Shown one piece after another: positions 1 to 64,000 of a stretch of DNA of 64,000 nt (position 1 is its first letter; every line of letters begins with the position of its first letter). The DNA is from an uncultured delta proteobacterium (GTDB lineage Bacteria; Desulfobacterota; WTBG01; CAIYCZ01; CAIRTM01), in contig CAWDSQ010000030.1 of assembly GCA_963804955.1 (NCBI GenBank), positions 160,001-224,000 on the forward strand, read 5' to 3'. Below the pieces are notes generated by a model. It was not told the DNA's origin, did no database searches, and saw nothing but the letters and a program-made list of their open reading frames with translations. The translations under genes and the position numbers were made by a program.

Positions 1-143
1 CCCTGAAAAATTTTTCCGCAAGCGCCCCGGCATTTCTTTCCAAGGCTTATGGCAACTCTGGCAGGCAGCGCCCGCAACATTGAATCGAACAGGATCAACC
101 CTGCATATTCAAGCCTGTAGCGAATAGATGATCGTGGTGTCAT
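1..143 (-). CDS. Lysophospholipid/lipid A acyltransferase (LpxL/HtrB-like), N-terminus only; runs off the window
   Basis: Manual translation from ATG at 143: MTPRSSIRYRLEYAGLILFDSMLRALPARVAISLGK, which resembles the N-terminal anchor of LpxL-family proteins. Catalytic motif not visible. Confidence 0.5.
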   Translation of the reverse strand, partial: MTPRSSIRYRLEYAGLILFDSMLRALPARVAISLGKKCRGACGKIFQ

Positions 144-150
144 GGGTCAG

Positions 151-764
151 TCAGGTAAGGAGTTCATGTCGTTCGGAATAGTGCACTCAGGGCTGTCTGC
201 GCCTCGATGCGCGGTGTCCCCGGCGCCCAGCCATGAGCCCCCGCGGCGCGCGTTTTTATGCCATTGTGTTGAGAAATGCCGAGGCGCTCAGAGTCAATCG
301 TCTTTTCGCAGGCCGTTTCCCAGCACGTGTAGAGGCCGGAGATCCACTGTTTTTAAGGAACTCATGCATGAAGCGCGGTATTTGTTTAAGAAACAGCTTT
401 GTCTGAAAATCAGGCAGCAGCGGGTCGCCCGTAGCGCTCACCACACTGCTGCGCATAGAGCCAATGCCGGGATGCACGATGCCCCGCTGGTGCATCTGGC
501 GCACAGACTGTTCAAGCTTGAGAAAAAGTCTGAGCCCGGGCTGACAAAAACCCGCCCCGGGACAGGACGAATATAGGACGGGGGCGATTATGTGTCAAGG
601 CTAATATGGGCACTGCAGTCCGGCGCTCGGAGAGGTCGCATGGCGCACGCCATCCAGCATGAAGCAGTTTGCCGGCGGGGCTATTTCATTCTTGACACTC
701 AAACACCCGCATCTTATAGTCTCAGCGGTCGGAAAAGGGCGCCTGTCAATGGCATTGTTTTCAT
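151..764 (-). pseudogene. Degenerate or frameshifted RIO1/Kdo-WaaP-like kinase
   Basis: Fragment FFLKLEQSVRQMHQRGIVHPGIGSMRSSVVSATGDPLLPDFQ resembles the kinase H-x-x-G-I-V-H...(I)DF region, but the catalytic Asp is missing. Several stops/frameshifts; boundaries approximate. Confidence 0.35.
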
Positions 765-849
765 AGGCGCATCCCCTGATTCCACCATGAGCAGTCTGAG
801 AGAATTTTCTCAGCTGTGCCTCTTGTCGCAACCACACCACTAAATAAAG

Positions 850-1565
850 GGAGCTGCTATCGGGCAAAGACGGCATCGATTGGGAACAGCTGTATCAGGT
901 CAAGTTTACACCCTGGGATGTTAAAAGGCCCGACAGCCATCTGGCGGAGATGGTTCAAACTACCCTGTCAGGCCATGCCGTGCTCTTGAACTGGGCTGCG
1001 GCACCGGAACCAATGCAATCTGGCTTGCACGGCAGGGTTTTGCCGTTACGGCAATCGACCTGTCGGAAACCGCTCTGGATCAGGCGAGAGAAAAAAAGCA
1101 GGCGCTGATGCCTGCACGTTTATGCTGTCTGACTTTCTTGATGACCCGCTGCCGGGGACGGATTTCGGTTTTGTTTTAAGGACCTTTGGCTGCCTGCACG
1201 GATTTACACATCCTGAGCACAGGGAAATGCTCGCCTGCAGGGTTGCCCGGTGCCTGACCGATGACGGCTGCTGGCTGAATATCAGCTGCAGCCAGACAGG
1301 AGCCGCAGTTTGGCCCAAACCGGCTGTCTTGCCCGTGAGATTACCGCTGCTGTTGAACCGTATTTTGAAATACTTTCCCCTCACCGCTACAGTTCTTGAT
1401 AACTTGAGCCCTGAAGACCGCGAGGAGCTGGGCTTTCCCCCCGGATTGCCGCCCCGCGGCTTTCTGCTGTGCTTGATGCGCAAGCGCGCTCCGGAGGATG
1501 GGACAGACCAGGGATCGTCCATACATAAACCAGCAACGCAATGCAGCAGTGTAAAAATTACCTGA
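850..1565 (+). CDS. Class I SAM-dependent methyltransferase (TPMT/TehB-like), frameshifted
   Basis: Joined frames give DWEQLY..TPWD..RALELGCGTGTNAIWLARQGFAVTAIDLSETAL..DFL..GCLH. Start uncertain. Confidence 0.7.
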
Positions 1566-1688
1566 CTGCTGAGCATGAAACACCTCCCATGCATGTGGGG
1601 GCTTTTTTTTACTCAAGACTATGCCCCCGCCCAAATACTCTATAATAAAATAGAAGCAGTACTGCTTTCCGGAGAAAGGGAGTTTATT

Positions 1689-3174
1689 ATGTGCATGTTC
1701 AGCAGGCAGTATGAAAAGGCGGTAGTGCTGACAGGGTTGCTTTGCTTTCTTTTTGCAGCCTTTGCCGGCGGCAGCTCCGCAGGGAGATGCTGATTCGGCA
1801 TGGAGTATGTGCGGCCGGGGCTCGCCACAACCCTTGCCGGTATCGGCGCGCCGGCGGTCGAGCGTTACCCCGGACGCCTACCGCTGGGGCACCATGCAGC
1901 GCTCGGCCCGTTCGCCGATTGATTTCAGCGTCACGGACCGCTATGTGCGCGAGTACCAGGCGGCAGGGGTTTACCGACCTTGTGTTTGCCCTTAAGTCGC
2001 ACAGCCCGTGGGCTTCAAAAAACGGCCTCGATAATCCGGGTCCGAAGCCTGAATATACGGATGCGTATGCCGCCTGGGTTGCCGCTGTGGTTGAGCGTTA
2101 TGACGGCGACGGCATTGATGATATGCCGGGGTTGCTGCTGCCGGTGCGCCACTACGCGATCGGCAGTGAGTTCTCCACCTATGAGCCCGAGCCGGTCGAT
2201 GACTATATCGCCATGCTCGAGACGGCCTACAGGGCCGCCCACGGTGCCTATGACGGGGTTATTGTCGCCCATGCGGCTTTTTTCGGCTGGCGCTATCTCA
2301 GCGGCGAGTTTGCGCGCGGCAATCCGCATCCCCTTGCCGATCATTATAAGATTCTTGACCGGCCCGATATTTTCGATGCCGTGAACTTTCACGCCCTCAT
2401 TGACCCCTACGAGATAGAAACCACGGTGGCATGGCTTGACAATGCCACGGCTGCCGGCGGGTACTCAAAGCCGATCTATCATTTCCGATACGCTGCCCAG
2501 TCCCATTATCGCCTGGGGCTGGGCCACGACCTGCACCGCGCCGCCGGACGCAGCGGGGGTGGTGCTTCCGCCGGCAGACGAGGCGGATCGGTGCCGTCTG
2601 GCGGCTTTAAGAAGCTGGTGGCGGGCGACAAGCACGGTGCGCTGGACGCAGGGCTTTGCGGCGCACGACATGGTGCAGCGCGTGGTGATAGCGGCCGACC
2701 AGGGCGTGTCGCTCATCGATACGGCCTTCGCCGAGGATCTTCCCCGGGTCTTTAAGGCGCGGTGGTTCAGGGCTGTCGCCGGCATAACGGCCTGGTCGGG
2801 CATGCTGAGAAAGGGGCTGTTCGGCCGCTTCGAGCGGCGGCCGAATTTTTATGCGCAGAAACAGCTTGTGGGGCATCTGAAGGGCTACGATGCCATAACG
2901 CGGGTTGCCTTTGCCGACGACCGGGTGCGGGTCTACATCATTGAAAAGGCCGCGGGCCGCACGTGGGTCTGCTGGCTTGATCCGCAGAAGCTTATCCTGC
3001 CGGGCGATACGGTGCCGCAGGCCGAGATTGCCGTAAAAACCGGAACGGTATCGGCGGCAATCGAGTCCGTCTATAGTCGGCTTCGGCCATACAGCGCCCG
3101 ACATCACCGCCGCGCAGACCGACAACGGTACCGCTGCGCTGACAGTTACTCCCTCGCCGGTCTATGTTTACTGA
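1689..3174 (+). CDS. Secreted glycoside-hydrolase-like (TIM barrel) protein, frameshifted
   Basis: Signal-peptide-like N-terminus (VVLTGLLCFLFAAFAG) plus VVERYDGDGIDDMPGL..YAIGSE, FDAVNFH and KPIIISD motifs spread over ORFs 1575/1753/1742/2436. C-terminus SPVYVY* at 3174. Confidence 0.55.
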
Positions 3175-3223
3175 CCCCGATGACGAGGAAGGCGGGGCTG
3201 GGCCACTGCGTCATAAACTGCGC

Positions 3224-3661
3224 TTAATCCTCTACCGGCTCAACAAACTCAAGCAGCACGCCGCCGGTGTCCTGCGGGTTGAAATAGGCGACGCGGCTTC
3301 GCTTCATGTCCAGTATGCCGTCTTTGGTGACATGCCCCAGGCGCACGCCTTTTTGGGCCATCAGCTCAACGGCTTTATTAAGGTCGGTGACGATGAAGGC
3401 TATATGGTTGATGCCGGCGGGCGGGTTGCCGATGAAGGTTTTGAAATTGTCCGATATGGGCTGAATGAGCTCGAACTCCATGCCGCCGACCGGCACGAAG
3501 GTAAAGCGGGTTTCGGCATCCGCCACATCCCAGGGCGGCACGACCCGCACGTCCTGTTCATCGATGTCATACAGCTTCTGGTACAGCTCGGTTGCAGCTT
3601 TCACATCATCAACAATGACGCCAACGTGGCGAACCTTTACGATCAGATCAGATATTTTCAT
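3224..3661 (-). CDS. VOC/glyoxalase family protein (methylmalonyl-CoA epimerase-like)
   Basis: HVGVIV..FELIQP..GINHIAFIV..GVLLEFVE metal-binding pattern. Confidence 0.8.
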   Translation of the reverse strand: MKISDLIVKVRHVGVIVDDVKAATELYQKLYDIDEQDVRVVPPWDVADAETRFTFVPVGGMEFELIQPISDNFKTFIGNPPAGINHIAFIVTDLNKAVELMAQKGVRLGHVTKDGILDMKRSRVAYFNPQDTGGVLLEFVEPVED

Positions 3662-3786
3662 GCCGGCCCTTTCAATAAAATTATTTTGATACTATATAAT
3701 GCATAAGCTACCATATGCACAATGGTTGCGCAACCGGGGCCGGCAGCATCGCAGGCATATAATCAGCGTTGTGACGGGGGAGAAGT

Positions 3787-5162
3787 ATGAAACAGCTTTT
3801 GTTTTTTGCGATGGTTTTTTTTGCAGCAGCGGCCTCTGCTGCTGGTGCAGGGCAGGTGCCGGATACCGGCCAGACGAAGTGCTACGGCATGACGGGTGAG
3901 ATTGCCTGCCCGGAGCCGGGCGAGCCGTTTTACGGGCAGGATGCCCAGCACCACACCGCGCAGCGCTCCTTTACCAGGCTTGACAGCCAGGGCGCTGAGC
4001 TGCCTGACACTGCTTCATCCTGGAGCATGGTGCGCGACACGGTAACCGGTCTTGTCTGGGAGCTCAAGGACAGCAAAAACGGCACAGCCGACTATGACAA
4101 CCCCCATGATGCCGATAACCGGTATACCTGGTATGACGACAATGCTTCGCGCAATGGCGGTGATGCAGGCATGCCGGGCGACGCAACGGACACGGGCGAT
4201 TTTATTGAGGCTTTGAACAGCCGGTCTTTCGGCGGCTATACCGACTGGCGGCTGCCCACGGCCAAAGAACTTGTCTGGCTGCTGACCGGGGGGCCGGCGG
4301 CCCGCCCTATATCAGTTCGCTGTATTTTCCGGCCGCAGCGGAAGAATACTGGACCGCCACGACCGACCCGAGCGGCAGCAGCCGCTGCGCCACCGTGACG
4401 CTCAAAATCGGGATGATGAATTATCCGGAAAAGGCGGGCTCCTATGCAGCCATGGCCGTGCGCGGATCGTCCGCCGCAGCAGTTCCGTGATAACGGCGAC
4501 GGCACGGTGAGCGATCTCACAACCGGGCTCATGTGGCAGCAGGACAGCGTGCAGGGCATATCCTGGAAAGACGGTCTTGCCTACTGCAGTGATCTGCAAT
4601 TGGGCGGCTACAGCGACTGGCGCCTGCCGGATGTCAACGAGCTCATTTCTCTTGTCGATTATTCGCAATCATCGCCGTCCATCGACGAGAGCTACTTTAC
4701 CAATACCTCTACGCATTACTGGTCTTCAACCACCTATCCTTCAGATCCGCGCAAAGCATATCATGTGTGCTTTCTGCGGGGCCGGGCTGAGGTGTATGGC
4801 AAGTCTGATCAGGGTGCAGCCAGCCATCTGCGGGCTGTGCGCGGTATTGTTTCCGACAACAGTTCAACCACAACAACTGTTCCCGGCGCCGCTGCCCTGT
4901 TGAGCAACTCTATGGTGAGCATGCCCCTCAAACCCGGCTGCTGCGCAGGTTCCGCGATGAGGTGCTGGCTTCATCAGAGGCAGGCAGGATGCTCATAGAT
5001 TTCTATTACCGCATGAGTCCACTGCTGAACCGGTATATTTCCAGTCAATCCTGTAAAACGGCTGTGCGGGCTGCCTGCGACTCCATAATTGCGGTGCTGG
5101 CAAAACCCGTTTTCTGCTTTGAGAAACCAGCTCAGCTCAGCAATAAAAACCTGAACAGATAA
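3787..5162 (+). CDS. Secreted protein with two DUF1566 (Lcl C-terminal) domains and a CFI-box-CTERM-like tail, frameshifted
   Basis: Signal peptide, PDTGQTKCY, DTVTGLVWE..GGYTDWRLPT, DNGDGTVSDLTTGLMWQQ..DWRLP, and a C-terminal LRRFRDEVL..GRMLIDFYYRMSP. Confidence 0.75.
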
Positions 5163-5685
5163 CCTGCTGCGCAGATGGGATGAAACAGCATTGTCTGAGA
5201 TAGTATCGATGCTTTCAGGTGTACCTGTTGAAAAAAACTTGCATTTTTGTATGAAGGTACATGTGCGTGAATATTTTTTTGTCAAAATCTGTAATTATTT
5301 GAAAAAGCTTTATTTTTTTAATGCTCACAATTTGAGCAAAGAGAACAAACCCTCTGTTTTTAAGCCATCCCTGTAATGTTCCAGCTTGTTTTCAACAGGT
5401 TTTATACATTATTTGTGGATTGCAGCACAGAGAGCATATATAGTGATGCTGCGCGGGGAATGTCCATTATATTGTATCGCATGGTATTTTTTTTAGAAAA
5501 ATTATCATCTCTGGCCGTGCTTCCCCGAAGAAGGCACCGGCAGAACTTCGTGTTTTTTGATGAGGCCTTTTCAGGGCGCAAGCAAGCCACCCGCTCTGCG
5601 GCTGATTGTTGACCGGAATTCTGTTGTGAAAGCCCTGCCTGGCAGGTGGGGTGTGCTGCTATAAAAAAACAATGAATAAAAATTC

Positions 5686-5733
5686 TTGACTGTCAGAGCA
5701 TATTAATCTATAACAACTATAGATTTGTAGATT
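5686..5733 (+). promoter_or_regulatory. sigma70 promoter of the cysK operon, overlapped by a palindromic operator
   Basis: TTGACT (5686-5691), 17 bp, TATAAC (5709-5714). Perfect palindrome AATCTATA-N5-TATAGATT at 5705-5725, followed by a second TAGATT. Confidence 0.7.
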
Positions 5734-5757
5734 AAACTTGTAAGCGCAGGCTGAAAT

Positions 5758-6670
5758 ATGAAGATTGCCGATTCTCTGACCGATCTTGTGGGCCGCACGC
5801 CTCTTGTATGGCTGCGGCGATTGTCAGATGCACGGCTTGCGGCAAAACTTGAGGCTTGCAATCCGGGCGGCAGCGTTAAAGACCGCATAGGCCTTGCCAT
5901 GATAGAGGCTGCCGAGGCAAGCGGTGAGCTTAAGCCCGGCATGACCATTATCGAGCCAACCAGCGGCAATACGGGCATTGCCCTTGCCTGGGTGGCGGCC
6001 ATTAAGGGCTACCGGCTCATACTGACCATGCCCGAGGAGATGACGAGCGAGCGCCGCATGCTGCTGCAGGCTCTGGGAGCGCATGTTATATTAACCGATG
6101 CCGAAGCCGGCATGAAAGGATCAATTGTAAAGGCGCGCGAGCTTGCCGGAAAAATAGGCACTGCTTTTATCCCGATGCAGTTTGAAAACAGCGCGAATCC
6201 TGAAGCGCATCGCCTGACAGCCCGGGAAATATGGGATGATACTGACGGGCAGGTCGATATTGTGGTGGCGGGAGTGGGTACGGGCGGAACGATTACCGGC
6301 ATCGGCCGGGAGCTGAAACAGCGCAAGCCGTCGGTGCGTATCGTGGCCGTAGAGCCTGCCGGTTCAGCCGTGCTTTCCGGCTGCCCCGCCGGCAAGCACC
6401 TGATACAGGGCATTGGGGCCGGGTTTCTGCCGCCGGTACTTGATCACGTCGGTTATCGATGAAATTGTGCAGATTGCCGATGCCGGCGCTTTTGCCATGA
6501 CCAAGAGGCTGCTGCGCAGCGAAGGCATTATCTGCGGCATATCATCGGGTGCGGCAGTTCTTGCGGCGATTCAGGTCGCAGCGCGCGATGAAAACAGGGA
6601 GAAGCTTATCGTGGTGATTCTCCCGGATACCGGCGAGCGATATTTAAGCACGGTCATGTTTGATACGTAA
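5758..6670 (+). CDS. cysK: Cysteine synthase A (one frameshift near 6450)
   Basis: [34 protein letters not shown] and [10 protein letters not shown] motifs. Confidence 0.93.
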
Positions 6671-6684
6671 GCAACGGATAGACT

Positions 6685-8388
6685 ATGGCTTTTGAAACAA
6701 CCCGGACAATCAAGACGGATCTGCTCATTATCGGCGGCGGCACGGCAGGCTGTATGGCCGCCATCATGGCCAAACGCCGCGAGCCGAAGCTGTCGGTGAC
6801 CATACTGGAAAAGGCGCATATCAGCCGCTCCGGCTGCCTTGCCATGGGGCTCAATGCGGTCAATGCCCATCTGACGGAAGGCACGCCGCATGATTATCTG
6901 GAGTATGTGCGCCGCGACAATTACGGCATTGTGCGGGATGATCTCGTTCTGTCCATCGGCGAGCGGCTGAACCGCATGACCGGGCTTCTGGAAGAGATCG
7001 GCGTTCCGCTGCCGCGCGATGCTGCGGGCAACTATATCGCCCGGTCCAGGCGCTCTATCGTCATGCTGGGCGAGCATCTCAAACCGCTGCTTGCCCGCGC
7101 CGTGCTCAAGCATGGCGTGCAGGTTGAAAACCGCACGCCGGTGTACCGGCTGCTGCAAACAGGTGACGGCCGCGTATGCGGGGCGGCAGGATTCAATCTG
7201 CGCACCGGAGAAATGGTTGCGGCCCATGCCCGGGCCGTGCTCATCGCAACCGGTGGCGCAAGCGGCATTTACCGGCCCTCCAATCCGGGCCTTGCCCGCA
7301 CCAAAACCTGGTACTGCCCCTACAATGCAGGATCGGGCCTTGCCATGGGCCTGCGCGCAGGGGCTGAGATGACATCGTTTGAAATGCGCTTTGTGGCCCT
7401 GCGGACCAAAGACGTTATTGCGCCAACGGGTACGCTGGTGCTGGGGGCGCGCATGCCGCAGTGCAATGCCCGCGGCGAGCCCTATATCCGGCAGAAGGAG
7501 CAGATGCTGGGCCGCAGCCTCACAACCTGCGAGCGGTTGCAGTTCACCATCGACGAGCACCGCAAGGGCACGGGGCCCTGCTATGTGGATGTGAGCAGCC
7601 TGTCTGCCGATGAATACCGGGACCTTGTGGAAAGCTATCTCAATATGTCGCCATCGATTGCCCTTGATCTGCTGCAGGACACGGGCCGTCCAAAGACCCG
7701 TATTGAAATATGCGGCTCCGAGCCCTATGTGAACGGCGGTCATGGCATGGCAGGGTTCTGGATAGATGCCGACCGCAGGACAACACTGCCGGGACTGTAT
7801 GCCGCAGGTGATGCCGCGGGCGGCGCTCCGAAGAAATATATAACCGGCTGCTTTGCCGAGGCGGAGATGGCGGTCGAGCATATCATCGGCTCGCTTACAT
7901 GGCGAAGCTGCCTGCGCGGCCGCTGCCGCTGAACAGGCGGTGTGCGAGATACGGTCCTTCTTTGCTGCGCGAAAACAGGCTGACCTTTGACGAGGTTGAG
8001 GCGCGGCTGCAGAAAATCATGGAGGAGTATGCCGGCGGGAGCACGGAAAATTATGAAACCAGCCGGAGCAAACTGCTGCTGGCGCGGCAGTATCTCGGCG
8101 TGCTCGCGGGCCATGCTGCCGAGGCGACTGCCGCTGACGGCCACGGGCTGATGCGCGTGCATGACACGCTGGACCGCATACTGCTTGCCCGCGTGCTCGT
8201 TGAGCATCTGCTGGCGCGGCGCGAAACGCGCTGGCCCTGCTACCAGACGCGCCTGGATTTTCCCCTGCGCAATGATTTTGAATACGGCCTGTTCGTGAAT
8301 TCAACATGGAAGGACGGCGCTGATCAGGGTTTTTGGCAGGAGCCTTGATCCTCCGCATGAACCTGTGGCTTGTGAGGAGACGCTATGA
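6685..8388 (+). CDS. aprA: Adenylylsulfate reductase alpha subunit-like flavoprotein, frameshifted
   Basis: IIGGGTAG FAD motif, EKAHISRSGCLAMGLNAVN, WYCPYNAGSG, ALRTKDVIAPTG, EPYVNGGH and RRETRWPCYQTRLDFP. Alternative-frame stop overlaps the next ATG (ATGA 8385-8388). Confidence 0.8.
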
Positions 8389-8747
8389 CGGTGCTGATCG
8401 ACAGGAAGCTGTGCAACGGCTGCCCGGGCAGGCTGGAAGGCTGCTGCGAGGAAGTGTGCCCGGGCGATCTGTTCTACCGCGACGCCGGCCAGGCCTGCCT
8501 GCGGGAAGCCGGTGACTGCTGGGACTGTTGTTCCTGCGTCAAGGCCTGTCCGCGGGAGGCTCTTTCCGTTGAGCTGCCGTTTCAGATATCCGAGGCGCGC
8601 CTGCGGCTGAGCGCCCGGCAGCGGGGCGGTCATATTCAATGGAAAATGCACAACCATGAGGGCGAGACTGTTGCCGAGTTTGAAATACAGAATCGCCGGG
8701 TAGTCTTGCCCGGGCAGGAGACCGTTGTAGACAATGGCCATGATTAA
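8385..8747 (+). CDS. aprB: AprB-like 2x[4Fe-4S] ferredoxin
   Basis: CNGC..CEEVCPGD and CWDCCSCVKACP; translationally coupled to the aprA-like gene. Confidence 0.75.
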   Translation: MTVLIDRKLCNGCPGRLEGCCEEVCPGDLFYRDAGQACLREAGDCWDCCSCVKACPREALSVELPFQISEARLRLSARQRGGHIQWKMHNHEGETVAEFEIQNRRVVLPGQETVVDNGHD

Positions 8748-8783
8748 ATAGCCTGCCGGACGGTTTTTTGGCCCTCCGGACTG

Positions 8784-10179
8784 ATGAAAGGAACTCTGCA
8801 TATGCACATACAGCCGGTTTTTCCGTGCACAGCGCTGCCCGGCAACCCTGCCGAAGCGCGGCTTCTCGGCCTGTACCCGCAGCGCCAGGAGGGTCTGTGG
8901 CTGCAGCGGGTAAAGGTGCCGGGAGGCGCCCTTGAGCCAAAGCAGTGGCTTGCCCTTGCCGGCTGCTGCGACCGCTATACTCCCGGTACGCCGCTGCTGC
9001 TCACCACCCGGCAGGACATAGAATTTCACAATGTGCTGCCCGCTGGCGTGCCGCAGCTGCAGCAGGCTTTGAGCGAGGCCGGCTTTACCGGCCTTGGCGC
9101 CTGCGGCGATACGCTGCGCAATATCACCCTCTGCCCCGGCAATGGCCTGAGCAATGAGTCTGTGGGCTTGAGCGCTGTGGCAGAGGCCGTGCGTCAGGCT
9201 CTTATGGATTTTTCAGCCATATTCAGCCTGCCCAGGAAATTCAAAATAAGCTTTTCAGCCTGCCCCAAAGCCTGCGGCCAGCCCTTTATCAATGATCTTG
9301 CTTTTGTGGTGCAGCGCAGAAACGGGCGTGTATGCTTTCAGGTTATCGGCGCAGGGTCGCTTGGCCCAAGGCCTGCCGCAGGCATCGTGCTGCAGGAGGA
9401 GCTGGCCCTTGAGGATGCTCCTGCCTTTGCCCGTGCAGCACTTGCCCTTTTCAATGAGTACGGCGACCGCGAGCACCGGGGCAAGGCCAGGCTGCGGCAT
9501 GTGCGGCAGCGTCTTGGCGACGAGCGCGTTTCTGGAATTGCTCCGGCATTTTTTTCTCCAGCTGCGCGGAGGAGAGGCTGCGGGGCCTGCCACGGCTCCG
9601 CCGGCATTAGGCCTGCGTCGCGGCGCGCTGCTGGCATTCCCCTGCGGCCTTGTGACTGCGGCCCAGGCGCGAGCCATCGCCGAAAGCGGTTTTACTTCGC
9701 GGATACAGAATCACCACCGCGTGGCCCTCTATGCCCGTGACCCGGATGATGTGCGACGGGCTCTGGAGGCTGACCCCGTGCTGGGCACTCTTGCCGGAGG
9801 CCATAACATAGCTTCATGCCCGGGCACGACCTGGTGCAAGCATGCTCTTATCAATACCCATGCTGTCGAGCGGCTGCTGCGGGAAAGGCTGCCGGAGGAT
9901 TTCGACAGTGCCATACGCATTTCGGGCTGCTCCCAACGGCTGCGCCCATTCGGGGGTCGCTGAGATCGGTCTTATAGGACGTGTTCGCAAAGATGCCGGC
10001 GGCAACCGCATCGAGGGCGTGCAGGTGCTTGCCGGCGGCGGCATGGGCCGGACGCCGGAGCTTGCCCATGAGCTGGAGCCTTTTGTTCCGACCGGCGAGG
10101 TCCGGGACAGGTTCTGAAAATTATCAATGCCCGGCAGCAGCACAACCAATCGGCATGGAGCACCGGTAGCACGCCATGA
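8784..10179 (+). CDS. Siroheme nitrite/sulfite reductase, frameshifted
   Basis: LTTRQDIEFH, CGDTLRNI, LPRKFKISFSACPKAC, CPGTTWC and (I)SGCPNGCAHSGVAEIGLIG across frames. End approximate. Confidence 0.82.
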
Positions 10180-10197
10180 GCGTAACAAGGAGCAGGC

Positions 10198-11081
10198 ATG
10201 AATCATCTTGATCAACTGGAGAGTTTGAGCGTTCACATACTGCGGGAGGCCTACGCGAGCTTCAAGAATCTGGGGATGCTGTGGTCGATCGGCAAGGACA
10301 GCACGGTGCTTCTGTGGCTGGCGCGCAAGGCTTTTACGGTCATGTGCCGTTTCCGCTGGTGCATATCGATACGCATTTCAAGATACCCGAAATGATCGAG
10401 TACCGGGACCGGCTGGCCATGGAGTGGGGCCTTGAAATGGTGTACGGCATGAACGAAGAGGCCCTGAGGGACAAGCAGACCTTCCCGGACGGCACGGTTG
10501 ACCGGATCGCCTGCTGTCAGGAACTTAAAGACCATAGCGCTGACGAATACGCTGAGCGGGAAATGGCCGCGGTATGTGTTAAACCATAAGACCGGCGCCT
10601 ACGAAGTGTATAAAAACACGGAGCCGTATACAGGGCGTGATTGTCGGCGTGCGGGCCGATGAAGAGGGCTCTCGGTCCAAGGAGCGGTATTTCTCGCCCC
10701 GGGATCAGGGAAAATCTCTGGGATCTGGGGGATCAGCCGCCGGAGTTCTGGAACCAGTTCAAGACGGATTTTCCGCCGGGCACGCATTTGCGGATACATC
10801 CGCTGCTGGACTGGACAGAGCTGAACATCTGGGAATATATTGAGCGGGAAAATATCCCGACGGTGTCGCTGTACTACAATCAGGGCGACGGGAAGCGGTA
10901 CCGCTCGCTGGGGTGCTATCCGTGCACGACGCCCATAGAGTCGCAATCGCGCACGGTGCAGGAGATCATTGAGGAGCTGAAAAGCGGGGGTCTGAAGAAC
11001 ATAGCCGAGCGGTCCGGCAGGGCGCAGGACAAGGATGACGGCGGTGGGCTGGAGACGCTGCGGCGCGACGGGTATATGTAA
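10198..11081 (+). CDS. cysD: Sulfate adenylyltransferase subunit 2, frameshifted
   Basis: [50 protein letters not shown] and LRRDGYM. Confidence 0.9.
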
Positions 11082-11084
11082 AAG

Positions 11085-11250
11085 ATTCTAAGATTCAAGA
11101 TTCAAGATTCAAGATTTAAAGTTCAAGGTTGAAGGGCGAGATTTAAACCGTAGGGGCGCAGAGGTTAGGAGTCAGGGGTTCAGAGTTAGGAGTAAAAAAA
11201 TTCAAGATTCAAGATTCAAAACTTAAAACTTAAAACTTAAATCTTAAAAC
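11085..11250. repeat. Heptamer tandem-repeat tracts (AGATTCA / AAACTTA / GAGTTAG-like) between cysD and cysN
   Basis: aagattc repeated at 11090-11117 and 11201-11218; aaaactt repeated at 11218-11249. Confidence 0.85.
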
Positions 11251-11292
11251 CAACATTCAGGATTTAATGACCTTGCTGGAAGAGGATACGAT

Positions 11293-11673
11293 ATGACAGA
11301 GCAGCTTGAAAAGCAGAAAATGAATATTGTGATAGCCGGTCATGTGGATCATGGCAAGAGCACGGTGATCGGGCGGCTTTTGGCGGATACGGGCTCTCTG
11401 CCGGAGGGCAAGCTTGCGCAGGTGCAGGAGAACTGCCGGCGCAATTCAAAGCCCTTCGAGTATGCCTTTCTGATAGATGCTTTGAAGGACGAGCAGTCCC
11501 AGGGCATCACGATTGATACGGCCCGGGTGTTTTTCAAAACAGGGAAGCGCAATTACATTATTCTTGATGCTCCGGGGCATATAGAGTTTTTGAAGAACAT
11601 GGTTACGGGCGCATCGCGGGCAGAGGCGGCGCTGCTGGTGATCGATGCGGAGGAAGGCGTGCGGGAACTATAA
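11293..11673 (+). pseudogene. cysN: Sulfate adenylyltransferase subunit 1, truncated after 126 aa
   Basis: [19 protein letters not shown] and DAPGH G-domain motifs; follows cysD. Stops at GVREL* and no continuation was seen in any downstream frame. Confidence 0.8.
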
Positions 11674-11704
11674 TATCTATTAAATCGCTAGAGCAACTAG
11701 ATTA
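11674..11704 (+). promoter_or_regulatory. Second copy of the operator motif, upstream of the metY leader
   Basis: TATCTATT-AAATC-GCTAGAGC followed by TAGATT; same TCTA-N9-TAGA spacing as the 5705 and 15100 sites. Confidence 0.55.
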
Positions 11705-11717
11705 AAGGTAATCAAAA

Positions 11718-13180
<1,463 letters not shown>

Positions 13181-13281
13181 AGAAACTCCCTGCTCTCCGA
13201 TAGCGGAGGACAGGTTTGAAACCTGTGACTGCGATAGCAGCAAAGCAAAGCAGAAAGAAGCATTGCAGGCACAGCAAGAGC

Positions 13282-14423
13282 GTGGAAAAGAAATCGGGAT
13301 TGTACAGACACAGTTTGCCACTGTTGCCGATGAGCTTGTGCTTGAAAGCGGCGAGAGGCTCGGGCCGGTGACGCTTGCCTATGAAACCTATGGCGAGCTG
13401 AATGCCGAGCAGGTCAAATGCCGTGCTCATCTGTCATGCGCTGTCAGGGGATGCCCATGTTGCAGGCTATCACAAGGGTGAGAAAAAACCCGGGTGGTGG
13501 GATGACATGGTCGGGCCGGGCAGGGCATTTGATACGGACAAGTATTATGTCATCTGCTCAAATGTTCTGGGCGGCTGCAAGGGCTCGACCGGGCCGGGCT
13601 TCGTGAATCCGAAGACCGGACAGCCCTATGGTCTAACATTCCCCCTGATCACCATCGGCGATATGGTGAAAGCCCAGCAGCTGCTCATACAGCAGCTGGG
13701 CATAGATAAGCTGTGCTCGGTTGCCGGCGGGTCCATGGGCGGGATGCAGGCCCTTGAATGGCTCAGAAGCGCGCCCGGCAAACTGGAGAGCGCAATTCTT
13801 GTGGCAACGGCTGCCATGCATTCGCCGCAGCAGATTGCTTTCAACGAGGTGGGCAGGCAGGCTATTATGGCTGACTCTCACTGGCAGGACGGCAACTATT
13901 ACGGCAGGGACGCGCGCCCTCGAAAGGTCTGGCTGTGGCGCGATGGTAGGCCATATCACCTATATGAGCGAAGCATCGATGCTTGATAAGTTCGGCAGGC
14001 AGCAGAAGAATGAAAAGCAGCCCTTTAAGTTTACCGCCGACTTTGAAGTCGAGGGCTATCTGCAAAATAAGGGCGACAGCTTTGTGAAGCGCTTTGATGC
14101 AAACTCCTATCTGTATATTACCAAGGCCATGGATTTTTTTGACCTGACCGAAGAGAAGCCCCTGCATGAAGTGTTTACGGGGCTTGACGCCAAGCTGCTG
14201 GTCATAGCCTTCAGATCGGACTGGCTGTACCCGGTCTGGCAGTCGCAGGAGATTGTAAAAGCGTGCAAAATCGCCGGTGTGAATGCAACGTACTGCGAAA
14301 TAGATTCAACCTACGGCCATGATGCTTTTCTGCTTGAGACCCGAGCAGGAGGCGCATCTTGTCTCGCATTTTTTAAAAAGGGTTTCAAACGGATACGATG
14401 TGACGGATGCCTATGAAATATGA
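13282..14423 (+). CDS. metX: Homoserine O-acetyltransferase, frameshifted
   Basis: [53 protein letters not shown] and YGHDAFL. Start approximate. Confidence 0.9.
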
Positions 14424-15022
14424 TTCAGTGCCGCTTGATCATAGAATAATTCTTAGGCCTGGTGCAGCAGGGGGCATCCGTGCTCGATCTCGGGTGCGGC
14501 ACGGGTGAGCTTCTGTATCTGCTTGCCAGAGAAAAAAAGGCGCGGTGCCAGGGCATTGAAATAGACGATCAGGCGATTTATGACTGCGTTGCCCGGGGCC
14601 TGTGCGTTTTCCATGGCGATATTGACACCGGCCTTGCCGACTATGGCGACAAATCATTTGATTATGTCATTTTGAATCAGAGCCTGCAGCAGGTTCGAAA
14701 GATTGAAGCGGTTCTCAAAGACTCGCTGCGCGTCGGGAAAAAAGTCATTATCGGTTTTCCGAATTTCGCCTGCTACAAATCCCGGGCGCAGATATTTTTT
14801 CAGGGCAGAACGCCGGTGACGCCGTCGCTGCCCTATGAATGGTATGACACGCCGAATCTGCATTTTTTGAGCATGTATGATTTTATCGGCTACTGCGGCA
14901 GGAAGGGCATAATAATCGAAGAGGAATTCTTTTTAACTAATAAAATAACATTAAAGTTTCTGCCGAATCTGTTTGCGCAGATCGGCCTTTTTTTGATTTC
15001 AAAAAACGGGCTTTGTGATTAA
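14413..15022 (+). CDS. metW: Methionine biosynthesis protein MetW
   Basis: VLDLGCGTG, FDYVILNQSLQ, LPYEWYDTPNLHF; follows metX; frameshift near the 5' end. Confidence 0.9.
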
Positions 15023-15080
15023 TGCCGGTAAAGGCTTTTTGGTAGAGCCGGCCTGAAAAAAAATGACACGGGTAAATGTA

Positions 15081-15128
15081 TTGACAATTAGATCAATTAA
15101 CCCTACATTATCTATAGATTACTAGATT
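15081..15128 (+). promoter_or_regulatory. sigma70 promoter of the Rrf2 gene overlapped by the third operator copy (autoregulation)
   Basis: TTGACA (15081-15086), 17 bp, TACATT (15104-15109); ACCCTACA-N5-TATAGATT followed by TAGATT. Confidence 0.7.
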
Positions 15129-15141
15129 GAAGGGTTTTCCT

Positions 15142-15584
15142 ATGAAACTTGTCAACAAAAGGTCGTTATGGTACGCGTGCAATGTTAGACATTGCTTTGA
15201 ACAAAGAAAAGGGTCCGTGCGTGATGAAGGATATATCGGCGCGGCAGGATATATCGCCGAAATATCTCGACCATATCCTGTCTGCTCTGCGCAGAGCCGG
15301 ACTTATTAAAAATATTCGCGGTAAGGGAGGCGGCTATATTCTTGCCCGGCCTGCCTCGGCAATTACACTCAAGGATATTATTGAAGCGGTGGAAGGCTCT
15401 CTTAGCTCCGGTTGAATGCGTTGACAATCCTGCTCTGTGCGACCGCAGCGCATCTTGTCCTACCATCGAGGTGTGGCGCAATGTGCGCGATGCCGTGGAG
15501 GGCGTGCTTGCCGCCACAACGCTTGAAAGCCTCGTGGAGCTGCAGAAGAAAAAAGAGCCATCGGCGCTGCAGTATGTAATTTAG
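15142..15584 (+). CDS. Rrf2-family transcriptional regulator (CymR/IscR-like), frameshifted
   Basis: STKGRYGTRAMLDIA, ISPKYLDHILSALRRAGLI..RGKGGGYILAR, then VECVDNPALCDRSASCPT with three Cys. Confidence 0.9.
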
Positions 15585-15724
15585 AAGAGGTGGAAGTCAG
15601 AAGCCAGAAGGTCAGAAGAGACATATAGGATTCGAGAACTTTATTTGTTTTTTTAGACAATCAGATATGAAATGGTTTAGTTGTTTTTTTGCTTCTGAAT
15701 TCTGACTACTGAATTCTGGATTCT
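15584..15724. repeat. Degenerate heptamer tracts in inverted orientation (CAGAAG-rich, then TTCTGA-rich)
   Basis: gtcagaagccagaaggtcagaag at ~15596-15618 and ttctgaattctgactactgaattctggattct at ~15693-15724. Confidence 0.6.
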
Positions 15725-15797
15725 ATTTTAACAGTACCCACATAACCATGTTCGCGGTTAAAGCCGCGCCTGAAGCAACTTTTACGCAACTGGGAGG

Positions 15798-16770
15798 ATG
15801 GAAAGTATGTCCCGAATATATATCGATAATGCTCAGTCAATCGGCAATACGCCCCTTGTCCGGCTGAACCGGATTGCCGAGGGTGTGAAGGCCGCTGCCG
15901 TGCTCGGGAAGGTTGAAGGCCGCAACCCGGCTTATTCGGTGAAATGCCGTATCGGTGCGGCCATGATCTGGGATGCCGAAGAGAAAGGCTTTCTGAAGCC
16001 CGGGGTTGAAATCGTCGAGCCCACGAGCGGCAATACGGGCATTGCCCTGGCATATGTGGCGGCAGCCCGGGGCTATAAGCTTACACTGACCATGCCGGAA
16101 ACCATGAGCCTCGAGCGCCGCCGGGTGCTTAGCCGCCTTCGGGGCGAATATTGTGCTGACCCCGGGCTCCGAGGGCATGAGCGGATCGATACGCCGGGCC
16201 GAAGAAATGGCAGCTTCCGACCCGAAGAGATACTTTCTGCCGCAGCAGTTCAAAAATCCGGCCAATCCCGCTATTCATGAAAAAACCACAGGGCCTGAAA
16301 TCTGGAATGATACGGACGGGGCAGTGGATGTGGTCGTGTCCGGCGTGGGCACCGGCGGCACCATAACCGGCATATCCCGCTTTATCAAAAACACGAAGGG
16401 CAAAAAGATTATCTCAGTTGCTGTCGAGCCTGCGGAGAGCCCGGTCATTAGCCAGAAGCTTGCCGGCCAGCCCCTCAAGCCCGCGCCCCATAAGATTCAA
16501 GGCATCGGCGCAGGCTTTATTCCCGACATACTCGATCTGTCTCTTGTTGACCGGGTGGAGAGGGTGGACAGTGCTGAAGCAATCGCAGTGTCGCGGCGGC
16601 TTGCCCTGGATGAAGGCATGCTGAGCGGCATATCAAGCGGCGCGGCAGTGGCTGCGGCCCTGCGCCTTGCGCGGCTGGATGAGTTTGCGGGCAAGACATT
16701 TGTGGTCATTCTGCCCGATGCAGGCGAGCGCTATCTTTCAACGGTTTTATTCGAGGGCATCGGCGCCTGA
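15798..16770 (+). CDS. cysK: Cysteine synthase A, second copy (frameshift near 16135)
   Basis: [33 protein letters not shown] and [10 protein letters not shown]. Confidence 0.93.
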
Positions 16771-16799
16771 TGCTTTATAAAAAACAACTGCTGCAAAAT

Positions 16800-16860
16800 C
16801 CGTTCGCCCTGAGCTTGTCGAAGCGCACCATGTATGGTTCGACCGGCTCACCACGAACGG
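16800..16860. repeat. REP-like imperfect palindrome
   Basis: CCGTTCG..TGAGC..GTCGAA / TTCGAC..GCTCA..CGAACGG nested inverted repeats. Confidence 0.7.
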
Positions 16861-16980
16861 CTGATGAATAGCACTGAATTTTACATGCTCTAAAGGCATC
16901 TAGAGCGAAGGCCCGTGCCGGCGGCAGTTGGGCAGCCGGAAGCGGGCAACGGATAATGTCACAGATAAGTGGAGTGCTCT

Positions 16981-18189
16981 ATGTCAAAGACAATTCAGGA
17001 AATCAACGAAAAGATCAAAAAGGGCTCAGCCGTTGTGGTGACAGCCGAGGAGATCATCGACATTGTGCATAAAAAAGGCGCTAAAAAGGCGGCCGCCGAA
17101 GTCGATGTCGTGACAACGGGCACCTTCGGCCCCATGTGTTCATCAGGGGCCTACTTTAACCTGGGCCATACCAAGCCGCGAATAAAGATCGGCGGCGGCA
17201 CCTGCACCTTAAACGATGTGCCCTGCTATACCGGGCTTGCCGCGGTTGACGTCATTCTGGGCGCCACCGCCATGCCTGACTATGATCAGCGCAATGCATC
17301 CTATCCGGGCTCGTTCAAATACGGCGGCGCTCATGTGATCGAGGATCTTGTGGCAGGCAAAGCGGTGAAGCTTTCGGCAACGGCCTATGGCACCGACTGC
17401 TATCCGAGCAAAAGCGTCGAGACGATGGTCTACCTTGCCGACATGAACGAAGCCGTGCTTTTCGACCCGCGCAATTGCTATCAGAACTACAATGTGGCGG
17501 TTAACTGCTCGGATAAGGTTATCTATACCTACATGGGGCGCCTGCTGCCGCGCATCGGCAATGCCAACTACTGCAGCGCGGGCCAGCTTTCTCCGCTGCT
17601 CAACGATCCGCTGTACAAAACCATCGGCATCGGCACGCGCATATTTCTCGGCGGCGGCCAGGGCTATGTTTCCTGGCAGGGAACGCAGCACAACCCCACT
17701 GTCAAGCGCAGCGACAATGGCGTGCCGCGCATGGGCTCGGGCACGCTTGCCGTTATGGGCGATCTCAAGCAGATGAGCCCCGAGTGGCTGCGCGGCGCGA
17801 GCATGACAGGCTACGGCGTCACGCTCACCGTGGGCATCGGCGTGCCCATACCGATTCTCAATGAGGAAATCGTCCAGTATACCGCCGTGCGCGACGAGGA
17901 GATTTTTGCGCAGGTCATCGACTACAGCAAAAACTATCCCGAGGTGATACCGGGCAGTGTTGCCGAGGTGAACTATGCGCAGCTCAAGACCGGCTCCATC
18001 ACCCTTGAGGGCAGGCAGGTCCCGACGGGCGGCCTTTCAAGCTATGTGTGCGCTCAAAAAATAGCCGCAACGCTCAAGCAGTGGATTGCCGATAAGAAGT
18101 TTTATCTGAGCGAGCCTGCAGCGCTGCTGCCGTCGGTCGACTCCGGCGTCAGCGTCAAGCTCATGGCCGACCGGCCCGTAAAGAAATAA
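16981..18189 (+). CDS. Homocysteine biosynthesis protein (DUF39 / MA1821-like aspartate-semialdehyde sulfurtransferase), no CBS domains
   Basis: KTIQEINEKI..VDVVTTGTFGPMCSSGA, YGTDCYP, PRNCYQNY, GQLSPLLNDP and GTQHNP; adjacent to a NIL-ferredoxin. Confidence 0.85.
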   Translation: MSKTIQEINEKIKKGSAVVVTAEEIIDIVHKKGAKKAAAEVDVVTTGTFGPMCSSGAYFNLGHTKPRIKIGGGTCTLNDVPCYTGLAAVDVILGATAMPDYDQRNASYPGSFKYGGAHVIEDLVAGKAVKLSATAYGTDCYPSKSVETMVYLADMNEAVLFDPRNCYQNYNVAVNCSDKVIYTYMGRLLPRIGNANYCSAGQLSPLLNDPLYKTIGIGTRIFLGGGQGYVSWQGTQHNPTVKRSDNGVPRMGSGTLAVMGDLKQMSPEWLRGASMTGYGVTLTVGIGVPIPILNEEIVQYTAVRDEEIFAQVIDYSKNYPEVIPGSVAEVNYAQLKTGSITLEGRQVPTGGLSSYVCAQKIAATLKQWIADKKFYLSEPAALLPSVDSGVSVKLMADRPVKK

Positions 18190-18216
18190 CCCTGTTTTTA
18201 ACCGGAGGAATCCGTT

Positions 18217-18624
18217 ATGCCGAAAAAAAGAGTAGTACTCACATTTCCGCCCACGCTGGTGAGCCAGCCCGTTACCTATCACCTGGTGAAGGATTATGAC
18301 CTTATGGTCAATATCCTGCGCGGCGTCGTGACCCCCAATGAAGAAAGCGGCCTTGTGGTTGAGCTGTCGGGGGCCAAGCATGCCCTTGAAGAGGGCATGA
18401 AGTATCTGAGCGATACCGGCATTCATGTGCAGCCCCTGGGGCAGGATATCAAGTGGCATGCAGACAAGTGCACGCACTGCACGGCCTGCATCCCGGCATG
18501 CCCCACGCAGGCCCTTGCCGTTGACCGCGAGAGCATGGAAGTGTCCTTTGAGAAGGATAAATGCATTGCCTGCGAGCTGTGTATTCAGATATGCCCCTAC
18601 AGGGCTGTTGAGATACAGTTTTAA
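18217..18624 (+). CDS. NIL domain-[4Fe-4S] ferredoxin (MA1822-like)
   Basis: QPVTYHLVKDYDLMVNILRG NIL motif; CTHCTACIPACP and CIACELCIQICP. Confidence 0.88.
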   Translation: MPKKRVVLTFPPTLVSQPVTYHLVKDYDLMVNILRGVVTPNEESGLVVELSGAKHALEEGMKYLSDTGIHVQPLGQDIKWHADKCTHCTACIPACPTQALAVDRESMEVSFEKDKCIACELCIQICPYRAVEIQF

Positions 18625-18628
18625 GCAG

Positions 18629-18685
18629 CGGGCGGGGTTTATCCCCGCCCATTGCATGATCAAGCGGTGCGCACAGCGCACCCTG
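18629..18685. repeat. Two short REP-like hairpins
   Basis: GGGCGGGG-TTTAT-CCCCGCCC and GGTGCGC-ACA-GCGCACC. Confidence 0.55.
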
Positions 18686-18717
18686 TCATTTTTTATGTAC
18701 CGGAGGCATAATCCCCC

Positions 18718-19628
18718 ATGTCCGACCAGCAGCTGATTGAAAAAATTGAGGCCTTGAAGGCCGATCGCAATGCCATCATTCTTGCCCATAACTATCAGCG
18801 CGATGAGGTTCAGGACCTTGCCGATTATACGGGCGATTCTCTTGGACTCAGCATACGCGCCGCCCAAACCGATGCCGATGTGATCGTTTTCTGCGGCGTG
18901 CACTTCATGGCCGAAACCGCCTCTATTCTTTGCCCGGAAAAAACCGTGCTTATGCCCGACCCTGATGCGGGCTGCCCCATGGCAGACATGATAACAGCCC
19001 TGCAGCTGCGCGATCTGAAGGCGCAGCATCCCGGCGCCGTCGTGGTCACCTATGTCAATTCATCGGCTGAGGTCAAGGCTGAGACCGATGTGTGCTGCAC
19101 ATCGTCAAACGCGGTGAAGGTCGTGCAGTCGCTCAAAGACGCGCAAGAGATTATTTTCGTGCCCGACCAGTATCTCGGCTCATTTGTCGCAAAGCAGACC
19201 GGCCGCGAGATGATACTGTGGCAGGGCTACTGCCCCACGCATATGCGCATTACCCCTGAACACATACAGCGCCAGAAGGCCGCCCATCCCGCAGCAGAGG
19301 TGCTCGTGCATCCCGAATGCACGCAGCCCGTGGTGGCTTGCGCCGATTATGCCCTTTCTACCGAAGGCATCTGCCGCAGGGCCCATGAGTCACAGCGGCT
19401 GAGTTTATCATCGGCACGGAACTTGGCGTCATGTACCGCCTGAAGAAAGAAAACCCGGGCAAGACCTTTTACCCGGCAACGGATTTTGCCCTTTGCCCCA
19501 ATATGAAGAAGACCACGCTTGAAAAGATTCTCTGGTGCCTTGAAGGCATGAAGTACGAGGTGCGCGTGCCCGAGGATATTCGCGTGCGCGCCCGCCGTGC
19601 AGTTGACCGCATGGTTGCCATTGTGTAA
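18718..19628 (+). CDS. nadA: Quinolinate synthase, frameshifted
   Basis: [41 protein letters not shown] and CPNMK. Confidence 0.95.
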
Positions 19629-19760
19629 AAAAATTAAAAAATTGAATATTTTATTTTTTTCCTCTTGCGCCCTCCTTAATGTTTGTTATATATAACTATA
19701 CAATTTCTGAAATTTAAACGCTGAGGTTTGAAAAACTGACTGTACATTGATCCACGGAAG

Positions 19761-20891
19761 GTGAATAACCGCGTGAAGCCGCAGTCGGAAACCCAACCGA
19801 TCCATTATAGATACTTTATCAACATGGGGCCGCAGCACCCGAGCACCCACGGCGTGCTGCGCCTGGTGGTGGGGCTCTACGGCGAGTATGTGCTGAGCCT
19901 TGAGCCGGTCATCGGCTACGGGCACCGCATGCAGGAGCTTATGGCCGAGCGGCGCCCCTGGCCCGCATTTCTTCCCAATACCGCCCGCATGGATTATGCC
20001 TGCGGCCTGCCGCATCAGCACTGCTATCTGCTGGCTATCGAGAAAATGCTGGGCATTGCCGTTGCGGAACGCGCCGAATATCTCCGCGTCATCACCACCG
20101 AAATCAACCGCATCGTCAGCCATCTCCTGTGGCTGGGGGCAAATCTGCTTGACCTTGGCGCTTTCACACCGATTCTGTACTGCTTTGACGACCGCGAAAA
20201 TTTTCTCGATATTCTTGAAGATGTAACCGGCTCGCGCCTCACGCACTGCTGGTACCGGGCAGGCGGCGTACTCAATGACGTGCCCGCTGATTTTGCCGAC
20301 CGGCTGCGCGCCGTTGTCAAACGCATGTACGGCCGCTTTGATATATACAAGAATCTCGTCACCGATAATATTATCTTTCAGAAACGCACCAAAGATATCG
20401 GCATCATCACGCCCGACATGGCGCGGCGCTATGGCGCCACGGGGCCGGTGCTGCGCGGCAGCGGCATTGCCTATGATATCCGCAAGAGCCAGCCGTATTC
20501 GATTTACCCGCAGCTTGATTTTGACGTGCCTGTGGGCGAGAAGGGCGACTGCTTTGACCGCTATATCGTGCATATTGAGGAGATGCGCCAGAGCCTGCGC
20601 ATAATCGAGCAGTGCCTGGACCGCCTTCCCGAAGGCGAGATCAGGACGAAGCTGCCAAAGAAGATGGTACTGCCTCCCGGCGACTGCACATTTTCCGTGG
20701 AAGGCGCCCGGGGCGAGGTGACCTATTATCTTGTGGGCGACGGCACCGACATACCGTACCGGCTTAAAGTGCGCGCACCGTGTTTCTCAAACCTGAGCCT
20801 GCTGCCCGAGCTGTGTCAGGACATGCTGCTTGCCGACATGATTGCCACCATGGGAAGCCTTGATCTGGTGATACCGGAGGTGGACAGGTAG
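19761..20891 (+). CDS. nuoD: NADH-quinone oxidoreductase subunit D
   Basis: NMGPQHPSTHGVLRL, RMDY, GPVLRGSG, EGARGE and C-terminal PEVDR; lacks the NiFe CxxC motifs. Confidence 0.92.
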   Translation: MNNRVKPQSETQPIHYRYFINMGPQHPSTHGVLRLVVGLYGEYVLSLEPVIGYGHRMQELMAERRPWPAFLPNTARMDYACGLPHQHCYLLAIEKMLGIAVAERAEYLRVITTEINRIVSHLLWLGANLLDLGAFTPILYCFDDRENFLDILEDVTGSRLTHCWYRAGGVLNDVPADFADRLRAVVKRMYGRFDIYKNLVTDNIIFQKRTKDIGIITPDMARRYGATGPVLRGSGIAYDIRKSQPYSIYPQLDFDVPVGEKGDCFDRYIVHIEEMRQSLRIIEQCLDRLPEGEIRTKLPKKMVLPPGDCTFSVEGARGEVTYYLVGDGTDIPYRLKVRAPCFSNLSLLPELCQDMLLADMIATMGSLDLVIPEVDR

Positions 20892-20897
20892 GATTGT

Positions 20898-21108
20898 TGT
20901 TGGTTTGATTGGTTCAATTGGTTTTGCTGGTTGTATGTGTTGTTTTGAATTGAAGTCAGTGGGGTAGGCTGGTGGGTGAAACCACTCTATTGGTGAGAAT
21001 GAATTACATTTGGTGGATTGCACCCACCCTGACATAATTAATAATGAAACACATTGAACCAATCAATTTAACCAATTCAGCTAATTCAACTAATTCAACC
21101 AATCAAAC
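20898..21108. repeat. Inverted nonamer-repeat tracts enclosing a REP-like doublet
   Basis: GTTTGATTGGTT (20903-20914) is the reverse complement of AACCAATCAAAC (21097-21108); AATTCAAC(T/C)-type tandem units; internal GGTGGGTG / CACCCACC. Confidence 0.7.
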
Positions 21109-21116
21109 ATATTTAA

Positions 21117-22104
21117 ATGGATTTATTAAACAACATACCGCCCCATCTTTTCCGCATGATCATAGCCGTGGCCGTGGTGATCGGGTTTGTGTTTGCCAAT
21201 GCCACGGTCATGGGCTATCTCGAGCGCAAGCTTGCCGGCCGCTTTCAGCGCAGGCTCGGGCCCATGGAGGTGGGGTGGCACGGCATACTGCAGATGCCTG
21301 TCGACGGCATCAAGCTCATAGCCAAACAGCTTATCGTGCCCGACAATGTGGCAGGCGTGCTTTTTTATGCCGCCCCGATCATAGCGCTGGCGCCCGTGGC
21401 CCTGCCGTTTCTTGTTATTCCCTTTGCCCCCGGCCTTCAGGTGATCGACCTTGATGTGGGCGTCATATTCCTTCTTACCATGATTTCCTTTAACACAGTT
21501 GCCGTTTTTCTTGCGGGATGGAGTTCCAATAACAACTATGCCATGATCGGAGCCATGCGCGCGGTGGCGCAGAATATTTCCTATGAAATTCCGATACTGC
21601 TGTCCGTGCTGGCCATTGCTCTCATGACCAATACGTTCAGCATGAAGGCAATCATTGAAGCGCAGAAGAGCATCTGGTTTATTATTGTTCAGCCCGCGGC
21701 TTTTATCATGATGTTTATCTGCGCTATCGCCGAGACAAACCGGGCGCCCTTTGATCTGGCCGAGGGGGAAAGCGAACTGACCGCCGGCTTTCATACCGAG
21801 TACAGCGGCATTGCCTTCAGCACTGTTCATGATTGCCGAATATACCTATATGTTTGTGAACTGCTGCCTGGTAACAGCACTTTTTCTCGGCGGGTGGAAG
21901 GGCATACCGCTCCCCTTTGGCGAGTACAGCTCCTGCATCTGGTTTTTTGCCAAGGTGTATTTCCTGATGTTTGTCATTGTCTGGTGCCGCTGGACATATC
22001 CCCGCGTGCGTTTTGATCAGCTTATGAATTTTTCCTGGAAGTATCTTATACCGCTGTCACTGGTAAATCTTCTCGTAACAGCCATACTGGTGAAGCTGCT
22101 GTGA
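21117..22104 (+). CDS. nuoH: NADH-quinone oxidoreductase subunit H (frameshift near 21820)
   Basis: [38 protein letters not shown] and PRVRFDQLM. Confidence 0.93.
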
Positions 22105-22568
22105 AAAAGTACTTTAGCGAACTGCTAACCGGGGCACAAAGCCTTATTGCCGGCTTTGCCGTGACGCTCAAGGCGCTGCTGTCGCCCGTGGTAACGGTTC
22201 AGTACCCGCGTGAAAAGCTTCCCGTGGGGAAAGGCTACAGGGGCCACCCGCACCTGGTAATGGATGAAACAGGCCGGCCAAAATGCATCGCCTGCGGCAG
22301 CTGCATGCGCCTGTGCCCGTCGCAGTGCTTTACGGTGCAGGGTGAGAAAAAGGAAGGGGATAAACGAAAATACCCGACGGTGTTTCAGGTGGATTTTACC
22401 CGATGCAGCCTGTGCGGCACCTGCAGCGAGGTATGCCCGGTGGCGGCAATTGAATATTCTGATGTATACGGAATTGCGGGATTTACCCGTGAGGAGTTTG
22501 TGTATGATTTGCTGGCTGATGTGCCCGGCCTTGTAGAGACAGGTTTCAAACCTGTCTCTGCGGATTAA
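22101..22568 (+). CDS. nuoI: NADH-quinone oxidoreductase subunit I
   Basis: [21 protein letters not shown] and [12 protein letters not shown]. Confidence 0.92.
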
Positions 22569-22595
22569 AAACACCGAGTAGGCGATATAAATATA

Positions 22596-23123
22596 ATGCA
22601 TTTTTATCAAATAATTTCTGAGATCATTTTCTGGCTGCTGGTGCTTATCACCATGGGCGGCGGTTTTGTTGCCATCGGCGCGCGCATGCTCATCTATTCG
22701 CTGCTGGGCCTCTCAATAACATTCCTTGGCGTTGCGGGCCTGTATATCTATCTCGGGAGCTTATTTGTTTCCCTGCTGCAGGTGCTTATTTACGGCGGAG
22801 CCATCTGCATAGTTCTGGTGTTTGGTATCATGGTCGGTTACACGCCGCGCCAGATTGTTGAAACGCGCATCAGGAGCGAGAACCTGCTGCTGGCCGTTCC
22901 GACCTGCGGGCTGGGCGTAGCTCTTTTATTTTTTGCCATCCGGCGCACAGGCTGGTTCCCGGCGGCGCAGCGTCTTACTGATTATTCTATTGAACGGGTA
23001 GGGCATACCCTTTTGTATGATTTTTGTCTCGGCTTTGAGCTTATCTCGCTGCTGCTGCTTGTGGGGATGATCGGCGCAATTATTGTCTCCAACAGTCAGG
23101 AGGATGAATCCGATGGGGAGTGA
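22596..23123 (+). CDS. nuoJ: NADH-quinone oxidoreductase subunit J
   Basis: QVLIYGGAI and FELISLLLLVGMIGAI. Confidence 0.9.
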   Translation: MHFYQIISEIIFWLLVLITMGGGFVAIGARMLIYSLLGLSITFLGVAGLYIYLGSLFVSLLQVLIYGGAICIVLVFGIMVGYTPRQIVETRIRSENLLLAVPTCGLGVALLFFAIRRTGWFPAAQRLTDYSIERVGHTLLYDFCLGFELISLLLLVGMIGAIIVSNSQEDESDGE

Positions 23124-23427
23124 GAGCCTGAATACCTATCTGCTTGTTGCAGGCTTTCTGCTGGTGGCCGGCATCTACGGCATGGTTCAGAAGCGCTCGT
23201 TTATAGGCATGCTGATATCAATAGAGCTGATTTTGAACGGAGCGGGCCTCAATGTCATGGCCCTGAACCGTTTTCTTGCGCCCGACCCTGCCGTGGGGCA
23301 GGTGATAACTCTTTTTATTATGGGCATCGCCGCTACCGAAGCGGCTATCGGCGTTAGCTTTATACTTGCGGTCTATAAGAAATTCAGGACCATCGATCCC
23401 AGCAGAATATTTACGATGAAACGGTAA
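23113..23427 (+). CDS. nuoK: NADH-quinone oxidoreductase subunit K
   Basis: MLISIELILNG and IAATEAAIG. Confidence 0.92.
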   Translation: MGSESLNTYLLVAGFLLVAGIYGMVQKRSFIGMLISIELILNGAGLNVMALNRFLAPDPAVGQVITLFIMGIAATEAAIGVSFILAVYKKFRTIDPSRIFTMKR

Positions 23428-23428
23428 T

Positions 23429-24913
23429 ATGACGAACAGCTACCTACTGCTGCTGCCACCTGCGCTCCCGGCGATCGCGGCGATTATTGTGCTTATGCTC
23501 CGAAAGCGCCCCGCGATCAGGGACTGCGTTCCGGTCATCGGCGCTGTGCTTACGTTCTGCTCGGTGCTGCAGCTTGCCCCTGCTGTGCTGGCAGGCCAGG
23601 TGTGCCGCGCAAGCCTGTTTACCCTGCTGCCGGGGATAACGGTAGCACTGCGCATCGACGGCATGGGCCTGCTGTTTGCCGGCACAGCTTCGTTTCTCTG
23701 GATAGCAGCGAGCCTGTACTGCATCGGCTATATGCGCATACTGCGCGAACATGCCCAGACGCGTTTCTACGTGTGCTACGCTGCTGCCGTCGGCGGGGCC
23801 ATGGGTGTTGCCTTCTCCGAAAATCTTTTCACCCTCTATTTTTTTTACGAGATCGTCTCCATCTTCACCTATCCGCTGGTGGCACACCACCAGGACGGCA
23901 AGGCCTATGACGGAGCGCGCAAATACCTCACCTATCTCATGTTCGCCTCCAAGGCGCTGCTGCTGCCTGCCATGGCGATTATCTATATCACGTGCGGCAC
24001 GCTCGACTTCAACATGGCCGACATTCACCGGGGTGTTTTTCCTGCGGGCGCCAACCCTGCTGTCATACAGGCCTGCTACTTCATGATGCTGTTCGGTTTT
24101 GCAAAAGCAGCCATCATCCCCCTGCACAGCTGGCTGCCGGCGGCCATGGTTGCGCCCACGCCCGTGAGCGCCCTTCTGCATGCTGTTGTTGTGGTGAAGG
24201 TCGGGGTGTTTTCAGTCTGCCGCATGATGCTGTCGCTGTTCGGGACCGAGCGCCTTGCATCACTTGATCTTGGTACCGCCACAGCCTGGATTGCGGCCTT
24301 TACGATACTGACAGCATCGATCATCGCCATGACCAAGACAGATCTCAAGGCCCGGCTTGCCTACTCAACCGTCAGCCAGCTTTCCTATATCGTGCTGGGC
24401 GTTGCCATGCTCGTGCCCAACGGGGTAACGGGAGGGCTCATTCATATCGCCAACCACGCATTTTCCAAGATAAGCCTCTTTTTTTGCGCCGGGGCGATCA
24501 TTTGCGCAACCAGCAAAACCGACATTCGCGATATGGGGGGCTTAGCGCGTCAGATGCCTGCAACATTGGCGGTCTTTGCCCTGGCAGCGCTCTCCATGAT
24601 CGGCGTTCCGCCGGTCGGCGGTTTTGTGAGCAAGTGGTACCTGGCTGTGGGTGCTTTGGATATAAAGAGCACCGGGCTGCTGGCCGTGATACTGGTGAGC
24701 AGCATTCTGAACGCTTATTATTTCGGCGAGGTGGTGCTGCGCGGATTTTTCGGCAACCCGCCCGAAGGTACTGCTTTGGCTGAAGGCTCTCTTGAATCAA
24801 CAACTCTCATGAGGCTTATGATTTATCCCACGGCGGTCGCAGCGGCCCTGTCCGTCGCGTGGGGCATGTACCCTGATTTGTTTTTGAAAATCATCAGCCT
24901 GAAGCTCGGTTGA
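23429..24913 (+). CDS. MrpD/NuoM-like antiporter-type subunit (extra)
   Basis: FFYEIV, KAAIIPLHSWLPAAMVAPTPVSALLHAV, LAYSTVSQLSYI and GFVSKW. Confidence 0.88.
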   Translation: MTNSYLLLLPPALPAIAAIIVLMLRKRPAIRDCVPVIGAVLTFCSVLQLAPAVLAGQVCRASLFTLLPGITVALRIDGMGLLFAGTASFLWIAASLYCIGYMRILREHAQTRFYVCYAAAVGGAMGVAFSENLFTLYFFYEIVSIFTYPLVAHHQDGKAYDGARKYLTYLMFASKALLLPAMAIIYITCGTLDFNMADIHRGVFPAGANPAVIQACYFMMLFGFAKAAIIPLHSWLPAAMVAPTPVSALLHAVVVVKVGVFSVCRMMLSLFGTERLASLDLGTATAWIAAFTILTASIIAMTKTDLKARLAYSTVSQLSYIVLGVAMLVPNGVTGGLIHIANHAFSKISLFFCAGAIICATSKTDIRDMGGLARQMPATLAVFALAALSMIGVPPVGGFVSKWYLAVGALDIKSTGLLAVILVSSILNAYYFGEVVLRGFFGNPPEGTALAEGSLESTTLMRLMIYPTAVAAALSVAWGMYPDLFLKIISLKLG

Positions 24914-24973
24914 TTGATGCAGCCGGGGCAGGGCGCACCGGCTTCGCGGATACATAGTAGTAGAGAAGGACAT

Positions 24974-25222
24974 ATGCTCATAAAGATTCTCGCATTTCTG
25001 AACAGCCGGACCGGCGCGCTTCGCGTGCTGTTTTTTGCCGTTCTGGCGGCATGCTCCATTGCCGATATCTTTGTGCCCCGGCATGAGGCGCACTTTTTCG
25101 GCGACAGCGTGCCGGTCTTCTGGACGGTGTTCGGCCTGGGCTGCTGCCTTGCCATGTCGTTTATCTGCAAGTGGATTTCAAAACATATGATAGCGCGATC
25201 CGAGGACTATTATGACGGCTAA
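24974..25222 (+). CDS. Small two-TM membrane protein within the nuo-like operon
   Basis: RBS GAAGGA; two hydrophobic segments; C-terminal RSEDYYDG overlapping the next start. Confidence 0.75.
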   Translation: MLIKILAFLNSRTGALRVLFFAVLAACSIADIFVPRHEAHFFGDSVPVFWTVFGLGCCLAMSFICKWISKHMIARSEDYYDG

Positions 25223-26978
25223 TCTGCTGCTCCAGCACCCGTCTTTTTTGTTTATACTGGCTGCCGTGCTCATGCCGCTGTTTAGCCGCATGCGGATTCA
25301 GAAGGTTGCGCTTCTGGCTGTTCCGCTCATTGCATTTTACCAGATTAATACGCTGCCGTCTTCTGCCGGCGCCTGCCAGTATCTCGGGCTGCAGCTGAGT
25401 TTTATCAGGGCTGATCAACTGACCTATATCTTCCTGAATGTTTTCACCATAATGGCATTCATCGGTGCAGTGTACAGCCTGCATGTCAAGGACTGGGCGC
25501 AGCACACGGCATCCTTCCTCTATGTGGCAGGATCTCTGGGCGTGACGCTCAGCGGTGATTACGTGACGCTGTTTATTTTCTGGGAGCTCATGGCCCTGGC
25601 CTCTACGTTTCTCATCTGGCTTCGGTGCTCGCAGCAGTCCCGCGGGGCCGGATTGCGGTACCTGCTGGTGCATATCGCGGGCGGCCTTGCGCTGCTGGCA
25701 GGCATTGTGCTCAAGTACAGCGCCACCGGGGATTTAAGCTTCGTGCAGGTGCCTGTGAACAGCGCCGGCATAGCCGACTATTTCATCATGGCGGGTTTCA
25801 TGCTCAATGCCGCTGTGCCGCCCCTGCATGCATGGCTGGCTGATGCCTATCCTGAAGCAACCGTTTGCGGCGCGGTTTTTATGTGCGCATTTACGACAAA
25901 GACGGCGGTGTATGTTTTATGCCGTGCTTTTCCGGGCTTTGAAGTGCTTGCGGTTATGGGCGCCATTATGGCCGTCTACGGCGTCTGCTTCGCCATTATC
26001 GAAAACGACGCGCGCCGCATACTCTCCTATCATATCATCAGCCAGGTAGGCTACATGGTCTGCGGCATCGGTATCGGCACCGACATGGCGGTAAACGGCG
26101 CCTGCGCTCATGCCTATGCCCATATTTTATATAAAGCCCTGCTTTTTATGGGCGTTGGGTGCGTACTGGAGATGACGGGCAGGCAGAAGCTTTCAGAACT
26201 TGGCGGTCTGTGGCGCAGGATGCCCCTGGCAATGATCTTTACTGTTATCGGTGGTATTTCCATTTCCGGCTTTCCTTTCACCAGCGGCTTTGTGAGTAAA
26301 TCCATGGTTATTTTCGGCGCTGGCGAAGCCCATCGGATAGGACTCCTTGTCATGCTTATGCTGGCCTCAGTGGGAACATTTCTTTCCGTCGGCATCAAAC
26401 TCCCGTATTTTATCTGGTTCGGCAAGGACAGTGGCGTTCCGGCCAGGGACGCGCCCTGGAATATGCAGGCGGGCATGGCAATAGCCGCTTTTTTCTGCTT
26501 TTTTATAGGCTGCTATCCCGAGTTTCTCTATCGTATGCTGCCGCGGCCCGGCGAGTATGAGCCCTATACTGCATACCATTTGTCTGAAACACTTCAGGTT
26601 CTTGGTTATACGGCTCTCGGATTCTATCTGCTGCGCAAGTTCCTTACTCCTCACGCCAACATGAATCTTGATATTGACTGGTTCTATCGCAAGGGCGCGC
26701 AGGCTGTGATGCGGCTGGCCCGCGGGCCGATAGCTGCTGTTGACGGCTGGGTCGGCGAGCTGTACCGAACGGCGGGGATGCGTTCCGCTATGGCCACTGC
26801 GCGCGGGGTTACGGGTTTTGACATGCATGTCATCGACTGCCTTATCGACGGCTTTGCCGGCAAGGTGGTTGTGCTGGGCGAGCATTTTCGAAATCTCCAG
26901 ACAGGCAAGGTGCAGCATTATATCGCCGCCGCAGTCATTTTTATTTTTCTGCTGCTGATATGCGTCGTGCTTATATAG
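25212..26978 (+). CDS. MrpD/MrpA-like antiporter subunit with a NuoL-type C-terminal lateral helix
   Basis: FWELMA, PLHAWLADAYPEA, LSYHIISQVGYM, GFVSK, and C-terminal IDG..LQTGKVQHY plus a final TM helix. Confidence 0.85.
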   Translation: MTANLLLQHPSFLFILAAVLMPLFSRMRIQKVALLAVPLIAFYQINTLPSSAGACQYLGLQLSFIRADQLTYIFLNVFTIMAFIGAVYSLHVKDWAQHTASFLYVAGSLGVTLSGDYVTLFIFWELMALASTFLIWLRCSQQSRGAGLRYLLVHIAGGLALLAGIVLKYSATGDLSFVQVPVNSAGIADYFIMAGFMLNAAVPPLHAWLADAYPEATVCGAVFMCAFTTKTAVYVLCRAFPGFEVLAVMGAIMAVYGVCFAIIENDARRILSYHIISQVGYMVCGIGIGTDMAVNGACAHAYAHILYKALLFMGVGCVLEMTGRQKLSELGGLWRRMPLAMIFTVIGGISISGFPFTSGFVSKSMVIFGAGEAHRIGLLVMLMLASVGTFLSVGIKLPYFIWFGKDSGVPARDAPWNMQAGMAIAAFFCFFIGCYPEFLYRMLPRPGEYEPYTAYHLSETLQVLGYTALGFYLLRKFLTPHANMNLDIDWFYRKGAQAVMRLARGPIAAVDGWVGELYRTAGMRSAMATARGVTGFDMHVIDCLIDGFAGKVVVLGEHFRNLQTGKVQHYIAAAVIFIFLLLICVVLI

Positions 26979-26987
26979 AAAAGGATT

Positions 26988-28508
26988 ATGGAACAGTATC
27001 TGCTTTTTAATCACAGCGATTTTCCTGTGCTCAGCACACTGATCCTGCTGCCGCTTGCGGGGGCCATTGTGTGCCTGTTTATCCGCAATGAAACCTTCCT
27101 GAAGCTCTGGGGACTGGCCGTAACGACAACCACCATGGCGCTGTCGCTGCCGCTGTATTTTCTTTTCGATCAGACCAGCGACAAATACCAGTTTGCCGAG
27201 CTGGGGCAGTGGATACCGGCGCTGAAGCTCGACTATGTGGTGGGCGTGGACGGTATCAGCCTGCCGCTTGTTCTGCTCACCACCTGCCTCATGCCCCTGT
27301 GCATTCTGTGCTCGTGGAGCCAGATCAAGGACCGGCTTGCGGAATTCATTTTCGTGCTGCTCATCATGGAATCCTCCATGCTGGGCGTGTTCATAAGCCT
27401 GAACACCGTGCTTTTTTATATTTTCTGGGAAGGCATGCTGATTCCCATGTACCTTCTGATAGCCGTGTGGGGCGGGCCGCGCAGGGATTATGCATCCATC
27501 AAGTTTTTCCTGTACACATTCGTGGGCAGCGTTTTTCTGCTCATCGCCCTGATCGTTCTGTATGTGCGCAGCGGGTCGTTCTTTATTCCCGATTTTATGC
27601 GCCTTAATTATCCCTTTGATATACAGATGATAATTTTTGTCTGCTGCGCCATCACGTTCGCCATCAAGATGCCCATGTATCCTTTTCATACATGGCTGCC
27701 GGCTGCGCATGTTGAGGCCCCCACGGCGGGCAGCGTAATACTTGCAAGCGTGCTTTTAAAAATGGGCGGCTACGGCTTTCTGCGTTTTTGCCTGCCGATA
27801 GCGCCCGCAGCAAGCGTGTACTGCGCTCCGGTCATTATCGTTATGTCGCTTGCTGCAATCGTTATCGGCGGCTATCTGGCGCTCGGGCAGAGCGACGTGA
27901 AGAAGCTCATCGCCTATTCAAGTGTTGCACACATGGGGTTTGTGACGCTGGGCATATTCCTTTTCAATATGCAGGGCGTCAAGGGCGCCATTCTGCAGAT
28001 GGTCAACCATGGCATCACGACCGGCGCGCTTTTTATCTGCATCGGCATCATCTATGAGCGCACGCACAGCCGCGAGCTTGCAGTGAACAAGGCCCTTGGC
28101 ATGCTGATGCCCGCGTACGTGACATTTCTTGGTATTTTTTCGCTCTCCTCGTTCGGCTTTCCCGGCACGAACGGTTTTGTTGGCGAGTTCATGGTGCTGG
28201 CGGCGGCTTTTTCAAAATATGTCCTTGTCGGCGCGATTGCCGTTCCTGGCGCGGTGCTGGCCGCAGCCTATATGCTGCGGATGCTGCAGAAAATGGTCTG
28301 GGCGGATTCTGACGGACATCATCATGCTGAGCCTCAGGGGAGTGAAGGCCATCATGCGCTTTCAGATATCAACCTCCGCGAGTGGTTCATTGTTGCTGTG
28401 CTTGCGGTATTTGTTTTCTGGCTGGGGTTCAAACCAGGGCTGGTTCTTGATATTATGGATCAAAGCGTGCGGCATCTTCTGGTGCAGGTTGTCGGTGTTG
28501 CGCTATGA
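26988..28508 (+). CDS. nuoM: NADH-quinone oxidoreductase subunit M
   Basis: GVDGISL, FYIFWE, FAIKMPMYPFHTWLPAAHVEAPT, LLKMGGYG and GFVGEF. Confidence 0.93.
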   Translation: MEQYLLFNHSDFPVLSTLILLPLAGAIVCLFIRNETFLKLWGLAVTTTTMALSLPLYFLFDQTSDKYQFAELGQWIPALKLDYVVGVDGISLPLVLLTTCLMPLCILCSWSQIKDRLAEFIFVLLIMESSMLGVFISLNTVLFYIFWEGMLIPMYLLIAVWGGPRRDYASIKFFLYTFVGSVFLLIALIVLYVRSGSFFIPDFMRLNYPFDIQMIIFVCCAITFAIKMPMYPFHTWLPAAHVEAPTAGSVILASVLLKMGGYGFLRFCLPIAPAASVYCAPVIIVMSLAAIVIGGYLALGQSDVKKLIAYSSVAHMGFVTLGIFLFNMQGVKGAILQMVNHGITTGALFICIGIIYERTHSRELAVNKALGMLMPAYVTFLGIFSLSSFGFPGTNGFVGEFMVLAAAFSKYVLVGAIAVPGAVLAAAYMLRMLQKMVWADSDGHHHAEPQGSEGHHALSDINLREWFIVAVLAVFVFWLGFKPGLVLDIMDQSVRHLLVQVVGVAL

Positions 28509-28652
28509 CCTGCCGCATGAGCACCTTTTTTTGCAGCGCGCAGCACGAGGGCAGGCATCAGGCAGCCAGTGAAGGCCTGCGCAAGGGGTCCTGCTGTGCC
28601 AAGTATGATTGCTTGATACAGTGAAGAGCCTTAACAGCTACATTGGAGAGAT

Positions 28653-30074
28653 ATGGACTTTTTTTTGCTGCTTCCTGAAATAGCCCTTGCGGCACTGATC
28701 CTCGTGTTCTTTGCCGCAACGCTTGCCAAAACCCGGCAGGGTGTGCTCGAGGGCTGTGCTGTTGCGGGCGCTCTGTGCGTCTTTGCTGCGGCATGGTACA
28801 CCTACGGACGCAGCGGGCTTTTTTTTCATGATGTGTATAAGGTCGACACGTTCTCTCAGACGTTTAAGCTGATCATAGCGCTCGGGCTTGTACTGATCCT
28901 GTGGATGGGCGCCGGACTGCGGGGCATTACCCGGCATCTGCGGCCCGAGTATTACCTGTTTTTGAGCCTGAGCTGTTTCGGCCTGTTCGTCATGACCAGC
29001 GCCGTTGAGCTTATTACCATCATCATCGGCCTGGAGATATCATCTTATTCCCTGTACGTTCTCATCCCTTTGCGCCGTCAGCCGCACCAGCGCGAGCCCC
29101 TGGAGGCCAGCATCAAATATATCTTTTTCGGGGGCGCCGCAACCGGCATCGCCCTGTACGGCATGAGCTATCTTGTCGGCCTGGGACATTCAACCTATCT
29201 TGCGGAGCTTGCCAGGGTTATGCCGGGGCTTCTTGCCACGCAGCCGCTTGCCGTCATAGGGTTCGTGATGCTGCTCTGTACACTGTTTTACAAGCTGGCT
29301 CTTTTCCCCATGCATTTCTGGATGCCCGACGTCTTTGTGGGCGCCGCCCATGAAACCACGTGTTTCGTGTCAACACTGCCCAAAATCGCAGCCATTGCCC
29401 TTATTACGCGACTGATGTCTATGGCCGGCCCCGGCTCGCCGCAGCTGGAGCTGATTTTATCTATCATAGCGGTGCTGTCCATGTTTATGGGCAACTTTTC
29501 CGCTCTCAGCCAGCATGATTTCAAGCGCCTGCTCGCCTATTCCAGCATTGCCCATGCCGGTTACATGCTGGTTGGTATTATTACCCTTAATCAGCTCGGC
29601 ATAGCCTCGGCAATATATTATGTCTTCGGCTATCTTCTCATGAATGTCGCCTGTTTTGTCGTGCTCTACAATTTGACACCGGGGGGCGAAAATATTTCGG
29701 TAGATGAGCTGCGCGGCCTCTACAGGCGCTCCCCCCTGCTTGCCGCTCTGCTTGCCGCAGGCGCAATCGGCCTGTCAGGCATACCTCCCACGATTGGCTT
29801 TACGGGCAAGTTCATGATTTTTGCCGCCGCGGTTAAGGGAAAATACTTCTGGCTCGTAGGACTTGCACTAGTCAATGTCTGCATATCGGCATTTTACTAT
29901 TTGCGCCTCGTGCGGGCCGCCTACCGCAGCGTTGAAGAGCCGGAGGGGAAAATCAACCTCACTTTTTCCGCTGCAGCGCTGGGCATTCTGATCGTGGCAG
30001 GCATTGTTCTGGCAGGTGTTTTCCCGCAGGATTTTTTCAGGCTTACCCTGAAAGCCGTGCTGTCGGTGCTTTAA
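28653..30074 (+). CDS. nuoN: NADH-quinone oxidoreductase subunit N
   Basis: EASIKY, KLALFPMHFWMPDVF, KRLLAYSSIAHAGY and GIPPTIGFTGK. Confidence 0.93.
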   Translation: MDFFLLLPEIALAALILVFFAATLAKTRQGVLEGCAVAGALCVFAAAWYTYGRSGLFFHDVYKVDTFSQTFKLIIALGLVLILWMGAGLRGITRHLRPEYYLFLSLSCFGLFVMTSAVELITIIIGLEISSYSLYVLIPLRRQPHQREPLEASIKYIFFGGAATGIALYGMSYLVGLGHSTYLAELARVMPGLLATQPLAVIGFVMLLCTLFYKLALFPMHFWMPDVFVGAAHETTCFVSTLPKIAAIALITRLMSMAGPGSPQLELILSIIAVLSMFMGNFSALSQHDFKRLLAYSSIAHAGYMLVGIITLNQLGIASAIYYVFGYLLMNVACFVVLYNLTPGGENISVDELRGLYRRSPLLAALLAAGAIGLSGIPPTIGFTGKFMIFAAAVKGKYFWLVGLALVNVCISAFYYLRLVRAAYRSVEEPEGKINLTFSAAALGILIVAGIVLAGVFPQDFFRLTLKAVLSVL

Positions 30075-30136
30075 GCATAGCTTTCTGACAGGCAAGCCGC
30101 TGCCGCGGACACAGTCTCATGACGCCGGCCGTTTTT

Positions 30137-31435
30137 TTACTCAATGAGCTTCATCTTGGCCCGTATTTCCCTGCGCGCAGTTATATTCATGGCCAGAAAT
30201 AGGGCCAGATGATGCAGGCTGCTGCAATTGGTCTTGAAATCCAGGGCCCTGCGCAGTATTGCCGATGCGTTATTGAATGCCATCCTTGCCCGTATGCAAC
30301 CCTGCTTAAGCTGCTGCGGTGCCATCTGCCGGGGTATGAAACTGACCTCGCCGTAGTTGTATTTTTCATGCAGCCACCACGCATCGTCTAAAAGCCGGCC
30401 TTCGGCTTTCAGCCGATCGTAGAGCCCTGTGCCGGGCATGGGGTTCAGGGTGTTGAAGTTTGCCAGGATGAACTTGTGCTTTAAGGCGAACTCGAGAGTT
30501 TGATCGAAGACATCCTCGGTGTCGAAATCATACCCCAGGACAAAGGAGCCATAAATCATGATGCCATGGTCTCTGATTCTTTTGATGAAGGCAGGATAAT
30601 CCGTATCCGACCGGTGCGATCCCTTGTGCATCTGCTCAAGATTGCCCACTCGCAGAGATTCAAATCCAATTATGAAAAGAATGCAGCCGCTTTTTGCCAT
30701 GAGCGAAAGCATTTCGGGGTCGCGGGCAACATCGATGCTGATCTGGCAGCCCCACCATAGTTTCAGCGGAATGAGCGCGTGAAAGAGTTTTTTTGCCTGC
30801 GCCTTGTTTGACAGGATGTTATCGTCGACAATGAACATGGTGCGGCGCCCCCCGCGCTTTATATCGTCAATAACGGATTCCACGGGTCTGACGCTGTGGT
30901 GGCGCCGGTTGAATACGTTTACCGTGCAGAATTCGCAGTCATAGATGCACCCCCTGGTGAATTCCACCGGAAAGATCGGGTTGTAGCGCTTGTTTTCAAA
31001 CAGCCCCATGTCATAGCGGGCATGCAGGATGGCCTCATGACCCTGTTTTTCGTATACGCGCGCAAGGCTTCGTCGCATTGCATCCCGAACGACATTTTCC
31101 CACAGTCCCTCTGCAGGCCCTTTCACCACCGCATCGGCATGTTCAAGCGCTTCCCCCGGGATCAGGGTGGGGTGATATCCTCCCATGACTACCGGGATGC
31201 CGCGGCTCCTCAAGCTGTCGGCTATTTCATAGCTTCTTCTGGCGGAAAAGGTATGGACGGATATGGCCGCCAGGTCGGTATCCAAATCAGAAGGGATTTT
31301 TTCGATGCACTCATCATAGAGCTCTTTTTCCACACCCGGCGGCGTATATCCCGAGAGCGCTGCAATCCCCAAAGGCGGCAGCGCATCGGCGGAGCGGCCT
31401 GCGGTCATGTTGGGTTTAATAAACGTTATCTTCAT
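30137..31435 (-). CDS. Cobalamin-binding radical SAM enzyme (type B paralog)
   Basis: MKITFIKPN.., GGYHPTL, RGCIYDCEFC, VDDNI, IGFESL and PMPGT. Confidence 0.9.
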   Translation of the reverse strand: MKITFIKPNMTAGRSADALPPLGIAALSGYTPPGVEKELYDECIEKIPSDLDTDLAAISVHTFSARRSYEIADSLRSRGIPVVMGGYHPTLIPGEALEHADAVVKGPAEGLWENVVRDAMRRSLARVYEKQGHEAILHARYDMGLFENKRYNPIFPVEFTRGCIYDCEFCTVNVFNRRHHSVRPVESVIDDIKRGGRRTMFIVDDNILSNKAQAKKLFHALIPLKLWWGCQISIDVARDPEMLSLMAKSGCILFIIGFESLRVGNLEQMHKGSHRSDTDYPAFIKRIRDHGIMIYGSFVLGYDFDTEDVFDQTLEFALKHKFILANFNTLNPMPGTGLYDRLKAEGRLLDDAWWLHEKYNYGEVSFIPRQMAPQQLKQGCIRARMAFNNASAILRRALDFKTNCSSLHHLALFLAMNITARREIRAKMKLIE

Positions 31436-31511
31436 GTTCGACGCCTGCCGGATAGCTCGCGGCGCCTGCGCCGGCAGCAGACCAGCAGGGGGGCCGGAAA
31501 CGGGATTGCGC

Positions 31512-32873
31512 TCATGCGGGAAGCTCCTGTAAAAGCTGGTCGTAAAAATGCTGAACAAAAGGCAGCGCTGAGGCCGTTGTGCCGGTGCTCAGAGTGAGTT
31601 CGTTTCTGTAGGACGTGCATAACACCATCATCAGGGGTGGGTACTGCACTGCCGACAGGCCCCAGGCGCGCACGGGAGGCCTGTCAAACGTCAGGGCTCC
31701 ATCCGGGAAAACGCCCCGGTTGCTGAAGATGTTGGGGTATTTGCCTGAGTCGATCTTCTTGCGCATGAGGGAGAAAAGCACCCTGGTCTGCAGGTTGAAT
31801 GGCGCATATTTCCAGAGGGGTATAAAGCATAGCTGATTGAAGCCATGCCAGTCGCGCTTGCGCCGGCTGGTTGCCGCATGCACGCGCTCAAGGGTATCGT
31901 CAAAGGCGGCTCCAAGCGTTGTTGCCAGACAGGCTGAGTCCAGGCCGATCAGGTTTGTCACGGCAGTGCCGGTATCTTCGGGCAGATAGCTCGACTTCAG
32001 GTCGACGAGATACGTCAAGCGCAGGCTGCATTGGCCGTTCCATTCGGTGAGGGCTACCTGGCTCCTGAAATAGGCCGCAAGGAGCATGTCGCTCATCGTG
32101 GCATTGCGCGAGCGTGCATAGGCCCGCAGCTGCAGCACCCGCTCGCAAGGCAGATGCCGCACTGCATGGGCAGCAGGATCTTTTGGCCCGTACGGTGGGC
32201 GCAGGGCAAGGCAGGGCTTTTGCTCCTGCAGCATGGTGCGGGCAGTGTTGCCGATAATGCGGGGCCATGCGGCTAGCGGGATACGGGCGAACAGCGCTCG
32301 GCTGCCGCGGTATGCCATGTTTTCCTCTGGAAGAAAGCCGGGCTCGACGGCAAGGCGGGTGTAGATCGATGACAGAACGCGCAGGACATAATCGAACCGC
32401 CGGCCGTCGCAGACGAGATGGTTGCATTTGGCAAGAAGCCGGTCTTCAGAGGAACCGGTGAACAGGCACAGGCGCACCTGCGGCCCAGTGCCTGCAGGCA
32501 GATTCGTCAACTTGAACTGCTCAAGCCGGTCCCGGCTTTCGGTGACATAAAATATCTCTTCCCGAGACCACGTGGCCTCTTCCCAGTAGGGGCGCCAGGC
32601 AGCATCTACAAAACTGCAGCCAAGGATGGGCAGGGCCTTAAAAAGAAGCTCCAGGGCACGGTAGAGCCTGTCGTGATCAAGTCGGTGCTCAAAAACCATT
32701 TCGTTGAGAAAGGTCTTTGAGCCAAAATAAAGATCCCGGTCAAGGGCCATCATGCGGTCAGCGCTTACCGCAGAAAATGTACGCGGTGGATTCATCATGG
32801 ATGCTCCGGAATTAATTTTTTTGCCTTCTTTCACATCAAACTCGTAGAAAGCAGCCGTATGCTCATCAGTCAT
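31512..32873 (-). CDS. Stand-alone condensation-domain / CoA-dependent acyltransferase
   Basis: NHLVCDG (HxxxDG), ATMSDMLLAAY, VDLK and FSNRG. The real start is probably ATG 32873 (overlaps the upstream stop) or 32798. Confidence 0.75.
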   Translation of the reverse strand: MTDEHTAAFYEFDVKEGKKINSGASMMNPPRTFSAVSADRMMALDRDLYFGSKTFLNEMVFEHRLDHDRLYRALELLFKALPILGCSFVDAAWRPYWEEATWSREEIFYVTESRDRLEQFKLTNLPAGTGPQVRLCLFTGSSEDRLLAKCNHLVCDGRRFDYVLRVLSSIYTRLAVEPGFLPEENMAYRGSRALFARIPLAAWPRIIGNTARTMLQEQKPCLALRPPYGPKDPAAHAVRHLPCERVLQLRAYARSRNATMSDMLLAAYFRSQVALTEWNGQCSLRLTYLVDLKSSYLPEDTGTAVTNLIGLDSACLATTLGAAFDDTLERVHAATSRRKRDWHGFNQLCFIPLWKYAPFNLQTRVLFSLMRKKIDSGKYPNIFSNRGVFPDGALTFDRPPVRAWGLSAVQYPPLMMVLCTSYRNELTLSTGTTASALPFVQHFYDQLLQELPA

Positions 32874-34218
32874 GCTTTGCAAGAAAAAGCGGCAGCCGTG
32901 CATCGGCTTCGTGAAGCTTACGGGCATAGTGCCTGACGCCCAGGTTTGCACCAAGCAGCAGGAACCGGCCTTCCCGGGCATTGCAGAACCGCTTGAAAAT
33001 ACGCTGCATGCTGTAGCTGCGGCGCCACACATCATGCAGCAGATTCTGCAGCGCGGCAGGGCGAATATGCCGGGGCTGAAAAACCACATGCTCCTGATCA
33101 TAATAGCGCCAGTCTTCAGTGAGAATTCTGCCTTCGGCCCTGATGCGCTCGAAAAGCCGGGTGCCGGGAAAGGGTGTAATGGCGGCAAATCGCACGAGAT
33201 CAAGCTCCAGATCGTCGATCCGCGAAACCATCTGCCCGAGTGACTCGGGCGTATCGCCGTCCAGCCCGAGCATGAAGGTTCCGAGAATCCCGATGCCGCG
33301 GTTGTGCAGGGTCCGCACCAGATCACGGTAGGCAGCGATATCGTTTGTGTCTTTTCGTTCCACGGCCAGGCTCTCAGCTGAGAATGACTCAAATCCCATG
33401 AGTATTCCCTTGCACCCGCTTGTGACGGCAAGCTCAAAGAGTTCTCGATCCGCAGTGAAATCGGTGCCCGCAAGGCCGCCCCAGTGAATATTGAGCGGTA
33501 TGAGCCGGCTGAAAAGCTCTTTTGCATAGTCCTTGTCATAGGTCAGGTTCGGGTCAAGGAAAAGGATCATTTTAGAGCCGAGCATCCTGATTTCTTCAAC
33601 CACTTCGTCAATATCCCTGCGGTACTGATTCCCCCAGAGGTGATTGATGGCGCAGAAGTCGCATTGGTTACCGCAGCCAAGCGTTGCAATGACTGTGGGC
33701 ATCGGCAAATATGCTTTTTTGCGCAGCAGATCCCGTCGGGCCACCGGGTGATGAATTCGGTCGCATGGCTCCTGGCAATAGATTTTCTGCGGAGCGCCTG
33801 CAGCAAACTCCCGCAACAGCTGCGGCCATGACCGGTCCCCGGCACCCACGACAACGGCGTCGGCATGCATGGCTGCTTCCTGCGGCATGAGGGTGGGGTG
33901 CGCGCCGCCCAGCACGGTGACAGCGCCGCGCTTTTTAAAATAATCGCACAGCTCGTAAGCGCGCGCAGACGATGAAGCGCAGCAGGTTATGCCCACGACA
34001 TCCCAGCTTTTTGCGTCATAATCAGCCGGCTCCGTTCCCTCGTCAACAATGTCGATTTGCGCGTTCAGCTCTTCTGGAACAAGTGCTGCAAGCGTGGTCA
34101 GCGTCAGGGGCGCATAGGTAACGGAACTGCGGAATATGCCGTTATAGTAATACGTGGCGTCGCGCGCAAGAATGATCAGAATTTTCAAGGCGCTGCCGTG
34201 TGCTGCGTTATTCATCAC
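32866..34218 (-). CDS. Cobalamin-binding radical SAM enzyme (type A paralog)
   Basis: YAPLTLTTLAALVP, GGAHPTL, GCGNQCDFC, LDPNL, MGFES and TPFPGT. Confidence 0.9.
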   Translation of the reverse strand: MMNNAAHGSALKILIILARDATYYYNGIFRSSVTYAPLTLTTLAALVPEELNAQIDIVDEGTEPADYDAKSWDVVGITCCASSSARAYELCDYFKKRGAVTVLGGAHPTLMPQEAAMHADAVVVGAGDRSWPQLLREFAAGAPQKIYCQEPCDRIHHPVARRDLLRKKAYLPMPTVIATLGCGNQCDFCAINHLWGNQYRRDIDEVVEEIRMLGSKMILFLDPNLTYDKDYAKELFSRLIPLNIHWGGLAGTDFTADRELFELAVTSGCKGILMGFESFSAESLAVERKDTNDIAAYRDLVRTLHNRGIGILGTFMLGLDGDTPESLGQMVSRIDDLELDLVRFAAITPFPGTRLFERIRAEGRILTEDWRYYDQEHVVFQPRHIRPAALQNLLHDVWRRSYSMQRIFKRFCNAREGRFLLLGANLGVRHYARKLHEADARLPLFLAKHD

Positions 34219-34356
34219 GTTAAAAACCTCGATGTTAAATGCTGTTTCAGGACTGCCGTGCTAGTGGCTTTCGTATTCCTCTTCGGCTTCAAGCCGACCC
34301 TGGTTCTTGATCCCATGCTGGCAGGTAGCAGCAGTCTTATCATCCCCTTTGGTGGC

Positions 34357-34537
34357 TAGAGCATGTAACTTTATTCTGTAACCGTTTGCACCGGGGACTC
34401 TTTGGTTCATTCGCCCGTGCTAGATTCTCGCAAGATACACCGATTGAGGAACTACGCCAATGGCTCGAACCGCACGGGCTGCTTCACCAAAAACTCCCCG
34501 GTGACCATATGGCTACAACATTTTGTTAAATGCTCTA
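34357..34537. mobile_element. 181-bp MITE-like palindromic element with TA ends
   Basis: Terminal IR TAGAGCATGTAAC / GTTAAATGCTCTA (12 of 13 match); inner IRs CACCGGGGA/TCCCCGGTG, TTTGGT/ACCAAA and GCCCGTGC/GCACGGGC. Confidence 0.6.
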
Positions 34538-34642
34538 AGGCCCCTTTCCACCCCTGCCTGAATATCTTGCTGCACTCCTGCCTTTTGCAGCCCGGTATTC
34601 TTATCGGGATATTCGCGGACCAGACTGTCGGGCTCCTTCTCT

Positions 34643-36388
34643 TTAGTCTGCAGTGCCATGGCCGGGCCTTTGCGCAGCCGGCGCCGTGTCAATTCTGATA
34701 TTTTTGATCCGCGCATTTGTCCCTACCTCGACGCTAAAGCGCGGGTAGGGGCTGTTCTTCTTCACATATACAGCATAGCCAAAGCCTGTGCGCATCCAGG
34801 AAAACGCGCCGGTTGAAAGATCGAGGATATCGATGGGGTGCAGGGAGCGCGGCCATGCCTCGCTCAGAAAGCCGGGACTGATGGCAAACGAGGTCATATA
34901 GTCGTAGTGCTCTTTGAACAGGGGTTCTTCGACTATGCCCGCAGCGCTGCCGGGATAAATATCGGATGACTTCATCCGCACGGTGTAGAGGAAAACATAA
35001 TCAGGGGCCAGGCTCAGGAGCAGTTCAAGCTCCCTTTTTTTAAAGGAGACGAAGCTGGCTGAGGGCGGGAAAAAAGATATATCGGGCGAACCGTAGCGGG
35101 CTTTGAGGTCTGCAAAATCACGGCTGGTGAGGCCGACCAGGTCCAGGGTGGCGGCCCGGGAAATATAGGCGAAGTAGCCCACATCGCCGATGGCTATGAG
35201 GGGTTTTGTCCCCAGTTCGCGGCGGACCCATTCGCCGAAAGTTCCCCAATTGAAGCGGGCACAAGCCCCAAGTTCACGCCATCGGTAATTAAAAGCCAAA
35301 TCCCTACAGAACTGATCGCCGGCTACAAACAGCAGGCCCGCTGCGAGTGCCGCCCAGAGCAGCTTTCTGGCCGCTGTCGGCGCCCATGAGCGCCAGAGCT
35401 CGGCCAGCAGCAGCTGGCAGCAGATGATCATCAGGGGCACCACGGGCAGATTATAGCGGAAATAGGGCATCCACTCCCAGGCGGAAAAGCAGAGGCTGGG
35501 CACAAACCCCGTGGCGATAAAAACATACAGGGGCGGCAGCATGCATCGTTTATCCGGCAGCCGCACAAAAATAAAAAACGGCAGAAGAAACAGAAGCCAC
35601 GCATAGTTGGTGAAAAAAGCGCGGTTGATAAAAAAGCCCATCAACAACTCCACATACAGGGGCATGGAGCCTTTGGCATAGTAGGTATTAGGAAGCAGCA
35701 GGCCATAGTAGTGCAGGCGCCACACAAGAAAAGCGCCGTAGCACAGGCAAAACAACAGTATGCCCGATAGCATTGGCCGCAGGGATTCTTTGTTTGAAAA
35801 GCGCCGCCATAGCAGCCAGGCGCAGTAGGCAAAGAAAAAAAGTATGCCCTCGGGCCGGGTGAAGGCTGCAAGCAGGAGCATAAAAAAAACACCGAAACAG
35901 CGGCCCTGGCTTTTGTGCGCCCTCATGCCTGCGGCGGCTGCGGCTGCCACCAGCATGGTGTAGCAGGAAGTTTCAAGACCTGATGCGGCATAAAACTGGA
36001 GGGGTAAATACAGCAGATACAGCAGAGGGCCGGCAAGAGACAGTATCCCCCGTACTGCGAACCAGCGCCAGGGGATGAACCATACCAGCAGCAGCGTCAG
36101 GCTGTTGCACAGGGCGCCTGCCATGCGGCTGACGCTGACCATGTCAAAGCCGAGCCTGTGCGCAGCGGCAAGAGAAAACATCCAGAGCGGATTGGAATAG
36201 CCCTCGACGCGCTCGCCGGGATTAAAGACCGGGCCATAACCGTCAGCGAGATTTCTGGAAAAGCGGAAGGTGATATAGGCGTCTTCACAAGGGTCGGGGG
36301 TCAGCGAGAAAATATAAGCCAGTTCCCCGGCATATATTCCAGCCACCAGCAGCCCCAGTATAAAGAGCCGGTTTTTTCTAGCAGCCAT
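34643..36388 (-). CDS. Polytopic GT-C-like membrane protein (AftB/ArnT-like)
   Basis: EDAYITFRFSRNLADGYGPVFNPGERVEGYSNPLW, SGLET, TRPEG, PNTYYAK and DLVGL; many TM segments. Confidence 0.75.
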   Translation of the reverse strand: MAARKNRLFILGLLVAGIYAGELAYIFSLTPDPCEDAYITFRFSRNLADGYGPVFNPGERVEGYSNPLWMFSLAAAHRLGFDMVSVSRMAGALCNSLTLLLVWFIPWRWFAVRGILSLAGPLLYLLYLPLQFYAASGLETSCYTMLVAAAAAAGMRAHKSQGRCFGVFFMLLLAAFTRPEGILFFFAYCAWLLWRRFSNKESLRPMLSGILLFCLCYGAFLVWRLHYYGLLLPNTYYAKGSMPLYVELLMGFFINRAFFTNYAWLLFLLPFFIFVRLPDKRCMLPPLYVFIATGFVPSLCFSAWEWMPYFRYNLPVVPLMIICCQLLLAELWRSWAPTAARKLLWAALAAGLLFVAGDQFCRDLAFNYRWRELGACARFNWGTFGEWVRRELGTKPLIAIGDVGYFAYISRAATLDLVGLTSRDFADLKARYGSPDISFFPPSASFVSFKKRELELLLSLAPDYVFLYTVRMKSSDIYPGSAAGIVEEPLFKEHYDYMTSFAISPGFLSEAWPRSLHPIDILDLSTGAFSWMRTGFGYAVYVKKNSPYPRFSVEVGTNARIKNIRIDTAPAAQRPGHGTAD

Positions 36389-36716
36389 AAGCCTCCAATA
36401 TACGCGTATAATTTAGATGTTTGGATGCGAACCAGTTCACAAACAGACTGTTTTTTTGGCATGTCCTAGTATAAAGGCAACTGTGACATGAGCTGCCAAC
36501 TGATGCAATGCCAGTCAGGCGCCAGCCCCGGCAGCCATGCCGGCCTTTCCGTTGGCGGGCAGCCGCCTACCGGCTCTCCCGTATGCGGGAAACAGCAGGG
36601 AGTATACCGGATGACCTTTTTCATAGGCGAGTATCTTGTTATCACCGAGCATTTTCTCGAAATAGCTCGCGCCCATATTCGACAGGGCTTTAAAAGTTCT
36701 AACAGTGCTGCATGGC

Positions 36717-37829
36717 TCATAGTGCTGCGACCTCTATATAGGGGATGCGATTGTCAAGAGCGCTGTGCCAGCCCGCTGCATCGTCCCAGCAGATTGTGTA
36801 GAGAATGCTTTTGTAGGACAGATGAAGAAGGTTGCGGGCAGGCGCAAGCAGCGGATCGTTTTCCGCAAGCCCCACCATAAGGTATGCGTAGCCGCGCTGC
36901 GCAGCAAGATTATGGACATGCCGGAGCAAAAGTGAAAAAATACGGGCATCATTGTTTTCCATGCAGACAAAGCTGGCATAGGCCATGCGCAGCTCTTCTC
37001 CCGGGGGCGGCAGGGGCCGGGCGCCCAAGAGCCGCAGGCCCAGGTTGAACGGCCGGCGAAGGCTGCCTAGGGGCCAGCTGTAGCGCTGGATGACTATCTG
37101 CTTGCAGGAGGATTGGTCCCAGAGCCCGATGATGCCGGCGAGCTTTCCGCTGCGGCGGGCCAGAAGGAAGTCCCGGACATCAAAGCCCCGGGTGCGGGGG
37201 CTGCCGCAAAAATCATTTTCGGTGTAGCAGGGAAAAAACTGTTTTTCGCAGCCGCGGCGCCGCAGAAATTCAATTATCTCCGGAAGCTCCCCGGCTGTGC
37301 CGCGGCATACCTGTATTTTATCAGTGGTCACTGCCAGCGGCCGGCGGACAATGATCGCCAGCGTCCACAGGCGGCAGTAGGGCCGCACCGCCGGATATCC
37401 CGGCCGGGGCCGGTCTACAAACAGGCCTACCGGTTTGGTATTGCCTTCAATGATTGAGGCAATATAGCCCTGCACGCGGCCGTCGGCGTGAAGGCTTCTG
37501 AGCCACCGATGCCCCTGCGGCGCCAGCTGCAGCCACCGGCCCTGGAATTTTTTATCAACGCGCAGCTGGCTGTAGTAGCCCACCTCCTGCTCCCTCCCGT
37601 TAACAAAAAGCGGGCAGCTGGAACGGCCCATGATGCCCGCAAGCGCGCCGTCCGGCCGGTGGCGCGCCATGAGAACCTGGCTGAAGGGGCCCATGGTAGC
37701 GCAGCCCGGAAAATAATCGGGCTCGCGCAGATAATTCAGCGTTATGGGCCCCGGCATGGGATTTGCCGCAAGCAGATGCCGGATATCGGCATCATCGGCC
37801 TGCCCTGCAAGCCTGAGCTCAAAATCCAT
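36717..37829 (-). CDS. GNAT-like acyltransferase (probably tandem GNAT)
   Basis: RLAGQADD.., GYYSQLRVDKKFQGR acetyl-CoA-binding-like motif. Confidence 0.65.
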   Translation of the reverse strand: MDFELRLAGQADDADIRHLLAANPMPGPITLNYLREPDYFPGCATMGPFSQVLMARHRPDGALAGIMGRSSCPLFVNGREQEVGYYSQLRVDKKFQGRWLQLAPQGHRWLRSLHADGRVQGYIASIIEGNTKPVGLFVDRPRPGYPAVRPYCRLWTLAIIVRRPLAVTTDKIQVCRGTAGELPEIIEFLRRRGCEKQFFPCYTENDFCGSPRTRGFDVRDFLLARRSGKLAGIIGLWDQSSCKQIVIQRYSWPLGSLRRPFNLGLRLLGARPLPPPGEELRMAYASFVCMENNDARIFSLLLRHVHNLAAQRGYAYLMVGLAENDPLLAPARNLLHLSYKSILYTICWDDAAGWHSALDNRIPYIEVAAL

Positions 37830-37859
37830 TGCCGCCGCCCCTGTAGTTGTGCGTTTGCA

Positions 37860-39215
37860 TCAGTTCGCCCTGATAATCTCTCCGCGCCAGCCTGCATCGC
37901 CGAGGGGGTAGAAATCGCGCTGCGTAATCTCGCGGCGGAACATATTGTTGATTAATAAAAAGTTTCCGAACATCGACAGGCCTCCGCTGTTTACGGAGTC
38001 TATGCTTCGCTTCAGGATGCTGGGCCAGCTGTAGAATTCGCGGCGCGCTTCAACGCAGCGGCGCTGCAGTTCCTCCGGGGTCAGGTGCATGGGCTGGAAC
38101 GGCATTTTGTTGTAGCTATAGTTGTCATCAAGCCACCACGAATTATACAGCAGGCGGTTTTCCTGCTGCAGCCGGGCGTACAGCGGCGTGCCGGGAAACG
38201 GCGTCAGGTGGTTGAATGCCGTGATAAAAAACCGGTGCTGCCGGGCAAAGGCAACGCTTTCGGCAAACGAGGCGGCCGTATCGTGGTCATAGCCGAACAC
38301 GAAGGTGATGTAGAGCCGGATTCGATAGCGCCGCAGATTGGCAAGGGCCTGCGCATAGCCGCCCTGCATGGTGTTGAAGCCCTTGTTCATGGACGCAAGA
38401 TTCTCGGGGTTGAGGCTTTCAAATCCGATGAGAACGCACTGGCAGCCGCTGCGCGCGAGCAGTTCGAGAAACTCTTCGTCATGGGCGGCGTGGATGCTGA
38501 CCTGGCCGACCCACTTGATCTTGAGCGGTATGAGGGCGCGCAGAAAATCCTTTGCCTGCTCCATATCCGCCGTAAGATTATCGTCGATGAAAAAAATCGC
38601 CTTTTTCTGCGGCCACACCCGTCTGATTTCTTCCAGCACCTCGTCGGGGGGGCGGCAGGTTCGGCTGCGGTGAAAGGCCGTCTGTATCGAGCAGAAGTCG
38701 CAGCCGCAGGGACATCCCCGGCCCCATTCAACAAGCCCGATGGGCAGGTAGCGCTTGCCGCGGAAGATGCTCCGGTCGGGCTTGAGGCCCGAGAGTGCGG
38801 GCCGCGCCGAACAGCGGTAGAATTTTTTCAGGGTTCCGTGGCGGGCATCGTCGATAACCTCGGGCCACAGCAATTCCGCTTCGCCCACAACGACGGCCTC
38901 GGCATACAGCGCCACTTCATCCGGGCACAGGGTCGCGTGAAACCCGCCCATCACGACGGGCACGCCGCGGCGGCGGTACTCGCTGGCGATCTGGTAGGAC
39001 CTTTTTGCCGTGTACGTCTCGATGCTGATGGCCACAAGATCCGTGGGCCTGTCATAGGGTATGGCCTCCATGCGATCATCGTAAAACGCGATTTCAGCGT
39101 TCTTCAGCGGCAGCCCGGCAATGGTGGCAGCGGGCAGCGGCTCCATCTGCCATGTGCCGATATAGCGCTCTCCCGGCCTGCGTCCGACGCTGGGATGGAT
39201 AATGGTTATGCGCAT
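37860..39215 (-). CDS. Cobalamin-binding radical SAM enzyme (type B paralog)
   Basis: MEPLPAATIAGL, GGFHATL, RGCPCGCDFC, IDDNL, IGFESL and TPFPGT. Confidence 0.9.
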   Translation of the reverse strand: MRITIIHPSVGRRPGERYIGTWQMEPLPAATIAGLPLKNAEIAFYDDRMEAIPYDRPTDLVAISIETYTAKRSYQIASEYRRRGVPVVMGGFHATLCPDEVALYAEAVVVGEAELLWPEVIDDARHGTLKKFYRCSARPALSGLKPDRSIFRGKRYLPIGLVEWGRGCPCGCDFCSIQTAFHRSRTCRPPDEVLEEIRRVWPQKKAIFFIDDNLTADMEQAKDFLRALIPLKIKWVGQVSIHAAHDEEFLELLARSGCQCVLIGFESLNPENLASMNKGFNTMQGGYAQALANLRRYRIRLYITFVFGYDHDTAASFAESVAFARQHRFFITAFNHLTPFPGTPLYARLQQENRLLYNSWWLDDNYSYNKMPFQPMHLTPEELQRRCVEARREFYSWPSILKRSIDSVNSGGLSMFGNFLLINNMFRREITQRDFYPLGDAGWRGEIIRAN

Positions 39216-39217
39216 AC

Positions 39218-40495
39218 CTACTTCCCCTGAAGTGTTTTATAAAAGCCCGGATATTCAAAATGCCTGAGCTTTTTGCAAATGCTGCAGGAATCCTCCACAG
39301 CCGTCGGCAACTGCTCAATGCCCATTTCCCGGATCTTTTCAGCCACCTCCTCTCCCATGCACCGGCCTTTGGGTTTGCCGATGAGGCTGTTCATGCGCGG
39401 CCATAAATTTTTAATGCTTTCCTGCCGGACATTGCCGAATGACAGCGGCACGAGATCGCAGGGCTGAAGCTCCCCGGAGGCGCTTATGTAGGAATGCTGC
39501 ACCCCGGCCGAGCACCCGAGCGTTTTGAAGTCTTGAACATGGATCTCGGAGGAGACTTTCATGCCCGACATGGTCCTGTTGGCTTCAGCCTGAATTTTTA
39601 AAAGCAGGCGCCGGGTTTCATCGGTGTAGGAAATATCGCTGAGGTCGTAGAGCGCCCGGCCGATTTTTTTCGGCTCCATGATGACGACATCCTTGACGCC
39701 GAGTGATTTTGCGAAATTGAAAAGTTTGAAAAGCTCCTCGCGGTTGATGCCTACCTTGGGGATCACGGATATGATAGCCGTGTAAAAGCCGTGGCTGACC
39801 GAAAGCTTCAGCGCTCGCACGGCATTGTCGAAAGAGACGTTGACCCCGCGTATTTTGTTGTCGGTGTCGCGGTCATAGGAGTTAAGGCTCACGGCAATAG
39901 CGTAAAGCCCGCTTTTTTTCAGTGACGCAGCCCGCTTTTCGTCAAGACCGCAGCCCGTGGTGAGCAGGTAGGTGACCGAGCGGCTGTCGATTGCTTCAAT
40001 GATCCGCTCCAGGTCCCGGCGCATCAGCGGCTCGCCGCCTGTGAATGAAATTGTGGGGCCGTTCATGTCCTGCACATCCTTCGCGACCCTGATCCACTCC
40101 TCGGTCGTGAGCTCGGGGCCAGGCTTTTTTCCGTCGTTGCTGCAGTAATAGCATTTGTAGGAACAGGCGTTTGTGACGGCGAAGCAGAATGTGGCAGGGG
40201 CTGATTTCTCAATGCGGGCATGCTGCGAGAAAATGTTTTTGCTGCTGGGCGTAGATTTAATAAAAGTCATGAAGGCTTCAGACGGTATGGGAGGAACGGT
40301 CATGTTGTGAAAAAACTGGCCGTTGTCCAAAACGATCATTTTGTCGACACTCAGCAGGCAGCGCATGGCTTTGCAGAGTCTGACCAGAGAGTAGGAAGGA
40401 TCTTCTTTCAATAGAGCATGCACCTGCCGTAAAAATTTCCTGGTTTTTTTGTCCAGAAACATGCGAATCATTACCGTCAAATTGATAAAAAACAT
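39218..40495 (-). CDS. Radical SAM enzyme with SPASM/twitch domain
   Basis: TNACSYKCYYC, FTGGEPL and GCSAG..ISASGELQPC..FGNV..C. Confidence 0.88.
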   Translation of the reverse strand: MFFINLTVMIRMFLDKKTRKFLRQVHALLKEDPSYSLVRLCKAMRCLLSVDKMIVLDNGQFFHNMTVPPIPSEAFMTFIKSTPSSKNIFSQHARIEKSAPATFCFAVTNACSYKCYYCSNDGKKPGPELTTEEWIRVAKDVQDMNGPTISFTGGEPLMRRDLERIIEAIDSRSVTYLLTTGCGLDEKRAASLKKSGLYAIAVSLNSYDRDTDNKIRGVNVSFDNAVRALKLSVSHGFYTAIISVIPKVGINREELFKLFNFAKSLGVKDVVIMEPKKIGRALYDLSDISYTDETRRLLLKIQAEANRTMSGMKVSSEIHVQDFKTLGCSAGVQHSYISASGELQPCDLVPLSFGNVRQESIKNLWPRMNSLIGKPKGRCMGEEVAEKIREMGIEQLPTAVEDSCSICKKLRHFEYPGFYKTLQGK

Positions 40496-40523
40496 GGGTT
40501 TCTCTCTCAGTAAAGTGTTGGCG

Positions 40524-42167
40524 TTACGCCGCGAAGCTGCCGCTGAGCGTATGCTGCCAGTCCGATTCCTTGCGCAGGGCAAGCAGTTTTGCATCTCCCA
40601 TGCCGCCGCAGGCGCCTGCAATTTTTTCAAAATAGCTCCGCTCGGGGTTGCCGCTTGTACGAAACAGCCGCAGGGGCGCAAGCTGCGAAAGGCTGCGCGC
40701 ATGGAGGTAGTGATAGTTTTCCATGAGCCCCTGCTCCATCGCGGCCCGCAGGGTTGCGGCATCAGGGTCGGTTGCTGCGCTGTAAAAAAAGACGTAGCCC
40801 GAGCCTGTCTCGTCCGGGGCCATCATGGCGAAGCTGAAGCGCGTGCAGAGTTCTTTTTCGGCTTGCCGTATAACGGATTCGACATGCCCCAGATGCAGCT
40901 TTTCACCGACCAGGTCGGTAAGGCAGTTGTCGCGCCCTGTGAACTCAAGCAGGGGCAGGCGGTTGAAGAATCCGGTGACCCTGACAAGATCGTGCAGCCG
41001 GTAGCGGTACAGCCCGCCGCCGGTTGTCATGATGGCGCTGTAGGTGCGGTCTTTTTCAATGCGCCACAGCGGCTGTACCTCGCCCGTGCCGGTGTCTGCA
41101 AATTCCAGAAAATGGGACGTGACGGCTGCGACCCGGTGGCCGGCAGGTCCTATCGGGATCGATACGACACCCTCTGTCGCGAGAAGCCCCTTGGGCTGGA
41201 TGGCCGCCTGCGGGAAGCGCTCGGCAAGAGCGGGCAGGCTGTGGGCCGACCAGCCGTCAGCCCAGCAGCTCAGCACTTTCAGGTTTGGCCAGATGCCCGC
41301 AAAGCCGTGCGCCCGGATATCGATGTTTTCCAGATAGTCAGCCCGGCCGGGGCAGGGGCGCAGGTACCTGGCGAACAGGGAGCGGCTGGCAGGCTCCGGC
41401 ACGGCGCTGGTGCTGATCGAGCCGAGCCTCAGGTCGCGGGTAAGCTCCGTAAAGCGGCGCTCGATGAGGTCGGCAAGAATCGACAGCACTGACGGGTGCC
41501 ACACTGAAATAAGGCGCAGGTTTTCCTGGCGAAGCAGAAAAAGGGCGCTGAGGTAGAGAAAGCTCTCCGTGCCGGCCACTGCCGCTGTTTCATGGGGCAC
41601 GCACATGAGCCGGCTGCAGCAGCGCATCTGAAGTGCGCTCAGGTATGCCGCATCGGGCATGAATCTCACCGGAACCTTTGAGTCCGCACTATCCTTCGGA
41701 TGCGTGTGCGGCGTCGTGACCCAGTACTGGCTGCCGCCGTGCAGGGCAGGGGTGTGCAGGAAGAGTGACGCCAGCCAGGGGCTGAGGGCCGCGCGGAACT
41801 GCCGAAGGAGCGACGGCGTGTAGGGAATGAGCTTGGTGGCGCTTGAGCTGCCGCTTGTGGGCACCAGCGCCAGAACTTCTTCCGCGGTCAGGACAGCCCT
41901 GCCGCCCTGCCTGATTCGGCTGATGTAGCCTTCCAGGTCTTCATAGCCGCACACGGGCACGGACCGGAAATCCTCATATGTCCTGATGCCGGAAAAGCCG
42001 TGGCGCCTGCCGTAGTCTGTGTCGCGGTTTGCCGCAATGATGCTGCGCAGCAGGCTCCGCTGAACCTCTTCGGGAGCCCGGCTCGCCCGCATAAATGCAG
42101 CGTAGCGGCTCATGCACGAAGCAAGCATGCCGCGTGACGCCAGGTGCTGCATGGTTCTTTCAAGCAT
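40524..42167 (-). CDS. GH3-family acyl-adenylate-forming enzyme
   Basis: PTSGSSSATKLIPYT P-loop, LLATEG, HFLEF, TTGGGLYRYRLHDLV and GEKL. Confidence 0.88.
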   Translation of the reverse strand: MLERTMQHLASRGMLASCMSRYAAFMRASRAPEEVQRSLLRSIIAANRDTDYGRRHGFSGIRTYEDFRSVPVCGYEDLEGYISRIRQGGRAVLTAEEVLALVPTSGSSSATKLIPYTPSLLRQFRAALSPWLASLFLHTPALHGGSQYWVTTPHTHPKDSADSKVPVRFMPDAAYLSALQMRCCSRLMCVPHETAAVAGTESFLYLSALFLLRQENLRLISVWHPSVLSILADLIERRFTELTRDLRLGSISTSAVPEPASRSLFARYLRPCPGRADYLENIDIRAHGFAGIWPNLKVLSCWADGWSAHSLPALAERFPQAAIQPKGLLATEGVVSIPIGPAGHRVAAVTSHFLEFADTGTGEVQPLWRIEKDRTYSAIMTTGGGLYRYRLHDLVRVTGFFNRLPLLEFTGRDNCLTDLVGEKLHLGHVESVIRQAEKELCTRFSFAMMAPDETGSGYVFFYSAATDPDAATLRAAMEQGLMENYHYLHARSLSQLAPLRLFRTSGNPERSYFEKIAGACGGMGDAKLLALRKESDWQHTLSGSFAA

Positions 42168-42894
42168 GGTGCTCTACCCATGATACAGGGGTTGTTCTGA
42201 TAGAGCGCCAGGCGGACCGGTTGAGGTTGCCGGGCCGCAGCGCCGTAATGCAGGCCAACTCGTCGCCTATGACATGGCCGGGATTTTTTTTGAAAAAAAA
42301 ATCAATATGCGGGTCACTCATCCTGCCGGGTGCGACCTGCTGCATAACTGGTTTCAGGCGGTCTTTCATGCCCTGCGTCCGGATAATGCCGCTCGGGGCG
42401 TCGTAGGAGCCTCTGAATTTGAACATCGCGGCCGCATCCAGCGCATGTTGAAAAGATTGCGGCGTCGGCATGTCGAACCTGGGGTAGAATTCATTGAAGA
42501 ATACCGGCAGAAACCTGTAGGTGCGGTAGCCTTTGGAGATGAGGAACCAGTAGAGATCGCGGTCGCCAGCAATATTGAGCCCTTTTAGGATCAGGTGGCC
42601 GAAGCAGCCGGCCAGGGCGGGGTAATTGCGGCATGCCCTGTCAACGATGGTATCGCCGCTGAAAAGAAACAGCGTTTCCCTGCCGTCCACGAGAATCGTC
42701 AATATCTGCAGCGTTGAAAATCCTCCGAGTGCGGAGCCGTTGCGCAGCACGATTACCCACTGCTTCTGCTCAAGATCGCTGAAAAAGGCGTCGGGCGCAA
42801 CATTTGCGAAATACCGGCAGTGCAGCTGCAGCATCTCCTCCCGATCGGCTTTGGTCAGGCATCCCTGTTGGTATATCTGCGACTGTAGGTTCAT
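42160..42894 (-). CDS. Uncharacterised protein, probable GNAT-like fold, coupled to GH3
   Basis: FSGDTIVDRACR and YWFLISKGYRTYRFLPVFF; overlaps both neighbours. The fold assignment is inference. Confidence 0.6.
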   Translation of the reverse strand: MNLQSQIYQQGCLTKADREEMLQLHCRYFANVAPDAFFSDLEQKQWVIVLRNGSALGGFSTLQILTILVDGRETLFLFSGDTIVDRACRNYPALAGCFGHLILKGLNIAGDRDLYWFLISKGYRTYRFLPVFFNEFYPRFDMPTPQSFQHALDAAAMFKFRGSYDAPSGIIRTQGMKDRLKPVMQQVAPGRMSDPHIDFFFKKNPGHVIGDELACITALRPGNLNRSAWRSIRTTPVSWVEHHA

Positions 42895-44093
42895 GGCAGC
42901 CTTTCGTAATCGTGTTGATTGCTTTCAGCGGTAGAGCAGGCAGCGTGCCCGCACGGGGGCGATATCGAGCCGGATTCTTCAGCTCTGTCGGCATAGCCGT
43001 ACTGACTGATAAACGGCCCCCAGCGCCGGGCGATACGCTCCCGCGTTTCAGGGCTGAGGCTGAATTTGTTTTTTTTGTAGCCGGCGTTTTTTGCCGCATA
43101 TGCCTGCACCAGGGGTCTGACCTGTTCAAAGCAGTCAAGGGAAAGCGCTTTGTAGAGCTTTTCCATCTCGGCCTCGGGGGCTGCGGCAAGGTCCTCGTAG
43201 CGAATGCAGTGGAGCTGGCCCGGCGGGATCAGGTGGCGGTCGCTTTCGAATTTCAGGTGCATGCGGTTGAACACGTCAAGTACATACTCTTCGAGCTCAG
43301 CGGCATCGGGGGCGCGCAGCGAGGCGTACCGGGCGAATATGTTCCAGGTGTGGATCGCTGAAGGGAACACATCAAAGGGATTTCGAACCAGATAGACAAA
43401 CCGCGCTTTCGGAAACAGCCGAAGCAGGATGGCTGCGCGGAAGGTGTGGGTCGGCGATTTCAGGACAACCGGACGGTCCTGCCTGAAGGTGACTTTTTTG
43501 AGAAACTGCACAAGGCTGTTTTCCCAGTGCCTGCGGCTTGCGGCCGGGACTTTTTCAAGCTCATAGAAATCGGCATAGCGGCCTAAGTGCCTGATTAAAA
43601 AGTGGGTTGTGTACGGCGAGACCGCGCCCATGTAGGAAAGGGCGAATTCATCCTCCTGGGGGGTGTCAGGCCCTAACGCCATATTGTCCTGCAGCCGCTG
43701 CGATGGGAAGAAACGCTTGATGAGCGGCATGAACAGCCGATCTGCCAGCAAAAAGTTGTGCGGCGCCACGCAGGAAAAGCTCGTTGGAAAGGTGAAGCGC
43801 TCGTCCAGGCACAGCAGCTCATGCAGCAGCGTCGTGCCTGAGCGCCAGTGGCCCAGGATGAACACCGGCGCATCATGCACCTGCGTTGCCCTGATCCGCG
43901 CGCCGAACAGCAGGTTTTCAATCAGCTTTAAAACGCTCACCACCGTGCTCACTGCCGTAATGATAAGCACATCGGGGATTTTCGACGGGCTTATCCCCAG
44001 GCCGTAGCGCCGAAGGATCCGGCACCAGGCTGCAAAGTCAAAACCCGGCAGGAGCCGTAATGCAAGATAGGCTTTTACATCAAGTTTTTGCAT
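42891..44093 (-). CDS. PAPS-dependent sulfotransferase (Stf3-like)
   Basis: PVFILGHWRSGTTLLHELL (5'-PSB), PQEDEF, LKSPTH, VRNPFDVFPS (3'-PB) and IRYEDL. Confidence 0.9.
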   Translation of the reverse strand: MQKLDVKAYLALRLLPGFDFAAWCRILRRYGLGISPSKIPDVLIITAVSTVVSVLKLIENLLFGARIRATQVHDAPVFILGHWRSGTTLLHELLCLDERFTFPTSFSCVAPHNFLLADRLFMPLIKRFFPSQRLQDNMALGPDTPQEDEFALSYMGAVSPYTTHFLIRHLGRYADFYELEKVPAASRRHWENSLVQFLKKVTFRQDRPVVLKSPTHTFRAAILLRLFPKARFVYLVRNPFDVFPSAIHTWNIFARYASLRAPDAAELEEYVLDVFNRMHLKFESDRHLIPPGQLHCIRYEDLAAAPEAEMEKLYKALSLDCFEQVRPLVQAYAAKNAGYKKNKFSLSPETRERIARRWGPFISQYGYADRAEESGSISPPCGHAACSTAESNQHDYERLP

Positions 44094-44174
44094 CGCGCGT
44101 AGGATTCCTTTAAAACAAGCGTTCCGTTCGGGCTGCTTCGTCAGCAACCCGCTGCCTGCTCCAGGCAAGCAGTT

Positions 44175-45527
44175 TCATGCGGCTTTGCTCCCCAGAAGGT
44201 GATCGGTGGCCATCCACTGCTCGTCATAGGACGGCAGGCTCCTGCCGTAGAGGCGATAGCCGATATTTGCCAGGACTGAATATCTCAGAAAAGACCTGGC
44301 TCCCAGCAGGCGGCTGGTTATATTCCGCAGGCGGTAAGCCTCTTTCCAGATAGTGTGGTGCCCGTGATCGAGCTGCCCGACCGTCATGCCCCGCGGTTCA
44401 AAAACAACATGCTGGGCATCATAGAGGGCCCAGTTTTCAGTAAGAATGCGGCCCTCCTGCTTGAGTCGGTCGAAAAACGGTGTTCCGGGAAAAGGCGTAC
44501 AGACCGTGAACCGCGGCAGGTCGATATGGGCGCTGAGGACAAAATCCATGGTTTGCTGGAAGCAGTCGGGCCCGTCGCCGTCAAGGCCGTGCACGAAGCA
44601 GCCCATGATGGCAATGCCCCGCCTGTGCAGCTCGTCCGCAAGGGTGTAGTAGTCGCCGACGCTGTTGAACGCTTTGCTGATGCCGTCGTTGGTTTGCTGT
44701 GAAAGCGACTCAAAGCCGATCAAAAGCCCTCTGCATCCGCTGCGCGCCATGACATCCATCAGCTCGGGATGCCGCACCAGGCGGGTCGTGGCAAGTCCTG
44801 TCCAGAATTTTTTCAAGGGGATCATGGCGCTGTAGAGCTCCAGGGCATACTGGACGTTTTCAATGGGGCTGGGATCAACGAAGGTCATGTAGCGGCCGCG
44901 CATGGAACTTATGTCATCGATTACCTGGTCAACGGGCCGCGCCTCATAACGGCGGCACACGACCGGCGTTACGCAGAAATCGCAGGAATTCGGGCACCCG
45001 AACACGGCCTGCACGCTGTTGAGCGTGATAAAGCCGCGGTACTTCATGTGCTTGCGCAGCGGAGTTTTGAATTTTGAAAAATCGGTTTTACCTTCCGGCG
45101 GCTGGTAGCGCTTGCGGGGATTGCCGGCTTTGAAATCCCTCAGAAATTGGGGCCATGTCTCATAGGCATGGCCGGTGATGACCGTATCGGCATGGGTCAT
45201 TGCCTCCTGCGGCATGAGCGTGGAATGCACCCCGCCGAGCACTACATACATGCCCCGGCTGCGGAAATAATCAGCATAGGCGTACATGCGCTGCGAGGCC
45301 CCCGTAATGCCGGTTATGCCGACAATATCGGCCTGTATTTTTTCAGGCTCTATGGCTTCGGCGCCTTCATCATGCATTTCAATTTCGGCGGATACGTCAG
45401 GCGGCACGAGCGCCGCCAGCGTGGGCAGCGTCATGGGAGAATAGCGGAGGAATTTCGAGAAAGCGCCGGTCCCGAATCTGTATATCCCGGCTCGTGGCAG
45501 AATAAGAACTATTTTCATTGCACTCAC
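44175..45527 (-). CDS. Cobalamin-binding radical SAM enzyme (type A paralog)
   Basis: YSPMTLPTLAALVP, GGVHSTL, GCPNSCDFC, VDPSP, IGFESL and TPFPGT. Confidence 0.9.
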   Translation of the reverse strand: MSAMKIVLILPRAGIYRFGTGAFSKFLRYSPMTLPTLAALVPPDVSAEIEMHDEGAEAIEPEKIQADIVGITGITGASQRMYAYADYFRSRGMYVVLGGVHSTLMPQEAMTHADTVITGHAYETWPQFLRDFKAGNPRKRYQPPEGKTDFSKFKTPLRKHMKYRGFITLNSVQAVFGCPNSCDFCVTPVVCRRYEARPVDQVIDDISSMRGRYMTFVDPSPIENVQYALELYSAMIPLKKFWTGLATTRLVRHPELMDVMARSGCRGLLIGFESLSQQTNDGISKAFNSVGDYYTLADELHRRGIAIMGCFVHGLDGDGPDCFQQTMDFVLSAHIDLPRFTVCTPFPGTPFFDRLKQEGRILTENWALYDAQHVVFEPRGMTVGQLDHGHHTIWKEAYRLRNITSRLLGARSFLRYSVLANIGYRLYGRSLPSYDEQWMATDHLLGSKAA

Positions 45528-45584
45528 CCTTAAGGATTAATTAAAATCTTATTAACGACATGTCATATGGCTGACTGATGTTTG

Positions 45585-46781
45585 CTATACTGTCAGCCAT
45601 TTCATGCCTTCTTTATCAAGCATGTGTCCGAATTGTTTCATTCGATCCCGAATGATGTTGTTATCGACTTTCTGAGTCATTTTTGAAGACAGCGTATTCG
45701 GCGAATCATAGTATTCAAAAGGGATTACCAGATCAAATTTCGCGTCTTTTATGAATCGTACGGTATCCATAAAATCTTCTTCCGTTTCGGAAGGAAATCC
45801 GATAATCACCTGTGAATACAGTTTTAATTTTGAATTTGCAGCTTTGAATGCATTGAGGGTTTTAAGCACTTCTTTGTTATTATTATAACGATTCATGAGC
45901 TGTAAAATTCTTTCACTGCCGGACTGGATGGGAAACATAATTTGAGTAATTGTTTTTTTCTCTATTCTTTTTATGATTTCATCCTGATTTTGCACCGCCC
46001 ATCGTGGATATAAATGCAATAAATACCATTCAATCCCATGGTCCCTGCCATTACCGTTTTCGTTATGATGAACTCCGGCCAGCTCATGTAATAATTCGCT
46101 TAACGAGGAACCGATATCAGAGCCATAGGCCCCAACGTTATCTGAAAAAAGTTTGAACTTTCGATAGCCTTTGTTTAATAATGATGCATATTCATTTTTT
46201 AATTCCTGAAGGGATTTGCTTTTCAATGGTCCGATCGCTTTTCTTATTCCGCAATAGGCACATTTTTCATTACATCCCCGGCCGATACGCAAATAGGGTA
46301 TCTGCTTTCCTGCGGAGAACATACTTAATGAAGTAAATTGTTTGTATAAGTTTTTATTTAATTTTATTTCCGGCAATGCTTTTTGAAATATATAAGACAG
46401 TTTCGGGTATAAATAATTTGCATCTTCCACCATGTTGAATTTGTATCTGAAATTCGGAAAAAAATCATCTATCTGTTCCAGTTGTTTTGTGGAAATGCAT
46501 TTGCCTGAAAAATTTTTCGATAATTCCTCAGGCGCAATTTCAGGAAGGCAACCGGCAACAATCAGCTCTCCCTTGTATGTTTTGTATTTCCGGATATTTT
46601 CAATGCTGGCATTTTTTCTGTTTTCTTTAAAACTGCAGGTCACAAAAATTATATAATCCGCCTTTCTGGCCGATGATACCATCCTGCAATCATTTATTTC
46701 AAAATATCTTATCAGTCGTGACATATCCAGATCGCGTCCCGGACAACCATTTGAACTGATATATATCCGTTTTGCATTCAT
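45585..46781 (-). CDS. MiaB/RimO-like methylthiotransferase-family radical SAM protein lacking a TRAM domain
   Basis: N-terminal GC..ADYIIFVTC..VAGC triad, GCNEKCAYC, PIQSGS and IIGFPSETEEDF; ends at 398 aa; AT-rich. Confidence 0.8.
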   Translation of the reverse strand: MNAKRIYISSNGCPGRDLDMSRLIRYFEINDCRMVSSARKADYIIFVTCSFKENRKNASIENIRKYKTYKGELIVAGCLPEIAPEELSKNFSGKCISTKQLEQIDDFFPNFRYKFNMVEDANYLYPKLSYIFQKALPEIKLNKNLYKQFTSLSMFSAGKQIPYLRIGRGCNEKCAYCGIRKAIGPLKSKSLQELKNEYASLLNKGYRKFKLFSDNVGAYGSDIGSSLSELLHELAGVHHNENGNGRDHGIEWYLLHLYPRWAVQNQDEIIKRIEKKTITQIMFPIQSGSERILQLMNRYNNNKEVLKTLNAFKAANSKLKLYSQVIIGFPSETEEDFMDTVRFIKDAKFDLVIPFEYYDSPNTLSSKMTQKVDNNIIRDRMKQFGHMLDKEGMKWLTV

Positions 46782-47040
46782 CTCGCGCCACTTTTATTTA
46801 TTAATTGTTCGAAGCCAACTGAATATCAACCTGCGCTATTGTCTTCAGGAGCCATCGCCTATGAGGGTGGTTGTTGACTTGTCAGGTGTTTTTTTAAATT
46901 TTCGTTTTATTTATCCGTATGATACATCTCGCGACAGCGGACCAGTCACCACTATTAACTTGTTAAAGGGGTCATACGTTACCGGACAGTATGAATTGTT
47001 CTTTTACCTTATAGCTCCCTGCTTTAAACGCTATCCTCGC

Positions 47041-47115
47041 GAGATTGCTTCGTCGTTTTGAATGCCCGCAATGCACGTGGGCGGTCATCGCGAGGCCGCA
47101 GGCCGTGGCGATCTC
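47041..47115. repeat. REP-like palindromic repeat (GAGATTGCTTCG...GCGATCTC type)
   Basis: GAGATTGC ... CGCAATG and GTCATCGCGAGG ... GTGGCGATCTC form nested inverted repeats. Confidence 0.55.
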
Positions 47116-47276
47116 ATATGTGTGTCCGCTTACTAATGATCTTATTAATCATTGTTGTCAGTTGATGTAACAATTTAGCGTCGAGTTATTCGCTGCCGAA
47201 ATTTTCCAGTTACTGTTCTACGTCCTACTCGGTCCCCTCTCGGCAACGATGCTTCAGGAATGTATTATTATTTATA

Positions 47277-47293
47277 TGCAATAAAAGTGCCTA
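47277..47293 (-). promoter_or_regulatory. Candidate sigma54 (-24/-12) promoter facing the radical-SAM cluster
   Basis: Minus strand TAGGCACTTTTATTGCA: GG-N10-GC with GGCAC and TTGCA. Confidence 0.5.
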
Positions 47294-47759
47294 AATATGC
47301 TTAAGCGTGGTAGCTTGAAATAAATGAAGCAATAACAAAGTATTAAATTATTATTTTGTTTGATGCCCTGACAGCGTCCGAATTCTTATTGGTTGTTTTC
47401 AGCCAACTTTTCAGATTACTAGGGAGCTTTTGGTTCATTACAACCAATGGCCGCTGCATTTTTTTTTAAACAAAACATGTTAAGTTTCCAGGCAACCCAA
47501 AAAAAATAAGGGGGGGATTACTTATGGATATCTGTGGAGGGCATCGATGTTTCCGGTGTTGGCAACAGAGTGCCTGTTGCCAAGCAATGGATTGAATGTT
47601 TGTCGCACCTTTGATGCCGTCAGCATACCAGGCGCAAAACGTTTTATGGTCGTTCAGGCCGGATATGGGTACGGTTTTCTGAAGATGGCAACTTAAACAC
47701 TTCGTGTTTTTGATTACGCCCTTTCAGGGCGAAATCAAGCCACCCTCTCTATGCCGGTG

Positions 47760-47886
47760 GCTGTTGACAAGATTGCCGCACAATTTCAAACTCCGGCTCA
47801 AGCTCTTTGACTGCAACGGAAAAATTTTTGTTTTTCAGCAGCTCCTGTTTTACTGTGCTCCAGGCAACCGATGGTTTTTTTTTCAT
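47760..47886 (-). pseudogene. Antitoxin remnant (XRE/HigA-like N-terminus), truncated
   Basis: ATG overlaps the toxin stop; fragments WSTVKQELLK and KELEPEFEIVRQ in different frames; no HTH seen. Confidence 0.5.
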
Positions 47887-48245
47887 GGCTTGTGCCTCGC
47901 TAAAAAATCAGTCATGTACCGCAGCGCGGTTTCAATTTCTTTTTTCGGTGTTTTTTGAGTTTTTTTTACAAATCCGTGCAAGAGTATAAATCTGCTTCCG
48001 ACGGGCATAAAATAGAATATTCGTGACGCATCACCGCCGAATTTGATGCGCAACTCCCAGAGGTTCTTTTGAGCTGCTTCTTTGATGTGCTTAACATAGG
48101 GTTCTTTGAGCGCCGGACCGTATTCTGCAAGCAGCTCGATTTCCCAAAAGGCTTTAGCCCTGTGCTTGTCAGAGAGCGACTCCAGAAATTCTTTCACAGG
48201 AACTGCGCCGTTTTCTTTGCGGTAAAGTTCAACTTTCCAGTTCAT
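47883..48245 (-). CDS. Type II toxin, RelE/ParE (Gp49-like) family
   Basis: PVKEFLESL..EPYVKH..LWELRIK..RIFYF..LLHGFVKKTQKTPKKEIETA. Confidence 0.9.
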   Translation of the reverse strand: MNWKVELYRKENGAVPVKEFLESLSDKHRAKAFWEIELLAEYGPALKEPYVKHIKEAAQKNLWELRIKFGGDASRIFYFMPVGSRFILLHGFVKKTQKTPKKEIETALRYMTDFLARHKP

Positions 48246-48669
48246 AAGCTCCGCATATCGTAAATGATATATCAGCTGAATGGTTTTTTCAATGAGAAAA
48301 ATCTATGCGCTCGTGAAATAACGTCTTTGTCTTTTTGAAATTATGAGGGCAACAGCTCCTTGTACGTCCTCTTCTGCTTCGCGGCAAACACCTCAAACTG
48401 GCGAACGCCGAAATCATAGCCGGTAACAGATTATTGTGCAATTGATTTATTTTTATAATTTTAGGTTGATTGCATAACGCATATTAATATTCAGGCTCGC
48501 GGGTTGGCAGTTGGCAACTCTGCATTCTTTTGGTGACAGTATCACGCGGTTTTGTCAGATGAGGTCAAAATGGAAAGATCAGTGGAAATTTTATGCAATG
48601 CTGGCGGAAAGGCTTACATGAAAAGCGGGTTAAAAAGCCGTAGGCTTTTTGTTGTCTTCAGGAATAAGT

Positions 48670-49119
48670 CTATGCGGGTGGTTGCTGATGTGCTGCCAAC
48701 ACTGAGCGCAGCAGTGCTGCCGGCGCCATGCCTGCAAGAGCCGCCAGACAATTGACAACAATATCCCCAAACTGGCAGGTGCGGTACGGTATGAAATACT
48801 GTACGAGCTCCATGCAGGCCCCATACAGGGCGGCAAGCAGGGCGCCTTTTATAAGGCCGCGCGGTACTTTTTTTATGAGAAGGTATGTTCCGGCTATGCA
48901 TGAAAGCGTGCCATAGGCAAGAGCATGGGCTAGCGTGCCGCTGTTGATGTCCCCGCTTACCGAAGGAATTACCGATAAAATAAATATTGCCAGCGCCTCT
49001 ATCAGGCAGGCCGAAAGCCAGAGCCCGGGAGCGCGCAGGTATGAAGTAAGCGGATGCATCCATAGCTGCATGGCGATACGATAGCATGGATGGCCGGTTG
49101 ATGCAATTGCAGCAACCAC
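48670..49119 (-). CDS. VanZ-like membrane protein
   Basis: HALAYGTL..YGACMELVQYFIPYRTCQFGDIVVN. Start uncertain. Confidence 0.8.
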   Translation of the reverse strand: MVAAIASTGHPCYRIAMQLWMHPLTSYLRAPGLWLSACLIEALAIFILSVIPSVSGDINSGTLAHALAYGTLSCIAGTYLLIKKVPRGLIKGALLAALYGACMELVQYFIPYRTCQFGDIVVNCLAALAGMAPAALLRSVLAAHQQPPA

Positions 49120-49180
49120 CTGTCAGAAGCCATGCTTTCCTCATGGACAGCGCTCAGATGTTTCTGCTATATGGTTTTTT

Positions 49181-50225
49181 ATGGAGAATAAAGCTTCACG
49201 AATTTCCTTTCTTGTGCTGCTGCTGCTTTTGATGGCCGCCTTTGGCGTCATTATTCAGCCCTTTCTCGTATCTGCACTGGTGGCGCTCATCATAACGGTC
49301 ATATGCTGGCCCATTAACCGGCTCTGCATGAAGCTGTGCAAGGGCCGGCGGTATGCCGCGGCAGGGCTGGCCACGCTGCTTGTATCGATCTGCGTTTTGG
49401 GCCCCTTGAGCACCATTATTACCGTTGCGGCCTTTAATGCCGTGGATGCGTTCAAGTCCGTTATCTCGCATCTTGCAGGTCGGCTCGATTGCCGAGGCCC
49501 TTGATCAGGCCAATGTCTGGATTCAGACAAAAGCGGCGGCCCTGCCGCAGTTTATTCCCGCAGATTTCAATATCAGGGCCAAGCTTTTGGGGCTTCTTTC
49601 TTCCATGGGTTCGGTCGTCTATGAGTATTCCCCCAAAGTCTTTACGGCAACGGCTGGTTTTTTTGCCGGCTTTCTTCTGGTTGTGCTTTTTCTCTTTATC
49701 TTTTTTGCCGAGGGAGAGCAGTTAAACGATGCCCTTATGAGCCTGCTGCCCCTTGACCCGCAGCACAAGCAGGTGCTGGCCAAAGAGGTTGCCGGCGTTA
49801 TCACCGGCATATTTGCCGGCATGGTTGTGACAGCCCTGGCACAGGGGATTTTAATCGGCATCGGCTACTGGATTGCGGGCATTGATAACCCGCTGGTGTG
49901 GGGCGTGGTTGCCATCGGGGTGACCCTTATTCCGGTTATCGGCGGTCCGGTCATGTATATACCGCCTGCTATCGCCCTCATTATCGGCGGCAGCATGGGC
50001 AAAGGGATTTTTTTGCTTATCTGGGGCGTAGCCATCGTCTCCATGGCCGACAATGTGATAAAGCCGGTTGTCATGCGCGGTAAGGTCGATGTCCACCCGG
50101 TGCTGCTGGCCCTTGCCATTATCGGCGGCAGCATGTGGCTCGGCGCCATCGGCTTTATCGTCGGGCCGGTCGTGGTGGCCCTGATGCTGGCAATGCTGCG
50201 GATCTATCGCAGGGAGTTTATGTGA
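49181..50225 (+). CDS. AI-2E (PerM) family transporter, frameshifted
   Basis: ALAQG, IPVIG, DNVIKP, HPVLLALAIIGG and GFIVGP. Confidence 0.88.
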
Positions 50226-50227
50226 AA

Positions 50228-51256
50228 TCAGTGTGCCGGCCCGCCAAGCTGGCCGCAGGCTGCATGAATACCCTGGCCGCGCGATGAGCGCATGCGCACA
50301 AAGATGCCTTCACTGGCAAGCCAGGTGCAGAACAGTTTGCAGTTTTCCTCGCCGGGGCTTTCAAACAGTGCCGTCCGAGCCGGGATTATAGCCGATCACA
50401 TTGACCCGCACCGGCAGCCCTTCCAGAAAACGGGCAAGCCGGGCTGCCTGCCCGCGACTGTCATTTACTCCTTTTAAAAGCACGTATTCAATAAAGAAGA
50501 CCCCTTTTTTTCGAAGCGGGTAGGCTTGCAGCGCCTGCTTGAGCAGGGCAAGGGGGTGGACGGCGTTGATGGGCATCAGCTGTGAGCGCAGTTCGTCATC
50601 TGCCGCATTGAGCGATACTGCCAGATTGAGCCCGGGCCAGCCGAGCTCTCCCAGGCGCCGGATGCCATCGGTCAGCCCTGCGGTTGAAATCGTCATATGG
50701 CTGTGGGCAATGTCAAGGCCGCGCTGGTCGCTGAGCACGCGTATGGCCTGCACGACATTATCGAAATTATCAAGCGGCTCACCCATGCCCATGAAGACGA
50801 TATTGTCTATGGCGCGTCCGAGCCCGTGGCGTACGGCATAGACCTGCCCGACTATTTCTTCTGCCGCAAGATTGCGCAGCAGGCCCAATGACCCCGTGCG
50901 GCAGAAGGCGCAGCCCATGCGGCAGCCGGCCTGGCTCGACATGCACAGCGTTGATCTCCTGGGCATGGGAATCCAGACCGATTCCACGCGCAGGCCGTCG
51001 GCAAGAGAAAAAACGATTTTTGTAACTCCGTCCTGCTCAACCACCTCTGCAATAGCCGGAGCGCTGACATCAAAAGCGCTCTGCAGCTCCTGCTTGAGTA
51101 TGCCTGTCCTGCGACAGTTCGGGAGCTTGCTGCGAGGTCGGGATTTCCCTGCTTGAAAACGTGCCGGTAGAGTGCCGCGGCATGAAACATTCCCTTGCCC
51201 CAGCCCTCGTGCAGGGCGGCGGCAAAATCAGTGCAGGTGAGTGAAAAAAGATGCAT
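50228..51256 (-). CDS. rlmN: RlmN-like rRNA methyltransferase (radical SAM), frameshifted
   Basis: CMSSQAGCRMGCAFC, VFMGMGEPLDN, EYVLLKGVND and C-terminal RGQGIHAACGQL. Confidence 0.85.
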
Positions 51257-51304
51257 GGAAGGTTTTCGTCCAGTCGTGCGGGTTGACAGGTCGGAAGCTG
51301 CCTG

Positions 51305-52637
51305 TTACAGCAGATTGCTGGCAAGCTCAGCAAGCACGGATCGTTCGCCTTTTTCAAGATTGACATGGGCGTAGAGCTGCTGGCCATGCATTTTTTCAAT
51401 CAGATAGCTCAGGCCGTTGGAATAGGTGTTGAGGTAGGGGTGGTCGATCTGAAAGATATCGCCGGTAAAGACCATTTTGGTGCCTTCGCCGGCGCGGGTG
51501 ATGATGGTTTTGACCTCATGGGGGGTGAGGTTCTGCGCTTCGTCAACAATGAAATAAATGTGCACCAGGCTTCGGCCTCTGATGTAGGACAGCGGGGAGA
51601 TGACCAGCTTTTCGTCAACGAGAAATTCTTTGATTTTTTTGTTTTTCGTGTCGCTTTCTGAAAACTGGTTTTGTATGACCCCGAGATTGTCATAGAGCGG
51701 CTGCATGTAGGGATCAAGCTTGGACTGTATGTCGCCGGGCAGGTATCCGATGTCCTTGTTGCTCAGGGGCACGACGGGCCGTGCGATGAATATCTGGCGG
51801 TAGTTTTTCCGCCGCTCCAGGGCTCCGGCAAGGGCAAGCAGTGTTTTGCCGGTGCCGGCCTTGCCCGTCAGGGTCACCAGCTGTATGTCGGGATTGGTGA
51901 GCGCGTCAAGCGCGAATATCTGTTCGGCATTGCGCGGCATGATGCCGTAGGCCTGTTTTTTGTCGATGCGGCGCAGCAGCTGCTGCTGCGAGTCAAACAT
52001 GGCAAGAGCGGATTTTTTGCCGTTGCGCATGATGAGGTATTCATTGGAGGCAAAATGGTTTTTTACCGGCAGAAGGCCGGCAGGTGATTTCAAAAGGTTC
52101 ACGGTAAATGCTTTCAATGAGTTCTGACGGCACGTTTTCTTCGATGCGGTGCCCGCTGTAGAGCGCGGCCGGATCCTTGACATGGTCGGTGAAGTAATCC
52201 TGGGCAACAATGCCCACCGATTTTGCCTTCATGCGCAGGTTCACATCTTTGGAAACCAGTATGACCTGGCGGGAGGAGTTTTCCTGCGCCAGGCGATAGG
52301 CAGTGTTCAGAATATGATGATCGGGTTTGCCGGGGGAATAGTTGTGGGCTATGTCTTCATGGAACGGCTGCTCGAGCCGTATGATTATGTTGCCGCGGCT
52401 GGGGCCGATTTTCACCCCGTTGCCAAAGAGTTTGTCGCCGCTCAGCTCGTCAAGGGCGCGCACGAATTCGCGGGCATGGTAGTTGACCGTGCCGCTGCCC
52501 TTTTTGAATTGATCGAGTTCTTCGATCACCGTGATGGGTATGACCACATCATGCTCCTGAAACTGGTGTATGCAGGAGCTGTCATGCAGAATGACATTGG
52601 TGTCGAGGACAAATATTTTATTTTTATGCCGTGCCAT
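51305..52637 (-). CDS. PIN domain-PhoH family ATPase, frameshifted
   Basis: [11 protein letters not shown] and [10 protein letters not shown] (PIN); [14 protein letters not shown] and DEAQNLT (PhoH). Confidence 0.9.
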
Positions 52638-52714
52638 GCAGATACTGAGTAAATTTTACAACAGCTTATCATGATCAACGGTACTATGCAATAAAACAAC
52701 TCGCTCTATGTGAA

Positions 52715-53855
52715 TTATGCTCTGAAATACCATCCCCGCCGATCCATCAGATACAGCACCAGCCACCATGCCGCAAGATAGCATGCGGCATGCGCAAACG
52801 AGCTTATATCGGTGCGGCCCATCCATGAGGCAAACAGCCGGTCATACAGCCAGAACCAGAGATGTATCGCCTGGCCATCCCTTGTGATGGCGACCGTCAG
52901 CAGTATGCGGGCGGCAATACCCGAGGCGAAAAATAAGAACAGAGCATTGCGCCCCATGATTTGAAAAAACATGCCGGGGCGGCGAAAGTCCCGCACTTCC
53001 AGCAGTTCATGGCAGAGTGCGAAAACCAGAGCGGCCCAGCCTGCCGATACCAGCACATAGGGCACGCTCCAGAGATCCTTGCAGATCGGCTGCCAGAGGC
53101 TTGCAGCAGAGCCGCAGACCAGCACTATGATTCCGGCGCAGACAAGCAGGAGAGACGTTTTTGACGTATGTGGCGACTGTCGCAGAAAGAGTCCTGCCTT
53201 GTAGCCGAGCAGCGCCGTGGCCAGCGCGGATACTGAGCTGAACAGCCCCTCCGGATCAAGCCCTCCGTCATACAGGTGGGGCGCACCGAGAAGCAGCCTG
53301 TCTATGATAAGGGCGGGATTGTTTTCCGGCGACAGGCTGCCTGGAAAACCCGCAAGCACTGCCCCGTATCCGACAAGCAGCAGGGCAATTGTCAGCCACA
53401 GCAGCCGTTCAGACAGCAAGACAATGCAGAGGCTTGCGGCACAATAGACAAGAGCTATGCGCTGCAGTACGCCCATGATGCGCAGGGTGCTGAAGTCGGG
53501 AGGTGCGGCATAGATGATCCATTGCAGCAGGCCGGGGAAGGCGTTCAGGAAAAGTCCCAGCAGGAAAAGAATCAGCGTTCTGCGCAGAATCCGGATGAAA
53601 AAATTCAGCGGCAGCCTGCCGGTATGTGCTGTGCCGGCAAGGGAAAAGGACTGCGAGGCGCCGACGGCAAAAAGAAAAAAGGGGAAAACAAGATCCGCAA
53701 GGCCGTAGCCGGTCCAGCCCGCATGCCGCAGCCAGCGGGAACATGTGCTGCCATGAGCCGGGATTATTGACCAGCACCATGCCGGCAATGGCAATGCCGC
53801 GCAGCATGTCAAGACTGCCAAGGCGGCCGGGGATTGGTTGTGTGCTATCGGGCAT
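52715..53855 (-). CDS. HGSNAT/DUF5009-like membrane acyltransferase, frameshifted
   Basis: RLGSLDMLRGIAIAGMVLVNNPGSW, HAGWTG..ADLVFPFFLF, GVLQRIA and DPEG. Confidence 0.85.
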
Positions 53856-54094
53856 AGTGAGAGCTGCCGCCGTTGTTTTTTAAGGATAGTGCTCAGAAGC
53901 AAATCTAGCCGCATTGCAAACAATTGGCAATGGTTTTTCAACAAGGGAAAAAGCACGGAAATGGGCAGCTGTGAAAATAAGCGGGAGGGGCGGGAAAAAA
54001 GAAACGTGAACGTTGCATATGTACAGGTCTCAGCAGGTGCCGGGACTTTAGAACGCAGTATATGCCGGGGCTGCGCGGCATTAAGCCATGGGGG

Positions 54095-54945
54095 TTAGTT
54101 TGTCTTTACAACAATATTGTCAATAAGCCGTGTTTTACCGAAAAATACGGCAAGGGCTACAACCGCATCCCGCCGTATATGGGTGACGTCTTCAAGCGTT
54201 TCAAGATCACAGACTTTTATGTAATCGATTTTTGCCAGCGGCTCTGCGCTGATATGTCTGCCAGACATGCCGGCTGAGCTTGAGCGCGTCGTGCTCTCCC
54301 TGCGCGCACATGTCCCGGATTTCAAAAAGCGACCGTGAGAGAACCAGCGCCGCTGTGCGCTCTTCGGCTGAGAGATATTTATTTCGTGAGCTCATGGCAA
54401 GCCCGTCGGGCTCGCGGACAATGGGCGCTCCGATGATCTCAATATCCACGTCAAGATCGCGCACCATGCGCCGGATGACCTGCAGCTGCTGAAAATCCTT
54501 CTCCCCGAAGACGGCAACATGAGGTTTTGTTGCATTGAAGAGCTTGGTCACAACCGTGGTCACGCCTTCAAAATGCGTCGGCCGCGTTATGCCGCAGAGA
54601 TGCTGCGTCAGCTTGTCTACCCGGACAGCTGTCTGATAGCCTTCCGGGTACATCTCTTCAGGCGTGGGCGCGTACACGCAGTCAGCGCCCTGCCGAGGTG
54701 ACAAGCTTCACATCGCGTTCCATGTCGCGGGGATAGGTTGTATAATCTTCCGTCGGTCCGAACTGCGTGGGGTTGACAAAGATCGTTACAATCACCGTAT
54801 CGGCATGCTCTTTTGCAAGGCGCACGAGACTTAAATGCCCCTCATGCAGATAGCCCATGGTGGGCACGACCGCAACGCGTTGTTGCTGCTGGCGCCGGGC
54901 ATCGCTGTAGCGCTGCATCTCTTGAACGGATTGTATGATCTGCAT
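54095..54945 (-). CDS. panC: Pantoate-beta-alanine ligase, frameshifted
   Basis: [42 protein letters not shown] and RLIDN. Confidence 0.95.
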
Positions 54946-54953
54946 ACGGCCTC

Positions 54954-55757
54954 TTATTTAAATGAAAATTCTTCTGAGGGGAATGCGCCCGACTGTACTT
55001 CGTCAACATACTCGGCAACCGCTTTTTTGATGATGTCTTCAAGCTGCACGTACTGCTTCACAAATTTTGGCCTGAATTTACCTGACAGCCCGAGCAGGTC
55101 GTTTATCACCAGCACCTGGCCGTCGCAGTCGGCGCCCGCGCCGATGCCGATGGTCGGAATGGTAAGCGCTGCGGTAATATCGCGGGCAAGGCTTGCAGGC
55201 ACACCCTCGAGAACGACGGCAAAAGCCCCGGCCCTCTCAACAGCCTGCGCATCGGCCATAAGTTTCTGGCGCTGATGCTCCTCTTTGCCCTGCACCTTGT
55301 AGCCGCCCATGCGATGGATCGACTGTGGTGTCAGGCCGATATGGCCCATAACGGGAATATCGATGCGGGTGAGTGCGCTGATGACGTCTTCGGTGTTTTC
55401 TCCGCCTTCGACCTTGACCGCTTCTGCGCCGCCTTCCTTTAATAAGGATGCCGGCATTGCGCCGCGCCTCTTTAAGCGAGACCTGGTAGGACATGAACGG
55501 CATATCGGCAACCACCAGCGCCTGCCTGCGGCCGCGCGCCACAGCCTGCACATGGTGAAGCATGTCCGGCATGGTCACCGGGCAGGGTATTTTCAAGGCC
55601 CATAACCGCGTTGCCGACGGAATCGCCCACCAGCAGTATGTCAACATTGCACCCGTCAAGTATGCGGGCGATCTGGCAGTCGTAGGCAGTGAGCATGCAT
55701 GATTTTTCTGCCCTCATTTTTGAAACGCTGAATGTCAAGAATGGTGATTTTTTTCAT
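54954..55757 (-). CDS. panB: 3-methyl-2-oxobutanoate hydroxymethyltransferase, frameshifted
   Basis: [34 protein letters not shown] and CDGQVLV. Confidence 0.95.
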
Positions 55758-55770
55758 GCGATACTCCTGC

Positions 55771-56220
55771 TCAGTGGATTGTTGCCTTGGGCTCCATGCG
55801 GTCGAACATATCGTCCAGTTCATCGACCATCTTGTCTGCTATTGCACTGTTTACAAAAACCGGGCATTTCATGCGGACGGCAAGAGCCATGGCATCGCTC
55901 GGGCGCGAGTCTATTTCATAGGTTGTGCCGTCAAGGGCAAGATAGATGATGGCAAAAAAGGTATTGTCGCGCAGATCGGTTATCACAATTCGCTCAACAG
56001 TAGCGTTGAGCTGCGTGATAATGCCGGCCATGAGGTCGTGGGTGAGGGGCCTCGGGGTCCATGTCTGCTCAAGTCCCAGGGTTATGGAGCCTCCTTCGAA
56101 CTGACCGACCCATATGGTGAGCACGCGGCCCGTTGCCCGGTCAACCAGCACCACCCGGTATTGACCGGCATTGAAGTCAGGCGTACACTCCTTTATAATG
56201 ACTTCGATCAGCTTTTCCAT
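55771..56220 (-). CDS. Bifunctional nuclease family (DUF151) protein
   Basis: PRPLTHDL and IDSRPSDAMALAVR. Confidence 0.9.
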   Translation of the reverse strand: MEKLIEVIIKECTPDFNAGQYRVVLVDRATGRVLTIWVGQFEGGSITLGLEQTWTPRPLTHDLMAGIITQLNATVERIVITDLRDNTFFAIIYLALDGTTYEIDSRPSDAMALAVRMKCPVFVNSAIADKMVDELDDMFDRMEPKATIH

Positions 56221-57019
56221 TGCAGTGTCTTTCTGTGTATGCGTGCCGCACGTTGTGCAGCCATGCTTTCATATACCTGAGTAATGTACTATAAAATAAC
56301 GGATCGTGCAAAAAAATGTTACCGTGCTGCAGTCGGACAGGTGCGACGGCCGTTCTGATTTCTTTTGAACCTGAACGCAGTTTTTTTACCCGCATCCTTC
56401 AGGGGATATGTGATAAGCCGGTATCTCTTGAAAAGTTGCTGTGCTGCTGCCTGCAGCGCTCAGGAAAACAAGCATAGGAACCAGCGCACCTTTGCCACCG
56501 CATCCTGCAATGGCGTTTTTTTATTACAGCCATCCGTTCGTGCTGAAGCATGCAGGATAGTCGTGGCCTGCTGCACGCAGCATGATTTCTTGCACCAGCT
56601 TGTATTTTTTTATAAGAAAAGTCTCCTGTTTGCAGAATTTTATTTATTAAAATTTATAAAATAAATATATTTTTATTATTTTTTATATTTTAAACTTAAT
56701 TTAATGGCTAGTTATTTTTGATGCAAGCTATAAAAATATATTGACGTAATCCAAGAAGTATAATATTTTTTATTTTTCACCAATAGAGGTTTGACTCTTG
56801 AAGGAGAGCTGATAGTACCCAGCCCGCTGAAATAACCACTTCATGAGCGCTGAGAGCATTGATAACCACATACGTTTTCTGCATCTGGCCCGTGCCGGTC
56901 ATTTTCTTGCACGCACGTGTCTCTCATCTCTCTCGGGCAAAAAGGAAACGCTTTAGCCGAATGGCATGCTAGCCTTTGCTCCTTCAGTACGTGCTGCTCA
57001 AATAAGTTGTATTTTATTG

Positions 57020-57048
57020 TTGTATTAAGTTACAAATCCTGTTAACAT
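57020..57048 (+). promoter_or_regulatory. sigma70-like promoter for the tRNA-tuf operon
   Basis: TTGTAT, 17 bp, TAACAT, ending 11 bp before the first tRNA; AT-rich upstream. Confidence 0.5.
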
Positions 57049-57059
57049 TTTAAGATTAT

Positions 57060-57131
57060 GCTGGCGTAGCTCAATGGCAGAGCAGCTGATTTGTAATCAG
57101 CAGGTTGCGGGTTCAAATCCCATCGCCAGCT
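57060..57131 (+). tRNA. tRNA-Thr(TGT)
   Basis: Acceptor GCTGGCG/CGCCAGC; anticodon arm GCTGA-TTTGTAA-TCAGC; CCA not encoded. Confidence 0.95.
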
Positions 57132-57154
57132 TGCTATTGGCTGATACGCATTTT

Positions 57155-57239
57155 GGTGAGGTACCCGAGTGGCCAAAGGGGGCAGACTGTAAATCTGCTG
57201 GCGATGCCTACGAAGGTTCGAATCCTTCCCTCACCACCA
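57155..57239 (+). tRNA. tRNA-Tyr(GTA)
   Basis: GCAGA-CTGTAAA-TCTGC, long variable arm, encoded CCA. Confidence 0.97.
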
Positions 57240-57253
57240 GATTTATTTTATGG

Positions 57254-57330
57254 GCGGGAGTAGCTCAGCTGGCTAGAGCATCAGCCTTCCAAGCTGAGGG
57301 TCGCGGGTTCGAATCCCGTTTCCCGCTCCA
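57254..57330 (+). tRNA. tRNA-Gly(TCC)
   Basis: TCAGC-CTTCCAA-GCTGA, encoded CCA. Confidence 0.97.
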
Positions 57331-57348
57331 TGTGCGATACGCAAAGCG

Positions 57349-57425
57349 GCCCACGTAGCTCAGTAGGTAGAGCACTTCCTTGGTAAGGAAGAGGTTCACC
57401 GGTTCAAGCCCGGTCGTGGGCTCCA
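57349..57425 (+). tRNA. tRNA-Thr(GGT)
   Basis: TTCC-TTGGTAA-GGAA, encoded CCA. Confidence 0.95.
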
Positions 57426-57508
57426 TATTGCTTGATTTATAGCTATCAACAACATACGCACGAGCAATTAAAATAAATATAAAAACATATTCTTTTAGGA
57501 GGATAGCG

Positions 57509-58705
57509 ATGGCAAAGAAGAAATTCGAGAGAACCAAGCCGCATGTGAATATAGGGACGATCGGGCACGTTGATCACGGCAAGACGACGCTGACCTCGGC
57601 AATCACGAGGTATCTGGCGATGAAGGGCCAGGCGGCGAAGATGGATTTTGATCAGATCGACAAGGCGCCGGAGGAGAAAGAGCGCGGCGTTACGATATCG
57701 ATAGCGCACATTGAGTATGAGACAGCAAAGCGGCACTATGCGCATATCGACTGTCCGGGCCATGCCGATTATATCAAGAACATGATAACGGGCGCAGCGC
57801 AGATGGACGGCGCGGTGCTGGTCGTGAGCGCGGCTGACGGACCGATGCCCCAGACGCGGGAGCACATACTGCTTGCCCGTCAGGTGCGCGTGCCCAGCAT
57901 GGTGGTATTTCTCAACAAAGTTGACATGGTTGATGATCCCGAGCTGCTGGAGCTGGTTGATCTTGAGATACGGGAGCTGTTGAGCAAGTATGAGTTTCCG
58001 GGCGATGATACGCCGATTATTAAGGGAAGCGCGTTGAAGGCAATGCAGGCCCCTGAGGATGTAAAGCTTGATGAGTACAAGTGCATACAGGAGCTGCTTG
58101 ATGCCTGCGACAGTTTTATACCTGATCCGGTGCGGGACATTGACAAGCCGTTTCTGATGCCGGTGGAGGACGTGTTCACGATATCGGGCCGTGGAACGGT
58201 TGTGACGGGCAGGATTGAGCGCGGCCTGGTGAAGGTGAACGAGGAAGTTGAGATCGTGGGTTTTCGGGATACGCAGAAGACGGTATGTACGGGCGTGGAG
58301 ATGTTCCGCAAGATTCTTGATCAGGGGCAGGCCGGAGATAATGTCGGGCTGCTGCTGCGGGGCACCAAGCGTGATGATGTAGAGCGGGGGCAGGTCGTGG
58401 CAAAGCCGGGATCGATAACGCCGCATACGAAGTTCAAGGCGCAGGTGTATATTCTGGGCAAGGAAGAGGGCGGGAGGCATACGCCGTTTTTCAATAATTA
58501 CCGGCCGCAGTTTTACTTTCGGACGACGGATGTGACCGGGATGGTGCATCTGCCCGAAGGCGTCGAGATGGTGATGCCGGGAGACAATGTGGCAATGGAA
58601 GTGGAGCTTATCACGCCGATAGCGATGGAGAAGGAACTGCGCTTTGCGATACGCGAAGGCGGCAGAACGGTTGGCGCCGGCGTTATCAGTGATATAATTG
58701 CGTAA
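57509..58705 (+). CDS. tuf: Elongation factor Tu
   Basis: [17 protein letters not shown] and [10 protein letters not shown]. Confidence 0.99.
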
Positions 58706-58728
58706 TCTGTTTTGACGGGTTGTGAGCC

Positions 58729-58878
58729 ATGAGAGATATAGTAACGCTGTTGTGTTCGCAGTGCAAGCGCAAGAACTACAATACGACGAAGAATAAAAAG
58801 AAAACGACGGGCAAGCTTGAGTTTAAAAAATACTGCCGTTCTTGCCACTCGCATACAGTGCATAAAGAAGGCAAGTAG
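58729..58878 (+). CDS. rpmG: 50S ribosomal protein L33 (Zn-ribbon type)
   Basis: Manual translation MRDIVTLLCSQCKRKNYNTTKNKKKTTGKLEFKKYCRSCHSHTVHKEGK. Confidence 0.97.
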   Translation: MRDIVTLLCSQCKRKNYNTTKNKKKTTGKLEFKKYCRSCHSHTVHKEGK

Positions 58879-58935
58879 TGCAAGCATTGACAGGAGCTTT
58901 GTGCCTCGGTAGGCAACGCCCATTATACTATGTAC

Positions 58936-59012
58936 AGGCCAGTAGCTCTAACGGCTAGAGCACCGGACTCCAAATCCGGGGGCTGAGGGTTCGAATCCCC
59001 CCTGGCCTGCCA
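58936..59012 (+). tRNA. tRNA-Trp(CCA)
   Basis: CCGGA-CTCCAAA-TCCGG; canonical position before secE. Confidence 0.95.
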
Positions 59013-59035
59013 TACTACTTAAAAAAGGTGGATGA

Positions 59036-59236
59036 GTGGATTTCAAAGGCTTGATTGAAAAGACCAGACAGTTTTACCATGAGGTTCGGGTTGAGCTGAA
59101 AAAAATTTCCTGGCCGCCCCGCAAGGAAACGATGGCCTCCACATCGGTGGTGCTTATTATTGTGGTGATCGTTTCGTGCTTTTTGGGCCTTGTTGATCTG
59201 GGGCTTTCCAAGATTATAAACTCAATTCTGAGCTGA
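59036..59236 (+). CDS. secE: Preprotein translocase SecE
   Basis: ELKKISWPPRKE plus one TM segment. Confidence 0.95.
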   Translation: MDFKGLIEKTRQFYHEVRVELKKISWPPRKETMASTSVVLIIVVIVSCFLGLVDLGLSKIINSILS

Positions 59237-59243
59237 GGCCTCC

Positions 59244-59792
59244 ATGTCGAAAAAGTGGTATGTGGTTCACACGTATTCGGGCTATGAGAACAAAGTTAAG
59301 GAAATGCTTGATGAGCGTATCAAGGCCTACAAGATGGAGGACTCTTTTGGTGAAGTCCTGATACCTACAGAGGATGTCGAGGAGATCGTTCGCGGCAAAA
59401 AAGGCGATAAGCAGGTCAAGAAAACGACGCGAAAGTTTTTCCCCGGGTATGTTCTTGTTCAGGTCGATATGAATAATGAAACGTGGCACCTTGTGCGCAA
59501 TACGCCGCGGGTGACCGGTTTTATAGGCGGGAAAATAAGGCCTATCCCGATTCCGGATGACAGCGTCGATGACATGATCGGTAAAATCAGGGAGGGGAAG
59601 CTTCGCCCCAAAGTGATGATGAATTTTGAAAAGGGCGATGACGTAGCGATCATCGAGGGTCCGTTTGCAAGTTTTAACGGTGTTGTCGAAGATGTGAAGC
59701 CGGAAAAAGCGCGATTAAAGGTTCTGATAAGCATATTCGGACGTCAAACACCAATTGAGCTTGAATACTCGCAGGTTAAAAAGATTAATTGA
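59244..59792 (+). CDS. nusG: Transcription factor NusG
   Basis: WYVVHTYSGYE, FPGYVLV and KOW motif GPFASF. Confidence 0.98.
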   Translation: MSKKWYVVHTYSGYENKVKEMLDERIKAYKMEDSFGEVLIPTEDVEEIVRGKKGDKQVKKTTRKFFPGYVLVQVDMNNETWHLVRNTPRVTGFIGGKIRPIPIPDDSVDDMIGKIREGKLRPKVMMNFEKGDDVAIIEGPFASFNGVVEDVKPEKARLKVLISIFGRQTPIELEYSQVKKIN

Positions 59793-59822
59793 AAAAGCAC
59801 GGTGTAGAGAAAAGGGATTTTT

Positions 59823-60248
59823 ATGGCTAAAAAAATAATGACTCAGATTAAATTGCAGATTCCTGCGGGGAAGGCCAATCCATCTCCGCCCGTTGGCCCG
59901 GCGCTCGGTCAGCATGGGGTCAATATCATGGAGTTCTGCAAAGCATATAACGCGCGCACTGCAGACAAAGAAGGACTGATTGTACCGGTTGTTATTACGG
60001 TCTATGCCGACAGGTCTTTTTCTTTTATCACGAAGACCCCTCCCGCATCAGTTCTTTTGAAAAAAGCTGCGGGCATCGTTAAAGGGTCTGGCGAGCCGAA
60101 TAAAAATAAGGTCGGCAAGGTTACCGGGGTTCAGGTCCGTGAAATTGCCCAGGCTAAGATGCCGGACTTGAACTGCAATGATCTTGACATGGCCGTTCGA
60201 ATCGTTGAGGGTACAGCTCGTAGCATGGGCATTGAAATCGCAAACTAA
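59823..60248 (+). CDS. rplK: 50S ribosomal protein L11
   Basis: [15 protein letters not shown]. Confidence 0.99.
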
Positions 60249-60281
60249 AGTAATGCTTTTTTAGAGTCAGGGTGAACTTAT

Positions 60282-60980
60282 ATGGCACAACATGGCAAAA
60301 AGTACGAACTGGCCCTCGGAAGGGTCGACCGCGGAAAACGATACGGCCTGATGGATGCTATCGGCCTGCTGAAAGATGCGGCATATGCAAAATTTGATGA
60401 GACTGTTGAGTTGGTGGTGCGTCTGGGCGTTGATCCGCGCAAATCCGACCAGATGGTTCGCGGCACCGTGCTGCTTCCCCATGGGATCGGGAAATCGGTC
60501 AAGGTGGTGGTTTTTGCAAAAGGGGAAAAAGAGAAGGAGGCACGCGATGCCGGTGCTGACTATGTAGGCGCAGAGGATCTGGTGGAGAAGATTTCAGGGG
60601 GCTGGCTCGACTTTGACCGTGCTGTTGCAACCCCGGATCTTATGGGGCTTGTCGGCCGCATAGCAAAGGTTCTCGGGCCGCGCGGCCTGATGCCCAATCC
60701 AAAGCTCGGAACGGTTACCCAGAATGTGAAAGACACAGTTGAAGATTTAAAGAAGGGTAAAGTCGAGTTCAGAACGGACAAGGCCGGCAATCTGCATGTT
60801 TCGGTGGGCAAAAAGTCTTTTGATGATCAGAAGCTTTTTGACAATATTTTAGCACTTATTGATACCGTCAATCGCCTGAAGCCGGCGACCAGCAAAGGGC
60901 ATTATCTGAAGAATATCGTGCTTACTTCCACCATGGGCCCCGGGATCAAGGTGGACGTTGGATCATTGAAGGCCAACTGA
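60282..60980 (+). CDS. rplA: 50S ribosomal protein L1
   Basis: [18 protein letters not shown] and STMGPG. Confidence 0.99.
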
Positions 60981-61013
60981 TAACACGTAACCATTTATTT
61001 TCAAAGTTGATAG

Positions 61014-61547
61014 GTGACAGCCGTGGGTAGACGAGAACGAGAAGAAGCAGTAGCAGTACTGTCAAAACGGGTTCAGGATACAAAAGGCCTGATTGTGCTT
61101 GACTATCAGGGATTGAATGTTGAAAAGGTGACGAGCCTTCGCAAGCAGATTCGTGAAGCAGGCTGCGAGATGAAGGTTGCCAAAAACACACTCATGCGGC
61201 TGGCCACAAAGGACACCGTGTTCGAGCCTCTGCATGATCAGCTCGTAGGGCAGATGGCCGTTACCTTCATCGACGGTGATCCTGCGATGGTGGCGAAAGT
61301 TATTACAAAATTTCTCAAGGATAACCCCGATACGCCGCTGAAGGTTAAATCGGGCATGCTTGAAAAAATGGTGCTTAACCAAAAGGCTATTGAGCAGTTG
61401 GGTAATTTGCCGAGCCGCGAGGTGCTGCTCGGGCAACTGCTTGGCACGATTGCCGCACCGCTTACGGGTTTTGTGACCGTCCTCTCAGATATTCCGCGCA
61501 AATTCCTGAGAGTGCTGATGGCCATTAAAGATACAAAGAGCAATTAA
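61014..61547 (+). CDS. rplJ: 50S ribosomal protein L10
   Basis: DYQGL, VAKNTL and LPSREVLL; the start may be GTG 61023. Confidence 0.96.
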   Translation: MTAVGRREREEAVAVLSKRVQDTKGLIVLDYQGLNVEKVTSLRKQIREAGCEMKVAKNTLMRLATKDTVFEPLHDQLVGQMAVTFIDGDPAMVAKVITKFLKDNPDTPLKVKSGMLEKMVLNQKAIEQLGNLPSREVLLGQLLGTIAAPLTGFVTVLSDIPRKFLRVLMAIKDTKSN

Positions 61548-61584
61548 CTTGAATCCATGTAACATTTAAACGTTTTAGGAGGTC

Positions 61585-61980
61585 ATGACAATGGCAGAGA
61601 TTACGAAAGACGAAGTGGTCAAGTTCATCGAAAATATGACAGTGCTTGAACTTGCTAACCTGATCAAGGAACTTGAAGATAAGTTCGGCGTTTCGGCCGC
61701 AGCTGTTGCTGCACCTATGGCTATGGCCATGGCCGGCGCAGCGGGCGCTGCCGCTCCGGCGGAAGAAAAGACGGAATTTGATGTCATCTTAACCAATGCT
61801 GGTGAAAAGCGCATCAATGTTATTAAGGCCGTCCGCGAAATTACCAACCTGGGACTTAAAGAAGCCAAGGACTTTGTCGATGCTTTACCCAAGGCCGTTA
61901 AGGAAGCGGTGTCGAAAAACGAAGCTGAAGACATTAAAAAGAAGCTTGAAGAAGCCGGTGCCACAGCAGAGGTAAAGTAG
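61585..61980 (+). CDS. rplL: 50S ribosomal protein L7/L12
   Basis: [10 protein letters not shown] and LGLKEAKD. Confidence 0.99.
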
Positions 61981-62071
61981 TCTGCAGTTCGGGAATGACC
62001 GTACGTAACTGGCGCTATGATTGGGCAGAACATTTGTGCTGCCCATTTTCATTACAACAATGGGGTGTTGC

Positions 62072-64000
62072 ATGAGCAAAATTGGTGCACATAAACTGCG
62101 CTTTCGGAAGAACTTCGAGAAAATACCGGATATCATGAAGATCCCGAATCTGATTGATATCCAGAAAAAGTCCTACGAGAGTTTTTTGCAGCAGCACGTG
62201 CCGACGGAGCTGCGCGCAAACAGCGGCCTGCAGTGGGTGTTTAAGAGTGTTTTTCCCATAAAAAATTATAATGAAACGTCGTCTCTTGAATTTGTAAGCT
62301 ATGGCCTTGGCACGCCTAAATACGATATCGACGAGTGCCGTCAAAAGGAGCTTACCTATGCTTCTCCCCTCAAAGTGCTTATTCGTCTGGTGAATTATGA
62401 CCCTGAAACGAAAAATATCCGCGATATAAAAGAGCAGGAGGTCTATTTCGGGGAAATACCCCTGATGACCGAGACGGGCACGTTTGTCATCAACGGCACT
62501 GAACGGGTTGTTGTCAGCCAGCTGCATCGTTCCCCCGGCGTTTTTTATGATCATGATAAAGGCAAAAACCTTTCGAGCGGCAAGTTTCTCTATTCTGCAC
62601 GCCTGATACCGAGTCGCGGCTCCTGGATTGATCTTGAGTATGACTCCAAGGACATCATCTATGTGCGTATTGACCGCCGCCGCAAGTTTCCTGTCACGGT
62701 GCTTCTGAAGGCGCTCGGGTTCAGCAAAGAAGAACTGCTGCACTACTTCTATACTGTTGATGATGTGGTTGTTGAAGATGGCAAGCTGCGGCGCAGTATC
62801 CGTTCGCCCTTTTTTGAAGGCAGGGCGCATGGAGAAATTGTCCATGCAAAAACAAAGGCCGTCATCGTCAAGAAGGACAAGAAAATTACGCGGGCGCTTG
62901 CGAGGAAAATTCACGAGGCGGGAATCGAGTTCATCCCTGTGCTCCCGGAAGAGCTCAAAGACCTTATTGTTGCCGCCGATGTGCTGGATCCGCAGACGGG
63001 CGAGGTTGTTGCGGCCTGCAATGACGTGATCACCGATGAGATTCTGGCTGCTATCATGCAGCGGGGCATAAAGAATTTCAAGATTCTTTTTATCGACAAC
63101 CTGCATATTGATGCATCATTGCGGGAGACGCTTCTGCTGGATAAAGCCAAGTCCGCTGATGATGCCATTGTTGAAATCTATAAGCGGCTTCGCCCCAATG
63201 ATCCGCCGAGTCAGGAAAGCGCAAATCTTTTTTTCCACAAGCTTTTTTTCGACCAGGAGTATTATGAGTTAACCGAGGTCGGACGTATTAAAATCAACCA
63301 CCGCCTCAATCGCAAAACTCCGCTGGACATGCAGGTCCTTACCAAGGAGGACATCCTTGAGACCGTGCGCCTGCTGATTGAAATCAAGAACGGCCGCGGT
63401 GTGGTCGACGACATAGACCATCTGGGCAATCGCCGCGTACGAACGGTCGGCGAGCTGATAGAAAACCATTACCGCATCGGACTGGTGCGCATGGAGCGCG
63501 CTATTAAAGAGCGCATGAGTCTGCAGGAAATCGAAACGCTCATGCCCAATGACCTGGTGAATTCCAAGATGGTGTCTGCCGTCATTAAGGAGTTTTTCGG
63601 GTCAAGCCAGCTTTCTCAGTTCATGGATCAGACAAATCCTCTTGCTGAAATCACCCATAAACGGCGCCTGAGTGCGCTTGGCCCCGGCGGGCTTACCCGG
63701 GAGCGTGCGGGTTTTGAGGTGCGTGACGTTCATCCCACGCACTACGGCCGCATCTGCCCGATCGAAACGCCGGAAGGACCCAATATCGGCCTCATCGCAT
63801 CGCTGTCAACCTATGCCCGCGTGAACGGGTACGGTTTCATTGAAACGCCCTACCGCAAGGTTGAGAAGGGGCGCGTGACCGATACCATCAGTTTTCTCAC
63901 AGCCCTTGATGAGGAAGAATACAGCATTGCGCAGGCCAATGCTCCTGTTGATGACAAGGGGCGTTTTAAAAACGCCCTGATACCCGCGCGCAAAGGCGGC
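62072..64000 (+). CDS. rpoB: RNA polymerase beta subunit, 5' part; runs off the window
   Basis: Manual translation [67 protein letters not shown] and [14 protein letters not shown]. Confidence 0.99.

Follow-up and report, generated by a model that had tools for sequence, protein, structure and literature searches.

A rearranged and enlarged GH3-GNAT-B12 radical-SAM cassette on a genomic island, with a proposed role in making a decorated amide-linked lipid

Gene content of the locus

We analysed a 64,000-nucleotide stretch of an uncultured delta proteobacterium (assembly GCA_963804955.1, contig CAWDSQ010000030.1, positions 160,001 to 224,000), referred to here as the window. Between positions 30137 and 46781 it contains twelve ORFs, all on the minus strand and numbered g12 to g01 in their reading direction. 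Their annotation is based on Pfam and NCBIfam profile results for the twelve proteins, and their order is the one that an earlier note on this DNA had listed: a MiaB/RimO-like radical-SAM enzyme (g12), a B12-binding radical-SAM enzyme (g11), a sulfotransferase (g10), a GNAT protein (g09), a GH3-family ligase (g08), a radical-SAM/SPASM enzyme (g07), a second B12-binding radical-SAM enzyme (g06), a tandem GNAT protein (g05), a GT-C-like membrane protein (g04), a third B12-binding radical-SAM enzyme (g03), a putative HxxxDG acyltransferase (g02) and a fourth B12-binding radical-SAM enzyme (g01). The overlaps of start and stop codons described in that note are also real. They measure 4 nt between g10 and g09 and 8 nt between g09 and g08, with a further 8 nt between g03 and g02 provided that g02 starts at 32873. 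Two intergenic gaps, of 328 and 424 nt, lie on either side of g04. Three ORFs (g01, g02 and g07) are over-extended at the 5' end, and likely corrected starts are given below. GC content is 36% in g12 and 52-63% across the other eleven genes. As the note had stated, NRPS/PKS, carrier-protein and precursor-peptide genes are absent from the block, and the annotation supports its description as a biosynthetic or tailoring cluster.

A core cassette found in many phyla

Five of the twelve genes form the core of a cassette: two B12 radical-SAM genes (g11 and g06), the tandem GNAT g05, the single GNAT g09 and the GH3 gene g08. The window thus holds, on one strand, a GH3 gene, g05-type and g09-type genes, and two or more B12 radical-SAM genes that include one from each of two clades. 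The core genes are not in their usual order here, because accessory genes are interleaved with them.

We compared the window with 80 loci from genome contigs of more than 15 phyla, many of them clipped by contig ends. Of the 80 loci, 74 have a g09 homologue, which adjoins the GH3 gene in 71; 70 have a g05 homologue, and 55 have two or more B12 radical-SAM genes. The order B12-B12-tandem GNAT-GNAT-GH3 is found in 42 loci. The tandem-GNAT family comprises 4293 cluster representatives when the limit is E<=0.001, and 2126 when it is tightened to E<=1e-30. Core genes are also found fused to each other, as a B12 radical-SAM enzyme with a tandem GNAT (P0127, 817 aa) and as a GH3 enzyme with a tandem GNAT (P0231, 874 aa). 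A sulfotransferase gene is present in one of the 80 cassette loci. Recurrent neighbours of the cassette include membrane fatty-acid desaturases, a fatty-acid hydroxylase, PAP2 proteins, PAP2-desaturase fusions and small membrane proteins, and a Citrobacter plasmid carries the cassette together with PAP2 and desaturase genes.

The twelve genes had been described as an orphan unit. This is not the case, as the core is a cassette shared across many phyla and the remaining genes vary even in comparison with the nearest relative contig, L084. What is specific to the window is the interleaved set of extra genes (g10, g04, g02, g07, g03, g01 and g12) and their place on an island. The further statement that no characterised pathway has this combination stands: NCBIfam equivalogs all score far under their cut-offs, and our literature search returned no paper describing a GH3-GNAT-B12 radical-SAM cassette, on which the available passages of two reviews are likewise silent. 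The cassette is widespread yet unstudied, and of the systems that have been studied, the OlsH/OlsI ornithine-lipid pathway comes nearest to it.

Radical-SAM enzymes

The CxxxCxxC motif is present in the translations of all six radical-SAM proteins. Four of these combine B12-binding, Radical_SAM and DUF4070 domains in the Pfam and NCBIfam results: g11 (B12d, 44175..45527, minus strand), g06 (B12c, 37860..39215, minus), g03 (B12b, 32866..34218, minus) and g01 (B12a, 30137..31435, minus, with the ATG at 31435 as likely start). The PF02310 B12-binding cut-off is passed by g01, g03 and g06, while g11 scores 25.8 against 32.1. With a B12-binding domain and a CxxxCxxC core, the four are class B radical-SAM enzymes that are predicted to use cobalamin. 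The B12 radical-SAM enzymes of the cassette form two clades of their own. The core protein g11 belongs to the 'd/b' clade, of which g03 is a second member and an accessory duplicate. The accessory g01 belongs to the 'a' subclade, and g06 is the most conserved core member, with up to 69% identity across phyla.

The earlier note had likened these enzymes to those that modify hopanoids and GDGTs. HpnP/HpnR, GrsA/B and ladderane-type enzymes act on unactivated lipid carbons, and they share with the window enzymes the B12-binding domain and radical-SAM core that define this general class, to which extent the analogy holds. It does not extend to the HpnJ, HpnR and ladderane-type families themselves, as scores of 40-90 bits stand against cut-offs of 360-650: the window enzymes reach 73-87 bits with the HpnJ model (cut-off 577.6), 40-48 bits with HpnR (650) and 52-67 bits with the ladderane-type TIGR04072 (360), and they fall in the two separate clades. 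Among solved structures, AprD4 and CysS come closest (E 1e-7 to 7e-5).

The accessory g07 (39218..40495, minus, with the ATG at 40495 as likely start) has Radical_SAM and SPASM domains. It is common to the window and L084, and it is a distant relative of an accessory family ('rSAM_c') at other loci. The sixth protein, g12 (45585..46781, minus), contains UPF0004 and Radical_SAM domains, as do the MiaB/RimO methylthiotransferases. It differs from these in scoring 220.4 bits against the TIGR00089 cut-off of 251 and in having no TRAM domain. As g12 falls in a TRAM-less group, it is unlikely to act on a tRNA or on ribosomal protein S12. The gene is compositionally foreign, and its membership of the pathway is uncertain.

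RiPP pathways often contain SPASM and B12 radical-SAM enzymes, and the window enzymes show weak NCBIfam similarity to ApyD, StsB and PqqE-type maturases. The locus could thus modify a ribosomal peptide or a protein, with the GH3 enzyme and the GNATs capping the product of SPASM and B12 C-methyltransferase-type enzymes. We consider this highly improbable, as the ApyD, StsB and PqqE-type scores are far under their cut-offs, the Pfam and NCBIfam results for the window include no protease, leader-binding (RRE) domain or transporter, and there are cassette variants that lack any radical-SAM gene. A search of 504 small ORFs (25-79 aa) outside called genes in 81 loci gave no conserved precursor candidate, with none shared between loci at E<1e-4, and the small ORFs that are seen in the gaps of the window have no relatives in this set.

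GH3 ligase and GNAT proteins

The core protein g08 (40524..42167, minus) is a GH3-family acyl-acid amido synthetase, an ATP-dependent amide ligase. Its N-terminal and central GH3 domains (PF03321 and PF23571; 176.3 and 57.5 bits) exceed the cut-off of 23.6, and its Ser/Thr-rich nucleotide motif, PTSGSSSATK, lies in conserved columns. In Singulisphaera acidiphila, the OlsH/OlsI pathway turns free fatty acid and ATP into the amide of a membrane amino-lipid: the GH3 enzyme OlsH uses both to form N-acyl ornithine, and a second enzyme adds a further acyl chain (PMC12493201). The likeness to the window is that of a bacterial GH3 enzyme forming the amide bond of an amino-lipid, and the passages of that paper available to us mention neither radical SAM nor B12 nor GNAT (PMC12493201). 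With the OlsH model NF052613, g08 scores 46.7 bits over two short stretches, against an equivalog cut-off of 620, and a fatty-acid substrate is thus an analogy. The window also differs in having no OlsI or OlsG, with no alpha/beta-hydrolase domain (as in OlsI) in the Pfam and NCBIfam results for the twelve proteins; two GNAT-fold proteins and the B12 radical-SAM enzymes are found instead.

Three of the proteins (g04, g05 and g09) have no Pfam match. The suggestion that g05 (unk370, 36717..37829, minus) and g09 (unk244, 42160..42894, minus) are GNAT-like was confirmed by structure prediction, which gave a tandem GNAT fold for g05 (pLDDT 94) and a single GNAT fold with an insertion for g09 (pLDDT 95). 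By sequence, g05 has no significant match in the PDB. Its best structural matches there are N-myristoyltransferases (E 1.6e-13, TM ~0.6), and in the same structure comparison tandem GNATs that use acetyl-CoA score nearly as high. The two-GNAT architecture is common to g05 and to N-myristoyltransferases with bound myristoyl-CoA; g05 differs from these in its sequence (10-14% identity at TM ~0.6) and belongs to no Pfam family. Structural matches of g09 include FeeM, which is an N-acyl amino-acid synthase (Z 10.8), and two AHL synthases, LasI and RpaI (Z 11.6-11.8), and these modelled similarities are generic for GNATs.

Sulfotransferase, GT-C-like protein and putative HxxxDG acyltransferase

The accessory protein g10 (42891..44168, minus) matches Sulfotransfer_3 (PF13469) with 119.6 bits against a cut-off of 27, which identifies it as a PAPS-dependent sulfotransferase. 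An RSGTT-type motif is visible in its translation, and a single hydrophobic anchor in its N-terminal part spans roughly residues 62-88. As the genome encodes an APS kinase (264 bits), PAPS should be available. The cassettes of L016 and L084 likewise enclose a sulfotransferase gene.

That g04 (34643..36388, minus) is GT-C-like, as the earlier note had it, is supported by a profile match to the GT-C arabinofuranosyltransferase AftB (PDB 9dlf, E 1.3e-10) and by the predicted topology, in which some 8-9 hydrophobic segments precede a soluble C-terminal part. About 200 residues of the N-terminal membrane domain (36-242) align with AftB, and the first-loop acidic pair falls within this alignment, with ED in g04 opposite DD in AftB. 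With a multi-span N-terminal domain, an acidic motif and homology to 9dlf, g04 is a putative AftB-like GT-C integral membrane protein, and a soluble domain follows the membrane domain in both. It is distant from AftB itself (33.8 bits against the NCBIfam equivalog cut-off of 1050) and comes from a non-mycobacterial host.

The third of these accessory proteins, g02 (31512..32873, minus, with another possible start at 32798), resembles PapA5, condensation and WS-DGAT acyltransferases. It contains the HxxxDG motif (NHLVCDG) and has matches below threshold to Condensation (26.1 vs 30.6), PapA_C (20.8 vs 30) and PapA5 (25 vs 396), with WS_DGAT_C also weak. Its best PDB matches are condensation domains, at a weak E of 0.017. 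In mycobacteria, sulfolipid-1 and PDIM are tailored by the sulfotransferase Stf0 and the acyltransferases PapA1, PapA2 and PapA5. The window shares with these systems the pairing of a sulfotransferase with a putative HxxxDG acyltransferase; in mycobacteria such enzymes have a glycolipid or diol lipid as their substrate. It differs in the distance of g02 from PapA5 and in having no PKS, FadD or MmpL.

Proposed pathway and product

In the pathway that we infer, with its substrates, order of steps and lipid product, g08 would adenylate a carboxylic acid (a fatty acid or an N-acylated amino acid being most likely) and join it to an amine to form an amide. With acyl-CoA or acyl-ACP as donor, g09 and the N-myristoyltransferase-like g05 would attach acyl groups. 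The two core B12 radical-SAM enzymes (g11 and g06), together with the paralogues g03 and g01, would methylate or otherwise change unactivated carbons in an oxygen-free reaction. In this genome, the membrane-anchored g10 would sulfate the product, g04 may glycosylate it on the outward-facing side of the membrane from a polyprenyl-phosphate sugar, g02 may O-acylate it, and g07 may also act on it. The product would most likely be a C-methylated or radically tailored N-acyl amino-acid-type lipid, which here is sulfated, glycosylated and O-acylated as well. An amide-containing lipophilic product had been proposed in the earlier note, and it fits the desaturases, hydroxylases, PAP2 and small membrane proteins that neighbour the cassette elsewhere. 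It also fits 7 of 46 well-flanked loci in which the B12 enzymes are absent and Rieske, desaturase, P450 and hydroxylase genes are found instead. With moderate confidence, we read the island as a rearranged and enlarged copy of the cassette that makes a decorated amide-linked lipid by these steps.

Other recurrent neighbours, found with oxygen-using versions of the cassette, fit aromatic or amine substrates equally with lipids. These are VanA-type Rieske, AurF-like, SnoaL/DUF4440-like and P450 genes. The acids that GH3 enzymes conjugate in plants include those of the hormone and benzoate types, and g09 is as similar to AHL synthases as to other GNATs. Distant versions of the cassette occur with exporters, which would suit a secreted compound over a membrane lipid: MatE and ABC/MacB-type exporter genes lie near some loci, and an Acinetobacter record has genes for an EmrB-type MFS pump and a TolC-like channel set among its g09-like, GH3 and g05-like genes. 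The cassette may thus make a secreted acyl- or aryl-amide (a signal, surfactant or antibiotic-like conjugate), with the extra genes tailoring the exported compound. This seems unlikely, as the island of the window has no exporter in the Pfam and NCBIfam results, its sulfotransferase is membrane-anchored and its glycosyltransferase is of the GT-C type; the recurrent membrane-associated neighbours also speak against it. A secreted lipoamino acid would in any case be partly compatible with the decorated amide-linked lipid.

Genomic island and origin of the extra genes

The entire block is an acquired genomic island of about 18.5 kb (30071..48642, not assigned to a strand), which extends from just past a nuoN-like gene to the conserved right flank. 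Of two genomes of the same genus, one (G001) has 114 bp where the island stands, and the other (G003) has 1.5 kb in place of 30071-48367, which encodes a PIN-type toxin-antitoxin pair. L084 retains the sulfotransferase, SPASM enzyme, GT-C protein and B12b in identical order, with 64-94% protein identity; g02 and g01 are absent, and two other radical-SAM genes are found instead. Only some of the extra genes are thus common to the window and L084. The segment containing g04 is 94.8% identical to L084 and the flanking genes about 85%, which suggests a separate, recent exchange.

This exchange bears on whether the extra genes serve the cassette product at all. The core may make a product of its own, with g10, g04, g02, g12 and perhaps g07 acting elsewhere, for instance on a glycan or glycolipid of the envelope, and sharing the island by chance. 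PapA-like, GT-C-like and MiaB-like genes are found in none of the 80 cassette loci, GT-C homologues with 65-69% identity are located away from the cassette, and a paralogue of g02 elsewhere in the genome adjoins three GT2 genes and one GT4 gene, in a glycosyltransferase cluster. The gaps around g04 and the low GC content of g12 point the same way. Such a chance assembly nevertheless appears improbable. The extra genes are interleaved with the core on a single strand with overlaps of 4-8 nt, which we count in favour of a joint pathway, sulfotransferases lie within the cassette in L016 and L084 too, and SPASM-type and other non-B12 radical-SAM genes recur alongside the cassette. For the PapA-like, GT-C-like and MiaB-like enzymes, it is the interleaving that suggests action on the cassette product.

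Beyond g12, the island ends in a region of about 40-45% GC (46782..48642, likewise without strand), which contains a Gp49/HigB-like toxin gene (47883-48245, minus). A segment of about 815-819 bp in this region (46861-47679) is left out of some metagenome contigs.

A widespread and undescribed cassette

Five of the twelve genes in the island form a core cassette: two B12 radical-SAM enzymes (g11 and g06), a tandem GNAT (g05), a single GNAT (g09) and a GH3 enzyme (g08). Relatives of the GH3 enzyme with 33–47% identity gave 3298 matches among 8000 scored candidates. Scanning one genome per species confirmed 585 relatives; the analysis continued with the best 80 loci. These loci span Acidobacteriota, Verrucomicrobiota, Planctomycetota, Lentisphaerota, Chloroflexota, Bacteroidota, Desulfuromonadia-type bacteria and many candidate phyla. 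As many of the 80 stop at contig edges, the gene counts are lower bounds. Among the best 80 of 585 loci, at least 74 contained a g09 homologue, which lay next to the GH3 gene in at least 71, and at least 70 contained a g05 homologue. Of these loci, 60 contained at least one B12 radical-SAM gene, 55 at least two such genes and 12 at least four. The order B12-B12-tandem GNAT-GNAT-GH3 was present in at least 42 of these 80 loci, and GNAT-GH3-tandem GNAT in at least eight. The earlier note had described an orphan 12-gene unit, a description that has to be given up for the core.

Co-occurrence in other genomes thus applies to the core genes, which recur, and not to the PapA-like, GT-C-like and MiaB-like genes, which were found in none of the best 80 of 585 loci, many of which end at contig edges. 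In the same 80 loci, a sulfotransferase was found once (locus L016) and weak SPASM matches eight times. Homologues of the GT-C gene with 65–69% identity were located outside cassettes. The twelve genes could accordingly be read as a patchwork, with the accessory genes acting on another target, which we consider improbable.

A tree of 116 B12 proteins contained two deep clades (supports 0.995 and 0.90), with g11 and g03 in one and g06 and g01 in the other. The tandem-GNAT profile matched 4293 representatives at E ≤ 0.001 among 1.84 billion. Its best matches included two fusion proteins, one of a B12 radical-SAM enzyme and a tandem GNAT (P0127, 817 aa) and one of GH3 and a tandem GNAT (P0231, 874 aa). 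These fusions tie the B12 radical-SAM enzymes, GH3 and the tandem GNAT together functionally. In a further genome (G422), a 754-aa open frame runs across the tandem GNAT.

Full-text literature searches returned no paper describing the cassette. In searched passages of a 2026 ornithine-lipid review (PMC12971839), radical SAM and GH3 do not come up together, and those of a 2026 review on radical-SAM enzymes that act on lipids (PMC13459092) are silent on GH3, GNAT and DUF4070. The cassette is real and, in the literature searched, undescribed. This five-enzyme pathway is present in thousands of protein clusters from more than 15 phyla, yet has no known product. Once identified, the product would put a name to a metabolite or membrane lipid that is common in anoxic soils, sediments and guts, and two GNAT families absent from Pfam would gain functions.

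Gene content of the island

Pfam and NCBIfam searches reproduced the gene list and order of the earlier note, with 12 ORFs on the minus strand at 30137-46781. First in transcription order is g12, a MiaB/RimO-like protein with UPF0004 and Radical_SAM matches and no TRAM domain (220 bits versus a cut-off of 251). It is followed by a B12-binding radical-SAM enzyme (g11; Pfam, NCBIfam), a sulfotransferase with a single N-terminal hydrophobic segment (g10; Sulfotransfer_3, 119.6 bits), g09, which has no family in Pfam or NCBIfam, the GH3 enzyme (g08; 176 bits) and a radical-SAM/SPASM enzyme (g07). The seventh gene, g06, encodes another B12 radical-SAM enzyme, the eighth, g05, again has no family in either database, and the ninth, g04, has no Pfam family and a weak AftB-type match. 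The last three genes encode a B12 radical-SAM enzyme (g03), a protein with sub-threshold matches to Condensation, PapA_C and WS_DGAT_C whose translation contains NHLVCDG (g02), and a final B12 radical-SAM enzyme (g01). All six proposed radical-SAM enzymes carry CxxxCxxC in their translations, and the overlapping stops and starts are genuine (4 nt for g10/g09, 8 nt for g09/g08). In three ORFs the called 5' end reaches too far upstream; their likely starts are 31435 (g01), 32873 or 32798 (g02) and 40495 (g07).

The GC content of g12 is 36% (GC3 0.37), versus 52–63% (GC3 0.64–0.76) in the other 11 genes, and g12 may have been acquired later, along with the low-GC island end. A scan for promoters and terminators, of little informative value, gave 20 promoter-like sites versus 12.3 expected and 29 terminator-like sites versus 24.4. 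An Rfam scan of the window found tRNAs only and no cobalamin riboswitch, and a repeat search in 29500-48500 returned only motifs common to the B12 paralogues. An APS kinase gene is present in the host genome.

Predicted folds of g05, g09 and g04

The structures of g05 and g09 were predicted with confidence from alignments of relatives (pLDDT 94.0 and 95.4, respectively). The models confirm the earlier description of both proteins as GNAT-like: g05 is a tandem GNAT, and g09 a single GNAT with an insertion. The top PDB matches of the g05 model are N-myristoyltransferases (E 1.6e-13, TM about 0.6), with tandem GNATs that use acetyl-CoA scoring just behind. Structural matches of g09 are generic (Z 12.8 for NatD, 11.8 for LasI, 11.6 for RpaI and 10.8 for FeeM). 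Searching PDB sequences with the g05 and g09 profiles gave nothing under E 0.2, and a protein-cluster look-up of g09 led to unnamed clusters only. For g04, a profile built with five relatives matched AftB (9dlf) over residues 36-242 (E 1.3e-10), and the ED pair of g04 lines up with the DD pair of AftB. Together with 8–9 hydrophobic segments followed by a soluble tail, this match makes a GT-C-like assignment probable.

Neighbours and variants of the cassette

To describe the surroundings of the cassette, 1179 ORFs from 81 loci were clustered and representatives were scanned against Pfam. Recurrent neighbours of lipid type were membrane fatty-acid desaturases, a fatty-acid hydroxylase, PAP2 proteins and PAP2-desaturase fusions. 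Others were Rieske oxygenases (one type with a VanA C-terminal domain), P450, AurF-like and SnoaL/DUF4440-like proteins, two membrane proteins without assignment, non-B12 radical-SAM enzymes, and MatE and ABC/MacB exporters. Flanks of 5 kb or more upstream and 3 kb or more downstream were available for 46 loci; of these, 27 had B12 enzymes only, ten had B12 and oxygen-dependent enzymes, seven had oxygen-dependent enzymes only and two had neither. This distribution reveals a minimal set of GNAT, GH3 and tandem GNAT. The tailoring enzymes of the cassette vary with lifestyle.

None of 504 small ORFs (25–79 aa) from the cassette loci was common to different loci, in agreement with the earlier note, which had seen no obvious precursor peptide. 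A RiPP as the product is therefore very improbable.

A distant minimal set without radical-SAM genes lies in Acinetobacter baumannii (NZ_CP064203.1, locus L103, 2532-9119). It consists of an EmrB-type MFS pump, a g09-like protein (hhalign E 1.8e-38), GH3 (28% identity), a TolC-like channel and a g05-like tandem GNAT (23% identity), which hints at an exported product in the Acinetobacter lineage. A secreted acyl- or aryl-amide, which the exporters among the neighbours would fit better than a membrane lipid, is in our view an unlikely product of the cassette, whose recurrent neighbours include those of lipid type.

Proposed product

GH3 enzymes adenylate a carboxylate and then transfer it to an amine. 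OlsH, the only bacterial member known to have been studied, converts a fatty acid to N-acyl ornithine (PMC12493201). The cassette resembles the OlsH/OlsI pathway in this first step only: the GH3 enzyme of the window is not an OlsH member (46.7 bits versus a cut-off of 620) and OlsI is absent from the island. To our knowledge, fatty acids are the sole substrate class common to all cassette-bearing lineages. As the OlsH precedent, these shared fatty acids, the lipid-type neighbours and the N-myristoyltransferase-like fold all point in one direction, an N-acyl amino-acid-type lipid is the best guess. We give about an even chance to such a lipid, further tailored in the island, as the cassette product, where we infer both the substrates and the order of steps. 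GH3 would adenylate a carboxylate and join it to an amine to form an N-acyl amino-acid-type amide, acyl groups would be supplied by the two GNATs, and the B12 enzyme pair would change unactivated carbons by methylation or in some other way. In the island, the product would also receive sulfate through the membrane-anchored sulfotransferase, a sugar through the GT-C enzyme and a further acyl chain through the PapA-like acyltransferase, while further radical chemistry would fall to the SPASM and the TRAM-less MiaB-like proteins.

The combination of a sulfotransferase and a PapA-like acyltransferase is reminiscent of mycobacterial sulfolipid tailoring, but the scores lie far under the family cut-offs. 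The island B12 enzymes belong to no named NCBIfam family, and their nearest solved structures are AprD4 and CysS. The earlier analogy with hopanoid and GDGT enzymes was rejected, as no match to the available family models rose above cut-off; links to brGDGTs and ladderanes were rejected likewise, and the cassette also occurs in gut Bacteroidales and Victivallales.

The island is the richest version of the cassette among the loci compared. As the sulfotransferase, GT-C and PapA-like enzymes each require a hydroxyl or amine acceptor, they constrain the structure of the core product. The window itself thus contributes an enlarged, mobile cassette with product-constraining accessory enzymes and clear island boundaries. 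More speculatively, the cassette might make a very widespread new class of bacterial amino-lipids, with chains or head groups methylated or cross-linked by B12 radical-SAM enzymes under anoxic conditions and modified by desaturases, hydroxylases or Rieske enzymes under oxic ones; the island product would be an anaerobic, sulfated, glycosylated and extra-acylated sulfoglycolipid with an amide core. If this doubtful proposal is true, such amide lipids could be the origin of unassigned sediment and soil lipids.

Island boundaries and mobility

Two same-genus genomes, G001 and G003, have the island flanks at 88–94% identity. G001 has 114 bp instead of 30071-48642 of the window, and G003 has 1.5 kb instead of 30071-48367, with a PIN-type toxin-antitoxin pair behind nuoN (L133:3058-3776). 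As the flanks are kept and the block between them is replaced, the entire block is an island, and the spot that it occupies behind the nuoN-like gene is variable. At its low-GC end lie a Gp49/HigB-like toxin gene (47883-48245, minus strand) and a short possible antitoxin ORF. The differing toxin-antitoxin content illustrates that this spot is a variable hot spot. GH3 was not found in four same-genus genomes (76–90% complete). The tandem-GNAT profile matched 8 of 401 genomes of the host's phylum, strongly (E<1e-80) in four including the host, and g02-like genes occurred in 13 of the 401. The host genome has a second PapA-like acyltransferase (G000:C1:1113-2399, locus L117; 34% identity to g02), whose neighbours are three GT2 genes and a GT4 glycosyltransferase gene.

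The closest relative is a metagenome contig, L084, with the order sulfotransferase-g09-GH3-SPASM-g06-g05, followed by two additional radical-SAM genes, GT-C and g03; g02 and g01 are absent. The additional genes occupy 2.2 kb at the position of a 328-nt gap in the window. Nucleotide identity to the window is about 85–86%, but 94.8% over the GT-C segment (34535-36577), which suggests that this segment was exchanged recently. A GH3-SPASM fusion in L084 was dropped as a Rosetta-stone link, as it stems from a run of A that differs in length by one base: AAAA in L084:1904-4852 versus AAA in the window (40300-40900), about 70 nt before the GH3 stop, gives a single 982-aa ORF. The merged ORF may be real or an artefact of assembly.

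Metagenome contigs stack in two short intergenic stretches, at 34201-34850 and 46551-47200 (summed depth up to 350 and 887, versus 2–7 elsewhere), and contigs of two runs skip the segment 46861-47679 (815–819 bp). The probable explanation is short elements that are repeated or mobile; within 29500-48500, no pair of copies was found.

A plasmid search gave two weak matches for g05 (23–26% identity), and with GH3 led to a Citrobacter plasmid. On this mobilizable IncFIB/IncFII plasmid of a cultured enterobacterium, Citrobacter portucalensis (NZ_CP134684.1, locus L134, 8247-19464), the order is g09-like, GH3, two radical-SAM, N-acetyltransferase, two radical-SAM, PAP2, hypothetical, radical-SAM and fatty-acid desaturase. 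The mobility of the island and this IncF plasmid copy offer a practical experimental route. Elsewhere in the window, an otherwise unremarkable cluster of five tRNA genes (Thr, Tyr, Gly, Thr, Trp) at 57060-59012 surrounds an ORF at 57509-58705.
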